Translations under genes and position numbers: made by a program
NCBI GenBank assembly: GCA_047495785.1
Contig: JBLDXI010000042.1
Coordinates: 62,001 to 126,000, forward strand
DNA: 64,000 bases
Direction of reading: 5' to 3'
DNA from: Lepidodermella squamata
Lineage: Eukaryota; Animalia; Gastrotricha
Shown here: piece after piece, positions 1 through 64,000 of the stretch
Layout of the letters: every line of letters begins with the position of its first letter
Position numbering within the stretch: the first letter of the stretch is position 1
Notes under the pieces: generated by a model
Databases searched by the model: none
Told to the model about the DNA's origin: nothing
Seen by the model: only the letters and a program-made list of their open reading frames with translations

Positions 1-1976
1 ATTATTGCAGATCGATGCCGCTATTTTGGTCAAAGCCGGAGCTAACGTAACCCTGGATGCCGCTGCAAGCTCCCTTGTAAATCAAATGCAAGGTTTGCCG
101 GGAAAGGTGATTTTTTAATTAAATTCTCAAGTATTATATAAATGATGTGATTTTTGAAGGCTGTTAAACGACCACCACCTGAGGAGGTAAGATTTTTTCG
201 AAAAATTTATTTTTTGTTTTAATTATGTATTATGTTGCCTAGACCTGGAATGAGTTCGCCGAAGAATTTTTTCGTCGCGCTGATAAATCCATGAAGCGAA
301 TTGGTGACGACATGATTGGAACTGTCAGCCTTCAAATCGAAGACATGCTAGGGCATTTTAGCATTCACCTTGACGAAATTATGGAACGTAAATTGCACAA
401 ATATCGCGTAAATGAATCGTTGTATTTTTGGAATTCTCACTATATTCTATTTTTAGGACATTATTGACCCGCCTCTCGCGAGCCCGCCGGTAATGCTCCA
501 AAAGCCTAGCATCAGCTGTAATAACGGTAAATTGTGAAATCGTTCTGCTGAATAGGTGCTTTCAATCAATTTTTTTATTTTAGACTTTTCGCATGAGGGG
601 GAGGACTCGGCTGGATCGGCAGATGAAGACCATGGAATCGATGACACAGGCGACAATGACGCCGGTAATGGGGCTGAAAGGCAAAACTATGACAGTGGCA
701 ATGCAAATGATGAAGAAGTCGAAGTTGAGCAAGAAGGCGTCGAGTCGATTATTGGCTCGGGCGAAGAAAGTGTGGATGGCGATGACGCAAATGGCGACGA
801 CGCGAATGCCGGCGTTGCGAATGGCGACGAGGCGAATGCCGGCGACGCGAATGGCGGCGATGCGAATGGCGGCGATGCAAATGGCGGCGATGCAAATGGC
901 GACGAGGCGAATGGCGGCGATGCGAATGGCGGCGATGCGAATGGCGACGAGGCGAATGGCGACGAGGCGAATGCCGGCGGGGCGGTCGAAGTGGCTGAAT
1001 CGGGTTCCAAAGGCCGCGCAAAAATCTATGGAACGGATGCGGTTTGTTGGAATTTTATCCCTATCTAAATTTTCAACAAATTAGCTTTTAAACGAATCGA
1101 AATAATTAGAAATTTTGAAATTTTTCAGGTTATTAGGAATATGAAAAATTATTTTGAGGAATTTTCAAATTGAAATTGATTGCTCGAATTGAATTTTAAA
1201 TTGACTCTTTATTTTATTGATTTTTTTAGTATTTGAGAATTTTCTAAGAAATTTTGAATTTATTTTTGGGTAATATTGTATCTAAGTAAACAAAATGGCA
1301 AATCATAAAAATTAATAATTAAAAATTACATCCAATTTTGATAAAAATTTTGTGTAATTTTTGATTATTAATTTTTATGATTTGAAATTTTATGATATTT
1401 TGATAAAATTTTGATAAAAATTCTGTATTGAGGCATAAAAATTCCAAATTGCATTCAATGATTTGTGATTTTTTCTGTTTAAATTTTTTTTAAAATTTAT
1501 CCCAATTTTCGACATATAATAATGGCGTTATGCATTTTCAGTACATTTTTGCTGCTAATCAAACGGCTGACAAGCAGCTTGAAATAGTGAAAGCGCTGGC
1601 TAGCCGGAAAATTGAGGAGTTGTCTTCAAAAAGCCCTCATGCCCAAATTGCGCCGGGGCGGATTCTCTCAGCTATCATGTTTGCCACGCATTCGAAGGCG
1701 GCCATGTCGGTTTTGCATTTTTTTGATAAAAACCTTGATATATGTGTTCTTTTCAGTATGAAAGCTCTGGGGATACCGGGTGGATTTGAAGCGTCGTTTG
1801 GTAAAGCCAAATTTCATTTAATTAAAGGTCAATATTATGAATATAATAATTTCTTGATAACATATATTTACATTTCAGTTGCTTTAAAAGAGACGTCGCA
1901 ACGAGACGAAAAGGTGGTTATCAAGGCGATGCAGGATTTTATTACAAACACTCGAGCGAAAATTGCATACTTATAA
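1..1976 (+). CDS. Partial multi-exon gene of unknown function with an acidic Gly/Asp/Ala/Asn repeat exon
   Basis: Short open exons with GT/AG ends (about 11-106, 160-186, 244-388, the repeat exon from about 584, and several exons between 1541 and 1976). The 5' end lies outside the window and exact junctions are not all resolved. Confidence 0.55.
778..980 (+). repeat. 15-bp coding minisatellite encoding (G-G/D-D/E-A-N)n
   Basis: About 13 tandem units resembling GGCGGCGATGCGAAT / GGCGACGAGGCGAAT. Confidence 0.9.
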
Positions 1977-2414
1977 CTGCGCTATAATGACTTTGCGCGA
2001 ATGTCGCCGGATGCTCTTTTAATTTTTACCCTTAATTCAATAATGATTGATTAATCATCCTGCTTTTATACTTTCGGTTTTATCGCCCAATCGTGAAAAC
2101 TGACTACTTAAACTACTTAACTACTTTAAAAACTTGGCAATAAATAAAACTTCCGAATTTCGCTTGAGACAGATGAGTGATGAGAACCGGTCGCCATGAG
2201 ATATTACAGTTAACTTATTCACGAAGTTTTTTGAGAATATGAAAAGTTAGATGAAAGTTTTTGAAAGTTTTCCAGCGTAAAGTTGGTTTTATTCACTCAC
2301 TGCAGAGCATTAAAGATGCACTTTTCATCGACAAAAAACTGACGAGAGAAGGCGAAAAACTGGACTGCCAATATTCCACTTTTCATCAAAAAAACTCTCG
2401 CTAATTTGCATATT

Positions 2415-5400
2415 TAGTTTTTTTGATTTGGGCAGTTAAAAGGCCCGAAATTGTCGCTCAGGGAAAGAACACTTCGTTTAAAAAAATCGATTCTATCTGA
2501 CCCCAACCCAGGCGAGAAATGTAGAATAATTCCTAAAATACTGACAATTTCCACGTGTGAATTCTGGAAAAATTCGTTTTCAACTCACCCTATTTTGCAA
2601 ACTTCGAAGTTGTTGAATATTTGACCGTCATTCCACGGTATCTATTGTCAAAAAATGACTGTCATTTATATCGGAGGATAGAAACAATTTCTACCGTGTC
2701 ATTTGGGCAATTTGATGTGCGCGGGACGCAAACAAGAGATCGTTTCATTGCGCCATCAACGCATTTGATATCGCGGGGTGGGCGACAGAACGACCTGACT
2801 AAAATAGAAACAAATGGCGTAATGCTTTTGGCGCATAGAAAAAACTGGCGTTCCGTTTTTTCGGCACGCGACTGACTTGGCGGAGATGCAAAAAATAGTT
2901 TTACGCCATTTGTTTCTATTTTAGTCGGGTCGTTCTGTCGCCCACCCCGCGATATGCGTGCCCTGTCGGAAAAAAATAACGTAAATGAGTAATTTCCGAA
3001 ATCAGTTACTCACCTGAATCAAGGTTCGGCAAATATTGAATGATTCAGCCAGAGAGCCAGACGATCCTGAGATACGCCCAAGCTAACAACGAACTATATT
3101 TGAACTATATTTTGCTCGTCGATAGTAGAACTTTCACTTCGGCAGTTTTTACTTTTATAACTGAAAAAAACTCGGCATGCACTGCTTCAAAAAAGACAGT
3201 TTGACGGAAATCCCTCTATGCCAGTTTCATTTTATTCATCAAAACTGAATCAATTGAAAAATTAAAAAAAGTCAAGTTAATTGTGGATGCTGTTTCACGA
3301 GACGCCATGCTCGAATGACTGCTATGACTGATGCAGAAAACCACCACTGGGGCAGGTCTGAAGAAACTATAGAAATAAATAAAAATTAATAATTGAAGTT
3401 AATTGAACCCGAAAATACCTACCTTTTATCTTTTTATCGATACCGTTACGAATTGTTGACCGACTGGTTAAGACTGGTTTGGCAGCAGAATCGATTCGCG
3501 GGATAAACCTTCAAAAATTGCGAGTAAATTAAAGAAAATTCAAATAATTTTGAAATAACCTCGATATTTTGATAAATATCTGACTTGTCCAAATTGCATG
3601 GCCAACAGACCTCGAAGCAAGGCGGCGGGAATCGATGGAACACACAGTGCGAAATTGAGGCCGGACGAAAAATTCTTACTAAATAGGACATGTTTTGGAA
3701 TTGAAAACAAAAATATGATGATTTGAAGGAACCAAAAAGCCACATTTTTGAAGCATGGTGTGATTACGCAACACCCCGATGCCTGTGTGCACAACAATCG
3801 AGCGCCCCAATAACAATGATTTTGCCCTATTTCAGCTTTTATTTCGAACGACAATTTTCAGTCATTAAAAATTTGGCTTTTAAGAAAAATCCAAATTATC
3901 GAATTTTGCTGTCATTCTTAATTCTTATATTTTTAATGGTTCAGGCTGAAAACAAAAAAAAATTCGGTTATTTTTTGGATCCAGGTAAATAATTAGTAAA
4001 AATTAGGGAAAATCGGGAAAAAACGAGAAATTTCATGATAAATAAAGACAGTTTGATCCGGATAGGTAAAAGGCAGTTTTCCGAGTCAGGGCATTTTCCG
4101 CAAAAAAAAAATCGAGGCCTAGGCATCAAATTTCGTTCACTTTCGTTCAACACTTTTCACTTTGCAGTGAAAATAAAGAAAAATAGAATTTTTTTTAACG
4201 GTGACGAAGAAATATTTCACCTGGCAGTTAACTTCGGGTATCGGGTCGCAAAATGCCGAATTTCCCAAGTTTCATAAAAAAAACTGTGTCAATTTCGTGA
4301 AGTGACTGGTTTCCTGATTGAAACTTCCAGTTTTTTCCAAAAACCGCAGTAAGTTTCGAAAAATGATGAAAAATGACAGTAAACGGCGTTTTTGGGCAGT
4401 TACCTGTAATTCCCACTGGAACTTCGCAGTATTTCGCAAAAAACGTGCACTATTGTCAAAAAATGACTGTCATTTATATCGGAGGATAGAAACAATTTCT
4501 ACCGTGTCATTTGGGCAATTTGATGTGCGCGGGACGCAAACAAGAGATCGTTTCATTGCGCCATCAACGCATTTGATATGCGTGCCCTGTCGGAAAAAAA
4601 TAACGTAAATGAGTAATTTCCGAAATCAGTTACTCACCTGAATCAAGGTTCGGCAAATATTGAATGATTCAGCCAGAGAGCCAGACGATCCTGAGATACG
4701 CCCAAGCTAACAACGAACTATATTTGAACCGGCTCAAATTTCAGATATTTGAATAAACTTACATCAAATTGTCCATATCCATTAGGGCAGGTTTCAAGGC
4801 ATGTGCCACCGCTTTCCGAATCGTAGCACATTTGAATACCCTATTTTCAGGCAAATAAAGCATGCACTTACCAGAGACATTGGAGACGGGCAGTTGTTGC
4901 GGCATACTAGGCCATTCGATGAGGAGCAAAGCGCTGCGGGCTGTGGTTCGAGATTTAAATGAAGATATCCGAATCGGAAAAATTAAACTAACGCCATTGA
5001 GGCAGTGAGTTTTGTCCATGTAGGAGCCATCACTGTAGGATGTAGGACTAACAATCGACTTACAAAATGAGAGGTGCGTTAGTGAGTGATAGCCTACTTG
5101 CGTCGATGTGGTCGAGTTGCATGGAGCTGATTGGCAGCCGACAAAGGACCGGTCAGTTTTGAGAGAGCATCGATAATGCGGTAGAAAATCGGCTTCATTG
5201 CGTACGACTAAAAAGATGGAGAAGTAACAAGAAAATGATATCATTCAAAGAGTGTTTAGAGCGGGTCTGCTAAATGCTCAACATTGCAATGTATAACGAC
5301 TCACGTTGTTCCTGGGCCATGCAGGACAGCGTTGAAGAAAACCAGCGCACCAAATTCTACGAGTAGGTAAACATTTTAATTGAATTGGAAATGTTCACAA

Positions 5401-6330
5401 CTACTCAGAAATTTGCAATTCAAAAAACTTCTAGTGGGCGTGCAGTTTTGTAAGTTTATACCTATTTCAAGAATTTTACACAAATTAAAATGTTAACAAC
5501 TGAACACTAATTTAAAAGTATACTCTAAAATATAAAATAATTATTTTAATTTTTTATTAATTATTCAAATAAATTGAAAATTAATTTTATTACATTTTTA
5601 AATTGTTTACATTAATCAAATGAAATTAATTTTCGAAATCTGAAATTCTGATATTTGGCTAATTAGAAACTCACTCCACTATTAGGGCACGATCCATTTT
5701 TCGGAATGCAGGTCCGCTGGCCTTTTTTGTCACACAGTGCCGATTCGATGTTCTGCGTGGAAATATCAACTCAGTCCTCAAATTATACAAAAAAAGCGGC
5801 TTACCAGAAAACCTTTAATTGTCGACCTACACAGCTTGTACTGCGCTTCAAAGTTATTGCCTAGAAATTCAGCAGTCTAAAATAAAAATTTGAAATTAGA
5901 AAGCCATAAATTTGAAGAAATTTGAAGACACTAACCATGACTTCATCGGCCGCAGAACAACCCAAGTTGCGGGGGATACGACAACGCATGTTGATGGTTT
6001 TGTAGTTGAAACAGCTCCGCGCCGCCTGAGAAATGCCAGTGAATGTGATTAAAATTAATTATGGATTCGAAATTTCAATATCTCACCCCATCCACGCAAC
6101 TGGCGTATGATGGCAGGAGTGTTCCGAGCTGAAAAACCGGTAGTTGGGTTTTATAGGGAAATAACTCAATACATAACTGTATCACACACCTGAACTTCGT
6201 CGAGGAAGGAACAGGCCGTTTTGCAGCCGGTGAAGCTGTCATTGAGCCGAGAGAAGCAGCGCTTGTAGTCGACTGAGAAGGCCGAATCGGCTAAGCTCAG
6301 GATTAGAATTAGGACGATAGTTGTAGCCAT
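2415..6330 (-). CDS. Many-exon secreted cysteine-rich protein of unknown family; 3' end approximate
   Basis: ATG at 6330 gives the signal peptide MATTIVLILILSLADSAFS. Successive exons splice in frame with GT/AG ends: ..CKTACSFLDEVQ|LGTLLPSYASCVDG|AARSCFNYK..DEVM|TAEFLGNN..KGFL|NIESALCDKK..NSG|..|PAALCSSS..MSL|GIQMCYD..GQFD|LGRISG..TLIQ|GTHIKCVDG..NDT|CTFFAKYCEV... Some junctions are unresolved. Confidence 0.7.
2642..3108. repeat. Internal duplication of 4450-4729 (two exons plus introns); this copy carries a MITE
   Basis: Near-identical sequence ctattgtcaaaaaatgactg...tatatttgaac at both positions. Confidence 0.9.
2772..2951. mobile_element. 180-bp palindromic MITE with ATAT (or TA) target duplication
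   Basis: Inverted arms of about 50 bp (cgcggggtgggcgacagaacgacc...). The empty site gcatttgatatgcgtg is visible in the duplicate at about 4569-4584. Confidence 0.9.
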
Positions 6331-7109
6331 GTTATTTAAAATGATAGAAATATCTCTTCTATGCGTTTAAAAAAAACCAGAATGAAAATGAACATTTTAA
6401 TTTCACCAAAACCACCGTGACACGCGTTGTCTGACGCCATTTTGAAAAAATCCTTTAAACTTGCACCCAATTCACAGCCGATACACGTCTTGAACTCGAA
6501 AAAAAGACGAACGCGCGATCTCAAAGATACATTTTTGTCTTGTTGTTAGGAGAAAAATAGCCAAATAAGGTTAAAAATTGTATCGTGATAAAATTTGAAG
6601 CCTTTCATTTCTTATACTTATTATTTCAAAATCTACATATTGAATTTCAGTTTTTGAATATTAATATTAAAACGAAGTGATTTTTTCAATCGATCATGGA
6701 TGTGAAAAAGGCTAATTTTTCAGTGGTCCTTTTTTTAGAGAAAAAATTATTGGCTGAAATTTCTAAATTCCAGTAATCGAATTTCGCTCTGCCACTGCCA
6801 CTGGTTGTCCCAGAAATTTGCTTGACTGACGTGAACTCAATGTGTCATAACAACTCACGCGAATTCGATTGATTGATGGCACTCGGGGAGTGAACGAAGT
6901 AGGATTTCCGAGCTGGTGTGTTCCCAATGTCGACCGAATACAAGGCACCCATTCAAATAAAAAATTTCAAAATGTTCAGACATTTATATAGAAAATGTAT
7001 GTAATAGGGAATAGTTGCCCGACCGCAAAACCGCTGATATCGAAGCTGTGATGGATTGGGACGGCCAACTCGCGAAATCTCAAAGTTTATCGTCTGATAG
7101 GGATAAGAC

Positions 7110-7430
7110 GTGTTGGTAAACGCCATTAATTTGAGCTGCTGTCCATGAGTATTATGAAGTTGCCAGGCTGTTGCTTGACCGAAATTCGTCGATCGATCGA
7201 GGATCTCCAACGCTGATGCATTTGGGCTAACGCAGAGCGAGTCGAACAGCTGATGCTGGACTGAAACGCTTCAATTGAAGCCACAAAACGGAGAGACGGC
7301 ACTCAGCGCGCGAAGTAGGATCCTCGAACTAGGGGGTATTTTCAGGCACAAATTTTGTGACCAAAGAGTCCCCCTGCTAGATTTAGGTGCAAAAGTTGAC
7401 GTTGCAGATACAGCGCTAGAAAGGGCTGTG
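7110..7430 (+). pseudogene. Degraded ankyrin-repeat pseudogene related to the last exon of the 33578-35167 gene
   Basis: Blocks ccattaatttgagctgctgtccatg..gctgttgcttgaccgaaattcgtcgatc, gcttcaattgaagcc..gagacggca and aggtgcaaaagttgacgttgcagat match about 34766-35048, with stops, deletions and a small repeat inserted. Confidence 0.7.
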
Positions 7431-7511
7431 TGGAAAGTTTCTTTTTGAATATTTGAACAACTTTTGTTTCACAAAGCATATACGGAACAAAACGCCGGCC
7501 TTAGCAATAAT

Positions 7512-7791
7512 TTATTTCAACCTAGCATCACTACTAGTTGACAATGCAAAAATATATGATTGTGACTCCAGGCAATAATATATGGATGGATCACCAAAGC
7601 TCTGAATCGTCCCAGGAAGGCCATCTTCGGCGGTAACACAGGGTATTGGTCTTCGCGTCGATTGGCATATGAGTGTCATGAGGGTAAGAGCAGCCTATGT
7701 GGAAATGAATCGTTAGGCTCTAAAGGGTATGATTTTGATTACGAGGCTTTCTTACCAAAACAGCGATCATCAATGCGAGCTTAGCTGCCAT
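7512..7791 (-). CDS. Small secreted Cys-loop peptide, single-loop form (72 aa, 2 exons)
   Basis: Exons 7791-7756 and 7694-7512: MAAKLALMIAVL|AALTLMTLICQSTRRPIPCVTAEDGLPGTIQSFGDPSIYYCLESQSYIFALSTSSDARLK*. Intron position matches the paralogues. Confidence 0.7.
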
Positions 7792-9902
7792 GAAGGACAA
7801 TATTTCGAAGTTTTCTTGAAGATAGAAAATTGAATAATGACATGAGAGTAGCTCATCTAGCTTATCGATGAGCACTCTGTCAGTCATTGTATGTTTTGTA
7901 TCATAGCGCACAACGAAAAAATGTTCGGTAGAATGATGACGTCAAGAGGCTTCTCATTAAAACGGCGATCACCAATGCGGGCTTAGCTGCTAATATATGA
8001 GTAATTAAATGATGAAAGAAAATATTCCGACTTTTTTTCTTGAAGATAGAAACCTGAATAGTGACGTAAGCACTCTAGGGCTTAAACTAACGGCGTGAGG
8101 GCGACTGATTCAACAAATTGAATAATTTCTTAGGCACTGATGAGAAATCGACTAAAAAAAGTTGACCGACTAAAAATGAAGGAAATAAGTTGAACACAGA
8201 CGACATGATGATCCTGCTGGTGAAAAAATAAAAATTTTTGGTGTTCAGATAATGAAATGGTTAATTATCTCTTTTTTTCAAAACAACCGAGTGCAACAAG
8301 CTTGGCGAACTCGTTCGACGATTGACGGCTAGTTCGAGCAGCGCCAAGACTCTACAATCACCGTTGTCGCTCCTTCACATCACGCTTTAGCGATATTTTA
8401 CAGGTGAGCTGCTTTCTTCTCTGGCTTCAATCTGAATTTTCATTGAATCAAGGTCTCAAGGTCGCCGATGTGCACTAAATAATTCTTGCAGCCGCCGCTT
8501 TTCCAGCCTAACAAACAATTTCAGCCAGCGCAACGGATCATTCAAATCAGTGGCAGAATGGCTAACGAGAAGTCACCTCTCCGTAAAACACTCTATTACC
8601 GCTACTATATCATAACCACAACAGCCCTGAAGCTCGAGCAGGAGAGCCAATGGCCCCAGCGAAACTTCCCTCCAAATAGGTTTTTCGAATCGGCCGAGCT
8701 TCTATTTTCTATATCTCAATATGGAATAACCAAAACTCTGGTGACTGGCAAACTGTGGACAACTTTTTCGCCTGAACTCTTTGGAAATTTCGCTTTTGAA
8801 TACTTATTCTAGTTACTTTTGATTTACTATTAAAATGCACGGTATTGGCTGTCGCGTCGGCATCCGAATGAATGCCATGATTTTAACAGCAGCCTATTTT
8901 GTAATAACGTGCTGAAATAGGCTACAAAGGGTATAAGTGACGTTAAGATGATTCTGGCTTCTGGCCTAAACAACGATCACCCATGCGAGTTTTCTTACCT
9001 ATGTAACTAATTTCGCTACACGATTTTGATTTTAAATGGATTTAAAATACGTTCGAATTCCCGATTATTGGTTCGAGTGCAATATCATGGCGTACCAAGG
9101 AACTCTTATGAATCATGATTTTGATGGTAAACATAACATGTGTATGCCAGCAGCTGATCCAATTTTGTTCATAAGGCCACGCATCTGTCTGTATAAATAA
9201 TTTACACAGACATTTAAATGTAATGATTAGATCCGGTTTTGACGCATTTGACTGTATTTATTAAATGTTAGCGATATGTAGCAAGCTAATGATTCATTCA
9301 CTTTTCACGGATATTTTAGCCGAACCGCCGATGCACTGGAGTTGAAGCTTGCCAGGACGCTCAGATTACAGGCTATTATTACGCAATTATAATTTGCCAA
9401 TATATTTCACGGTTTTAGCTGAACAGGGAAAGGAGGGCTATCGTACCCCCAGTTCGACAGGGCAAAGTGGGGAACCCGCGAAAAAACCACAGGGGGACCC
9501 TTTGGTCGTGAAACTTGGCCCCGAAAATACCCCGTAGCAGTGTGCGACTTTCAGGGGGGGATGGGGGGATCATCCCCCCAGCTCGGCGGGGCCAAACAAC
9601 AAAATGAGAATTTATCCCACTGTTTTGTTAATTTTGGAAGGCTCTGGGGCGTGTTTTAGTGGAAAATCTCCACAATTTTCTCGCTTCTCGGTTATTCGCC
9701 GAAATGACTCGTCATTTTGGCAAATACAGCAAAAAGTTTTTTTCCATCCCTGGGAGCTCGGGGATCGAAGATCGCACCCTGCCCCGTAGTTCGAGGATCC
9801 TACTTCGCGCACTGTAGCTGAAGACCATGAATAAAAACCGGAGAACACGAGAATATTGCCTTTACATGACGGGCAAAACATAACACGTTTGTTTAACACA
9901 AC

Positions 9903-10755
9903 ATGGATAAAGCGCGAATAAATTCTCGTTATATTCTCATACTATCTATCTTGCTTAACATTATACTTTTGTTAGCGTTTATTCGACCGAGTCGAAAATT
10001 AAAAAACTACTCGTATAATGCCAGTAACTTCACGAATTTTACTACAACCGGAATTTATTGGATCGACAAAATTGTTCGAGACAGCCCAAAGAACTCTCTG
10101 AGAATTTTCTTGCCGGAAAATAAGACGGATTTCGAGCCGGAAGCGGATGAAAGATGTAGTCTTGTTACCGGAAAACGAATCGTTTTGACCTTTGGCTCGC
10201 ACGGCCTTTACTTGAAACAGGCCGAGGCTAATTGTGCGATTACAATTGAAAATCCTGGAATCGACGCGTGTGTTGTGGCAAATTTGAAAGTTTTGGATGA
10301 GAGCTTCCGGTCTCGAAATCAGGAGAAAATACTGAGTGCAAAACGAGGAGCCGGCTATTGGCTGTGGAAGCCGTATTTGATTTTCAAGTTTTTGGTCGAA
10401 CTGCCCGAGGAGGATCAACTTTTGTACATGGATGGCGACAGAATGCTAGTAAACGATTTGGAAGAATTTGCCTGTCTTCAGGTTAGAAAAAACTGCTATA
10501 ATCAAATTGGACAAAGGGACCAAATCATTCTCTTATTTTTTACCGGTTTTTCAAGTGTCCATTCGACCCTTAGACTTGGAACCTTGGGTTTCGTTTGACC
10601 TCGTAACTTCCCCTATTCCTTCTTTTCAGGCGCAGTTGGGTCAGTCCGTTGTGCCGTTCTACCAACCATACGACGACCGTTCCTGGACGAAAGCTGACGC
10701 GTATTTCCTGTTGAATGTCGAAAATCTGCTGCCTAGAATAGCCGAAACAATGCAA
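9903..10755 (+). pseudogene. Glycosyltransferase-like copy 1, truncated in exon 2 by a LINE
   Basis: Exon 1 is 9903-10481 and exon 2 starts at 10630. Identity to paralogues stops at ..IAETMQ, where the (GAAAC)n LINE tail begins. The remainder of exon 2 is not found after the LINE. Confidence 0.85.
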
Positions 10756-12000
10756 GAAACGAAACGAAACGAAAAGCTTTTTATTGTGTCCTTTTTTTCA
10801 GCAAATTAATCAGGCCTAACGAAAAACGAAAATATAAAGGATGGAAGGGATGAAAAAAAGGCGCGGGCACAAGACGACAAGGCGCTTGTCCGGGACAGTG
10901 CGCCACTCAGAACATCGGACGGGCACACACTGAAGTTATCACCAGGAGCGGATTATCAGACACAGTGAAATACAGTATAAGACAGAAGACTAGTGACTAG
11001 TGGTAAGAAAGCAGAGACAGAAAGTAGGGGACGGAAGGAGAGGAGATAAGAAAATAAGCAGGAAGGGAAGAAGAGCCTGCTTTTCGCATGAAATTCGAAA
11101 CTCGCTATTGTTAAAGTTAGCATTCGCCATTCGTTGCGATCTCGCGCTGCTATTTGCGTCAGTTCCCAATCAGCTACTTCCTTAGTTTCAACCCTTATCA
11201 CGACCGCTGTTTTCGCCGGTCTCCCAACTTTCGGGGGTCCTTCATAAATTTTTGTGTATTGTAATTTGACCAATCCTATTTTTTGAGACTTCTGTTCATT
11301 GCGTGACGCCAGGTAGTTTTAGGTGCGCCTTAGGGTTTTTTCCATTTGTCGGGGTTATTCCAATTTAGCATTGCGTTTGTCAAGCTGCTAGCTTTATATT
11401 CATCTTCTCGAATAATGTGGCCTAAGTATCTCATTCTTTGTTTTTCTATCAACCTTCCGACCTCTATGACTCCACCGCAAACCAATCTGAGGTCATAGTT
11501 AGGTATGAAGTCCAATAATTTTATGCCCCAAATTGTTCGAAGCCATCGCATCTCAATTACATTCAGGCTATTTTCTTGTGCGACTGTTAGATTCCATGTT
11601 TCACACGCATACATGATGGTAGGAATAATCACACAATTTAGAACCTTCATTTTTGTTTCTATACTTATATGGCCTCTGTTGCACATAAATTTGTTCATTG
11701 CCCCAAATCAGCTCCCTGCCTTGGCGATTCGAGCGTTCAGTTCTTTATCCATTTTTCCGTCATTAGTAATTATGCTTCCTAAATATTTAAAAGAGTCGAC
11801 TTTTTCGAGTTTCTGATCACCTAAAAATAGTTCTTCATCTCCCTTGCCTCATACAACCATGTATTGGGTTTTCGCAAAATTAATTTTAAGTCCGAGTTCT
11901 ATACATGCCTTATTGAAAATGTCAAGGAGAGTTCGAATCTCCTCGTCAGTCATACCTATAAGCGTGCCGTCGTCGGCAAAAGCCAAAAGATTCAATAATT
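10756..12000 (-). mobile_element. 5'-truncated, decayed non-LTR retrotransposon (RTE-like LINE)
   Basis: RT motif LLAFADDGTLI at about 11960-11995, then F-KYLGS, PTIMYACETW, EMRWLR and RYLGHIIR, with in-frame stops. The 3' end has AATAAA followed by a (TTTCG)n tail. Confidence 0.9.
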
Positions 12001-12812
12001 CCTTTTTATCGAGGGGTTTTTATCGAAAGGGTTGTCATTCTTGATCGTTATCAATATCGTGATATCGTGATATCGTGTATTCGAAATTTGCAACTCCATG
12101 AGACCCCACTCTAAGTTTCACCTGACAACAAGGTTCGGGTTGAAATCGGCGCGAAGAACCCTGACGTAAATGACGATTGGAGGAAGTTTAAAAAAGGAAA
12201 TGAAAATGGCCCCTAAATACGAGTTATCATATTGTTTATTTCTCATCTGCTTCCAGTGGCTCACCAGTGCTTAGGACGCAGAAACTGAAAACAGAGAACT
12301 GGTCAGGATAGGGAAAATCGGCAAAGGGGCCTTTTTTGTCTTCGAATGAGTTTACCTAGCATAACGATTGAACTGGGAGGGATGATCCCCAACATCCCTA
12401 GCGGTACTTCCCTCTCCGACGGAAAGAGTTAGAGAAAGTGGGCTGTGGGCTCTGCTGGATAGGCGAAGGGCTACTGGCTACTCTCTAATCTCCAATGTTG
12501 CTTGGTTTCCAAGTTGTAGCATGGTCCCGGATCTGTGCCACAAGAACAGTTTGTCGCACGCGACAAAATTTTCAAGCTCGACTATCTGTTAGTGTCGCGT
12601 CGCTGTTTTCGTGCGATACACCCACGACAGTCGCGTTGTCACGCGCGACACTTGAACTGGCACTTGACGGAGTGATTTCTTTCGGCACGCAAGCAAGAAA
12701 GCAAAAAATTGCCATGAGTCATATCGGCACGTATAAATGTACTAGCGTGTCAGATCTACTGTACTTATATATCTTTACACGAAACATGAAATGTTTACTA
12801 CCAAATTTATGA

Positions 12813-14433
12813 ATGAATTTGATGCGAATAACATCTCATTTTATTCTTATACTATCTATCTTGCTTAACATTATACTATTGCTATCGTTTATTCGACGAC
12901 CGAGTAATCAACAATTCAAAACTCACTCAAAAAATGGCAGTAACTTCACGAATTTTACTACAACGGGAATTAAGTGGATCGACAAAATTATTCGAGAAAA
13001 CCCGGCAAATTCTCTTCGAGTATTCAGGCCCGATAATAGGACGGATTTCCAGCTAGGAGCGGATGAGAAATGTGGCCTTGTCCCTGGCAATCGAATAATT
13101 GTGACCTTTGGCTCGCATGGTCCTTACTTGACACGGGCCGAGATTTTGTGTTCCCTTGCTGTCGGAATTCGAGGAATCGACGCGTGTGTTGTGGCAAATT
13201 TGAATATTTTGGATGAGAGCTTCCGGTCTCGAAATCAGGAGAAAATACTGAGCTTAAAACGAGGGGCTGGCTATTGGCTGTGGAAGCCGTATGTAATTTT
13301 CAAGTTTTTGGTCGAATTACCCGAGGAAGATCAACTTTTGTATATGGATTCCGACAAAATGCTGGTTAACAATTTGGAAGAATACGTCTGTCTTCAGGTC
13401 AGTAAATTAATCGTGTAGTCAAACTTGTTTCTTATATCGGACTTCAAACCAAAATCGATATAAGTTTTTCAGGTTACCCTCTCTGGATCTTCAGAGGTTA
13501 GAACCTGGGTCCTTGGGTCCAGTGCGCGAGGTAGGATCCTCGAACTAGGGCGAACTATTTTCAGGCCCAAAGACCAAAGGCCCCCCCCCTGAGGTTTTTT
13601 TGAGTTTCTCCCTCTGGAACTGGGGTGTACGATACCCCTCATTCCACCGTACTTGGTGGCGCCCTGCTTGGGTTTCAATAGAATTTGTGTATTTGTGTAT
13701 TCCTGCTCTAATAACTGTGCGGAGTAAGGGAGGGTGAGGGGAAACAGGGGGTTCCTCGTGCACCCTCCTCAAGGGGTTCAGGCGAGAAAACCCGGAAAAC
13801 CACAGGGCGTACCCTTTGGTCAGATAAATTCGGGGTCGACAAAACCCAAGCGCAATCCCAATCCTAATCCATACACTAATCCATACACTAATCCATACAC
13901 TAATCCATACTACATTAATACATAATGTTCACTCGTTGATTTGCTCTGATTTTCAGGCGCAGTTGGGCCAGTCCGTTGTACTATTTTACCAACCATACGA
14001 CGAGAGCTCATGGACGAAAGCTGACGCGTATTTCCTGATGAACGTCGAAAATCTGCTGCCTAGAATAGCCGAAACAATGCAAGTCTACGGCGCGTATCTC
14101 ATGCTCCGAAAATCCCAGGAGTCTCTTCGATTCATCTCAGAATGGCTGACCTACGCCCAGGATGAACGGCTCATCGACGATCAGCCGAGCTCGCTACGCG
14201 AAGAACGACCCGGCTTCATCGAGCATCGCCATGATCAATCGATCCTCAGCCTGTTGTCGAAAAAGTGGAACCTAACAACATGGCCGAGTCCTGAATCGGC
14301 AAATTTCTCGGAAATCCTAGAAGATCGCGATTGGCTTGGGAATATTTGGACAAGCTTTAATCCGCTTGATGTTGAAAAGCTGAAACAGCTTAAAGTGAAC
14401 ATTCCGACGCGACAGCTCATCGAACAAGGATAG
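12813..14433 (+). CDS. Type II membrane glycosyltransferase-like protein, copy 2 (353 aa)
   Basis: Exons 12813-13397 and 13957-14433, phase-0 GT-AG intron. N-terminal hydrophobic anchor, RGAGYWLWKPY, YMDSD, WTKAD and EHRHDQSILSLL. Confidence 0.85.
13864..13911 (+). repeat. 12-bp intronic tandem repeat (CTAATCCATACA)x~4
   Basis: Read directly from the sequence. Confidence 0.8.
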
Positions 14434-15273
14434 GAACAAAATAGCAGAAATTGTTAAATTCTGATATATTATTACTATAGAATGATTAAATGAAATCGAC
14501 TTTGATAAAAAAAACATCACATGTTGCCAAAAAACTTCCTGGAATTTTCATTTATAATGTCTCGTCAAATGATCGAATGAATCAGTCGATGACCGTCACC
14601 CGCCGATCACAGAGCAAAATAATCAGGGTTCAGATTTGTGATTCATTGTTTCATTACGCTTTTGCAATAGGAAGACATAGCAAATTCATTACGAAATTAT
14701 TGAATTCAGAACCAGCGTAGAAAGTAGGATTTTTGCCGAGGGGGGATTGGGTTTTCCTTCCAAAAAAATTGCGCTCGCGAACGCTGCGCGTTCGCTCGCA
14801 TGTATCACTATATTTATTTCTTTTCATTTGCATTTTCTTATGTCATCCATCGTCTTTTCTTGCTTTCACAATTTCATAATTTTGCCATACACCCCCAACA
14901 TTCAAAAATAGAACCATCGATGAATTAAATATTCCCTATTTTATTTATGAAAAATGAGGTTTTTTGGGTTTTAAGGAATTCGATTTTTGATTTTTTTTAA
15001 CTAAATATCACAAATGTTCGAAAAATATAACTTGATTCTAGAAAAAAACTAGTGGATTTTCTCATAATTTGTTAACAATTTTGTCTTTATCATCGAATTG
15101 GCCATCGAATTCGAAGTGAAATTGATCGGAAATTGACCCAAATAATTCGAAATATAGCGGAAATTCATTCCATAATTGATTTCATGGTGCATGGTGCATT
15201 ATAGGTATGTATACATTTTCAATATAAGAGCGCTACGTCTCACAGTCGCTCGCGCTCAACATTTAAAATTATA

Positions 15274-15469
15274 ATATCGTTAGCGTCGTTGAATAACTCG
15301 GATTTAGGCTTGTTTGTATCCGTTTCAAGGTCACGGGTGACAAGTAAAGTGCGGCTTTTTTATCTTGAAAGAGGACAAAACAAAAGGTGCCTTTTTTACT
15401 TGTCACCTATCAAATCGAAATGGATGTAAACAAGCCTAAATCCGAGTTATTCAACGACGCTAACGATAT
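15274..15469. mobile_element. Palindromic MITE with ATAT/TA flanks
   Basis: Inverted arms atatcgttagcgtcgttgaataactcggatttaggcttgttt and its reverse complement. Confidence 0.8.
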
Positions 15470-15579
15470 AATGCGCGCTTCTACTAAACATAGTCGCATC
15501 GAAGTGCGCTCGAACCAGGCTTGCAGTTCGCAGTATTAGCGCGTGCGCATCTGCAACACAATGCGCTCACTGACCAATG

Positions 15580-17190
15580 GTGTGTTGGTACTTCCGCACG
15601 GCAAGATCCGCACGGTAAACATCCGCACACAAATTTTCCGCACTAGGTATTTGCGCGCAAGGTGTTTGCGCACACTGTTTATTCAAGAGATTAAGGTGAT
15701 CGTCCAAGAAATGAGACGCACGCCAAGAAACGTCGCATTTACACTAGACTACCCATAATTATCCAAGTTAATTGCTTTCACTGTTGCGCAATCATTTTCA
15801 CGAAAGGCTGAATGCGTTGTTTTATCCATTTTTGAAACAAATTCGAAAGATTTAGCTAAGGAGCGAGTCTGGTTCTTGGAGAAAAACCCCACAATTAGCT
15901 CGATTGAGGTCTATATGTGCTTAGTACCTTGCTTTTAGGTTGCTGTAAAAATTGTTCAAATATTTTGATAATTTTCCCCGAGGAAAAGGAGTGACAAATT
16001 TTTTTGAAAAAAATCAAAATCAAAACCGAAATTTGACACGTCTAAATTGCGGATGAAAATTCATGAAATTGTGTTCTTAGTGTCATATTTTAGGAAGAAT
16101 TGTCTCACATTAATATTAGGCAATTAATTAAAAAAATTGAGGCTCGGACTACAACACTCAAATACTTGGAATCGCTCGAGAATCATGAAAAATACCTCGA
16201 GCCTATCGACATTTTCAGATTTTTGAATTTGCTGAGGTATTTTCCGTACTGCAATATGGAAGGAGGAGAATTTTATAGATCACGTGCCAGCCAACGATGC
16301 GATTGCAAAGTTGATGAAATTGCGATTACTTGATAACGCGAAATGTGAGTTAAACCGCATTGGCAGTGACTTTTTAAAAATTGCTCACAAAAATAAAAAC
16401 AGCGCTCGTTTGAGTTGAAGTGAAAATGACGACGCAATAGCCAAAGTAATTAACATCGATAATTACGAAGTAGCTCGTGTAAATGCGACGAATATCAGTA
16501 TAGACTGACTGCTCACGAGAAAAGGGGTGTAACGCCATGGGCGCCAGATGGTCTGCTGATTCATCAATTTCTTGGAGGCCAAAAATCGAAAAATTCAAAA
16601 TTTCAATGATCTTGACCAAGTGGGGTATCTTGGCCGGGGCGTGGGGTAACTTGGCCGCATGGCTATTTCACTTGGGGATGAACCATCTGGCAGAAACTAG
16701 GGCGATGATTCATCACACCCTCTCATGTCTAGGCCAAATTTTAGTGCGCATTTCGCACGTTAAAAATCGGCCAAGTTACCCCACAAAATCAGGTAATTAC
16801 CGCTCGCGATTGCGACATCAGTTTTCCGATTTCAAGGTGTCATTTTAAAGATATCACCGATTGAAAGATATCACTTCGTCATCTTATAAACCGCAAATTT
16901 ATCTTCTTATCTTATAAAATCTTATAAAATAATAGCATCTTATAAAATTATGCTTCCGTATTGCAGGATCAAAGTCCACGTGGTCACGTGGTATGAATAG
17001 CTAGTTCTGAGGCGTTGTTTTTTTCGTTGCTTCGTCGTTTCGTCGTTTCGTCATCTTCGTCATCTTTTACAAAAAAAACTTACGAAACGAAAAAATGCGC
17101 GCAAATACCTAGTGCGGAAAATTTGTGTGCGGATGTTTACCGTGCGGATCTCGCCGTGCGGATCTCGCCGTGCGGAAGTACCACCAAATC
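15580..17190. mobile_element. Non-autonomous MULE-like element
   Basis: Inverted repeats of about 75 bp built from ccgcac-containing subrepeats (15587-15659 and 17096-17182), G...C termini, and a 9-bp direct repeat tgaccaatg at 15571-15579 and 17191-17199. Confidence 0.8.
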
Positions 17191-18661
17191 TGACCAATGA
17201 GCGCGCGCGCACATGCAACACGACGCGCAGCAGCCAATACGCGCGCACAACCATTATAAATACCTAAAAATGGGCCAATCAGCTCTCGAGATGGGTGCCA
17301 TCCCGGGTGCGCGCCAATGCTGAGACCAGGATGAAGGCGCATCCCCCCCGGGACGACGTTTCGTCCTCACCCAGCTAAGGACGGGGTCTTGCCGAGACCA
17401 GGATGATCCCCACCATCCCCCTACTTTCTACACTGTTCAGAACCCAATTATTCCAATCAGTTTCAAATCCCCAATTTTTAGACCCAGTCTCTAATCCTAA
17501 CTCTAACCCTAAACCACGCCCATTGTCCTCTAACCCTAACCAGCTAAAAAACCGAATAAAATGGTAAGGTAATTTGGGGATACGATGGAAAGTCTGAAGT
17601 CGTCTTACTTTTGTCTCACAAGTCACACCATTGGCGAAACATGAAAATGATTCATTTGACAAAATTAGTGTCAAACGATAGCTCTCGAATCATGCTATCA
17701 ACTGGCGTCGTCGTTGGTTTCTTATCAAACGTAACCTGGCGTCCATGATTGAATAAATGGAAATTTGCTGCGGCCAAAAGTGCCTTCCTTTTCCCTCAAA
17801 AAAAGAATGGTTATTCATTCATTACTGAACTTTGATCCACTGAACAACCATGGAGCAATATAATTTTCTGTCGTAACGTTGATTTATTGTTATAACCTCG
17901 CATCGCAACTAGTTGAACTTAACAATTTAAAATCGGAGGAATAGAGGAGATAATAATATCCTGCACCTCGAAATTCTACCCCATCTTATCTAAAAAGTCA
18001 GAGCGCAGGTTCAATTTTTTATAAAATCGAAAATCGGAATAAGCCCCCATTCGATAGCTTAGCTTTAAATCGACCACGTGGACCACGAATCTGATGCCAG
18101 GATTCACTGACAGCAAACATTTTCCAGTTTTTCCCAATGTTTTGCGAATAAACCAAAGGGCCCCTTGGTTTGTTTAGCATTCATTCAGTTGAGACCCCGA
18201 AGCTGGGATGTCGCGATATCCCAGCCCACCTGTGCTGTCGAAATGTCGTTCCATAATCAAGCTTCACTGTTCTTTGAACCCTATCGATATCCACGAGAAG
18301 ACTTGTCAGGCTTATTTCATGGTGTCTGGTGTCGTTTCAACTTCGACAGACCTGGGCGACGTGCTGTCGCCGTCCAAAAGATGCACTGAGTATTGTTTAT
18401 AGGATTGTTTATAGGATTCAGTGAGGTGCGGCCGCTCAGACATCGCCTATTTTCCAAAAGTTGTTGTTTCAGCCTCCGTTGGCTAGACGGTGTCTGATGT
18501 CTTGCCGCCATCACCCGTGATTTCTATCAAATGTATGTTCAGCTAGGTGACGATATTCGATATTGGATGAGTGCTCCAAGTGAAACACTCAACGTAACTT
18601 AGTTCATTCATTTCTCATCACACTTTGATAACAATTGGAATTATTTTCGGATACAAGTAAC

Positions 18662-18989
18662 ATGGCTAAGTTGGCTCTAATCATCGCAGTTTTCGTAAGA
18701 TTGAACAATTATCCTCTCATTTTGATATCACCATTTCCCCTAATAATAGGCTGCTCTAGCTGTTGTTCTCCTCGCGAAAAACAAAAAGCTAGGAGCAGCT
18801 TGCAGCAAGTACGGCAAAGGGCAGGGCCACTACGAGAAGGCTTCAAATGGCAAGTTGGTCTGCGTAAAGAACGATAAAGCGCGCGAATCCCAACCCGAAG
18901 CAGCTGCCCGTGAGGACTGCCTGCGTCATGGCAGGCCAGGCACGTGGCACGTGATCAACGGAGAGCGATGGTGCTTGGTTAAAGGTTAA
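18662..18989 (+). CDS. Small secreted two-loop Cys peptide precursor (90 aa, 2 exons)
   Basis: Exons 18662-18694 and 18750-18989: MAKLALIIAVF|AALAVVLLAKNKKLGAACSKYGKGQGHYEKASNGKLVCVKNDKARESQPEAAAREDCLRHGRPGTWHVINGERWCLVKG*. Confidence 0.85.
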
Positions 18990-20764
18990 CATATGAGCTA
19001 AAGACTAAGGCGAGATGGATGGGGCGAGGTGACTGCAGCAAAAAATGGCAAGCAGGGCTAGGTCACAGGCAAATCTTGATTTGGCGGCTAATATTTATCC
19101 TGTTTGCTTGTATCAATTCAATAAACAATCGATAGCGCGAATGTTGATTTTCGTTCATGATTTTATTTAGTATGCGACACCCCAGCTTCGGGGCTCCAAC
19201 CAGAGGAAGGGTGACGAAAAAACCACAGTGGGAACCCTTTGGTTTTTTCGGCTGGGTGTTGGAAAACAAGTAGAAAACACCTTAGCTCCCGGATCCTACT
19301 TTGCTCACTGTTCCCGCCCTGAAACTATCATAGCAGAATATGAGTGTGGGGAAAAGTCCAAAAACAAAAAAGTGGGACGAAATCGACTATGAAACACCTT
19401 AGTTATTCCAGGATCCCACTTCGCACACTAACCAAATAGATGAACTGATCGATTCACATTTTAAGAAACTGTCTATCAGAATTTGAAATGAATTAAAGTA
19501 GAGGGTGTAATTTGGCTTGGATGAATTGAATGACACCGCTTATGATCGAATCGAAACGACTGGCCTAAATTTATTGATTTTATAGAGAATTTATAATTTC
19601 AAAACTAGATCGAGCTGTTCATAGCGAAAGTGATTGAATATTTGGTCGTTTCAAGCCCAAGCCAGTGTTTTTTTAGCAGTTTAATAGTTTAAATTTCAAA
19701 CACCGAAAAGGGCAACATTTGGCCGAAATCGCAAGAAAAACGGTCTTCATCCGCCAAAATAACACTCCAAAACCGAAATTTTGAACACCAATTTGATCCC
19801 AATGACGTTGGGACACAAATGTCTCAGAGAGAAGCGAAACGAGACGACAAATGGCTAACGAAATTATTTATCTGATAAATCTAGAAGAATACACGCTCAC
19901 GTCCGCATGTCTGCGAGCGCAATTTTTGGAAAGCAAAACCCAATCCCAATCCTCTCCAAAAATCCTAAGGAACGCAAACGCCAATCCTATCCGACGCTCG
20001 AGGGCCGCTTGAGGCTATTCATAGACAAATAATAATAGACTGGACACTCTTGTCTCTGCAATACTGCCAAAATTATTCGAATTTGAAATTTTAACTTCCT
20101 CCTTGAGCACATTTTTAAGGACATTTACGAATTTTGGCCCTCACAATATCCTGGCGATTCAACGACGTTTTCATCGGCTGTAGACGAGCCGTGGCCATAA
20201 AAGGCAGTAGCTCACGCCGTATTTATCAACCATGTAAATAGTACTTAGATCTTGAGGGCGGTGTCAGATATTGAAAAACGGGTTTCAGAAATTTGAAATC
20301 AGCGTGAAAAACTGTAGTAAACCATGAAGTGAAGTTAAATTATTCGTAAACTACGGTTTTCACTTGTAGCGGCTCAAATAAATAAGCGTAATAAAAAAAA
20401 TTGCCTTCTCACAACGGCGTAACTAGGTCAACTAAACTAGGGGGCCAGCCCTGGGACCAGCACATAATATTCAGGTTTTTTCGGCCCCGAGATAAAAGGG
20501 TCCCCATGTGGTGAGCTTTTCCAGCTGGTGGGAACCGTGCCCCCTGGCCCCACGTAGTTACCCCCTGCCTTTCCACTTTTCTGTTACTCCTTTCCCAATC
20601 ACAAGTACTTATGTCTTCACATGATTTCGGATTTAAAAGAAAGCTCATAGAACTCTGCATCGGTACCATTAGTACCAATTTGGAATCCCAGATGGGGCAA
20701 ATTGCTATCTATGATTCTTTTGCACGACTGACGAAACATGAAATGTTTACTACCAGATTTATAA

Positions 20765-22239
20765 ATGAATTTGATGCGAATAACATCTTACTTTATTCTG
20801 ATACTATCCGTCTTGCTTAACATTATACTTTCGTTTATTCGACTGAGTCGTCAACAGTTTAAAATTTACCCAAAGAATGTCACAACAACAGGAATTACTT
20901 GGATCGACAAAATTATACGAGACAACCCGGTGAAATCTCTTCGAATATTCATCCCGGAAAATAGGACAAATTTTACCTTGGCAGCAGATGAAAAATGTGG
21001 CCTCGTTACTGGCAATCGAATCATTTTGACTTTTGGCTCGCATGATGCTTACCTGGAACGGGCCGAGGCTCATTGCTCTATGGCTGTCGGAATTCGAGGA
21101 ATCGATGCTTGTGTTGTGGCGAATTTGAATATTTTGGATGAGAGCTTCCGGTCTCGGAATCAGGAGAAAATTCTGAGCGCAAAACGAGGAGCTGGTTATT
21201 GGCTGTGGAAGCCGTATGTCATTTTCAAGTTTTTGGTCGAACTGCCCGAGGAAGATCAACTTTTGTACATGGATGCCGACAAAATACTAGTCAGAAATTT
21301 GGAAGAATTCGCCTGTCTTCAAGTAAGTAAAACGTAAATTTCTAGGAAATTTTCAATGGGCCTGGAACCAAATTTACGTTGAGCGGAACCCAATTTGCTG
21401 TAGGGGAATCACATTTTGTAATATTCTAGTGACCTGAAATCACTTTTAAGATATTACATGCGGGTAAAGATTTGTCAAAATAATTTTACAATCACGAGAA
21501 AATTCAGCGCGATATTCTATATAGGACAAAGTTATCACTTAAATTAAAGTTATAACTGTAAATTTGTTTCCGCTGAAAGATATTCCGATTTTCGATAGCT
21601 TAGAAGGCGAAATACAAAAGCAAGCCAATTTAGAAAAATATGCAAATTTTTGAAAATTCTGATAATTTTTTACATAATTTCTTCACCCAAATTGTTTTGT
21701 CTTGAATACATTTTCTGATTAACGATTTTTTTTCCATAAATTTTTTACAGGCTCAGTTGAGGCAGCCTGTTGTACTATTCTACCAAGAATACATTGAGCG
21801 ATTGTGGACAAAGGCTGACGCGTATTTCCTAATGAACGTCGAAAATCTACTGCCTAGAATCGCCGATACAATGCAAGTCTATGGCGCGTATCTCCTGCTT
21901 CGAGAATCGCAGGAGTCTCTTCGATTCGTCTCAGAATGGCTGACCTACGCCCAGGATGAACGGCTCATCGATGATCAGCCCAGCGTCACTCGGCAGGAAC
22001 TGCCCGGTTTCATCGCACATCGCCATGATCAATCCATCCTCAGCCTGTTGTCGAAAAAGTGGAACCTAACAACATGGCCGAGTCCTGAAGCGATTTATTT
22101 TGATGAAATTCCGCAAGATAAGGATAGAAACGGGGCTATTGTGACAAGCTACAACCCGCTTGATGTAGCGAAGTTGAAGACGTTAGGATTCACTGTTCCG
22201 ACCGAAGGACAGCTTATCCGACATGATAACAAACATTGA
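20765..22239 (+). CDS. Glycosyltransferase-like protein, copy 3 (348 aa)
   Basis: Exons 20765-21322 and 21751-22239. All motifs are intact (YMDAD, HRHDQS). Confidence 0.85.
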
Positions 22240-23304
22240 TCACAGCGTTGAACAATGGCAGACATTTTAGGATAAAAATTATGATTGCGATTTCTTTCAA
22301 AATCTTAACATATGGCGATCTTCTCATCAGGGTTGTGATGGAAAGAAAAATGCAAACTTTGAGTCTTGAAAACACTTTGAATGCGTGATCATGGCGGGCC
22401 CATTATTCTACCTCAGGTACCTCAGGCTAGCCATGTAAAATTTGGCTCTTATCGGGTCGTTTATTATTGCGTAACAAAATATGCAAATGTACACTATTCA
22501 TTCGATCACAACCCTGATGGTCAGATGTGATAAGAGCGAACGAAAATCGTTTCTATTTGTCCTCATTTGACATACAAATTTAATTTGAATGCAGAAAATA
22601 TTAGCAATAAAAATACATGTCAGAAAAGGCGCCGGCACAAAAAAAGACACGGGGTTGTCTACGACAGTTCGCGGAAGACACTAGTGGGGAAGCAGAAAGG
22701 AAGGTTTTTTTCAGAAGCTCAAGTTTTATCCATTGTGTGACCACTTATAAAAGTTCAATCCAATGCGTACGCTGATTGGTCAATCGATCGTTGCTATGAC
22801 TCCCGGATGAAACGTTTTGTCGTGCGATCCATAATATTTTTTTGCAACAAGTGTTTTTTGCGGCAGCAATTTACCACAATTATTATGGAGTTTACGCTCG
22901 TGGTCAATGGAAACCGTGCAGAGGGTGTGGCGAGGTCATTTTTTGCATAAATATAAAATAATTTATTAGTGGATCGCACGACGGAAACGTTTAATTCAAG
23001 GAATTCAGAGAATTCAAGGAATAAAGCAGGGTTCCGACTAGGTCCAGCTCCGAAGGGGGTAAATCGAGCATTTCGAGACCAAAATTTGCAAATCAACAGG
23101 GGACGGGGGGGCCTTACGTTTTTCAGAAATTTTCGAACTCCAGGGGGGTTTGCTTACCCCCCTTGTCCTCCGTACTCGGACCACTGGAATAAAGGGTAAA
23201 GGCCGGACTAAGTAAAGAAGGCAGGGACAGTAACGACGGAGTGCAAGAGCGAGCCCGACGCCAGGCGGTCATGGAGGACGACAACGGGTGACTTCATCGT
23301 CGTT

Positions 23305-24184
23305 CAGGGTATTCGGTTTAAACCCCAACCAGTATAAACCAGTTTAAACCGGTACCGGTTTATACCGGTTTTTTTTAGGGCCTGAAAAAACCGCGGTTTT
23401 TTCAAAAAGCGGTTTTTGGGGTGTTTTCACGCAAAAAAGCTCACATTTTCATAGATAACAGCAAGCCAGAAGTCGTCTAAGAGTCATTACGTCCCCCAAT
23501 ACCGCACAGCTGAAATACTTTAGAAAGACTACACTGTATCCCATAAAATCGATAGCTAAATTTTGAAAAATCGATCACTCGATCAGTTACCAATAATCGA
23601 TAATCGATAATCGATACCTGATGCGGGTGATTCGATGTCACCATCGTGTTCAGCGGCAAATTCTACCTAAGATACCAAATTTTCATGGCGATATCTATAA
23701 TAGTAAGGAAACTATCGCGAAATCAGTTTCACTTCCGGTAGGGTATAATTAGGCGGTTTTAGACCTTTCAAGTTGAAATTTTCAAATAAAATCGGCAAAA
23801 CCGCTTCCTTTGTCGTTGAAACCCCCCTTAGAAACCTTTCACGGCGGATCCGAATCCGTTTTCAGAATTTTACTAATCATCATACTTCCGGAGATACCTG
23901 CGTTTTTTAGTTTTTTTATTGTTTTATTGCACCAAGAAATTTTTTTTCTTCCAAGTGAGAAAAATGGCTGTGTGATATGTCACACTATGTAGTTTTTCAC
24001 GTAGAATCACGTGGTGCAGTCCAAATCTCTATAGGACCAAGTGCTAGCGAGCTCTGGCTATGTCAAATAAGACATTTCAGTGATTTTAGCATATGTAAAA
24101 AAACCGGTTTTTTTCACCGGTTTAAACCGGTTTATACCGGTGGGTGGTTTTTTCAACAAAAAAACCGGTCGGTATTATACCCTG
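23305..24184. mobile_element. hAT-type MITE
   Basis: Termini CAGGGTAT...ATACCCTG, 8-bp target duplication tcgtcgtt, and subterminal aaaccggttt repeats. Confidence 0.9.
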
Positions 24185-24788
24185 TCGTCGTTGGCGGACG
24201 TAAGCGGACGCCTTCGATTTGCTCGCGAAGTGGTAGCACATGTCTGCAGGCATTCTCGGCGTAGCGGACTTGAACTTGCGAGACAAACTCCGAACGGCTG
24301 GGCAAGCGACAGCGCCGTTCGAGATCGGTGATGCGAGCGCGGTCAGCCTGGCAAACTTCCTAAATCAATTAAGAATTGTCAAAAAAATGATCTCCATTCG
24401 AAGAGTGAACCTTGACGCGAATTCTCGAGAAACTTGTCTTTGTTTCGGCCGGTCGGAGTACCGTACTCCCAGTCTCGCTACTTCTCTCACTTTTAAGTCA
24501 AGTCAATAATTAAGCCCGGTTTTTAAGCATCTTGAAGTTGTAATCTGGCTAGGTTTTCATCTTCTTTTTACACCTCTCACAGAATATCGGCTCCGTGAAT
24601 AACTTGCCTTTGATCGAGTCGTTTGGTTTGTAGAAATTATGCTTACGTTTACGAATGTTAAGCATTTCGAGAATAAGGCAATCCCGTTTAGTTTGTCCCT
24701 TGCAAAAGGACAAACTAAATGGGATTGTCTTATTCTCGTTGAAATAAATGAGTCATGTTTCGCAAACATCAGATAATCAGATTTATTA

Positions 24789-27700
24789 ATGAATTACATG
24801 CGAATAGCATCTCACTCTAATCTCGTAATATCCATCTTGCTTAACATTATACCTTTGCTATGGTTTGCTATGGAATTCAAGATTTACTCAAAAAACGGAA
24901 GAAATTTCACGAAAGAAATTCATTGGCTCGACAAAATTATTCGAAACAGTCCGGAAAATTCTCTTCGAGTATTCAGGCCTGATAATAGGACAGATTTTCA
25001 GCTAGGAGCGGATGAAAAATGCAGCCTAGTTCCTGGCAATCGAATCATTTTGACCTTTGGTTCGCATGGTCCTTACCTGGAACAGGCTGAAAGTTATTGT
25101 TCATTAGCTGTGAAAATTCGAGGAATCGACGCGTGTGTTGTGGCGAATTTAAACATTCTGGATGAGAGCTTCCGGTCTCGGAATCAGGAGAAAATACTGA
25201 GCGCTAAACGAGAGGCTGGCTATTGGCTGTGGCAGCCGTATTTAATTTTCAAGTTTTTGGTCGAACTGCCCGAGGAAGATCAACTTTTGTACATGGATGG
25301 CGACAAAATGCTAGTCAACAATTTGGAAGAATACGCCTGTCTTCAGGTGAGCAAACGTTGTTCCTTATCTCGGACCTAAATTCGTTTAGGTATTTCCAGA
25401 GTAAGTTCCCCTCTCCCGACCGTTCTTTAACCCTGGACCTGAGGCTTCGATAGAAAGTTGTGTAATAGTCAGTTTCTTATTAGTTTGCGAAGTAGAGCAG
25501 CGGTTCCCAAACTTTCTTTCTCGTAGGGCACAGTAGTGTCCTATGTGAATGGCTCGGAGGATAATAACGTACAAAAATGTGCCCGGACTCTTGAAGAGGC
25601 ATTGCACGCACAGTACGCATAGTTTGGGAAACGCTGAAGTAGAGAGAGGGGGAAGGGGGTTATAGGGGGTTCCTCGAACCCTTACCACCCTCTTCGAGGG
25701 ATCCAGGCAAGGAAAACGGAAAAAGCCTCTTTGGTCAGATAAATTCGGGGTCGACAATACCAAAGCCATAGCGTAAGCCCCACCACGCTCATTGATAAAT
25801 AACACTAGAAAAAAAATTTAGCTTTTTAGCCAAATAAAAAGCCATCGCCTCAAGAGGGCTAATAATGCTTCCTACGTACCCTTATTTAGCTTTTTTCGCT
25901 ATTCAACCAACAGCTATTTAGATATTCGGTTATTTAGCTTCTTGCATGTCGTGTCTCAGCTTGCTTGCGTAACAATGGGGCCGCAATCGACCGCAGCTGC
26001 TCACTTTCTCCTTCCTTCAACCCAAAATTTAAAAGATAAAAAGATAAAAATCCATGTCTCTTTTTGGCTTGAGATTTTATTTATTTTTTTCAAGTCTTCA
26101 TTTCACAATTTTTCATCACAGTTATCACAGAATGAGGTACACATTTTAAACGTAATTTCAATTGGCAGGACAAAGCTGTGAAATATTTTCTGCTCGATTT
26201 TCGAATTTTCGAATTTTCCATCTGCTTGAAATTGATTGTTATCACTATTTGAACGCCGAAATTTGCTCCTGAAATTTGAACAATTGCTTATTTCGAAAAT
26301 TTGAAGTTTTCAGAATTACTTACCTCTGTATCCGTATAGAAGCCGCCTCAATTTTAGATACTGAAAGAGAAAATTGGAAATTTTATTACGAGGGAGAGAG
26401 AGAATCAATACATGAACTTGAAAATTTTCTGTCAAAATTCAGAGGCAATACCTATGCAATATTAATTTAGAGTTCATTAAAATCTAGAACCACGAATATA
26501 CCTTCGATTTATGTTTCGGATAGCCAAGTCAGATAAGCCGATTTCCATGTTGCCGTCGTCCAAGGTGACCATGTCCGTTTCGCAACGCTGCCTTCAAATT
26601 GCCCCGGGATTTGATTTGAAATTAGCGGCATTCCGGCCTTGAAACGAATAAGTCACAGATATTTACGTGAAAGATTCCATGGGTAGAATTTCGATTAGCG
26701 ATTACCGTATTAGCTCCTATAATAACTCGGTCAATTAAAATGTCAACCTCGATATTTTTAAAAAATTTTACTAAAAATCAGCGGAATTTTCGGGAATTTG
26801 AAATTTCATAAATTTTCCTAAAAAATTGAAAATTAATTATCCGCATATTTTGGTTATTCATAATCGGCTCTGTAGAGATTTCACATGATGTTTTTGATAC
26901 TTCAAGGAAAATAACGAATGTGACAATCTTCAAAAATTAAAAATTAAAAGAAAATCAACATTTTTAAATTCTAATATTTTAAATAAGGATGAAACTGAAT
27001 TTTAATTCAATTGAAAATTTTCGGCGTGACAAAAGTCTCATTTTCTAGAAAATACTGGAGTTTTCCTCACCTTGAAGCAACGAATTTCACACGCAATGGT
27101 CTTGAACTGAGGTCACCAACATTCTTCTGAAAATTCAAAATAATTTTCAAATTTTAATCAAGTAAATTGATGAAAGAATTATTTGTGATATTTACCGAAA
27201 TTTCCGCTCCAATGCATTTTTAGGAATGATTTCAGCTCAACATACAAGACTTACAATTTTGACAAAATTTTTGGAATTTCAATGAAAGATTCCCGCAAAA
27301 ATGAACGAATAATAAAACCTCTAGCTAACACGAGCCTCCTCAGGTTAATGTGTTAATTGAATTGTTATTTTTCGCGCTGCAGTAGTTAGGCAAGATGTTG
27401 AAGCTCGTGCTAGCTGGAGGAAATTATTCTGATTTTTCCCGTAATTTTTGTCAAATTTTAAAAATCTTTTGATAAAAAATAACAATAATTATGGATTGAC
27501 ACGATGACAGATCTTACCTGGCGTCAACTCGATTTGAAATTATTCCGTTTAAAGCTGCTTGGGATATTTTAGCTGAAACTGCTAGGGTCGTAGCATTTTG
27601 AAAACTAAGTGGCAATAATGACTACTTTTTTGCTTCTGTGTGCATGGATGAAAAACGAATGAAATGGAGCTTCGAGTAGCAATCAGAAAGGGTCACAGCC

Positions 27701-29241
27701 ATTGTTGTGTAACTTTATTACGCCGCAGGCTTCAATAGTGGCTTTTACACTGGCTTTTTTGCCAAACAGCTTCAACGCGTTGACGTTTTAAACCTAGTTA
27801 ACGCCTTGGTTTGTTGCGTAATAGCCGTTGCTAACTGTCGTCGTTTACACGTAAGGTTATATCAGTTGCTTAAAACTACGTTTAATAGAACTATGAATTG
27901 ATTGAAAAAGTTTACCTTGGTCAGGTAATTTTAATTGGTGCAAAATTAATACCTAATTTTGATTACCTATAGGTTGAGAGAAATTTATATCATTTTCAAA
28001 AAAAGTCGTTTTGGGAAGCTGCCAGAATTTAGATTTTTTTGCTACTATACAAAACCTATCAAAGCAACACTTTGCGCGCTGCGGTGGCCAGTTGGACTGT
28101 AAATTTGTCGCCGCGATTTCCAATGCACATTCCGATGAAAATGTCTACCAAAAAAGTTAGTTAAACTGTTTCGAAGCATAATTTATACAGAAAATCGCAC
28201 TTTGATGGTACAGCGATGATTTTGGTGTCATAAAAAGCAGAAAATTCAGCTTTGTAAATATCTTATTTTTACACGAATTTTCCGAGTCCAGGTAATTTAT
28301 ATCGCGGTAACAAATGAAGCGAGGAATGCTTAATTTCAACGCGTTAGCGTTAAATAGTGTTCACACTGCTATTTTATGCAACCTGTTTCAAACTGGTTGA
28401 CGTTATAAACGTGATTTTTAACACGTTAAGCAACGTCATCCGGGTGGCGATAAAAAAACTTAACTGACCTAAGTTTTTTAGGTGTTCCCACCATCGGTTG
28501 AAAACCGGTTGACGTTAATTACCCTGTTTTAAACTGAGTCAAAAAAGCCAGTGTAAAAGCCACTGATTCGCAGTTCATCGAAGGTTATTTAGCTATGGCT
28601 TTTTAGCTGATATTAAGCTGGGGCATAGTCTAGGCTTTTTAGCTAGCTATGGCTGAATGGAAATAGCTGATTAGCTTTACATTTTTCCTAGTGAATGTTC
28701 CTTCGTTTATTTAATTTGCTCTGATTTTCAGGCGAAGTTGGGCCAGTCCGTTGTAGTCTTCTACCAACCAGAGGACGAGAGATCATGGACAAAGGCCGAC
28801 GCGTATTTCCTGATGAACGTCGAAAATCTACTGCCTAGAATTGCCGAAACAATGCAAGTCTACGGCGCGTATCTCATGCTCCAAAAATCCCAGGAGTCTC
28901 TTCGATTCGTCTCAGAATGGCTGACCTACGCCCAGGATGAACGGCTCATCGACGATCTGCCTAGCTCAACGCGGAGTGAATTGCCTGGCTTCATGGAGCA
29001 TCGCCATGCTCAATCGATCCTCAGCCTGTTGTCGAAAAAATGGAACCTAACAACATGGCCGAGTCCTGAATCGCTAAATTTCTCGCAAATCCAAGAAGAT
29101 CACGATGGATTCCGTGTAATTCCGGGAAGCTTTAATCCTCTTGATGTAGAAAAGCTTAAAAAGCTTAAAATAAATATCCCGACACGGCAGCTTATCGAAC
29201 AAGGATGGGAACAAAATCGCAAGAAAAATTCTAAATTTTGA
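24789..29241 (+). CDS. Glycosyltransferase-like protein, copy 4 (355 aa), with altered motifs
   Basis: Exons 24789-25346 and 28732-29241 with a 3.4-kb intron. Motifs read REAGYWLWQPY and HRHAQS. Confidence 0.8.
25803..28693. mobile_element. CACTA/EnSpm-like non-autonomous element in the copy 4 intron
   Basis: Termini CACTAGAAAAA...TTTTTCCTAGTG with AA on both flanks and tagc-rich subterminal repeats. The empty site is recognisable in the copy 2 intron at about 13915-13930. Confidence 0.75.
27737..28564. mobile_element. Nested MITE with Harbinger-like terminal inverted repeats
   Basis: 25-bp inverted repeat AGTGGCTTTTACACTGGCTTTTTTG / CAAAAAAGCCAGTGTAAAAGCCACT. Confidence 0.75.
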
Positions 29242-30149
29242 TAATGATTTTGATAATCATTAGCTAACAACGAAGAATAAATCGGATGAATAAGTCGGTG
29301 CCTGGATGCAATTTTTTATGACTACCGTAAACTACAGTATAAAGGCCACGCGCGAATAATCGCCACACCTAAGCACGCAATCAAAGGTAAATTATAAATT
29401 AAAATTTTCAAATTGATTGTTTTCTTCTTTTTCGCTTGTCGTTTGAGTCACGAAGCGGCCGCGGCGCCATCCTGACCTTTTCTGAGGGCTAACGCAACAA
29501 TTTTGACGAATCAGACGATTTTGTAAATTGCGCTGAACTCAGAGTGGTCGAATTACCTAAAAACTGTTGAAAAATCCAAAGGTCAGAAAAATTGACTTTT
29601 TTGACCTTCTGGAGCCTTGTTAACCCTCTATGGGTCATCTCAGGTCATCTTAGTTATCTTCCTGGATCTCTAACCGTAACTCCAGGAAGACGTTCTCCGG
29701 ACTTGATTTAGCATTGAAAGGATCTTTTTAAGAGATTAAAACCGCTAAAAGTCATTTGACGAGCTTGCATGGCAAGTTAGGGTGATCACCTAGGTCACCC
29801 TTTCCTATAACGGGGAAGGAAATCTTCCGACTTCTGAGACCAATAGGGTGAAGTTATTCAATATTAGTTCATTATTAGATAAAAAAGAGCTTTTCAACAC
29901 AATATTCTATCCAACGGCATTGAATAGCTCGAAAAAATCCACCAAAACGACCGATTGAAGAATACTTGAAAATTCAGTGGAGGAATCGTGAACAATACAC
30001 TTTTAATTAAGTACAGCAGAGTAGCAACTTCCTAATGCCGGAGCATTCATTTTTTTTGTAAAGCCACATCACTAGTCATCAATGTATGCGTGCTGCTCTC
30101 ACCTCATCTCACCCAGCAGCCTTTTCCAATTGCATGTGACTCCAGCCTA

Positions 30150-30568
30150 GTGCTTACTGCATGATGTTCTACCATTTTGACTCCTAACAATGCCACTAAC
30201 AATGTACATTTTCGTTCGTTTTATCTGGAAAAAAGGACAACATAAAAAGCTTTTCGTTCATTTCGTTTCGCCAGGCTTGCCGTCCCTCGTAACGCACGAT
30301 TCCCCCACTCGTGCCGCTTCCGCCGGTTGAGCTTCCTCGCGGCCGGATGATCCGCGGCAGATCAAAGAGAGGCCGTTGGAGCTTTTAACCAGTTTACCCT
30401 TAACATTCCCATACAATTGGCATGTATCTCCTTCCTTTCCCCTTTTTCCGGCTGCCACGATCGTAACAGCGGCCTGTGTGAAAAAGAAACCTTAGGCTAC
30501 AAAATGAATGAAGTTAAGAGGCTTCTCACCAAAACGACGATCGCCAATGCCATGAGTTTAGTTGCCAT
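30150..30568 (-). pseudogene. Two-loop peptide gene interrupted in loop 2 by a short LINE 3' tail
   Basis: MATKLMALAIVVL|AAVTIVAAGKRGKEGDTCQLYGNVKGKLVKSSNGLSLICRGSSGREEAQPAEAARVGESCVTRDGKPG, then about 60 bp matching the LINE end at 10756-10800. Confidence 0.75.
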
Positions 30569-31138
30569 GAGTAGTTGTAAGGAAATATTTCGACTTTATC
30601 TTGAAGATATATAAGCTTGAATAATGAAGGTAGGGTAGATGAGCTTCTCGATGAGTATTTTACCAGTCACCCGGTGTCTACGTCAACAACCGGGCAGACT
30701 GGCTGCTTTGAATTGGCTGCTTAATTAGTGATTAATGGCGCACATCTATAGCTTGATTAAGGTTAAGGGTAGTGGCGGAGTGACTGTTTCAGCAAATTGA
30801 AGAATTTCTCAAGCAATGACATGTCAAATTGGCTGTTGTAGAAGGTAGAAGCTCTAACTGCTAAACGTGAGGCGTAGGAATGACTCAGCGAGTCTTTGCA
30901 GGCGCCGGCCAAAGCGTTCGCTGTCTGTCGATGTTGCCAACGGGTTACCCGATCAATTTTTGAAACCCATTAAGCCGTTCGCTGAGTCTGTTGCTCTTAG
31001 GCTCTCAGGCTGCTAAAAAATTTGAACGAACATCTTTTTCATCATGGACTGTAACGAACTGAGCCTCTTCAACTCTCAGAACCGCCGAGCTCTCCGTTAT
31101 TCTCTGGCGCGTGGTAGCTGTTACTGTGTATCGCCTTA

Positions 31139-31988
31139 TGTTACGTTCACAAACTGCTTCGGAGACGCGTCCGAAGTTTTAGCCTCCGAAATTTCGTAAT
31201 CGCTCTCCGAAGTTGCGTAATCGCTGACCGAAGTTTGAGATTTTCGTTCACAAACGCGCGCACTTCGGACTGCGCACCCGAAGTGAGAACAATAGGCGGC
31301 GCGCACGCACTGAACAAAGGACGCGCACAAACTTCGGTTCGGAGAGGCCCACAACTGCTCTCCGAAGCGCCTCCGAACCGAAGTTTGTGCGCGTCCGAAG
31401 TTACTACGTACGCACGCGCGCGCGGCCACTTGACCGCGCGAGGTAGGGCGACGACATAAATTAACTGTTCCTGTGGCATCTTTAATTCATATTATTGACT
31501 ATAATTGACGAAAATGACGAAAATTTCAATTATACGGAACGTGCGCAGTAAAATCCTTGTTTTCACAAAAAAAATGTCAATATAGAAATTATCGGGTGCC
31601 CTTAAAAATAGCTTATAGTGCGCGTTGAAAAAAATCAATTTAATTTTTTATGTATTCTGAAAAATGGTGAATTTCGCGTCGAAATTTAGCTTTTTGTTAT
31701 CGTCGTCGCATTTCGCATCTTATTATTTAGGAATTTTGAGAATTCAAGTGAAATTGAAAAAAAATGTGTGTCTAACCTGCGGCCCCTTCTCTAGTTTGAG
31801 CGCGCTCGCACTCATGTGCGCGCACTCGAAATCTTCGGCCCGCAAGCAATAGAAACTTCGGACGACTCATGCCGCGCGCGCGCGGAAATTGCTACTGATA
31901 ACGTCACCGAAGTTTCGCTTGAGTGTTCCGAAGTTTCAAGTTCGGCCTCCGAAGACACCCTCTCCGAAGTTAGTTTGTGGACGCACCA
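31139..31988. mobile_element. PIF/Harbinger-like MITE
   Basis: Imperfect inverted termini tgttacgttcacaaact.cttcggag and ctccgaagttagtttgtggacgcacca, TTA on both flanks, and many ccgaag subrepeats. Confidence 0.75.
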
Positions 31989-32029
31989 TTAAAGTCTTCA
32001 ACTCCTATAACTTCAAGATTGGATGCCAT

Positions 32030-32984
32030 TAGAGATGTTCCGGTTCCAAAAAACCGCCGGTTCTCACCGGGTTGAACCCGGTTTTTTCGAACCGAAACCG
32101 CCCGGTTCCATTTTTTTCCAGCTTCAAAAACCGCCGGTTAACCGCCGGTTCGCGTTTTGGCTATATATAGCTGAACCAGCAGAATTTTGTGTTTTCCACC
32201 GTAGATATTCCAAGTTTTCACTGTATGTGTTACAGCTGCATTATTCAGTTCTGTCACTATTAGCTTAGATTTAATTAATGGAGGTGACCATGTGGGCAGA
32301 AAAAGTTAAGAATATTTTTTTGAAAAATTAGATTTTTCGATCATTTTAACCGTTAATTCCTTTTCACCAATGATTGCCACAACAAAACAAACACTGCCAT
32401 TTGATTCCTCGTGAAATTTTGGTCTTGACGATGTATTACAAAAGATATTTGAGAAAAAAATAAAATTCAAAGCATCTCGGCAATAAAGTAATAAAATAAT
32501 TTATGACCCCCAATTATCTCGATAACCATGATAGCTATAAAAATTCTGAAAAAAGATTCAGAGTCCCCGACCTAAATTCACCCCGTAATTTGGGGGATTT
32601 CGACATGAAAGGAAGCGGTTTTGCCGTTCTTCTTTGAAAATATCAATACAAAGAATATTTCCGCTAGCTTAATTGAGATCGGAAGTAACACTGATTTTAC
32701 GATATCTCGAGTTCCAATTGTCCGATAATGTTAAAAACTTGTAGTCCGGGGTAGAATTTCACGCTGAAGACGCTGGGACCGTTTGTTTCTTGGTCTGAGC
32801 AACGGATTATCAAGTATCGATTATCGATTATCGGTTATTGATTATGAATGACGGAATTCCATAGTAACAGCGGAACCCGCGGTTAACCGCCGGTTAAACC
32901 GAAAAAACCGGATTACACCTCAGAAAGTTTGGAACCGAACCGAACCGAACCGGACAGATTAAAAATGGAACCGGAACATCTCTA
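32030..32984. mobile_element. hAT-type MITE
   Basis: Inverted termini TAGAGATGTTCCGGTTCCA / TGGAACCGGAACATCTCTA with an 8-bp target duplication gatgccat. Confidence 0.92.
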
Positions 32985-33577
32985 GATGCCATTAGTCCCA
33001 TTTTCTACGAGCGGGGAAAGGGTGTCAAGTGGCAACGAACTCTCTTGTCATCTACACTAGTGATATCATTTGTTCACCAAGAGCCCTTGGAACGTCCCAG
33101 GACGCTCACTAACAGAAGTTTTTCCCAAAATCACTAATTATAGCCCTTTTTGGCTATAATTTCACAAAATTATCCATCTGGGAACACAAGGTCTGCCTTG
33201 AATCATTGGTTGATGGCCGCTCCTTGTAGCAGAAATCAAACAATTGTTAAAGAGGTGGCATTTTTTATTTAGCAAATTACATCAAATTATGATTGGCGGA
33301 TGGAGTGGTCACTGATGGCTGGAATAAATTCACTATTGAAAGATTTTTGATTATTTTAACAATTTTCTTCGACAAACTTCATTTGTTACGAATCACATCA
33401 CATTTGTTGACACACACATGTAACCCCTCGTTATTTTAAACGTAGCTAGCCGTGAATCAAGCATAAGTAATAGCTTGTTAATGACAAAAAAGCCACACGC
33501 AGAGGCGAGAAAGCGGATAAAAGCATTCCAGTAAGCTATCATGCTAAACCGCTCTTTGATGTCAATTTATTCATAAA

Positions 33578-35167
33578 ATGCGGCATTTAACCACGATTCT
33601 TATACTAATTTCCGGGAGAGCTCTTACGCAAGTTCAGGCTGAATCTGTTCTAGAGCAGTCGTGCATCGTACCAAATATAACCGCAGGACTTGTAAACCGA
33701 GTGAACTCGGAAACTTTAGAAGTTTCCGCCCAAGTTTTGCGTCCTGGAACTGTTCTGAGGATAGGCGAAACAGTGAATGTGATATGCGACACCGGATATT
33801 CCTACTCCTCTCCTGTTACTATTGCGACGTGTCTCCCACCCTTCAGCCCAATGATAAATGGAACCTGTAATCGTATGTGTAAGTAAATATTCAGTTTAAA
33901 ATGAGTAGGAGCCTCGGCTAATCTTGAATTTTTCGAATTTTTAATCACGGCTATAATTGCCTCTCCAGATTGTGGACCACTCCCTTCGATACAGGGCGGA
34001 TTTGTAAGGTCAGGCCCGTCGACAAAAGGCGCCATTCGGAACATTACCTGCTACCAGAATTTCGTTGCGCGAGGAAACACAACAATAGCCTGCCTTGCTA
34101 ACTCAACGTGGTCGAACCCTGGATACTGCATTTCAAAGCAGCAACTTGTGAGCTTGACTCGGCTAGGATATTTTTTAGTTCAGGTAATGATCGCACCTTA
34201 ATCTGCACCTAAACATTATACGTTAACTGTCATAATTTAAGAACTTTAAATTCATTTACAACTTCCTAGATTCGGACGTGTGAACATTTCTTACATTCCA
34301 ATTTTCAAACAGTATGATGAGTTGTGGAATGCAACGGGTGAGGCTGATATTGCGCTGGTGCGACGACTCGTAGCGGAGATTGACGCAATCACCGGCGGCA
34401 ACTTCGACGCGAACAAACGCTATCCTATAAAATACGCAAATTATATCGAAAACGCTACGCTGCTACGCCATTTGCTGAAGTCGCCTCATGGGCAACCTGG
34501 CCAGCTACTCGAAATCGCTCGGCTGTTTCTAGATCGCGGTGCTGATGTCAACGAAGGTGCGCCACTGGTCGCCGCGGCCGGGAAAGGATATCTCGAAATT
34601 GTTCGGCTGTTGCTCGACCGCAACGCCAATGTCGATGCTTCAACTGACCAAGGTGATTACACTGCGCTGATGGTTGCAGCCGGCTCGGGACACCTCGAGG
34701 TTGTCCGGCTGTTGATAGACCGTAAAGCAAGTATCGATATTAAGGATAATGACATATTCTCCCCGCCGTTGATTCGGGCTACTGTTCATGGGCACATCGA
34801 AATTGTCCGGCTGCTGCTCGACCGAAATGCGTCGATCAACAACTGGGATATTTTTCACGAGACGGCGTTGATGAAGTCGGCTGCTGCAGGGCAAGTCGAG
34901 ATTGCTCGACTGTTGCTGAACAGAAATGCTTCAATTGAAGCCGAAACTCCCCAGGGTGAGACGGCATTGATTTTCGCAGCCTGGCGTGGTAACGTTGAGA
35001 TTGTTCGGATGTTGCTTGATAGAGGTGCGAAAGTGAACGTTGCAGATGATTATGGCCGCACGCCTCTAGTAAGGGCCGTATGCGCGAATAGAACTGACGC
35101 TGCTGCTCTGCTGCGATTGCGAGGAGCAATCGATAACGGGTTCAGTTGTGAAAACTTTAAATCGTGA
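33578..35167 (+). CDS. Secreted protein: signal peptide, 2 Sushi/CCP domains and about 6-7 ankyrin repeats
   Basis: Exon 1 from 33578 (signal peptide; C..P..G..V.VICDTGYS..TC..C). Exon 2 about 33970-34147 (CGPLPSIQGG..ITCYQNF..IACLANSTWSNPGYC). Exon 3 34313-35167 has canonical ankyrin motifs (T-ALxxAAxxGxxExVRLLLDR.A.V). Confidence 0.85.
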
Positions 35168-35929
35168 CTATTTTGAAGTTACGACCATAGGTTCTGCCGG
35201 ACATCATAAACAGTAAATTTAGATAGTGTTGTGAAACCCTAATTAATTCCTTCTATCAAAAATGACGCCCCAAGTATGATTTATGATCTATATGATATAC
35301 ATATAACAAGTGATTAATAAAAGTTTCTTCGAAAATTCTGGTTCTGTATACTGTAGCGCAGGGAAATTTCGGACGCTTTGAATATCAGATGAATAGCTTT
35401 GAAACGACGAACAGTGGAAACACATGATCAGGGGCGTAACTTAGGGGGGCCAGGGGGGCACGGGCCCCACCAGCTGGAAAAATACCCTCAGGGTTTGCTC
35501 GAAATGCTAACGGCATCATTCTCTCAGCACCCAGTTATCTTAAGTAAAATGAAAAACGGATTGCTATTTGCAGGGCCAATCAGCTAAACTGAAAACCCAC
35601 AAGGAATTCCGTATGCAAATGAGCGTCCAGAATTACCCGCTCATTATCCAACTCTATTCATAAATCTTTTCGATCGCCAAAATCAGGTGAAAATCGTTTA
35701 ATATACCCGAAAATATACACATAAATCATCAACACTTATACACATTATACACCTTCGTACTGGAAATCATCGATTTTTGAAATTTGAGTTATTTTTGATC
35801 GGGTACTTTTGACCGTCGCGAGAAACTGAGTGAACTTCGATTGCAAAAACATGAGTGAACAATGCAATATTCACTCGCGTCAAGTTTTCGAAATTCCAGC
35901 CAACATTTGCGACGTTCAGTCAGTTTTCG

Positions 35930-36180
35930 CTCAGCTGCGGAACATCGCACCCCGCAGCCATTTCAAATCGCATACAATTCAAGCCGTAGATTTTCTATGC
36001 TTTTTCTTCACGGCCGAAAGGGGCGAGGCACATGTCAGTATACCACTTGTACCGCTTTAACCCATTTGCCTAAAATCGGCCCTACATAGGAGAAAGATTC
36101 CCCTTCCTCTGCTACCCGCGCCGCTTCCGCCGGCTGCACTTCCTTGCAGCCGGATGATCTGACACAGATAGCTACTCTTC
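35930..36180 (-). pseudogene. Fragment of a Cys-loop peptide gene
   Basis: ICVRSSGCKEVQPAEAAR..GKWVK.. is frameshifted, lacks the signal exon, and is followed by the family 3' UTR motif. Confidence 0.65.
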
Positions 36181-36477
36181 CCCCTTGAAAATGCTGTTGT
36201 TGCAGCTCAATTTCTAGCCTATAATAGTTCCGTCCGGCCTCCAGCCCCCAAGCTTCGGTGCGCCATTGCGGGTAAAAGCGAAACAAAATCTTTGTAACCG
36301 TTCAATTGCTGCGGATTAAATAACAAACCTTCCACTTCATCGCAATTATTTTTATTGTAAAACCTCACATCACCATCTGCAAGCGTGCTGCTCTTCTCTC
36401 ATCTCACCCAGCAGCATTTTTTCAATCGCATGTGACTCCAGCCTAACGCCGACCACAAACCAATGCATGGCCAAACT

Positions 36478-36774
36478 CTACCAGGCTGGGCGATCCTCCA
36501 TCGCTTCGTACCGTGCTGCCTCCGCCGGTTGCGCCGCCTCCTCGCGGCCGGGCCAGGATAATTTGACGCACATCAGACCACCGTGACCGTTTTTCACAAG
36601 CTTACCCGGAGCACCCTTAGCAAGTGCGCAGCGATCTCCTTCCTTTCGTTCTGCGACTGCCATGAGAGTAACAGCGGCCTATGTGGAAATGAAACATCAA
36701 GCTGCAAAGGTTATACATGACGTAAAGACGCTTCTCACCAAAACGACGATCGCCAATGTAAGCTTAGTTGCCAT
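36478..36774 (-). CDS. Small secreted Cys-loop peptide (loop 1 intact, loop 2 lost)
   Basis: MATKLTLAIVVL|AAVTLMAVAERKEGDRCALAKGAPGKLVKNGHGGLMCVKLSWPGREEAQPAEAAR-type spacer then YEAMEDRPAW*. Intron runs GTGAGA..CATAG. Confidence 0.75.
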
Positions 36775-37187
36775 GAGTAGTTGAATGGTTAGAAGAAATA
36801 TTTCGACTTTATCTTTAATATAGAAACTTGAATAATGAACTGAGCAGAGTTGGGCTGCTTTATAAGCACTTTGCCAGTCATTCAGTGTCTACGTCAGCAC
36901 GCGGCTGACTTGGCGAAGATGCAGAAAGTGAATTTCACGCCATTTGGTTCTATTTCCGGCAAACTGTTATGGCGCGCAAGTCGCAATATTCACGGAGGAT
37001 TGATAAATTAGATAACTGAGCGCGCAGTGCGGCTGATTCAACAAATTGAAGTTATTGTGAAACCATCAAACAATGATGGAAAATTGACAGAAGCGTCGGT
37101 ACAGCGGTCTAAAATGCCAAGTGCATTTTTCTAAAATTTTACAGGAGGCGAAAACACATAATTATGCAATTATGTAATTACTATTTA

Positions 37188-37810
37188 TCATGGATCTTGG
37201 AATTTTCTGAATTTTCTGTTGAAAACCGAAGCGGAACTTGAAGGTCGAAAATCGCGAAGCCTATGATGCAGGTGATCTTGAAACATGCAGAGACAAGACA
37301 AGACAGTGTTCAAAATCCCGGAATCTTCGCCATGACACCAGCCCGCGGTAACACGACAATGCCATAAAGCGAAGACAGGGGCAAAGCAGACATAGAATCG
37401 AGATCGCGGCGCCCGAGACAAGCTATCCAGCAAGTTTCAGGCGTTGAAGTCAAACATCACCGAGGCTGCCCCAATGACCGTGAACAAGGAGATGCGTAAC
37501 CATAACCAGTGATCCGTTGGCAAATCGAGCGCGCAAGCCAGAGCGAGACCTTGATCGTAAGGGCCGGATCCTGGAGACGAACATCAGTAGTGATAAACTG
37601 AACGCCATTGACATTGACCAGCGAAGCGCAGGGAATCATCGTTGAAGTCGCGACACGCGGCCTGGGCGATACCTTTATCAGCATAGCGTTGGCATTGTGG
37701 ACGAATTCGAACTGAACACTGAACGAGACTTTCGCAGCAAGATTCCGCAGTAGAGAAGTGGGTGGCCGTCCGGCAAGGATTTTGGTTCGATGCATTCTGT
37801 CAGGGAAATG
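37188..37810 (-). pseudogene. Degenerate hydrophobic coding-like segment, copy A (paralogues at 41720-42770 and 57880-58360)
   Basis: Nucleotide similarity across three loci with shared peptide blocks (DSLSR.PRSRF.VC.A.VFA.W, SGILNTVL, RKFQDP*). The reading frames are broken. Confidence 0.5.
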
Positions 37811-39118
37811 TCAAGACTTGGCCAGGCACTATAAATCGAACATAGAGATCTGCCATTCATGGCCCTTATTATCACAGAGAAATAACTGAAGCGAACATGG
37901 CATTGCCTAATTGATAATCACATGATATCACAAGCTAGTTAGCTTTTATACGATGGCGGGATGCCAGCCGGCAGATCTTTACATTCCTTTAACACTTTGC
38001 TAGAAGGTATTCACGCATTGGAAAAAACCTCCTGCAAATTTCGATTCTTAGCTCCGGGCTTCGGATTTGCTCAATCTAAGCCGTCACTCGAACTTTCACA
38101 AAACAGGACAGTGGTCTATTCATATACTTGATGATTTTCCTAGAAGAGTTCAAGTTAGATTTTCACTGATTTGATACTAGGTGAGGCGGCAGGAACAACT
38201 CACGATCATGATACGTGATCCCTTGAATATTATTAATCGTGATGTTCCGTCACTTTACCCAAAATTGTCTTCAAAAATGATGTCATACTTAATTTTGGAG
38301 GTTTGCTTTGTTTTTTGCAAACGAACGGATAACATGCAGTTTATAGTAAAACTGCCCAGTGTAGAAGATGGGAATTTTAACCACCGAAAGTGGGTATAGG
38401 TAAGTGTCTCCCCCCCCCCCCCCCCCCCCCTCCTAACATCGCTGATGTGCATAAATAACCACTGTGCTCATGTGCACACAGTTGGCATGTTTCGCGCTAG
38501 GAAATCTCGAAAAACTTGGCACTTTCGAGAATTTCGTTGAATTTGTACAATTTGACTGCGCCATCATGTCGGCCGTATGAAAATAGGCTAGAAACATTTA
38601 AAATCTCATTTTTTTTAATGGCGACTTGGCCTGATCCACAAATCGATGTGTTTAGAGAAACAGACGTAGAACGCTCGACCGAGTTCTGTGCAAAAGTTCA
38701 ACGATAAATTCATGTCTCTCACAACGTTTTAGTTGCTGGAACAGCTTAAAGCTTCAAGCCTGATGTGTCAAGGAAGCGTTCTCGGATACTCAGGCATCAG
38801 TAGAGCTGACGGCAACTCTAACAAGCACCATTGACCTGAACGTTCGCAGATGACTTCAACCTAGGAAGCTCGTACAAGGCTGAGGTTGAAAAGAGCGAGA
38901 TCAGGGCGACTCGTGTACCCAAACAAAAGAATCGCGTTCCAATAATAATGCAATATTCCGATGTAGCAGGCTACATGAACGCGAGATGAAGACAATGACC
39001 AGGGGAACACTATTGGGACTATTGCTGCCCTTGGGAATCGGAATGACGACAAGTCTTAACATTCTCACCTAATAATGATTATAAAATTCTATCGAAAAGT
39101 TATCGCGGTTTATTTGAA

Positions 39119-39475
39119 TCAGTTTTTGCTATAGACTACAGTTTTCTTATCGAGTGGTTGTTCAAGAGAAGGCGCACACTCCGCATATAGGTTGCACTGT
39201 GTTGAGCCGATGGTGATATCGAAGGCGGCGCACTGTTCCGTGGCCGAGCACAGTTGAGCGCAGTTTTCAGGCTTCGAAACGGCATAGCGACGGAATTGTG
39301 GCAACTTGCAGCGGTGACTCACAAGCGAGTAACTGGCAATGACCGGCTTTGAAAGATGACCTGAGTCGAATTTCGGAGGTGCGGCCTGATTTAAACGACC
39401 CAAGGTGATTATTGTGGCTGCTATTAGGCAAATTACAATGATGACTGTGCACACGTCGTAAATTTTTGCCGGCAT
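39119..39475 (-). CDS. Single PAN/apple-domain microprotein with N-terminal hydrophobic segment, copy 1
   Basis: S-x-E-x-CAQLC-x4-CAAF-x7-CNLY PAN consensus with flanking Cys residues; 118 aa, intronless. Confidence 0.8.
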   Translation of the reverse strand: MPAKIYDVCTVIIVICLIAATIITLGRLNQAAPPKFDSGHLSKPVIASYSLVSHRCKLPQFRRYAVSKPENCAQLCSATEQCAAFDITIGSTQCNLYAECAPSLEQPLDKKTVVYSKN

Positions 39476-39997
39476 TATTATAGTAATTGAGCGATGATGG
39501 AAAAGTGTAAATAATATATCAACGAATACAAATTACTACTACGAATGCTTTGTTGTTCCGTGTTCGCAGTACTCTCTCTGTGTTATCAGCTGTATTTTGA
39601 TCTTTTTGTCATCCGAAGTGACGAAGAATATTATTACAGCGACTATTTTACTGACAAAAATATATGTTTGGCTTGAATAGAATAGAACTTCACCTCTTGA
39701 ATTGAGCAACTCGAACCTTCTTATAGGATTTGAGTGACAATCATTTCCCTCAATTTTCCTGCATTAGTGAGTGCGACGTATTATCTCCGAGCTGGGGAAT
39801 ATTTTGGGGTAATTTTGGGGTAAAGACCTCCCTGGGGTGTTTCCGTGTCTTCATCTCGGAACCTTGGAACCTTGGCATCTTAGGCCGGATTTTGCGGAGT
39901 CAAAGTCCAACTACGTGTTGCTCTGATGGTCGATATGATAGCATCAATGGGATCAATGGGGCTTGGCAGCACGCGATTCTAACAATTGATTAATATA

Positions 39998-40174
39998 CAG
40001 TACTCCCTCGATAAAAGCACTGGGAGCCAGACCCGTTCGTTTAACAAGGGTGCCGTACATTACGAAGAAGCAAAAAATTGGCACCATGTGAGGCGCTAAT
40101 CCTCTTCCGATCGTAAACAGCCCTCGATAAGGAAACGGTCTTATAAAAAGGTTGCCTTTAACGAGGGAGCACTG
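39998..40174. mobile_element. pogo/Tigger-like MITE (related partial copy at 59221-59390)
   Basis: CAGTACTCCCTCG...CGAGGGAGCACTG flanked by TA. Confidence 0.8.
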
Positions 40175-40519
40175 TAGTATGAAAAAAAATCGCACCCACC
40201 AACCCGACCAGCCCCACTATCGCGACCGACCCAGCAACAAGTAGTTTGACACTGCATATCCAGACTAAGATCTTCTAACTCCCCGCCCCGCAACATCTCT
40301 TCCTGTATCCCACGCGGATTGCTCTCTGGGTACCCACGGCAATCCTCTCTAGAAAAACGAAAAATACGATTCATAACGAAATTATAATTGAAATATCGCC
40401 ATTGATGAAAGCATTGAGGCAATGCGCTCTAAAGACGTATTCAGCTAAAATGTCGACTATCCAATAGCCAAAACAAATATACTTACTTTTGTTTTGAAAA
40501 GCACACTGTCATTTTTTTC

Positions 40520-40685
40520 ATGATCTTAAATAGAAGCCTCACTGCCATTCTTTCTTCCATTACCATTATTTTACTACTCGGAATAGCTTCTCAACACAAT
40601 AATCGATCCAAAGACTGCGAACAAGTGCGGCTAAATAACAACCGATCGAGCGGAATTGAATGGCTCGAAAAAATCTACCGAAATC
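40520..40685 (+). pseudogene. Glycosyltransferase-like copy 5, 5' stub only
   Basis: MILNRSL..SGIEWLEKIYR matches the N-terminus of copy 7, then switches abruptly to unrelated sequence. Confidence 0.8.
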
Positions 40686-41653
40686 TAGCAAATTTTCCAA
40701 ATCCATTTAAGTGGTTGAAACGTCGTAATTTTTTTCTTAGTGGTGCAGTAGGGTCCATCTTATCTTGCAACGTGAAAGAAATGTTGATGCCAAGGAAGGA
40801 AACCAATCAACAAGCGGTTCGCGGACAAATTTTAACATCAAGCAACGTCAGAAATTTCTCAAATTTCATGATTTTGTTATTAATCCAGCCGCGAAAACTT
40901 GAAAATTCTCTTGAAACCTTTAGCTTCAGTTCTCAAGCAATAGAGCTGCCTAGAAATTTAACAATTTGGCAAGCAGCAAATGATTTTCTTGCCAAAGACA
41001 TATCGCTATCATGGGGTCTATGTATGGCGGCGGGACGAAACTGAGATCGGAGAACTCGAGGCAGCCAGACCCGTTGGACCGATTTCGAAACTACAACTGG
41101 ACATCTCTAAATGAGTTCCGCGACTGGAACGCTTCCATTCATTTTGGTCAACGCGCCACGCCGGGTTTCAGGTGCCACTGTCGATACTTTCAAAAGCAGT
41201 ATGTTTGCGGCCATTCGTTGGGCTTCGATGTTCAGGTTCTTAACAAGCCGAAACCCATCTGGGTCCAGTTGGAGCTTTCAAAGCTGGAAAGGCGCAACAA
41301 GCCCGGGCGTCCACCGAGAGACAAGCTAGCTTTAAAAGTTGACGTTCCAGCTGTGACACCGTTGCCTGGCTGGGATGTTGACCAGGTTTCTCGCCTCGCT
41401 ACGAGCAACACGCTGATCCTAAATTCATGTTGAGTTGAACATGTTTTCGAAACATTTTTTCCGAGTTTCATCGAATTATATGGCAATAATTATGGGGACT
41501 TAACTTATTGCCGATGGTGAATCCTAAAGAATACAAGGCCCTGCCTATTAATACGGTTCTGCCCTTTATTGTTTCAAATGACCACTGCCATCTGCCCTTT
41601 ATTCCGGTTCTGCCCTATAATTGGGTCCTGCCTAATAATTCGTAAAATACAGT
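40686..41653 (+). mobile_element. 3' fragment of a DNA transposon with a SWIM zinc finger (MULE-like)
   Basis: FRCHCRYFQKQYVCGH (CxC-x7-CxH) followed by KPGRPP..AL. Subterminal ctgccc(t)ta repeats end in aaatacagta. Confidence 0.65.
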
Positions 41654-41719
41654 ATTTTACAAGAAGCGAAAAAATGTAAGTTTTTAATTATAAAATAACT
41701 AATATTTTTCATGCACAAT

Positions 41720-42770
41720 TGAATTTTCTGTTGAAAACCGAAGCGGAACTTGAAGGTCGAAAATCGCGAAGACTACGAGGCAAGAGTTAATGGCACATGC
41801 AGAAACAAGACAAGACATAGTTCGAAATCACAGAATCGTTGCTATGACACCATCCTGGAATCTCGACAACGCCATCAAGAGAAGGCAGGGGCCAAACGGT
41901 CGTTGAATTGAGATCGTGGCGCCTGCGACAAGCTGTCCATATTTTCATTTTTGAAGTCAAACATCAGCGAGGCTGCCCCAACCGTGAACAAGGATATGCG
42001 TAGCCATAATCAGTGAGCCGTCGGCAAATCGAGCGCGCAAGCCAGTGCGAGACCTTGAGCTTAAGGGCTGGATCTAGGAGTCGAACGACAGTAGTGATGT
42101 TGGGGCCCGAGTCCGAATACTACCCGTACGCGCTCGGGCCGCTTTAAAACATCCACCGCACACGGGCCGGCCAAGGTGTCGGCCCGAGCACGGCGGAGAA
42201 CAATAGGAACCAGCGCTATTGTTAGGCACCGCACCCGGGTTGTCGGGCTCGGGCCTCTTAAATCGGACCGCCGGGCTTGGGTCGCCGGGCTCGGGTCATC
42301 TTCTAACCAATACCCAACCCGATAACTGTGCCCAAGCCCGGCGGCCCGAGTACGACGCGCGCGAGGGCCTGTGTTCCTGTGTGGTTCCCATTGCCCTCCG
42401 CCGTGCTCGGGCCGACACCTTGGCCGGCCCGTGTGCGGTGGAGCGTGATTCTTCCAAAGTGCTATTACCCGGCCGCATACGGGCCGGCCCGAACGCGTAC
42501 GGGTAGAAATCGGGCCCAACAACGATAAGCCGAACGCCATTGACCAGCTAAGCGCCAGAAAACATCGTTGAAGTTGATGCCGCAACACCACACCCCCCAG
42601 TTCAGCAGTCGAAGGTGGGAAAAACCATAAAGACCACAGGGCCTTTAAAATGGGCCTGAAAATACCCCATAGTTCGAGGATCCTACGTCTCGCACAGTGA
42701 ACGTATTCCGTAGAAGCGTGGTGGGTGGCCGGCCGGCAAGGATTTTTATTCGATTCATTCTGTCAGGAAG
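41720..42770 (-). pseudogene. Degenerate hydrophobic coding-like segment, copy B, with inserted MITEs
   Basis: Collinear with 37210-37810 on both sides of the insertions. Confidence 0.5.
42092..42526. mobile_element. GC-rich hAT-like MITE
   Basis: Termini tagtgatgttggggcccga and tcgggcccaacaacgata with internal gggccg/ccgggc repeats. Absent from the paralogue at about 37588. Confidence 0.7.
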
Positions 42771-43635
42771 ATTTCAAGAGTAGTTCGAAATTCAGTTTTT
42801 TGAATAAAAGACCCACGAATATGGACTGTGTGAATATTGATAAAATTGAATATTTAGTGCTGGAACTCATATTTAGGTGCCCAAATGATTTAGTGCGAGC
42901 TGTTTGCAAATTAGGTAAACGCACTCTCAAATTTAGTGCTGGAACCTCATTTTAGGTGGTGCACTTATTTAGACCCAAATTGAACTTCGGTTTAAAAATT
43001 TTTATCATCGTGGTTTCGACATATATTATACAGTTTTTTGCGCTGAATCCGCTGGTATAAGATTCGAGGGGTTTGGAGCGGTTCGAAAGGGTGAAAAGCC
43101 ATGTTGAAAAATAGCTATTTTTCGCTATATTTTTGGTCGCGCTGAAATATAATCAGCGAAGGTAGAGCAAGACGCCGCTCTGATCGCTGAAGTACATCAA
43201 GGTGATTATCCGATAACGAGATCTCCTCTCGAGCGTTCATATCTAGTGAGATCTAAAATCCTGGTACCAGTTTCTAGTTTCTACTATAATTCGTTTTTAA
43301 TTTTTAGAAATCCACCTTTGCGTCGTGGAAAATAATCACAAGAGTAAAAGTTTCCTAATTTGAGCTCTATCAGATAAAAATATTTCCGAGCTATTCTGAG
43401 AACCTTGGTAAGGTCGCTTGTCGAATTGACCTGGAACGACCCCTTCCTTAGAATCCATTCGAGTCTTGCAGCTTAGAAGTGATGAAAATGACGGAAAACT
43501 CATTGGCTAATATTTTTATTATGTATCTAATTCAAGTATGTTCTGCTGATAATTTCCCTAAGATCTCAACTCATCTGAAATGTTGTAGCGCGGAACAGCT
43601 ACTTTATTTTTCTAAACAATTAAGAATTATTAACT

Positions 43636-46600
43636 TCAATTAAGCTTCATTCTCTTCATAGGCGAGTGTGCACAGTTCGATTCCGTTCTCCACCTGAGAA
43701 TGTCAATGGTTATCCTCTTGGTTACCTCCCACACGTTATCGCCGCAATTCTGAGCGAGGAGCAGAGCTGTCCAGCCTGTCGACGGTGCACTGTAATTGGC
43801 ATCAGCTCCCGCCTCCCGTGTTAGAACATCTACAACGTTGTAGTGACCATTCACTGATGCACACATGAGCGGTGTCATCCATTTTTCAGATGGCGATGTT
43901 TGACCGAGTATCCTCGCCAACCGAGATGAGACCTCATTGTTGATGCACAGAGCATTTACATCGACTTTGAATTCTCCGGCAAGAATTCTCACGATATCCA
44001 CGTGCGCGTACTTAACAGCGCAATGTAATGGAGTCTCGCCATTTTTATCAGAGGCATTAACGTCAGCTTTGAATTCTCCGGCAAGATTTCTCACGATTTC
44101 CGCGTGTCCATTCACAGCGGCACGATGCAATGGAGTCCTGCCAATAAGATCAGAGGCATTAACGACAGCTTTGAATTCGCCGGCAAGAATTCTCACGATA
44201 TCCGCGTGTCCATTCTGAGCAGCGGAATGCAATGGAGTCTCGCCATTATGATCAGAGGCATTAACGTCAGCTTTGAATTCGCCGGCAAGATTTCTCACGA
44301 TTTCCGCTTCTCCAATCTCGGCAGCGTAATGCAAGGGAGTCTCGCCATTTTCTTTAGAGGCATTAACGTCAGCTTTGAATTCGCCGGCAAGAATTCTCAC
44401 GATATCCGCGTGTCCATTCTGAGCAGCGGAATGCAATGGAGTCTCGCCATTATGATCAGAGGCATTAACGTCAGCTTTGAATTCTCCGGCAAGAATTCTC
44501 ACGATATCCGCGTATCCATTCTCAGCAGCGACATACAAGGGAGTCCTGCCATCTTTACTAGATGCATTAACGTCAGCTTTGAATTCGCCGGCAAGAAGTC
44601 TTACGATATCCGCGTGCCCGTACTTAACAGCGGAATGTAATGGAGTCTCGCCATTATGATCAGAGGCATTAACGTCAGCTTTGAATTCGCCGGCAAGATT
44701 TCTCACGATTTCCGCTTCTCCAATCTCAGCAGCGTAATGTAATGGAGTCTCGCCATTTTCTTTAGAGGCATTAACGAAAGCTTTGAATTCGCCGGCAAGA
44801 ATTCTCACGATATCCGCGTGTCCATACTTAACAGCGATGTGCAAGGGAGTCCTGCCATATTCATCAGAGGCATTGACGTCAGCATGGTATTCGCTGGCTA
44901 AAATGCTCACGATTTCTGCATGTCCATTCTCAGCAGCGATGTGCAAGAGCGTCTCGCGTTCATAATTAATTTCTCTAAAATTACCTGCCTTGGCAAGAAT
45001 TTTTAAGATCTCGGCGTGTCCTTCTCGGGCTGCGATGTGTAACGGTGCCATGCCATCTCTCGATTTTGCGTTTGCTATAGCTTTGAATTCCACTGCAAGT
45101 AAAATAACCATGTCCATGTGGCCTCCGAGCACGGCCAAATGTAAGGGTGTATAGCCCGAATTCATAATCGTGTTCACATCTTTTATGAAATCAGATGCTA
45201 GCAATTTTGCAACTTCAGTCTGACCTTCCAACGCAGCAACATGTAACAAACTCATGCCTTGCTCATTCGTTATTTGAGTGTTCGCTCCCATTTCTTTCGC
45301 TAATAATCTAACCATCGTTGATTGGCCGTTCTCCGCTGCAGCCCATATCGGCGTCTTACCATCTGCAGCTGCCGTCTCAACACTTCTCTGTGGCAATCGT
45401 CCAAGTATTCGTGCAATCTTTGTTCGACCGTTATTAGAGGCGACGTACATCGGCGTTCTTCCCAGTAGGTCCGTAGATAATGGATCAGCCTTGAACTTTG
45501 TCACCAGAAGATCTACTATATCATCATGGCCCTCTTGTGCAGCCAGAAACAACGGGGTAACACCTTCGTCATTCTTACAGTTCACATCCAAATTCAAAGT
45601 TGTATTTGATAACAGCGATTCAATTTCTGCCGTGTTGTGTTGCCTGATGAGTCGAAAGAGATACTGAAACGACGGAATAGAAGTACAGTGTGTCCAAAAA
45701 ATTTTGCAACATTACAAATCAATGCAGCTCCCTCATTTTGGCGAATTTTTCCATGATCAAGACAGATTCTGAAAACTCAAATCACCGCGTTTTTTTCGAT
45801 ATCCATTTTATAAAAATCAGCCTTAAAATGAGTGCACAAACAAAGTTTGAAATGAAAAAATGCAATTTCTTTTTGACAACGACTTTTTCACCGCTATTTT
45901 CGTTGTTTAATCGTTGCATGTGGCCTCCAACGGTCAAAGCCCGTATAGTTGAGCTTTACTTTACTCACGGCAACTCTCCGACGTCTGCCTGCAGAGCCTT
46001 CCGGCTCGAAAACAGAGGCTCAACCAGTTTTAAAGTTCCGGATCGTTCGTTGGTATTGAGATGGGTATCAAATTTCCGGCGACGAGGATTAGTCAAGAAC
46101 AATCGAGTTCCACATAAGAAATCGAAGTCAACGCCTGCAGTCATTCAACGAGTTCGACGAAACATCAAGCGTCGGGTTAAACTCCATCAACCAACATCAT
46201 TGCGAGCTGTTAGTGAGAAGTGGGGTCTGACGAAATCAACATGCAGGAACATTTTCAAAAAGGAACATTTCGAAAAGTCGTTGTAATTTTGAAAATTATT
46301 TTTTTGCACATTATCTGTCACATCTTTCTCATTTTTGAACTTAACGCTATGTGAATTTAACCAAATAAACGCGGTGATTTGAGCTTTCAGAATCTGTCTT
46401 GATCATGGAAAAATTCGCCAAAATGAGGGAGCTGCATCGATTTGTAATGTTGCAAAATTTTTTGGACACACTGTATATCTACGAATTCATTATCGAATCC
46501 ACATACCATCTGCGCAACTTTTGGATCCAACAACTCTGTGAAACTGATCTCATGCGCATTGTTCAGGATTAGCGGAGAATTTGGATCATTCAAAGATTTG

Positions 46601-49600
46601 AGTAGATCTAGCGGCGGCATACGCCTCGAACTTTCTTTCACCAAAAATGCCAAAATTATGTTTTGGAACTCGGGCGAATAGCCACGCGAATCGTTAAAGG
46701 GTTTTCGAATGTTTCTGAAAATGTGTTATCGTGATTCTCCTAAGATTTTCAGGTAAAGAACTTACAGCATGATATCCAGGGCATTCTCAAACTGGGAAGA
46801 AGCCACGTGGTAAAAGAGTAAAAGACTTGGAAATAAAGCTAACAGGCCTGTAAAAATTGGCTAGCTCGAACAAAGTTACGCCCAAAGACCACCAATCGCT
46901 TTCGTTCGAGTGCTCATTTTTGCCAAATAATTCAGGCGCCATGTACAGTTCGGTACCAAGCCTGAAGTTGTACGCTGTCCTTTGGATACTGTTTGAAGAG
47001 CTTGAAGAGTTGTTGACACATTGCGGAACATTTATTGTAATGAATAAATTCATCAGTTTTTACCTATCATATATTTTCGTCAGACCAAAATCGCCGAGTT
47101 TTACCAAACCGTTTTGCAGGAAAATATTTGTCGGCTTGATGTCGCGATGGAGCGCTCGCTTTTCATGCAGAGCAGCCAGTGCTGAAGCCAGTTGTAGCGA
47201 CCATTCTAATAGCAAATCTTGAGAAATGGGACGTCCGTTTGCTTTCTTCATGTAATCATCCAAGTCTCCACCCGAACAGTATTCCATGACAAGGTAATAA
47301 ACAACAGCTCCAGATGTTTCTTTCTCTGTGGTATTAAAGGAAGCAGCCGTGTTAAAAGCAAAGTTCAGCTCGTCAGAAGTCTATTTTAGGAATTGTCCGG
47401 TTAAATAATGGAGCAATATGTTTTTTGTTAAGAAAGAATAGAAAAGAAAATCCATATTACTCTAGGCGAAGCTCACATAATAATATAATAACATAATAAG
47501 AATCCGCCTCCAATAATGTCGCCCGAGCAAAGCGGGACGCTGATTTCATCGAGCGAAGCGAGAAAAAACACTTGAAACTCTTCGAACGAAGCGAGATCAC
47601 TTTTCTAGTTTCAGAATGAAATTCGTTTAAAAATGCCGTTTTCATCGTACAGTTTTAAGGTTGATTTTTTAAAGTCGCATTTCACACCAGAAAATAACCT
47701 ATTATGTCACATTTTTCCATTTAAATTGCAGTTTTATCGGGAACGGTGAACGCTTCGCCTTGAGTAATATGTCTAATAAGGCCCACGGTACGGGAAAATC
47801 GCATAATAAGACTCGGCTTCGCCTCGCCTTATTACATTATGTTTCCGATTTTCCGGGTCAAAGTCCATTGTCAGCCATTGCTGTCATCCATCAGCCACAG
47901 TCAGCTCGCGTGTTGTCGTCCAGAGAGCTTGGTGACTTGGTGACTTGGTGACTTGGTCGTGTCATTGCAATTTTCAATGCAAATTTCGCATGATTTTTCC
48001 AGGTGTTACTTATTACACTGCAGCACCTATAACCTTTATTTTGTACCTGTATCATCAATAACCATGACATCATCGACAAGCTTTTCGTTTTGATAATTTT
48101 TCAGGTCAAGGTATCTATGCTTTGATGACTTACAAACAAATTGTTTTGAGAAATTGAATTTAGGGGAAAGGAAAACATAAATATTTGGTTTCACTTTTTA
48201 CTGACTTTTAGCTTGGGGTAAAACTGAATAAGATGGGAAGCAGAATGCATTTGCAGAAGTAATGAATTTTCAAATATTTCTGGAAAATATCGCGATTGAT
48301 AAGCAGAAATCCAAAACAATTTTCTGCATAAGGCCTGATCATCGCTTTGAGATCATGGCCTGCTTTGCCTTATTTGCCGATTTTCCTGCATTTTTAAAGA
48401 AGTCACTGTTTTTAACTTGGTTGCGTTTATGGTGCCAGGATCTAAACTTAGGCTCCGTTATCCGGATTTTATGATTTTTGACGCCGGATAACAACCATAT
48501 CCGGGTCTTATCGGTGGACAGCGATGGATATTCGTCCTTCAGGCCACCATTCCGGCGTTCGGCTGCGCCCCTGGCCCACATAGAAAGCCTTCTTGCCTTC
48601 AGGCCAATATCCATCGTGCTATCCACCAATGATATCCACCCGGATATTGTATGCAACAAGCAAATTTGGCTCTGCTAAAAATATTCTGTTTGATAATAAG
48701 CATACATCTTGGTGTGATGTCTCCTTTTCACCTAAAAGACGGAAATTAGCTTTGATTTGACTCCAATTAACACATGGTAACATTGAGTTGCGCCCACTCG
48801 GCAAATCTTTAATCTCAGTGCTACTCATGTCATGTTTTGTAGCACCAAACCTGTAAAATGTTTAATTGCATCATTTTGATTCACCATCGTTGGCCATGTT
48901 ATTAAACAGTGGTTAAAAGTCCCTGAATTACTTGAAAAACTCGTTACGAACTAAACGCAAGAGATTAACATAGACGTAACCGCAATTCACCCGTTTCTTG
49001 ATAGCAGGTTGCAAGAGACTTCCCGATCATTTTCTGAACACACTATATGTGCTGCAGTGTAATAAGTAACACCTGGAAAAATCATGCGAAATTTGCATTG
49101 AAAATTGCAATGACACGACCAAGTCACCAAGTCACCAAGTCACCAAGCTCTCTGGACGACAACACGCGAGCTGACTGTGGCTGATGGATGACAGCAATGG
49201 CTGACAATGGACTTTGACCCGGAAAATCGGAAACATAATGTATGTGAGTTTTTCCTCGAAACTAGCCTTCCCTAGGGCCTTATTTATACATATTTTTTTC
49301 TCTACGCTTTCAAGAGACGAAATGGCTTAGGGGTGCCAATAAGGCTCGAAGTTAGTTCGCTTAAAGTAGGTTGACATAACCTACCTGTAAAAGCTCCAAA
49401 AACATAAACAACATTAGGATGTGACAATTTGTTTAATTTCTCATGCTGCAAAAGCAACAGCTGCAAAAGAGGTCGCAACTAGATGAAATCGTTACCTCTT
49501 CCTTGCTCAATTTCACCAGCCTTTCTGCGAAAGTTGGTTCCGCAGCAAATATTTCACGAATTCGCGTGAGATTTACTGCCTTGACAGCGTAATGTGCCAC

Positions 49601-49711
49601 GTCGTTGCTCCGCCTGCATAGCATCGTAGAGCCGAAGTAACCTCTTCCCAATGACTTCTCGATTTTGAAGTCCTGCATTGAATAATACGTATTTTCCACA
49701 CCTGCCGCCAT
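43636..49711 (-). CDS. NIMA-related (NEK-like) Ser/Thr kinase fused to a long C-terminal ankyrin array (about 7 exons)
   Basis: Exon 49711-49496 (LGRGYFG, YAVK), 49445-49386 (LSHPNVV), about 47326-47064 (MEYCSGGDL, LHRDIKPTNIFL, KLGDFG), the YMAPE/SDWWSLG exon, two further exons ending at 46507, and a last exon 45663-43636 (about 18 ankyrin repeats). All junctions checked splice in frame. Confidence 0.88.
43950..44950 (-). repeat. 102-bp tandem coding repeats (34-aa ankyrin units)
   Basis: Recurring gaggcattaacgtcagctttgaattc(g/t)ccggcaaga at 102-bp spacing. Confidence 0.92.
45686..46473 (+). mobile_element. Internally deleted Tc1/mariner-superfamily element in an intron
   Basis: Terminal inverted repeats of about 105 bp (CAGTGTGTCCAAAAAATTTTGCAAC..) with TA flanks. 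The internal ORF retains only the N-terminal HTH region (RIVELYF..S..SA.RAFR..P.RS.V.RWV.NF). Confidence 0.88.
47766..49293. mobile_element. Palindromic non-autonomous element, Crypton-like, in kinase intron 2
   Basis: Outer imperfect inverted ends aatatgtctaataaggccc and gggccttatttatacatatt, an actcggcttcgcctcg motif near the left end, and an apparently perfect inner inverted repeat of about 194 bp (47833-48026 and 49049-49242). Confidence 0.7.
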
Positions 49712-50311
49712 GATTGCCCATCGTTGAACAAAATGAATTCAACATACAGTATGCATTAGGCAAATAGCAAGTTACACATTAAGCTGAAAAAACGATGACT
49801 ATAACTATATGTTATATTCTATAGGTATATGACATTGAATTAATTGTATAATATAAAGGCAAGTACTTGTACACGTAAGAAAATGACCGCAACAACATGC
49901 GTATTTTTTGGCGAAACATTTACTTGTAGTACATTTGACATTTGTACATTTGACGCCAGCTAAATGGTGAAAAGTTCGATTTACTATAATATTCAGACAT
50001 AGGTAATGATGTGCCATCAAGGGTCACAGGTAGCGGGGACCAGTGTGCGAAGTAGGATCCGGGTGTTTTCTACTTGTTTTCGAGGTCCCCCCTTTGGTTT
50101 TTTCAACCTTCCTCTGATTAAGGTCCCCGAGCTGGAGTGTCGCGACACCCCAGCAACCGTGTAATTCGCACCCTGCAATACATAAACTAGTTGACTTTCA
50201 TAGGAGAATTCAAGTTAGATTTTTACTGATTTGATACTAGGTTTGATATATATTTTTTACTCAATAATTATTTACAAAAAATGAACGAAACATCAACGCA
50301 GTTTATTTGAA

Positions 50312-50668
50312 TCAGTTCTTGATATAGATTACAGTGTTCTTATTAAGTGGTCGTGCAAGAGAAGGCTCGCACTCCTTATATAGATTGCACCTCGTTGAGC
50401 CGATGGTGATATCAAAGGCGGCGCACTGTTCCGAGGCCGAGCATAGTTGAGCGCAGTTTTCAGGCTTCGACACGACATAGCGGCGGAATTCTGGCAACTT
50501 GCAGCGGTGACTCACAGGCGAGTATCTGGCAATGATCGGCTTTGAAAGATGACCTGAGTCGAATTTCGGCGATGTGACCTGATTTAAACGATCCAAGGTG
50601 ATTATTGTTGCTGCTATGAGGCAGAATACAACAATGACTGTGCACACGCTATAAATGTTTGTCGGCAT
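50312..50668 (-). CDS. Single PAN/apple-domain microprotein, copy 2
   Basis: 118 aa, collinear with copy 1, all Cys conserved. Confidence 0.8.
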   Translation of the reverse strand: MPTNIYSVCTVIVVFCLIAATIITLDRLNQVTSPKFDSGHLSKPIIARYSPVSHRCKLPEFRRYVVSKPENCAQLCSASEQCAAFDITIGSTRCNLYKECEPSLARPLNKNTVIYIKN

Positions 50669-51327
50669 TATTATAGTAATTGAACGATGAAGAAAAGGTT
50701 GACATATTATATTAAGGAATACGGATTACTACTACGAATGCTTTGTTGTTCCGTGTTCGCAGTACTCTCTCTTTGTTATCAGCTGTATTTTGATCTTTTT
50801 GTCATCCGAAGAATATTACAGCGACGATTTCTCCGACAAAAATATGTTTGGCTTGAATAGAATAGAACTTCACCTATTGAATTGAGTAACTCGATCCTTC
50901 TTGAAGGATTTGAGAGAAAATTATTTCCCTCAAATTTCGTATTATTTTAGTGTTCTCCAGCAGTGTGCGACCTATAATCTCCGAGCTGGGGAATACTTTC
51001 GAGTAATTTTAGTAAAGGCCCCTTTGGGCTATTTTTGTGTCTTCTATCTCGGAACCTCGGAACCTTCTCCCTCCCCGCCCCCTCCCATCTCTTCCTGTAC
51101 CCAATGTACTTCACACACTGCTCTCCAGGTATCCACGGCAATCCTCTCCACAGAGGAATGAAAAATGCGATTCAATACGAAATTAGAATTGAAACATCGC
51201 CACTGATGAAAGCATTGAGGTAGCTTTAAGGCAGTGCGCTCAAAAGAAGTATTCAGCAAAAATGTGGCGTACCCAATAGCCAAACAAATATACTTCCGCT
51301 GTGAAAAGCTCACTGCCATCCTTTTAA

Positions 51328-51406
51328 TGATCTTAAATAGAAGCCTCACTGCGATTATTTCTTCATTAATTTAATTTATTTTAATACTCGGAATAGCTTT
51401 TCAACA
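51328..51406 (+). pseudogene. Glycosyltransferase-like copy 6, 5' stub
   Basis: atgatcttaaatagaagcctcactgc.. matches 40520 and has an early TAA. The downstream flank of copy 7 (about 62030-62120) reappears at about 53535-53612. Confidence 0.7.
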
Positions 51407-52101
51407 AGGTCATATCCAGGTCATAGCACTGGTATTAGGCAACTGAATAAGCCTCGGCCTCATGCGAGGTCTGCAGGGTAACTAAACGTCAAGCGAGCCC
51501 ACCACGTCAAGGTTCCAGTGCTTTAGGCTCGCTTTTTTTTAAGGGACATTTCGTCTCCAGGGAGAGAGAAGCCTCTATGAGGTCTCAAACCAGAGGTCAG
51601 TGGCCAGTGGCCCCTTTGAGTCTCCTTCCCGCGAGGACGAAAAAAGGAAGACTGAGAAAAATGAGCGGTCCTGCGGTATTTATGCAGGCAGAGCGTGTGG
51701 GTTGTGCTTGCTCGTGGTCGCAAAACAACATTAAACCTGTTGAATATCGGGGGACACTACAAAGCCCTTGGTCGCAAATGACTTGCTGGTTCATACTTGC
51801 TGGCTCATTAACGTTTTCTGTTTGATTGTTGCAATAAAAGTGTTTCTCTTATAGCTTTGTCTCGTTTCCTAATTAAAATGCGATTTTTTTAATTTTGCTG
51901 CGAAAAAAGTTGGTTTCTCTTCGGAAAAGAGGCCTTCTGAGGAAACGTATAATTCATGAGTTTCCATGAGTTTTTTTATTAATTCAGCTTGGTATAAAAA
52001 AGCATTATTCAATGTTAAGCCTTAATTCTGCAAAGACATTTCGACGCTGAAAATGAATGATGAATTTTCTATTCATTCATAATTCGAAATTCACGATAGT
52101 A

Positions 52102-53482
52102 CCGTCATCTGGGGCAAAATGAACCTTTGGGGCTAATTAGCCAAAAATTTAGCTTTTCACATTTTTATTGATAACTCAAAAACTGCAATGTAAAACTTCA
52201 CACAAGTTTACGGGGACGATTGTCAGCAAGCCTCCTGCAAGCCTGCAAATTTCCAGCCACGTATGTCCCGAAATGAGGTCACGGCATGTTGTTTCACAGA
52301 GGTGATTTTAGGGAGGTAAAAATGACCCCTCTAAATTGAATTACCTGGAGCCAATCTCGAGGTTTGATGATCAGATGAAATTTTTGCCTTCGACCATTTT
52401 CGTCGTGAAAAACCGCGACCCCAGGCAATGCAAAGGTGCACAAACTCAGTGCTTTGGATTGGATTGGATTTAATTCAATTTGATTTGATTTAGACCCTAT
52501 TTTCACTGATTTAGATTTAAAATGATTGATTTACGCGGGTTAAGCTGTTTGATTTGATTTATTTTTATTTAGCCTCGGTGATGCAATCGAAAAACTTGAT
52601 ATCGCGAAACCAAAATCTCTCCTCCTTTTTGATGAAAATGTGCTATGGAAAGGGACGGTAATTTCAAATTCGCGTTATTTTATTCATTTCTTGAAACTTC
52701 GAAGCCCCCAGCTTACTGAAAATCCCGATGTTTTGCGATTTATTGTGATTTATGGTTGTCGATGATTTGATTTGATTGATTTAGTCCTGGAAAATTGGGA
52801 CAACGATTGATTTTGATTGATCGAAGAAGGTCCGTGATTTAAGCCGTAAATCAAATCAAATCAAATCAAATCCAAAGCTCTGGTATGGCTAGATGATTGT
52901 GGCCAAATTACCCCATTGAAAACTCAATGATGGGGGCTAATTGGCCACCCTTATCCTTATAATGGGTTTGCAATATTTACTGATTGTGAGGGTTGAATGG
53001 TCGAGTGGTTGTAATGATGTGTCATCAAAACTTGTGTGATCTGATGAGCGACGGCTCGATTCCTCATAAAATAACATTTTTTGCGTCGCTTCTAAATGTT
53101 TATATTGTTTTTTTTTATTTTCCATTTTAATTTTGCTCCAATTTACGGTAATTCTTCATCACACTTTTTAGGAATATTTCTTGTCCGATGTTTGCTACAA
53201 AGTTTCGAGACCAGGACACACTATCTTGGATCTAGCCCATGATGACACATCATTACAACCACTCGACACTCGACCATTCAACCCTCACAATCACTAAATA
53301 TTGAAAACTCATTATAAGGATAAGGGTGGCCAATCAGCCCCAAAACACCTGTCCAATTTGCCCCAAACCTGGGGCAAATTGAGCTTCCTATAAAATCGGA
53401 ATCACGACCCTCTGAAACGTGTATAAATGCGAAAAAACAGGGGGTAATTTTTTTCCCGCGCCCATTTTGCCCTAATTTACGG
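52102..53482. mobile_element. TA-flanked MITE with nested inverted-repeat elements (52447-52882 and 52933-53341)
   Basis: Outer ends CCGT..GGGCAAAATG and CATTTTGCCC..ACGG. One inner element has cagtgctttggatt / aatccaaagctctg ends with gattt repeats, and the other has ~95-bp inverted arms ending GGGCT / AGCCC. Confidence 0.65.
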
Positions 53483-54326
53483 TAAGCTTTGTTAAGCTAT
53501 CTCTCCCTTGTCATGCTGTAATAAAGCACCGTTTTCTGAAGCCAAACATGACGGTCGAAACCGCTGGATACCTCTTAGTCATCAACTTTTTGAAAAATAA
53601 CTGAAACTGCCTGCGTAATGCATCACAACCTAATTTAAACGATGCAAAGTGCCATGCCAACCTACGAATACAAATTACAACTACGAATAAGTTGTTGTTC
53701 CTTGTTCGCAGTATCTTTCTGTGTTAGCTGTGTTACCCGCAATCAAGATGTGGCTATTCAGCACGCGAAAAGCCTAGGGACCATGGTTCTACCATTAATC
53801 ATGGGAATAGTTGACTCATAAGCCTTGTGATGATATCTGATACCAAATGCGAACAAATTTCGAAAGGCGACTTGCATAAATAAAGAGAATAAGTAGAGAG
53901 TATGAGTGAGCCTCGTGAGCCTGATGACCTGAAGAATCTAAAAATCCCAGTGGCATAGCACCCACACCTGGGAAGCAGGTGAAACGCAAATGGTCGGATC
54001 CACTGAAAAAATGAATGTGATGGGAAAATGCAGCAAACGGCCTTGTTATTATTGCTAAATACCCATTTATTGCCTCACTCACAAAAATCGTATTTTTGGC
54101 CTCGCTCAGATGAATTTTGTATGTGTTTGCCAAGAAGTGTCGAGTCTATACTGCTATTAGTCCCAAGACTGCGGTCAGCGATTAAGAAACTTCGGAAATT
54201 ACAAAACAAACCTCCAACTTTCATCGCAATAATTTTTATTGTGGAACCTCATATCACTAGTTGCAAGCGTGCTGCTCTCTCTTCATCTCACCCAGCAGCA
54301 ATTTTTCAAGCGCATGTGACTCCAGC

Positions 54327-54647
54327 CTAACGCCGACCACAAGCTCGAGGAACGCAGGGCATAAACCTATTATGCTCGATCGCTTCGTACCGCGCTGCTT
54401 CCGCCGGCTGCGCTTCCTCGCGGCCGGTTGCTCTGGCGCACATCAGGCCGCCGTGACCGTTTTTTACCAGCACACCCGGAGCGCCCCTGCCAAGTACGCA
54501 GTGGTCTCCTTCCTTTCTTTCTGCGACTGCCATGAGAGTTACAGCGGCCTATGTGGAAATGAAATATCAGGCTATTACAAAGGCTATACATGACGTGAAT
54601 CCGCTTCTCACCAAAATGAGGATCACCAATGCAAGCTTAGTTGGCAT
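54327..54647 (-). CDS. Small secreted Cys-loop peptide precursor
   Basis: MPTKLALVILIL|AAVTLMAVAERKEGDHCVLGRGAPGVLVKNGHGGLMCARATGREEAQPAEAARYEAIEHNRFMPCVPRACGRR*, with the conserved intron. Confidence 0.8.
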
Positions 54648-55009
54648 GATTAGTTGACAGTTAGAAGAAAATTTTTCGACTTTATCTTGGAGATAGAAAC
54701 TTGAATAATGAGCTGAGCAGAGCTGGGCTGCTTCTTTAGCACTTTGCTAGTCATTCGATATCTACGTCAGAGTTTGGTAAAATATTCATTTTGGCTTGAT
54801 AAATAAGATATCTGAGCGCACACTGCGGCTGATTCAACAAATGTAGAGAAATTTTTAAGCTATTAAACAATGATGGAAATAGACAGAGGTGTCGGTAACG
54901 AGGTCTTAATTGCCAAGTGCGTTTTTCTACATTTTACAGAAGGCGAAAAGAATATGATTATTAAATTTTAAAATTACTAATTTTAATATATATCTTCGCG
55001 TTATCAGCA

Positions 55010-55990
55010 CATCTCCCGGGTGGCTTCCCCATCACTGATAAGCAGCTTTTGAATCTGATAGCATTTGCGGATGACGGCACCTTAATTGTTATGAGCCACG
55101 AGGAAATTAAATCATTAATTGATGTCTTCAACAAGGCCTGCCAAGAGCTTGGTCTGAAAATTAGTGTTAGCAAAACCCAGTATATGGTTATCGGTGAGGA
55201 TAAAAATTATCAACTGGAACTAGATGGAAAATTATTGGAGAAAGTTACGTCGTTTAAACATTTAGGTAGCATCATCACATCTGACAGTAAAATGCACGAA
55301 GAAATCAAAGCTCGTCCAGCGAAAACTGGCAGCTGTTTTGGTACTTTCAACAAGTTGATGTGCAGCAGAAAACATTTTAGCCTAGCCACGAAATTGAAAG
55401 TTTTAAAATGTGTGGCAATTACGCCTGTGAAACCTGGAACCTAACTACTGCGCAGGAACAAAGGTTAAACGTTACTTTTATGCGCTGGCTTAGAACCATT
55501 ATGGGCTTTTTCCGAACAGATTATATACCTATTATATATTAGGTTGATATGTGATGTTTTAGAATTAAGTAAAATAATTGAAAAAAATCGTTTGAAATAT
55601 TTCGGCCACATTATTCGCCAAGATGAGTATGATGCTGAAAGTCTCACGAATGCTATGTACCGTATTACCCCGCTTAATACGACACCCCGTTGCGCCACTT
55701 TGACCCTCTCCACTATTATGGGGGATAGTATTTGAACATCGGAAACAATCGCGTAAGCTGCGCCCAACCATAATTGAGCGTTAAAACAAGGTGTTTCCTC
55801 GTTGGGGGTCAAGGGGATTAGTGGGTATCCCTTCAAAGTGGCGCAACGGGGTGTCGTATTAAGCGGGGTAATACGGTACTATTGGAAAGCGGTCGACCCG
55901 AGTTGGGGCTTGCCTCGTGGTAAGCCGCCAACCCGATGGACTGCCAATTATACCATATGAAAGTGGCTCAACTCATTGCCGTATTCTGAA
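55010..55990 (+). mobile_element. Decayed, 5'-truncated RTE-like LINE of the same group as 10756-12000
   Basis: LIAFADDGTLI, GLKISVSKTQYM, F-KHLGS, RLKYFGHIIR, and W..PRGKPPTRW resuming after the MITE. Confidence 0.85.
55660..55876. mobile_element. TA-flanked MITE inserted in the LINE
   Basis: Perfect ~44-bp inverted arms CCGTATTACCCCGCTTAATACGACACCCCGTTGCGCCACTTTGA. Confidence 0.9.
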
Positions 55991-56289
55991 TTGCCCGGCA
56001 TATCTTTTCAACACAATAATCGATATAATGATTGAAACAAATGGGGCTACATTTGAGTAGATCCAATGACATTGAATGACTCGGAAAAATCTTACAAAAA
56101 GTCTGATTCAACAATCCTTGACAGTTTTCTACCCAAATAATTTACTTTTTATAACTGCTGATAACAACTTCTCACTGTCGTAGCATTTACTTTTATTGTA
56201 ACCTCACACCTCACACCAATTGTTGACTTGACAATGTAAGCGGGCTGCTGCTCTCTCCTCGTATCACCCATCAGCCTTTCCGAATTGCA

Positions 56290-56650
56290 TGCATGCGACT
56301 CCAGCCTAATGCTGACTGCATGATTTTCTTCCATTTTGACTTCTAACAATGCCACGCTTGCCGTCCTTCCTAACGCGCAATTCCCCATCTCATGCCGCTT
56401 CGGCCGGTTCAGCTTCCTCGCGGCCGGATGATCCGCGGCAGATCAGAGAGAGTTAGAGCTTTTGACCAGTTTACCCTTAACATTCCCATACAATAGGCAT
56501 GTATCTCCTACCTTTTCCTTTTGTTTTGCGGCTGACACTAGAGTAACAGCGGCCTATGAGGAAAAGAGAGGAAAAGAAGCGTTAGGCTACAAAATGAATG
56601 AAGTTGAGAGGCTTCTCACCAAAACCACGATCGTCAAGTTTAGTTGCCAT
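56290..56650 (-). pseudogene. Two-loop peptide pseudogene, closest to the 30150-30568 copy
   Basis: Exon 1 is only 31 nt (frameshift). Exon 2 retains GDTCLLYGNVKGKLVKSSN and GREEAEPAEAA*. Confidence 0.75.
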
Positions 56651-57197
56651 TAGTAGCATTACAGTCCGGCTTTGCAGGATCAAAGTCCACGTTTAGCAGA
56701 TTAATGGCATTACTGCGCTTTTTTCTACTGCGTGCCCTGTGCTATATATAAGATATTTCGATTCCAAGTCCATCTGGGCGTCATAATTGATGATTAAGCT
56801 TAAGGGCTGACATCTGACCTGATGCCTTATCAATGGTGGCGGCGGCGAGACTGATGCAAGAAATTGAAAAATTTTCCTAATGAAAATATTTCAACGCGTG
56901 TTTCAGCACTCAAATTGATGATACGAACTATTTTAAATTGTTGAGTTTATCCTTGACAGAATCGAAGCCATACGTGGAAGTATTTTTCCTGGGCTGCTTG
57001 AAACTTACGCGTTACGCGTGATGTAAAAAGGTTTCAATCACTGTGGATTGTGGGCTAGCAAATTTCCACTGTCCCAGATTTCATTTTTATTGCAACACAG
57101 CATCACGACTAGTTGACAATGTAAATATACATTCACGAGCTTGCTGCTCTCTCCTCATCGCACCCAGCAGCCATTTCAAATCGCATGCGAGTCCACC

Positions 57198-57522
57198 TTA
57201 GTGACGTCTGCAGACTTTTTTGCCTTTGCGATGCCTAACAACGCCAGGCTTGCCGTTCTTCCTAGTGCACTTTTCCCCGTTTCGTGCCGTCTCCTCCGCC
57301 TGTGCCTCCTCGCGGCCGGTAGACATGGCGCAAGCCAGTTTGCCGTCAAACCTTTTTACCATCACACCCGGAGCACCACGGCGATAACAGCTCTCCTTCC
57401 TTTCTTTCTGCGGCTATCATGAGAGTAATAACGGCCTATGTGGAAATGAAACATTAGGCTAAAAAGAGTATACGTCAAGTTCTCACCAAAATGACGATCG
57501 TCAATGCAAGCTTAGTTGCCAT
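57198..57522 (-). pseudogene. Two-loop peptide gene with one frameshift near the first Cys
   Basis: MATKLALTIVIL|AVITLMIAAERKEGE, frameshift, then RGAPGVMVKRFDGKLACAMSTGREEAQAEETARNGEKCTRKNGKPGVVRHRKGKKVCRRH*. Confidence 0.75.
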
Positions 57523-57879
57523 GCGTAGTTAAACGGTTAAAATAAAATATTTCGACTTTATCTTGAAGATGGAAATTTGAATAATGATGCACTGAGCAAA
57601 GTTGGGCTGCATTTTCAACAATTTGCTTGTCATTCCGTCTCTACGTCAGCCGTGGATTGCTTATTTGTCATTTCAGTTGCTTTATGAATAAGCATCAAGA
57701 GTGTAAGTCAGAGCTGAGCGACTGATTCAACAAATTGAAGAAATTATCATAATATCAAACAAAGATGGAAAATTGGCAGAGGCGTCGGTATAACGGTGTA
57801 AAGTGCCAAGTGCATTTTAATTAATGTAATTATGAAGGAAGCGAAAAACATAATTATTCAATCGCAAAATTACTATTTT

Positions 57880-58359
57880 TCATGGATCTTGGAATTTATG
57901 AATTTTCTGTTGAGAAGTGAACTTGAAGGTCGAAAATCGCGAAGCCAATGAGGTAGGACATCCTGACACATGTAGAGACATGAGACATAAGACAGTGTTC
58001 AAAATCCCAGAAGCAACGCTATGAAACCAGCAAAGTATGTAATACGAACGCCATGGAGCGAAGACAAGGGCCAAGCAGACACAGAACCGAGATCTCGGCA
58101 ACCGAGACAAGCTATCCAGCGACTTGGAGTCAAACATCAACGAGGCTGCCCCAATCAACGCTTGACCGTGAACAAGGAGATGTGTTGCCATAAAGCGAGC
58201 CATTAGCAAATCGCACGAGCCACGTAAGGGCTCAATGTTGAAGACGAACGTCACTGGTAATAAGCTGAACGCCATTAACATTGACCAGCGGAGCGCCAGA
58301 AACCATCGTTGAAGTCGATGTCGCAACACCACAAGCGGGCCAGGGTGATACCATATCAT
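57880..58359 (-). pseudogene. Hydrophobic coding-like segment, copy C (longest open frame, 159 aa)
   Basis: Homologous to the 37188 and 41720 segments, with several hydrophobic stretches. It may be a real exon. Confidence 0.45.
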
Positions 58360-58505
58360 TGACGCATTGGAAAAACCACCTGAAAATTTCTATTCTTTGC
58401 TCAATCTAAACCGTCACTCGAACTTTCACAACACAGGATTATGGCGGTCCTAATTCATATTATACTTGATGATTTTCATCGAAGAATCCAAGTCAAATTT
58501 TTGCT

Positions 58506-59413
58506 CAGACTATCGGTCTGCCAATTTATTCTGGTCTTGGCAAGACCAGACGTTTTTACCGTGAAGTAAGACCAAGACCCAGACCGAAATTTATACCAGG
58601 TCTTTATATCAAGACCAACGACCGCAGACCATTATATTTCATTGTTGCCCCTCTCATCATTCTCCTCAGCCAAATTTTGAAAATTATTGGAATGGTTTAT
58701 TTCCCAGGGCGTAACTAGTATTCTTTTGTTTTCGGTTATAACCGGTATTCCATTTGTAACAAATTTTTTTCAAAGCGTGCTGGGGAAAGGCTTCTTGATT
58801 TGAGAAGGTGCGTCGAAATTGAAAATGCATGAAAGGAGTTAAACGAAAGCGCGTCACGTGGTGTTAAGCTGGCCCCTGGCTCGTTTTTTCTCAATCACGT
58901 TAACTACTGAAAAAAGCTAACAAGCTCCCATTGGTTTTCTGAATATGCTAAGTAGTCGGGTTGTTAGGGGCTCAATTCCCGGCCCCCCTTAGTTTCGTTC
59001 GGCCCCCAACATTAATTGCGCAACCAAAGGGTAAAAATGGACTTGTGCGCAAGCGCTAATTCCGAATTTTGAAAAATTTCAGGGCCGCGCGCGCTAATGT
59101 CAAAGGGCTAGTTTTAATAAAGTAGGCGGTTTTTATACCAAAATATAGCTCAATTCTCTACCGATTGAATATGGTGTTCTCGCGTGAAAAAATTAATGGG
59201 AAAAAGTTAAGTGTAAGGTACAGTGCTCCTTCGTTAAAGGCACCCTTTTTATAAGACCGTTTTCTTATCGAGGGCTGTTTACGATAGGGAGAGGATTAGC
59301 GTCCCAGATGTTTCCAATTTTTTGCTTTCTCGTAATAAATGTTCGGCGACCTTGATAAAAGCACCCCTTGTTTAATGAACGGGTCCGACACCGAAGACCA
59401 GGCTGAAAGTCTG
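58506..59413. mobile_element. hAT-type MITE with nested inserts
   Basis: CAGACTATCGGTCTG...CAGGCTGAAAGTCTG termini, an 8-bp target duplication tttttgct, and aagacc subrepeats. Confidence 0.8.
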
Positions 59414-59573
59414 TTTTTGCTGATTTTATATTTTCATATTATAACCGTCAACCTATGACATCCGGATTTCGGTTTTACAGCGTCAAAAATGATAAAATCC
59501 GGATAACTCGTCATATTTCTACTCCATAATTATTGACAAAAAATGAACGAAACATCACCGCGGTTTATTTGAA

Positions 59574-59930
59574 TCAGTTTTTGCTATAGACTATAGTTTT
59601 CTTATCAAGTGGTTGTTCGAGTGAAGGCGCGCACTCCGCATATAGGTTGCAATTTGTTGAGCCAATAGTGATATGGAACGCGGCGCACTGTTCCGTGGCC
59701 GAGCATAGTTGAGCGCAGAATTCTGGCTTTGAGACAGTGTGACGACGAAACTCTGGCGGCTTGCAGCGGTGACTCACAAGCGAGTAACTGGCATGGACCG
59801 GCTTTGAAAGATGGCCTGAGTCGAATTTCGGCGATGTGGCCTGATTTAAACGATCCAAGGTGATTATTACGGATGCTATTAGGCAAAATACAATGATGAC
59901 TGTGCACACGTCGTAAGGTTTTGTCGGCAT
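59574..59930 (-). CDS. Single PAN/apple-domain microprotein, copy 3 (an in-frame upstream ATG at 60029 is possible)
   Basis: MPTKPYDVCTVIIV.. is collinear with copies 1 and 2. Confidence 0.8.
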   Translation of the reverse strand: MPTKPYDVCTVIIVFCLIASVIITLDRLNQATSPKFDSGHLSKPVHASYSLVSHRCKPPEFRRHTVSKPEFCAQLCSATEQCAAFHITIGSTNCNLYAECAPSLEQPLDKKTIVYSKN

Positions 59931-60683
59931 TATTGTAGTAATTGAGCAATGATAAAGAGGCGTACACGTCATACACATCATCACGCAATATATCAATGAA
60001 TACGAATTACTACTACTTTGTTGTTCCATGCTCGCAGTACATTTCTGTGTTATCAGCTGTATTTTTAGTTTCTGTCATCCGAAATAATGAATAATATTAC
60101 ATCGTCTATTTCTGCTGAGGTGTTTTGGGTGGTGTTTACCTGTTTTCTAGGACCCAGCTGAAGAAACTAAAGGGTCACCCCTGTGGCTTTTCCAGCCTTC
60201 CTCTGATTGTAGTCCCGGAGCTTGTTTGAATCATTTTCTTTAACCCTCAAGTTTTCCCATTATAGCGTTCTCAGTTCTCAAGCCGTTTATTGCGAAGTAG
60301 GATCCTCGAGCCTCGAGACAGGATGATATTTTGGGGTAATTTTGGTGTTTTCGTGTCTTCTTGCTCGAAACCTTCGTGAGGGGGATGCGGTGAATCCCTT
60401 GCACCCCATTCACTTCCCGCCTACTCATATATCTTCCTGCATCCTCATGAACATTACCCACTGCTCTCCAGTACTTATCCATACAGCAATACTGTCGAGA
60501 AGAATGAAAAATACGATTCATAATAAAATTAGAATAAAAATCTCGCTATTCATGGTTTAGGTAATACTAAGGTAATACTAAGGCGATGCGCTCAAAGGAA
60601 TTATTCAACCGAAAAATGCACTAGCCCCAATAGCCAAAACAAATAAATACTCACGTTGTGAAATGCTCACAGTCACTTATTTC

Positions 60684-61798
60684 ATGATCTTAAATAGAAA
60701 CCTCAATGTAATTATTACTACTACCGCTCTTATTATCATTCTCATAGTTTCTTTTCTTCACACTAATCGAACTAAAGATTGCGAACGTGTGGGGCTAAAT
60801 GTCAATCGATCAATCAGCGGCATCGAATGGCTCGAAAGAATCTACCGAAAAAGCCCAGTCGATTCCTTGAAACTTTTCTACCCAGAAAACGTCTCGAAAA
60901 ATCTTCGCGAATCTAGTCCGAAATGCGATTTAGTCACTGGGAATCGCGTTGTAGTCACCTTTGGATCGAATGGCACCCATCTGAAGCAGGCCGAGAGGCA
61001 TTGTGCCATAGCCGTGTCTATTCAAGGCATTGCTGCTTGCGTTGTTGCAAATTCAAACATTTACGACGCCGCGTTTTACGCCAGAAATTTCGAGAGAATT
61101 CTATCGAGGCCTCGTGGTGCTGGATACTGGCTATGGAAACCTTATTTAATTATGAAATCGCTGGTCGAAATGCCTGAGAATGATGTTTTACTGTATTTGG
61201 ATGGTGATAAGTATCTTGTCAATAATTTGGAGGAATTCGCCTGCTTACAGGTATTTTTATAAAAATTGCAAAAAATTAATTCAATTCCCCCAACTTTCAG
61301 GCTCGACTCAATCAAGACATAGTTGTCTTCAACCATGAAAAGCCGTATCTCGAGCATAATTGGACAAAAAGCGACGCTTTACTGCTAATGAATGTCGAAC
61401 ACCTGCAACCGAAATTGAGCGAAACAATGCAAATTTACGGGGCCTATTTGCTGTTGAGAAAATCTTTCAAATCTATGCGCTTCGTCTCAGAATGGCTGAC
61501 TTATGCCCAGGACGAGCGAATTATCGATGATAACCCGAGTTTTATTCGGAAAAACTTGCCTGGCTTCAAGCAGAACCGTCACGATCAGTCGATTTTAAGT
61601 CTTTTGGCTAAAAAATGGAATTTAACATCGTGGCCAAATCCTGAACTGGCGGATTTTTCGAAAAATAGCTACCCACGTTTCAAAAGTGGCGAATTCGCAC
61701 CTTGTTATAATTGTTTAGATTTCGATAAATTAACTATTGAAAATGTGAAATTGCCGACTCGAAAGCTGGTGAGACAAGGCCTTATTGTGAAAAGTTGA
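60684..61798 (+). CDS. Glycosyltransferase-like protein, copy 7 (divergent subfamily)
   Basis: Exons 60684 (or 60663) to 61250 and 61301-61798 with a 50-bp intron at the conserved site. Motifs RGAGYWLWKPY, YLDGD and NRHDQSILSLL. Confidence 0.87.
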
Positions 61799-62513
61799 TA
61801 ATTTGCTCAATAAAATTTCTATAAGTTTCAAGTGTATTTTTGAAGTTAAATGAATCATCATTTCGAAAGGCTGAATACTGGTTATTTTTCGCTGTTTTCG
61901 TAAGTTAACTTTTGAAAAATGGAGGGAATTCCCAACTTTTTGACCTTTTATCCAAGGAAAATTATTAGGGTAAGTCACTGAAGTTCAATGTTTTGGCAAC
62001 CATTAATCATGCTTTATTGAAGCGCCGTTTTCCAAAGCCAAAGATGACTCATTTAAGTCGGCCGAAACCGCTAGATACCTCTTAGTCATCAACCTATTGA
62101 ATACTAACTACAACTGCCTTCAACGACAGACATAAATCATGTTTTTTTCGACCACGCGTGACTGAACACGCATGGGCGTTTGTAAAAAAAAGAGAATTAT
62201 CAAAAGCCATCATTGAGCAGAGATTATTTCTATACATAAGTTTAAGAGGAGAAAAAAGTTGAATAAAAGCACGCGCGTGGTGGCATGGTTACGACTGAAG
62301 CAACACCTACCCCCTCCATAGTAATATAACAAGGCTTTTATCATCAGCCGTATCATCACCACGTAGATATTATTATTATTATTATTCAATGACAGCGCGA
62401 GATAATCTCTTCCTCGTCATCATTAGCAACTTTTTCCACTCGAGAGCGAGAGAGATATTACACATTTTATCAGCTGATTTAAACTTGTATACTTGACTTT
62501 TGATTTTCGAACG

Positions 62514-63431
62514 ATGAATTTATCAGTTTTTGCCACATGCTTGGCTCTGGTTGTGTTAACTGCTGTGCTGTTACCAGTTAATTCGCGGCCTCTTTCGCGA
62601 GCGAAACGATCTCAAGTCGATGATGCAAAAAGTAATTTGAATTTTTCAAATTTTCGCACACGAAAACAAAAATAATGTTTTGAAAAATTCCAATCAAGAG
62701 CAAACAGTTCTCAAGAGAGAGAGAGAAAAGAGTAAAAAAGAATTATTTCAAAAATCAATAAATTTGAAAATCTCGGAATTTGTGGAATAACCCCAATTTT
62801 TCCGAGATTTTCTCAAATTTTAATATAATTTGGAATTTTCTTCAGACGCGTTTTATAATTTTTCTCGAATTTCTAGTAAATCACAAAATAATTCTTAAAT
62901 TCATAAATTTAAATGTTGAGTTTGAAGCGAAAAATTCACATTTGCAGCACTCATAGGTATTTTTAAATGTAAAAATTAATTAAATAATAACCATTTAAGC
63001 GAAATCGTCAATGATACCAAAATTATGACATCCTAATTTTTTCAAAATTATCGCTGAATTTTTTTTACAGTTCAATTTTAGTCGGTTGCGATCATGATTA
63101 CCTATATGCACAATATTTTTTTACGCGCTTGTAAATTCAAGCCCACTATCTTCTAAATTTGTTACGATGATTTTTTCTATAATTTTCCTATTTTTTTCCA
63201 GGTTCTCCCGTAGAGGTGACCGATGTAGAACAATACATCACTGACTTGGTCGAAAAGCGCGACTACGACACGCTCATCTCCCTTCTCCGATTTATCCGGC
63301 AAAAAGAGAAGGCGCAAATTCAAGCCGACTGTATGGCCATCTTCAGATCTCGAGCCATCTGCAACGGCTCGGCAGCGTTCAACATATGGCAAAAAACGAT
63401 TGCCGAACGGCTCAAGCCACATAAAGATTAA
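62514..63431 (+). CDS. Secreted prohormone-like precursor (about 115 aa, 2 exons)
   Basis: Exons 62514-62631 and 63202-63431 join in phase 1. Signal peptide, RAKR and EKR basic sites, and one Cys pair (CMAIFRSRAIC). Confidence 0.65.
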
Positions 63432-63552
63432 TTAATCGATGTATATAATTCATCAAATAGGCCCTGAATATATTGCCAATATGCATGAAATACTCTAATC
63501 ATTTGAAATACAACAAGTTCGATGTTTATTTTTCCATTGTAAATGTTAAAAT

Positions 63553-64000
63553 TTAGTCGAAACGATCGCAGGAGAAGGTGGTGAAGCCAGCTGCAGTTTG
63601 GAAGGCCTGCTTAGCCGCTTCCTTAACGTCGCTACCATCGAGGGACAGACCGGCCTCAACAACTGCAGCGGCAGTTTGGATGGTAGCAGCTGAAACCTTC
63701 TTGATAAAGTCCTTGCAGCCCTCTTTGTCCTTGCAGCAGATGGCGCCGAAATCGTACGGGCGCGAGCTCGGGCAATTGGCCCAGCAGACGGGTCCAACAC
63801 CGGAATACTTATCTGGGCAGTACGGGTAGCACAGACCAGCATCGTACTCCTTATCCGGGCCGCATCCCATCGGTTTGCCAACTCCACGGCCGTAGCTGGC
63901 CTTGGCGTAAGTATGGGCATCAACGCGGCACGTGCAGCCGTCGTTTTTGTATGGCGGGTCGTATGGTGGGCAGAAGGAGCAGCCTTTCGAGAAGGTAAGG
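63553..64000 (-). CDS. Partial cysteine-rich protein with SYGRGVG / DAGLCY / GVGPVCW motifs
   Basis: Frame reads CSFCPPYDPPYKNDGCTCRVDAHTYAKASYGRGVGKPMGC..DAGLCYPYC..GVGPVCWANCP.. then a helical tail. The 5' part lies outside the window. Confidence 0.8.
   Translation of the reverse strand, partial: LTFSKGCSFCPPYDPPYKNDGCTCRVDAHTYAKASYGRGVGKPMGCGPDKEYDAGLCYPYCPDKYSGVGPVCWANCPSSRPYDFGAICCKDKEGCKDFIKKVSAATIQTAAAVVEAGLSLDGSDVKEAAKQAFQTAAGFTTFSCDRFD

Follow-up and report, generated by a model that had tools for sequence, protein, structure and literature searches.

A family of small two-exon genes in Lepidodermella squamata encodes predicted secreted peptides with a loop resembling a phage and bacterial repeat

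Results

Ten family sites and their gene structure

A search profile built from the seven main loci detected exactly ten family sites in the window (the whole 64-kb stretch of DNA analysed), namely seven two-exon genes, one fragment (D) and two remnants (Table 1). A sequence-only reading had proposed a hidden family of at least eight loci plus remnants, and this family is real. Frames are unbroken only in A (7512), B (18662), E (36478) and F (54327), the other copies being decayed. Both of the exon-1 remnants reported earlier were found, and the one near 8890 also spans the intron and the start of exon 2.

Table 1. Family sites in the window
Site	Positions	Strand	Gene structure	Loops and other features
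A	7512-7791	-	Unbroken, 72 aa; exon 1 7791-7756, intron 7755-7695, exon 2 7694-7512	Single acidic loop C-x21-C, charge -3; no spacer; third Cys near signal end
Remnant	7935-8053	-	Exon 1 with upstream DNA, lacking a start codon and a splice donor	
Remnant, A-type, decayed	8870-8992	-	Partial exon 1, the intron and the first part of exon 2	Profile positions 59-169
B	18662-18989	+	Unbroken, 90 aa; exon 1 18662-18694, intron 18695-18749; AATAAA at 19120	Loops C-x19-C and C-x17-C, spacer between; no other copy keeps both loops whole; C-terminal Gly predicted to serve as amide donor
C	30150-30568	-	Frame 30568-30258, 84 aa	Loop 1 (C-x20-C) and spacer; loop 2 split by a 78-nt insertion (about 30197-30274) carrying a stop
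D, fragment	35943-36169	-	No exon 1	Only the end of loop 1 left; spacer altered, loop 2 decayed
E	36478-36774	-	Unbroken, 78 aa; intron 36738-36679; AATAAA at 36356	Loop 2 lost; C-x19-C loop 1 followed by Gly-Arg, spacer and a short tail; 36568-36642 best match to phage repeat
F	54327-54647	-	Unbroken, 85 aa; intron 54611-54549; AATAAA at 54240	Loop 2 lost; C-x19-C loop 1 followed by Gly-Arg, spacer and a remodelled tail (C-x4-C)
G, pseudogene	about 56300-56650	-	Breaks in both exons; exon 1 out of frame	Loop 1 ends in a frameshift; spacer followed by a stop
H	57198-57522	-	Frameshift just before loop 1; AATAAA at 57091	Two C-x18-C loops (+4, +8), both in another frame

A GT-AG intron of 51-66 nt is present in all seven two-exon genes. 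The claim that every locus except D keeps an intron splitting the signal peptide after codon 11-13 holds for six of them, in which the intron lies in phase 0 after codon 11, 12 or 13, inside the signal-like N-terminus; the exception is copy G, whose 31-nt exon 1 is out of frame. Precursors are 72-90 aa long with 2-4 Cys each, and in all five frames that were read a basic N-terminus is followed by a hydrophobic stretch (best 12-residue mean hydropathy 2.7-3.3); the signal peptide is a prediction. Cys-to-Cys spacings run from 17 to 21 across the family, as stated previously, and the two loops are homologous to each other, as had also been proposed. The acidic spacer said to be conserved between loops is found in B, C, E, F and H, is altered in D and G and is absent from A; similarly, the two-loop layout is whole in B, but has been lost or interrupted in C, E and F. 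A Gly-Arg pair stands at the junction of loop 1 and spacer in C, E, F, G and H.

In copy H, which had been put forward as the showpiece of cationic loops, the exon 2 frame runs for 29 codons before a stop at 57346. The break is shared by a run X1 contig, which covers 57150-57461 and differs from the window by 4 substitutions and no gaps. It is therefore not confined to this assembly, with the reservation that X1 may derive from the same sample. The same run gave 20 contigs on 411 bases, 11 of them less than 90% alike, and one intron end common to 3 contigs and absent from the window; further copies outside the window are therefore likely. Run X2 gave nothing beyond 21-22-base matches.

Neighbouring genes include other apparently secreted, duplicated ones (PAN, sushi-ankyrin). 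The neighbouring glycosyltransferase-like and PAN-domain families are likewise duplicated and decayed, and birth and death may therefore be a regional property.

Charge and composition of the loops

The description of the loops as often strongly cationic was overstated. Charges between the two cysteines are +3 and +2 in B, +3 in C, +3 in E and +2 in F, as against -3 in A, and values of +4 and +8 occur only in the broken copy H. The net charge of the predicted first peptide is +7 in B, +5 in C, +4 in E and +2 in F. Aromatic residues are scarce (one in the predicted peptide of E, none in that of F), and by hand count Gly makes up 20-24% of predicted peptide 1 in C, E and F and 14% in B. An antimicrobial or toxin role, as proposed earlier, stays putative, the most cationic example sitting in a broken gene.

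Selection on spacer and loops

A comparison of the loops with the spacer had been proposed in the sequence-only reading. The spacer is under clear purifying selection: the pairs C-E, C-F and E-F show no replacement changes versus 5, 5 and 4 silent changes, respectively (Fisher p = 0.0007, 0.0007 and 0.004). Its retention in E and F in spite of the loss of loop 2 fits a propeptide for peptide 1. Between lineages, loop 1 diverged faster than non-coding DNA in five of the six pairs among C, E, F and H (replacement divergence 0.36-0.46 vs. 0.16-0.26 in intron and upstream DNA; p = 0.0008-0.044, the pairs not being independent). However, its replacement rate was at or below its own silent rate in every pair, so that relaxed constraint explains the fast change as well as positive selection does. 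The pooled coding part of E and F, with 11 silent and 10 replacement changes (p = 0.007), indicates purifying selection. The hydrophobic N-termini, the selected spacer and five or six decayed copies support the earlier view of secreted multi-peptide precursors under birth and death.

The loop resembles a phage and bacterial repeat

The family had not been recognised. Window peptides have no match in PHROGs and NCBIfam; what had been missed is that the loop matches a mostly acidic repeat, itself named by no Pfam, PHROG or NCBIfam model, in phage prohead proteases, other phage proteins and, with four cysteines, myxobacterial proteins. The two-cysteine form is carried by the linker of HK97-type prohead proteases (e.g. 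P0016, L030 and L034-L067), by the virion-region protein of L001 and by P0017, P0018 and P0019, and the four-cysteine form by the myxobacterial secreted proteins L084 and L085. In the prohead protease linkers the repeat is optional, with 0 to 4 tandem copies; a secreted myxobacterial propeller protein has about 14 four-cysteine copies. P0014 and P0015 were rejected as relatives, being repeat-inflated noise, and loci L015-L029 were dropped as carriers since they are baseplate-like proteins lacking the module.

The window loops and the repeat have in common the pattern G-D-x-C-x4-G-x2-G-x-hydrophobic-x5-G-x-L-x-C. The exact pattern (two Cys, four Gly, Asp and Leu), which was drawn up with copies E and F in view, is found in these two copies only (2 matches in the window, none in 100 shuffles). 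It occurs in 35 viral contigs, every one scoring as the module, and in 13 genome contigs, of which 6 score as the module and 7 look like chance. A profile made without window sequences gave 32-36 bits for E1 and 28-31 for F1 as compared to 28-49 for the best held-out phage repeats, 11-19 for B1 and C1, 5-14 for A1, H1 and H2 and about 0 for B2; a phage-only profile (66 modules) placed the seven copies at ranks 1-7 among 2170 window segments, and a myxobacterial profile placed six of the seven at ranks 1-6 and A tenth, these scores and ranks being not fully independent because the profile seeds were found with the window profile. Whole-protein E values of 3e-6 to 4e-4 are sums over repeats, and the best single-domain E was 1.1 in the whole-database search, where significance is out of reach for single-copy modules.

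The joint profile had 0/401, 3/251, 1/401 and 0/301 matches in prokaryote genome sets; the copy E loop had 3 matches in the phage collection, all at chance level; and none of 164 pattern matches obtained in metagenome contigs for relatives of the window peptides was confirmed. P0017 is absent from the genome contigs and from the phage collection searched, and genomic contexts of P0018 and P0019 were looked for and not found. A literature search returned no paper on a prohead protease with a cysteine-rich repeat in phage.

The repeat is like the window loops in its tandem repetition and in a Cys spacing that is most often 19 (46 of 64 loops from phages); both are modelled, from alignments that mix the two groups, as three-stranded sheets. 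In contrast, the loops of phages lie within larger proteins and have an acidic median charge of -4, with 3 of 64 positive, whereas window loops are mostly basic and stand behind a signal peptide with an intron, flanked by the selected spacer. The gamma-core, GXC-X3-9-C (PMC9820530), is absent from the window loops, which have G-x-hydrophobic where many of the myxobacterial four-cysteine repeats carry G-x-C.

Predicted fold and database searches

The AlphaFold model of copy B (mean pLDDT 69) shows two three-strand units (pLDDT 72-79) with a disordered spacer, and the model of the phage repeat also has three strands per unit. Sequences of both groups were present in either alignment, however, so that the copy B fold depends in part on the very homology under discussion. 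Searches of the PDB by fold gave no match for either model at E up to 0.001, the best being fibronectin type I for the phage model (E 0.04), and further fold searches gave none at Z of 2 or more. A viral-library fold search yielded two weak matches of low TM-score. These negatives should not be taken to show a new fold. By sequence, the PDB returned nothing for alignment A1 and three chance-level matches for A5.

Pfam gave no family for exon 2 in any of A, B, E and F, and C had two irrelevant weak matches. This lack of BRICHOS or any other relevant Pfam domain, together with the three-stranded sheet predicted for each loop, gives no support to the arenicin- or thanatin-like hairpin suggested earlier. 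Of 2417 candidates from a word-index search with alignment A1, none had an E value of 10 or less, the ESM Atlas had no usable match for copy B, and Rfam had no match. A 3'-UTR hairpin noticed by eye was rejected, since it did not outperform shuffled sequence (z -1.05 to 1.24) and lacked any compensatory pair. No paper carrying the spacer motifs was found in the literature search, and five family motifs run against PMC10414684 (7 supplementary files, file 4 in part) matched, among the entries listed, one Steinernema protein, which is unrelated; relatives in file 4 may have been missed.

Discussion

The genes described here are best explained, tentatively and at somewhat under even chances, as secreted precursors that would be cut at the spacer arginines into disulfide-stapled, net-positive defence peptides. 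Cleavage would release peptides of 25-35 residues, each likely a three-stranded sheet with one disulfide, both of which are model predictions. The cut may fall behind the first Arg of the spacer, the Gly in front of it serving as amide donor, and the spacer may then be trimmed as X-Ala/X-Pro dipeptides or removed by a second cut at its last Arg. During transit the spacer could mask the positive peptide, which might then bind anionic microbial surfaces or a microbial target. Against the defence reading stand the modest charge of the loops, the acidic copy A, the scarcity of aromatics in E and F, the single-arginine cleavage sites and the absent gamma-core. No antimicrobial role is known for the phage and bacterial relatives.

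Comparable layouts exist. Excerpts of PMC3415428 describe insect antimicrobial multi-peptide precursors with acidic X-Ala/Pro spacers, such as ant hymenoptaecin with its EAEP spacers and RR/KR sites. In layout they share with the window family a signal, repeated units and an acidic Glu/Ala/Pro-rich spacer beside basic residues; they differ in having dibasic sites instead of a single Arg and linear glycine-rich units instead of disulfide-stapled ones. In nematode cecropins, according to parts of PMC6780910, an acidic pro-region may mask the basic peptide. Arenicin-type precursors are described in parts of PMC13001179 and PMC6780910 as 202 aa long with a BRICHOS domain and a two-stranded hairpin, arenicin-1 having a charge of +6 and many aromatics (PMC6780910). 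The window peptides are alike in the single predicted disulfide closing a large ring and, in most copies, in net positive charge, but their precursors are shorter and lack BRICHOS, and their loops have three predicted strands, fewer aromatics and lower charge. Their rings, enclosing 17-21 residues, set them apart from thanatin as described in the excerpt of PMC13001179. The window family resembles the expanded families of small secreted peptides of nematodes in size class, predicted secretion and expansion. However, nematode diapausin, CS-alpha-beta and nemapore peptides carry fixed arrays of at least six Cys (PMC10506718, Table 1), as against two per unit here. Nematode GRSPs are secreted, at most 200 aa, linear with Gly repeats, above 17% Gly when mature and nearest to C. 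elegans GRSP; the window units exceed this Gly content in C, E and F, not in B, and are Cys-closed without Gly repeats.

The same precursor layout would also suit gland-secreted binding peptides or toxins against prey, host or competitors, the stapled sheet serving as a scaffold whose variable face meets receptors, channels or proteases. Mixed charges including that of copy A, a conserved signal and intron beside a fast mature region, and the apparently secreted, duplicated neighbours agree with such a role, which we regard as rather unlikely; no solved toxin or inhibitor was matched by sequence or, more weakly, by fold. The repeats in prohead protease and myxobacterial propeller linkers, optional and in tandem, may be adhesive or recognition modules, and the window peptides could likewise be secreted surface, cuticle, mucus or gamete-coat components. 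This is improbable, because the short Arg-flanked spacer is strongly selected even where loop 2 is gone, which points to processing and not to a spacer between binding modules. Slightly less credible still is a dying family, once functional and now silent, with the open frames as leftovers: six of the ten loci are broken and loop 2 is gone from E and F, but changes in the spacer and between E and F are biased to silent ones, and splice sites and polyadenylation signals are intact. Lineage-specific neuropeptide or hormone precursors, despite the signal, the Gly-Arg amidation-type site, the acidic spacer and the terminal Gly of B, are very improbable given mature regions that diverge fast, mostly decayed copies, unlike typical neuropeptide genes, and no Pfam match.

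As to the origin of these putative defence peptides, sequence likeness makes a common origin of the family module with the phage and bacterial repeat fairly probable, and the closeness of the core module would point to borrowing. The module may derive from the repeat, its acidic surface turned basic. The complete scenario is less likely, with perhaps one chance in a few. In it, a small acidic disulfide repeat would have passed into the animal from a phage or from a bacterium, gained signal, intron and spacer, had its surface charge reversed and multiplied into a novel defence peptide family whose fold has three strands and one disulfide.

The comparison brings to light a small domain not described in the libraries searched. 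If active, the peptides would extend the known repertoire of nematode defence peptides by a scaffold of about 30 residues with three strands and one disulfide, and peptides of this kind are simple to make and assay. Fast divergence usually closes the question of where an orphan animal peptide family came from; the link to phages and myxobacteria gives this one a testable origin.

Gene Organization and Neighborhood

The window is eukaryotic in character (GC 41.6%, short introns, transposon pieces), and ten places in it, and no others, matched a DNA profile built from the seven main peptide loci. All seven genes carry a GT-AG intron of 51–66 nt inside the N-terminal hydrophobic stretch. The frames of copies A, B, E, and F are intact, and only copy B contains two whole loops. 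Copy C is open across loop 1 and the spacer and then meets a stop inside a 78-nt insertion (30197–30274), a piece of which recurs at 10756–10801 in a broken glycosyltransferase-like copy (89% over 46 nt); this common insertion is probably a small mobile element. Copy G has several breaks. A contig of a second sequence data set (X1) differed from the copy H region (57150–57461) by four substitutions and no gap, and X1 contigs, whose depth is no measure of copy number, suggest that more copies are present elsewhere. Five of the seven copies (B, C, E, F, and H) share the motif WGATAA at one position, 33–41 bases ahead of the start codon. Its background is 2.3 per kb in the window, and the upstream site is present even in the diverged copy B; it could be a site at which a GATA factor directs expression in gut or epidermis.

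Neighboring genes of the glycosyltransferase-like, PAN, ankyrin, sushi, and kinase types are duplicated. Four neighboring acceptors, read directly from the sequence, ended in TTTTCAG (twice), TTTACAG, and CTTTCAG, and one neighbor showed a weak Atlas likeness to a nematode-dominated cluster (0.83, rank 19); these features make a nematode source likely. The glycosyltransferase-like copies, several of which are broken or have very long introns, gave no Pfam match and a weak Atlas likeness to nucleotide-diphospho-sugar transferases. Each PAN-domain-like copy is paired in head-to-head orientation with a copy or remnant of the glycosyltransferase-like gene, and these pairs represent a segmental duplication. 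Sushi-like exons and ankyrin repeats would be an unusual combination if they belong to one spliced product. The frame across the 15-nt tandem array reads as an acidic repeat rich in Gly-Asp-Ala-Asn.

Features of the window and loci compared with it
Location	Strand	Feature
556-1068		15-nt tandem array, 12.7 copies, within an open frame
9897-10809; 12813-14433; 20765-22239; 24777-29241; 40433-41044; 60582-61798		Two-exon glycosyltransferase-like gene, about six copies
33560-35167	+	Gene with signal-like start, two sushi-like exons, ankyrin repeats
39119-39532; 50312-50725		Small PAN-domain-like gene (two of three copies)
59574-60074	-	Small PAN-domain-like gene (third copy)
43636-45711	-	Ankyrin exon, 16 repeats
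45678-46481		Tc1/mariner-like element, inverted ends 124 nt, between ankyrin exon and NEK-like kinase
46387-49738	-	NEK-like kinase
47833-49242		Element with 199-nt inverted ends
L034-L067, L069-L071, L075, L077, L080; P0016; L030-L033		Prohead-protease repeat loci
L084:1-2535	-	Myxobacterial secreted SGL-type propeller protein
L085:1-2142	+	Myxobacterial secreted SGL-type propeller protein

Charge and Selection

The sequence-only reading had proposed a family of cationic antimicrobial or toxin polyproteins. The family is real but smaller and less cationic than reported there, and the cationic example offered was copy H, whose exon 2 frame stops after 29 codons. In open frames, the loop charge is +2 to +3, except for copy A (−3); the whole predicted first peptides, with signal ends placed by eye, carry +7 (B), +5 (C), +4 (E), and +2 (F).

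In selection counts that rest on about 20 codons, the spacer showed no replacement and 4–5 silent changes among C, E, and F, and 4 replacement and 8–9 silent changes between these copies and B. Copies E and F retain the spacer despite having lost loop 2, so it probably acts as a C-terminal pro-piece of peptide 1. Comparison of E with F shows loop 1 to be conserved (5 replacement and 6 silent changes; p 0.055). Between lineages, the replacement divergence of loop 1 (0.36–0.46) roughly matches the silent divergence of the same loop and exceeds the divergence of intron plus upstream DNA in five of six pairs, a pattern that fits either diversifying selection or relaxed constraint and does not prove the former.

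A Related Repeat in Phages and Bacteria

A six-stretch exon-2 profile searched against 1.84 billion proteins gave six matches at E up to 0.001, none significant as a single domain (best E 1.1). Two were repeat-inflated noise, with domain scores under 8 bits. The other four, a phage HK97-type prohead protease (P0016) and three unnamed proteins, each contain 2–4 tandem copies of one motif. Held-out motif groups reached best scores of 28–49 bits with profiles of the other groups, indicating one coherent family.

The motif is also found in a large virion-region protein (L001–L014). Prohead proteases may carry it or lack it: L030 has two copies, and L031–L033 have none. A codon pattern matched 35 viral contigs, all of which score as the module; about 26, judged by eye, encode prohead proteases. 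Among prokaryote genomes totaling 596 billion bases, it matched 13 contigs: six encode prophage-type proteases, five of them titled as Patescibacteria-type organisms, and seven look like chance. In the proteases, this unnamed acidic two-Cys repeat (0–4 copies) is an optional insert after the protease domain, and the carriers are often encoded by prophages within genomes of the Patescibacteria type. At that site, L031 and L032 have another kind of Cys repeat.

A joint profile run on 401, 251, 401, and 301 genomes sampled from four phyla yielded a single prophage copy plus four weak matches (at most 24.8 bits). Three of these four come from secreted propeller proteins of myxobacteria, in which the repeat has a four-Cys form. 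L084 and L085 contain long arrays of this unnamed repeat of about 38 residues, which matches the phage module with a median of 24 bits. The 21 repeats extracted retain both Cys of the window loops plus a second pair, which supports pairing of the two loop Cys with each other.

Common Origin or Convergence

Profiles made without window sequences gave 32–36 bits for copy E, 28–31 for F, 11–25 for C, and 10–19 for loop 1 of B; loop 2 of B gave no score. With both Cys fixed, none of 1000 shuffles reached E, F, or B loop 1 with any of three profiles, and a phage-only profile ranked the seven copies 1–7 among 2170 six-frame segments of the window. AlphaFold models of P0017, a phage protein (mean pLDDT 78), and of copy B (mean pLDDT 69, spacer under 50) both have three predicted strands per unit, each alignment including rows of the other group; fold searches with both models matched no solved structure.

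Against homology count the choice of profile seeds by the window profile out of a very large database, the module length of only 29 residues, and the fact that a turn Gly and a terminal disulfide are favored in any small stapled sheet. Phage loops, unlike most of those in the window, have a median charge of −4 (3 of 64 positive), so that their surfaces differ. On balance, the sequence comparisons make it somewhat probable that loop and repeat share a common origin. If they do, horizontal gain ranks ahead of an old module unsampled in animals. Precedents in kind appear in two reports, on an antimicrobial peptide gained horizontally between insects (10.64898/2026.03.03.709459) and on foreign fragments fused to animal genes (PMC13389597).

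Proposed Processing and Role

Once the signal is cleaved, the product would begin with a short lead-in, basic or mixed, followed by loop 1. In terms of general peptide processing, Gly-Arg ahead of the spacer (C, E, F, G, and H) may be a site of cleavage and amidation, and the terminal Gly of copy B would likewise suit amidation. Either dipeptide trimming of the spacer or a cut at its final Arg would then free loop 2. By analogy, the precursor would work like a multi-peptide defence precursor: spacer processing of this kind is described for ant hymenoptaecin precursors in PMC3415428, at dibasic sites rather than at the Arg of the window spacers.

The family is neither arenicin nor thanatin, to which the earlier reading had likened it, nor a member of the Cys-defined nematode peptide groups. 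We found no description of it, or of the phage and bacterial repeat, in the literature searched; PMC10414684 left Cys-rich candidates untested, and the part of its supplement searched contained no family motifs. Defence against microbes is, tentatively, the likeliest role of the peptides; that they are gland-secreted binding peptides or toxins comes second and is rather unlikely. What was unexpected is that this peptide family is linked to a phage and bacterial repeat.

Follow-up and report, generated by a model that had tools for sequence, protein, structure and literature searches.

Genes and features of the locus

The window, i.e., the whole stretch of 64,000 nucleotides that was analysed, holds between positions 29900 and 62120 members of three gene families, encoding small peptides, PAN proteins and putative glycosyltransferases (GT), together with a block of DNA, H, that the first-pass annotation had read as a hydrophobic open reading frame. 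These features are arranged in three cassettes (A, B and C) and a smaller piece, D; they are listed below with the neighbouring repeats and with two further peptide genes of the window.

7512-7791, minus strand: peptide gene near a GT copy
18662-18988, plus strand: peptide gene near a GT copy
30258-30568, minus strand: peptide gene C2, two exons (30530-30568 and 30258-30473)
36035-36286, minus strand: peptide-like fragment just downstream of C3, with a degenerate linker copy in it
36478-36774, minus strand: peptide gene C3, cassette A, 78 aa
37029-37650, unstranded: H block, cassette A, alignable DNA of non-coding or repeat type
39119-39475, minus strand: PAN1, cassette A, intact single-exon reading frame, 118 aa
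40520-40683, plus strand: GT stub of cassette A, ~55 N-terminal codons (anchor) homologous to GT6
41654-42098, unstranded: additional H block (third copy), not part of a cassette
45690-46286: DUF4817 HTH, transposon fragment
50312-50668, minus strand: PAN2, cassette B, intact, 118 aa
51327-51374, plus strand: GT stub of cassette B, 15 codons, then an in-frame stop
54327-54647, minus strand: peptide gene C4, piece D, 85 aa, intact two-peptide precursor
54781-54982, unstranded: partial H block, piece D
55049-55444: reverse-transcriptase fragment, ~70 bp past the partial H block of D
56100-56650, minus strand: peptide pseudogene C5, with an 8-nt deletion in exon 1 and a 4-nt deletion
57346-57522, minus strand: peptide gene C6, cassette C, with a 5-nt deletion early in exon 2
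57718-58317, unstranded: H block of cassette C
59574-59930, minus strand: PAN3, cassette C, intact, 118 aa from the conserved Met
60663-61798, plus strand: GT6 gene, cassette C, exons 60663-61250 and 61301-61798, 361 aa

The claim that the products of all three families carry secretory-pathway signals agrees with the prediction of an N-terminal hydrophobic stretch in every one of them (Kyte-Doolittle 15-residue maximum 2.5-3.2), which resembles a cleavable signal in the peptides and an uncleaved type II anchor in the PAN and GT proteins.

The GT6 gene is the sole complete glycosyltransferase within 29900-62120. A contig joint in run X1 (probable RNA) confirms that its 50-nt intron (GT..AG) is spliced, and the gene is probably expressed. 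The homology of cassette A to GT6 stops at 40683, with unrelated sequence beyond, and that of cassette B to the GT upstream region extends over 51064-51406. A tblastn search with the spliced GT6 product placed residues 3-62 at 40505-40681 and residues 2-20 at 51309-51365, and at low stringency (E <= 10) it revealed no further GT remnants in these two cassettes beyond the N-terminal stubs. A second subfamily, A, comprises GT1 to GT4 at 9.9-29.2 kb and is 54% identical to GT6, with Ks saturated; GT1 is truncated at residue 240, and none of the four has a PAN neighbour.

The label "glycosyltransferase" was upheld at the level of family or fold. In a full-length alignment the window proteins carry all invariant motifs of the family, and a D-x-D, a candidate metal and nucleotide-sugar motif, lies in the column expected for it after the fourth strand (L-D-G-D in GT6, M-D-S-D in GT2 and M-D-A-D in GT3), where the relatives have L-D-x-G. 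The AF2 model of the bacterial relative P0004 (pLDDT 78.8) was matched by Foldseek with a probability of 1.00 to retaining GT-A folds, the top matches being XXT1 (6bsu), BoGT6a (4ayj), LgtC (1g9r) and LARGE1 (7zvj), and the full-length alignment to this modelled relative suggests a GT-A fold for the window proteins. The relatives P0002, P0003 and P0004 marginally pass Pfam GT34 (PF05637; 24-27 bits versus a cut-off of 23); the window GT exons gave no PF05637 match at the gathering threshold and no Pfam, NCBIfam or PDB sequence match, and a PDB sequence search with the family profile returned chance-level matches only. The relatives come from bacteria or metagenomes and have an overall identity of 23-34%, with at best <=46% over matches of ~95 residues; the protein collections searched appear not to include the lineage. 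At the family level, the window GT is a predicted type II-anchored, retaining GT-A-like protein with bacteria as its nearest relatives, and these similarities make a horizontal origin of the family possible.

PAN1 consists of an N-terminal anchor followed by a PAN/apple domain, and the luminal part contains six cysteines that are invariant across PAN1 to PAN3. In phmmer the 55-60 residues at the C-terminus matched repeats in multi-PAN proteins (E 4.5e-9 to 1e-4), and the stretches matched overlap those that Pfam assigns to PAN. Scored directly against Pfam PAN_1, the domain reaches 19.2 bits, under the gathering threshold of 21.4. The name PAN is sustained at the level of family or fold. A search of 1.84 billion representative proteins brought up no close homologue, exhaustive HMMER giving distant multi-PAN proteins only, and a word-index search with PAN had no match. 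PAN is the sole gene intact in all three cassettes, and its Ka/Ks of 0.33-0.48 and zero indels indicate that it is under purifying selection in each.

The peptide genes are in various states of preservation. C2 has peptide 1 and the linker intact and an insertion that cuts peptide 2 short; C3 has the signal, the Cys-loop peptide 1 and the G-R-acidic-R linker, with peptide 2 out of frame relative to C4; in C5 the last Arg codon of the linker is changed to TGA; and the product of C6 is 41 codons long, without the conserved linker in frame. Across the family the signal exon, intron, linker and 3'UTR block are conserved at 78-87%, the mature peptides at 57-65%. The 3'UTR block folds as a small hairpin whose pairs are invariant, and so gives no evidence of a structured RNA. 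The peptide sequences contain no N-x-S/T sequon, and in the four peptides tallied Ser plus Thr make up 4-5% (C0, C3 and C4) and 13% (C2). A search of the ESM Atlas with the peptide yielded no usable match.

The H block was rejected as a gene of the cassette. Mismatches fall on the three codon positions as 23/37/29 and 39/44/30, without periodicity, the gaps (19, 11, 2, 8, 4 and 1 nt) are not multiples of three, and the reading frame is broken in the other copies. No Rfam match was found for the block, and in the probable RNA run no contig lies on its cassette C copy. Word depth of that copy is raised about five-fold in the DNA run, a hint that it is repeated elsewhere in the genome.

Collinearity and divergence of the copies

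Self-comparison of the window showed that the layout of the three cassettes (A, 36.3-40.7 kb; C, 57.1-60.9 kb; B, partial, 50.2-51.4 kb) is collinear and shares one orientation. Between A and C the alignment takes in the peptide loci (36382-36898 and 57138-57650), the H blocks (37029-37650 and 57718-58317), a further block (38009-38163 and 58358-58501), the PAN blocks (39093-39648 and 59548-60111) and the GT upstream region with the first codons (40336-40683 and 60483-60850). The alignment of A with B is limited, in A coordinates, to 38118-38182, 39071-39873 (PAN) and 40272-40596 (GT upstream region and stub). Piece D (peptide and partial H, 54198-54982) is separate from the cassettes and, since it is positioned after B, is not collinear with it. 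The statement that the same order recurs therefore stood as to order and orientation but not as to gene content: a complete GT is present in C alone (57.1-61.8 kb), the GT is lost in A and B, the peptide gene is frameshifted in C, and a complete set of components is found in none of the three cassettes.

The non-coding blocks are 76-87% identical between copies, corresponding to JC distances of 0.16-0.29 for A-C, 0.15-0.28 for A-B and 0.15-0.35 across all comparisons. PAN Ks between copies is similar, at 0.22-0.38, which fits duplication of the whole segment, with a roughly uniform age within each pair. PAN and the GT upstream block also give the same ranking of similarities, with A-B and A-C closer than B-C.

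Origin of the repeated layout

Local segmental duplication followed by birth-and-death decay probably explains the layout; we would assign this explanation a probability of about 0.75. Collinear non-coding DNA, matching divergence and independent gene loss, the marks of such a history, were all found, and they favour the passive alternative that the first-pass annotation had itself mentioned. An ancestral block of ~4-5 kb, with the plus-strand order peptide (minus), non-coding spacer H, PAN (minus) and GT (plus, head-to-head with PAN), would have given rise to the local copies, the simplest mechanism being unequal crossing-over in a repeat-rich region, and the copies would then have decayed independently in a birth-and-death pattern. 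Transposon fragments between the units and word depth at repeat level between the genes agree with such a setting. The common gene order would be left over from the copying of a single segment and would not have been selected, and the three families, i.e., secreted Cys-loop peptides, a membrane-anchored PAN and a Golgi-type putative GT, would act independently. Counted against this explanation is the co-occurrence of three secretory-targeted families in one 64-kb region.

Peptide genes do lie beside GT copies at 7512-7791, 18662-18988 and 30258-30568, as had been noted, but without an excess over chance: in a permutation test within the window, 3 of 7 were adjacent within 2.5 kb versus 3.67 expected (P 0.84), and 6 of 7 within 4 kb (P = 0.23). 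Outside the cassettes the orientation and spacing of the pairs vary, and GT2 has no peptide gene nearby. The proposed linkage of the families did not recur at other loci, as no PAN or peptide relative (E <= 0.05) was present at any of 83 loci of GT relatives (630 kb), although these loci are distant and microbial, so that they test linkage in the animal lineage only weakly. A search of the literature for clusters of PAN and glycosyltransferase genes returned plant UGT work only, which is not relevant.

It is unlikely that the divergent PAN-GT pair is the only functional part of the cassette, with a bidirectional promoter, PAN as an adaptor or lectin-like partner, and the peptides and H as bystanders. 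The pair is head-to-head with 0.7-1.0 kb of intergenic DNA, partly conserved, and was copied three times together with this region, so that a shared promoter of PAN3 and GT6 is possible; both products resemble type II membrane proteins, and PAN is under the purifying selection described above. However, PAN is intact and constrained in the two cassettes in which the GT is destroyed and thus needs no GT in cis, the intergenic conservation is at a neutral level (JC 0.20-0.35), and neither the subfamily A genes nor the 83 loci have a PAN close to the GT.

It is improbable that a mobile element, and not unequal crossing-over, spread the cassette by capturing or transducing genes. There are transposon fragments and inverted repeats between the units, a third H copy lies outside the cassettes and the depth of H is raised in the DNA run, and directly after the GT stub of cassette A there is a SWIM-like reading frame (CxC...CxH). 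Against this, the cassettes are not bounded by terminal repeats or target-site duplications, the SWIM-like frame has no Pfam match, and all copies lie within 25 kb in a single orientation, as local tandem duplication predicts.

The functional module that had been proposed, in which the GT and PAN glycosylate the neighbouring peptides in a RiPP- or glycocin-like manner and the genes are kept together for this reason, is very improbable: the targeting segment in all products, the repeated gene order and the spliced, probably expressed GT6 speak for it, but no cassette has all parts intact, the peptide gene is frameshifted in the one cassette with an intact GT, sequons are absent and Ser plus Thr low in C0, C3 and C4, adjacency is at chance level, the linkage is absent at the 83 loci and the four subfamily A copies have no PAN partner. 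The same observations, with H not being a gene, leave the related idea of a writer, reader and effector locus unsupported. A single intact GT could work in trans, on the peptides of all copies, and it is just conceivable that the ancestral unit was a true module in which a mini-PAN presented Cys-loop peptides to the GT-A enzyme, with GT6 now serving in trans; if true, animals would have an equivalent of glycocin/RiPP biosynthesis.

Comparison with known systems

Bacterial glycocin and RiPP clusters are similar in having a glycosyltransferase gene within a few kb of a gene for a small peptide. The co-conservation of precursor and enzyme that defines them failed here, with both intact in none of the three cassettes, and the window genes are eukaryotic, with separate promoters and no evidence of a leader and core. 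Reading the case as ordinary local duplication and decay disposes of the attractive but unsupported idea of an "animal RiPP cluster".

The three families are of modest value, and each could be studied separately. The window GT proteins resemble retaining GT-A enzymes of the GT34, GT6 or GT8 type in the family motifs, the D-x-D and a Golgi-like anchor, and the model of a bacterial relative matches the folds of these enzymes, but the window proteins differ in having no Pfam, NCBIfam or PDB sequence match, and their activity is putative; they represent an uncharacterised animal family of type II-anchored putative GT-A enzymes with bacterial nearest relatives. The PAN proteins share the PAN-repeat match and the conserved Cys framework with PAN/apple proteins (Pfam PF00024, PF14295), from which they differ in having one minimal domain, placed after a membrane anchor, and a sub-threshold Pfam score; they represent an orphan single-domain membrane protein kept under selection. 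The peptides form a fast-evolving family of two-peptide precursors whose G-R-acidic-R linker is conserved.

Defensin, conotoxin and frog skin peptide loci are families of secreted effectors under tandem or segmental duplication and birth-and-death. The locus described here resembles them in its multiple local copies that include non-coding DNA and in its intact genes among pseudogenes, and differs from them in that the duplicated unit holds three unrelated gene families.

The repeated gene order and its origin

A repeated gene order was recognised in the first-pass annotation, i.e., peptide, hydrophobic ORF (the H block), PAN gene and glycosyltransferase (GT), and was preferably read as a module in which a Golgi enzyme and a PAN partner glycosylate the peptides, with passive segmental duplication as the alternative. 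The order itself was borne out by self-comparison: cassettes A (36.3-40.7 kb) and C (57.1-60.9 kb) show same-strand collinear homology over five successive blocks. These are, in order, the peptide locus, the 600-bp H block, a short spacer, PAN together with its 5′ flanking DNA, and the stretch upstream of the GT with the first GT codons. In cassette B (50.2-51.4 kb) the homology is limited to PAN and to the upstream region and stub of the GT. A further piece, D (54.2-55.0 kb), combines a peptide gene with the 3′ part of H, and ~70 bp past this piece lies a fragment of a reverse transcriptase. The GT content of the cassettes was read by tblastn with spliced GT6, the copy in C, as the query.

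State of the genes in the three cassettes
36.3-40.7 kb, unit A: peptide copy C3 (78 aa, peptide 2 out of frame); PAN1 intact; GT stub at 40505-40681 (GT6 residues 3-62 only, unrelated DNA after)
50.2-51.4 kb, unit B: no peptide gene; PAN2 intact; GT stub at 51327-51374 (15 codons, then stop)
57.1-61.8 kb, unit C: peptide copy C6 (frameshifted, 41 codons); PAN3 intact; GT6 intact, 361 aa

The non-coding Jukes–Cantor (JC) distances (A-C, 0.16-0.29; A-B, 0.15-0.28) are similar to the PAN Ks of 0.22-0.38, and the similarity ranking is identical for PAN and the GT upstream block, with A nearest to both B and C, as whole-segment copying predicts. The gene trees are congruent, a check proposed with the first-pass annotation, which does not discriminate between the two readings because passive copying predicts congruence too. 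What bears on the module is that an intact peptide gene and an intact GT occur together in none of the three cassettes, PAN being the only gene retained in every one. With a probability of about 0.75, the best explanation of the layout is local segmental duplication, after which the copies would have decayed independently, rather than selection acting to maintain peptide, PAN and enzyme as a module.

The closeness of peptides and GT copies elsewhere, noted in the first-pass annotation, proved no greater than random placement would give: 3 of the 7 peptide loci lie within 2.5 kb of a GT locus, where chance alone gives 3.67 (P = 0.84), and widening the limit to 4 kb takes in 6 of the 7 (P = 0.23). 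Nor is the orientation of the pairs constant, the 7.8/9.9 kb pair being divergent, the 18.7/20.8 kb pair tandem and the 29.2/30.3 kb pair convergent. No N-glycosylation sequon occurs in the peptides, and the Ser+Thr content of copies C0, C3 and C4 is only 4-5%. Linkage of the families at other loci was not seen either, with no PAN or peptide relative near the GT relatives at 83 loci (630 kb), a weak test given how distant these relatives are.

The three PAN genes are intact single-exon ORFs of 118 aa, free of indels, with Ka/Ks of 0.33-0.48 overall and 0.17-0.44 within the domain, and residues 8-27 form a hydrophobic anchor. The Pfam PAN_1 score falls slightly under threshold; in an exhaustive HMMER search all hits were multi-PAN proteins, the best at E 4.5e-9, and the matched segments are annotated as PAN by Pfam. 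A reduced form of the module, in which the head-to-head PAN3/GT6 pair would be under shared regulation, is improbable, since PAN stays constrained in the cassettes that have lost the GT.

Peptide genes and the H block

Aligning five copies and modelling their splicing gave a peptide gene of two exons. Exon 1 supplies 11-13 signal-peptide codons up to a conserved G|GTGAG donor, an intron of 51-66 nt splits the signal peptide, and exon 2 holds the rest of the signal and then a pair of Cys-loop peptides joined by a conserved linker, G-R-EEAQPAEAAR (or R-ESQPEAAAR).

Copies of the peptide family
18662-18988, + strand: C0, full two-peptide form
54327-54647, - strand: C4, full two-peptide form
7512-7791, 30258-30568, 36478-36774: other copies

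Peptide 1 alone is retained in C2 and C3, and frameshifts disrupt C5 and C6. Identity among copies is 78-87% for the signal exon, the intron, the linker and a 3′UTR block of 70 nt, and 57-65% for the mature peptides, below all four, a profile usual for fast-evolving secreted effector peptides. A TGACGTAG motif lies ~100 nt, and a TATA-like box ~45 nt, upstream of the ATG. The ~70-nt block lies just past the ancestral stop codon (36380-36449, 54264-54333, 57136-57204, 30085-30153, 56237-56312) and is 84% conserved, above the coding region; it contains a GCUGCU...AGCAGC hairpin whose pairs show no covariation among the peptide-gene copies.

The hydrophobic ORF did not hold up as a conserved protein gene. 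Mismatches by codon position (23/37/29 and 39/44/30) lack third-position bias, the gaps between copies (19, 11, 2, 8, 4 and 1 nt) are not multiples of three, and what is one 159-codon ORF in copy C lies in pieces in different frames in copy A and in H3, a third copy outside any cassette (41654-42098). No contigs of X1, a probable RNA run, cover H.

Neighbouring elements

The window consists of animal DNA with introns, has a GC content of ~41% and includes ankyrin-repeat genes, reverse-transcriptase fragments and the HTH fragment of a DNA transposon; no Rfam families were found in it.

Elements near the cassettes
41011-41433, +: ORF right after the GT stub of A, with a CxC...CxH (SWIM-like) motif and an RNKPGRPP stretch
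43636-45597, -: 653-aa ankyrin gene, adjoining the next element
45690-46286: DUF4817 helix-turn-helix ORF between 119-bp inverted repeats, 96% identical (45678-45796, 46363-46481)
33578-33886, +, and 62493-62675, +: small ORFs with signal-like N-terminal segments

The DUF4817 element (45678-46481) is probably a DNA-transposon remnant. The ORF at 41011-41433 has no Pfam match, its RNKPGRPP stretch being reminiscent of Mutator-type transposases. A weak match to Sushi/CCP (E 0.004) was obtained for one of the two small ORFs, and the other contains an S-R-A-K-R cleavage-like site; small secreted products are generally abundant in the region.

The glycosyltransferase family

The GT genes (GT1-4, 9903-29241; GT6, 60663-61798) have two exons. 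A contig joint in X1 confirms the GT6 intron (61251-61300, 50 nt, GT..AG), and this run also covers 60.8-61.8 kb. Around 61702-61823 (+ strand), an X1 contig carries a T20 run before 61702, with 'opposite strands' joints nearby; the run of T may stem from a polyadenylated minus-strand transcript that terminates within the 3′ end of GT6, or from an assembly artefact.

GT1-4 make up a subfamily of their own, in which identity to GT6 is 54% and Ks is saturated, and have no PAN neighbour in the window. The reading frames of GT2, GT3 and GT4 are complete and GT1 is truncated, all lying outside the main range of the cassettes, the last GT4 exon extending only to 29.2 kb. GT4 (24789-25346 + 28732-29241) has substitutions in two otherwise invariant motifs (RGAGYWLWKPY to REAGYWLWQPY, HRHDQS to HRHAQS) and an intron enlarged to 3.4 kb, within which GC is low at 26-28 kb; GT4 may have lost its activity or acquired a new function.

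The spliced products (348-361 aa) begin with an anchor, contain several N-x-S/T sequons and show the motifs GAGYWLWKPY, D-x-D and HRHDQSILSLL; they matched nothing in Pfam, NCBIfam or PDB sequences. Their nearest relatives (<=46% identity over ~95-residue matches, 23-34% overall) come from bacterial contigs or metagenomes, one bacterial relative adjoining GT2 and GT10 genes, and searches of 5.8 billion proteins and of JGI metagenomes gave no close homologue from a eukaryote. Together with the introns and type II anchor of the animal genes, this makes the family a candidate for horizontal acquisition followed by expansion. Pfam GT34 is passed marginally by three relatives, and the AlphaFold model of the bacterial relative P0004 (pLDDT 78.8) matches the retaining GT-A enzymes XXT1, BoGT6a, LgtC and LARGE1, which makes 'glycosyltransferase' a reasonable family-level label for a predicted activity.
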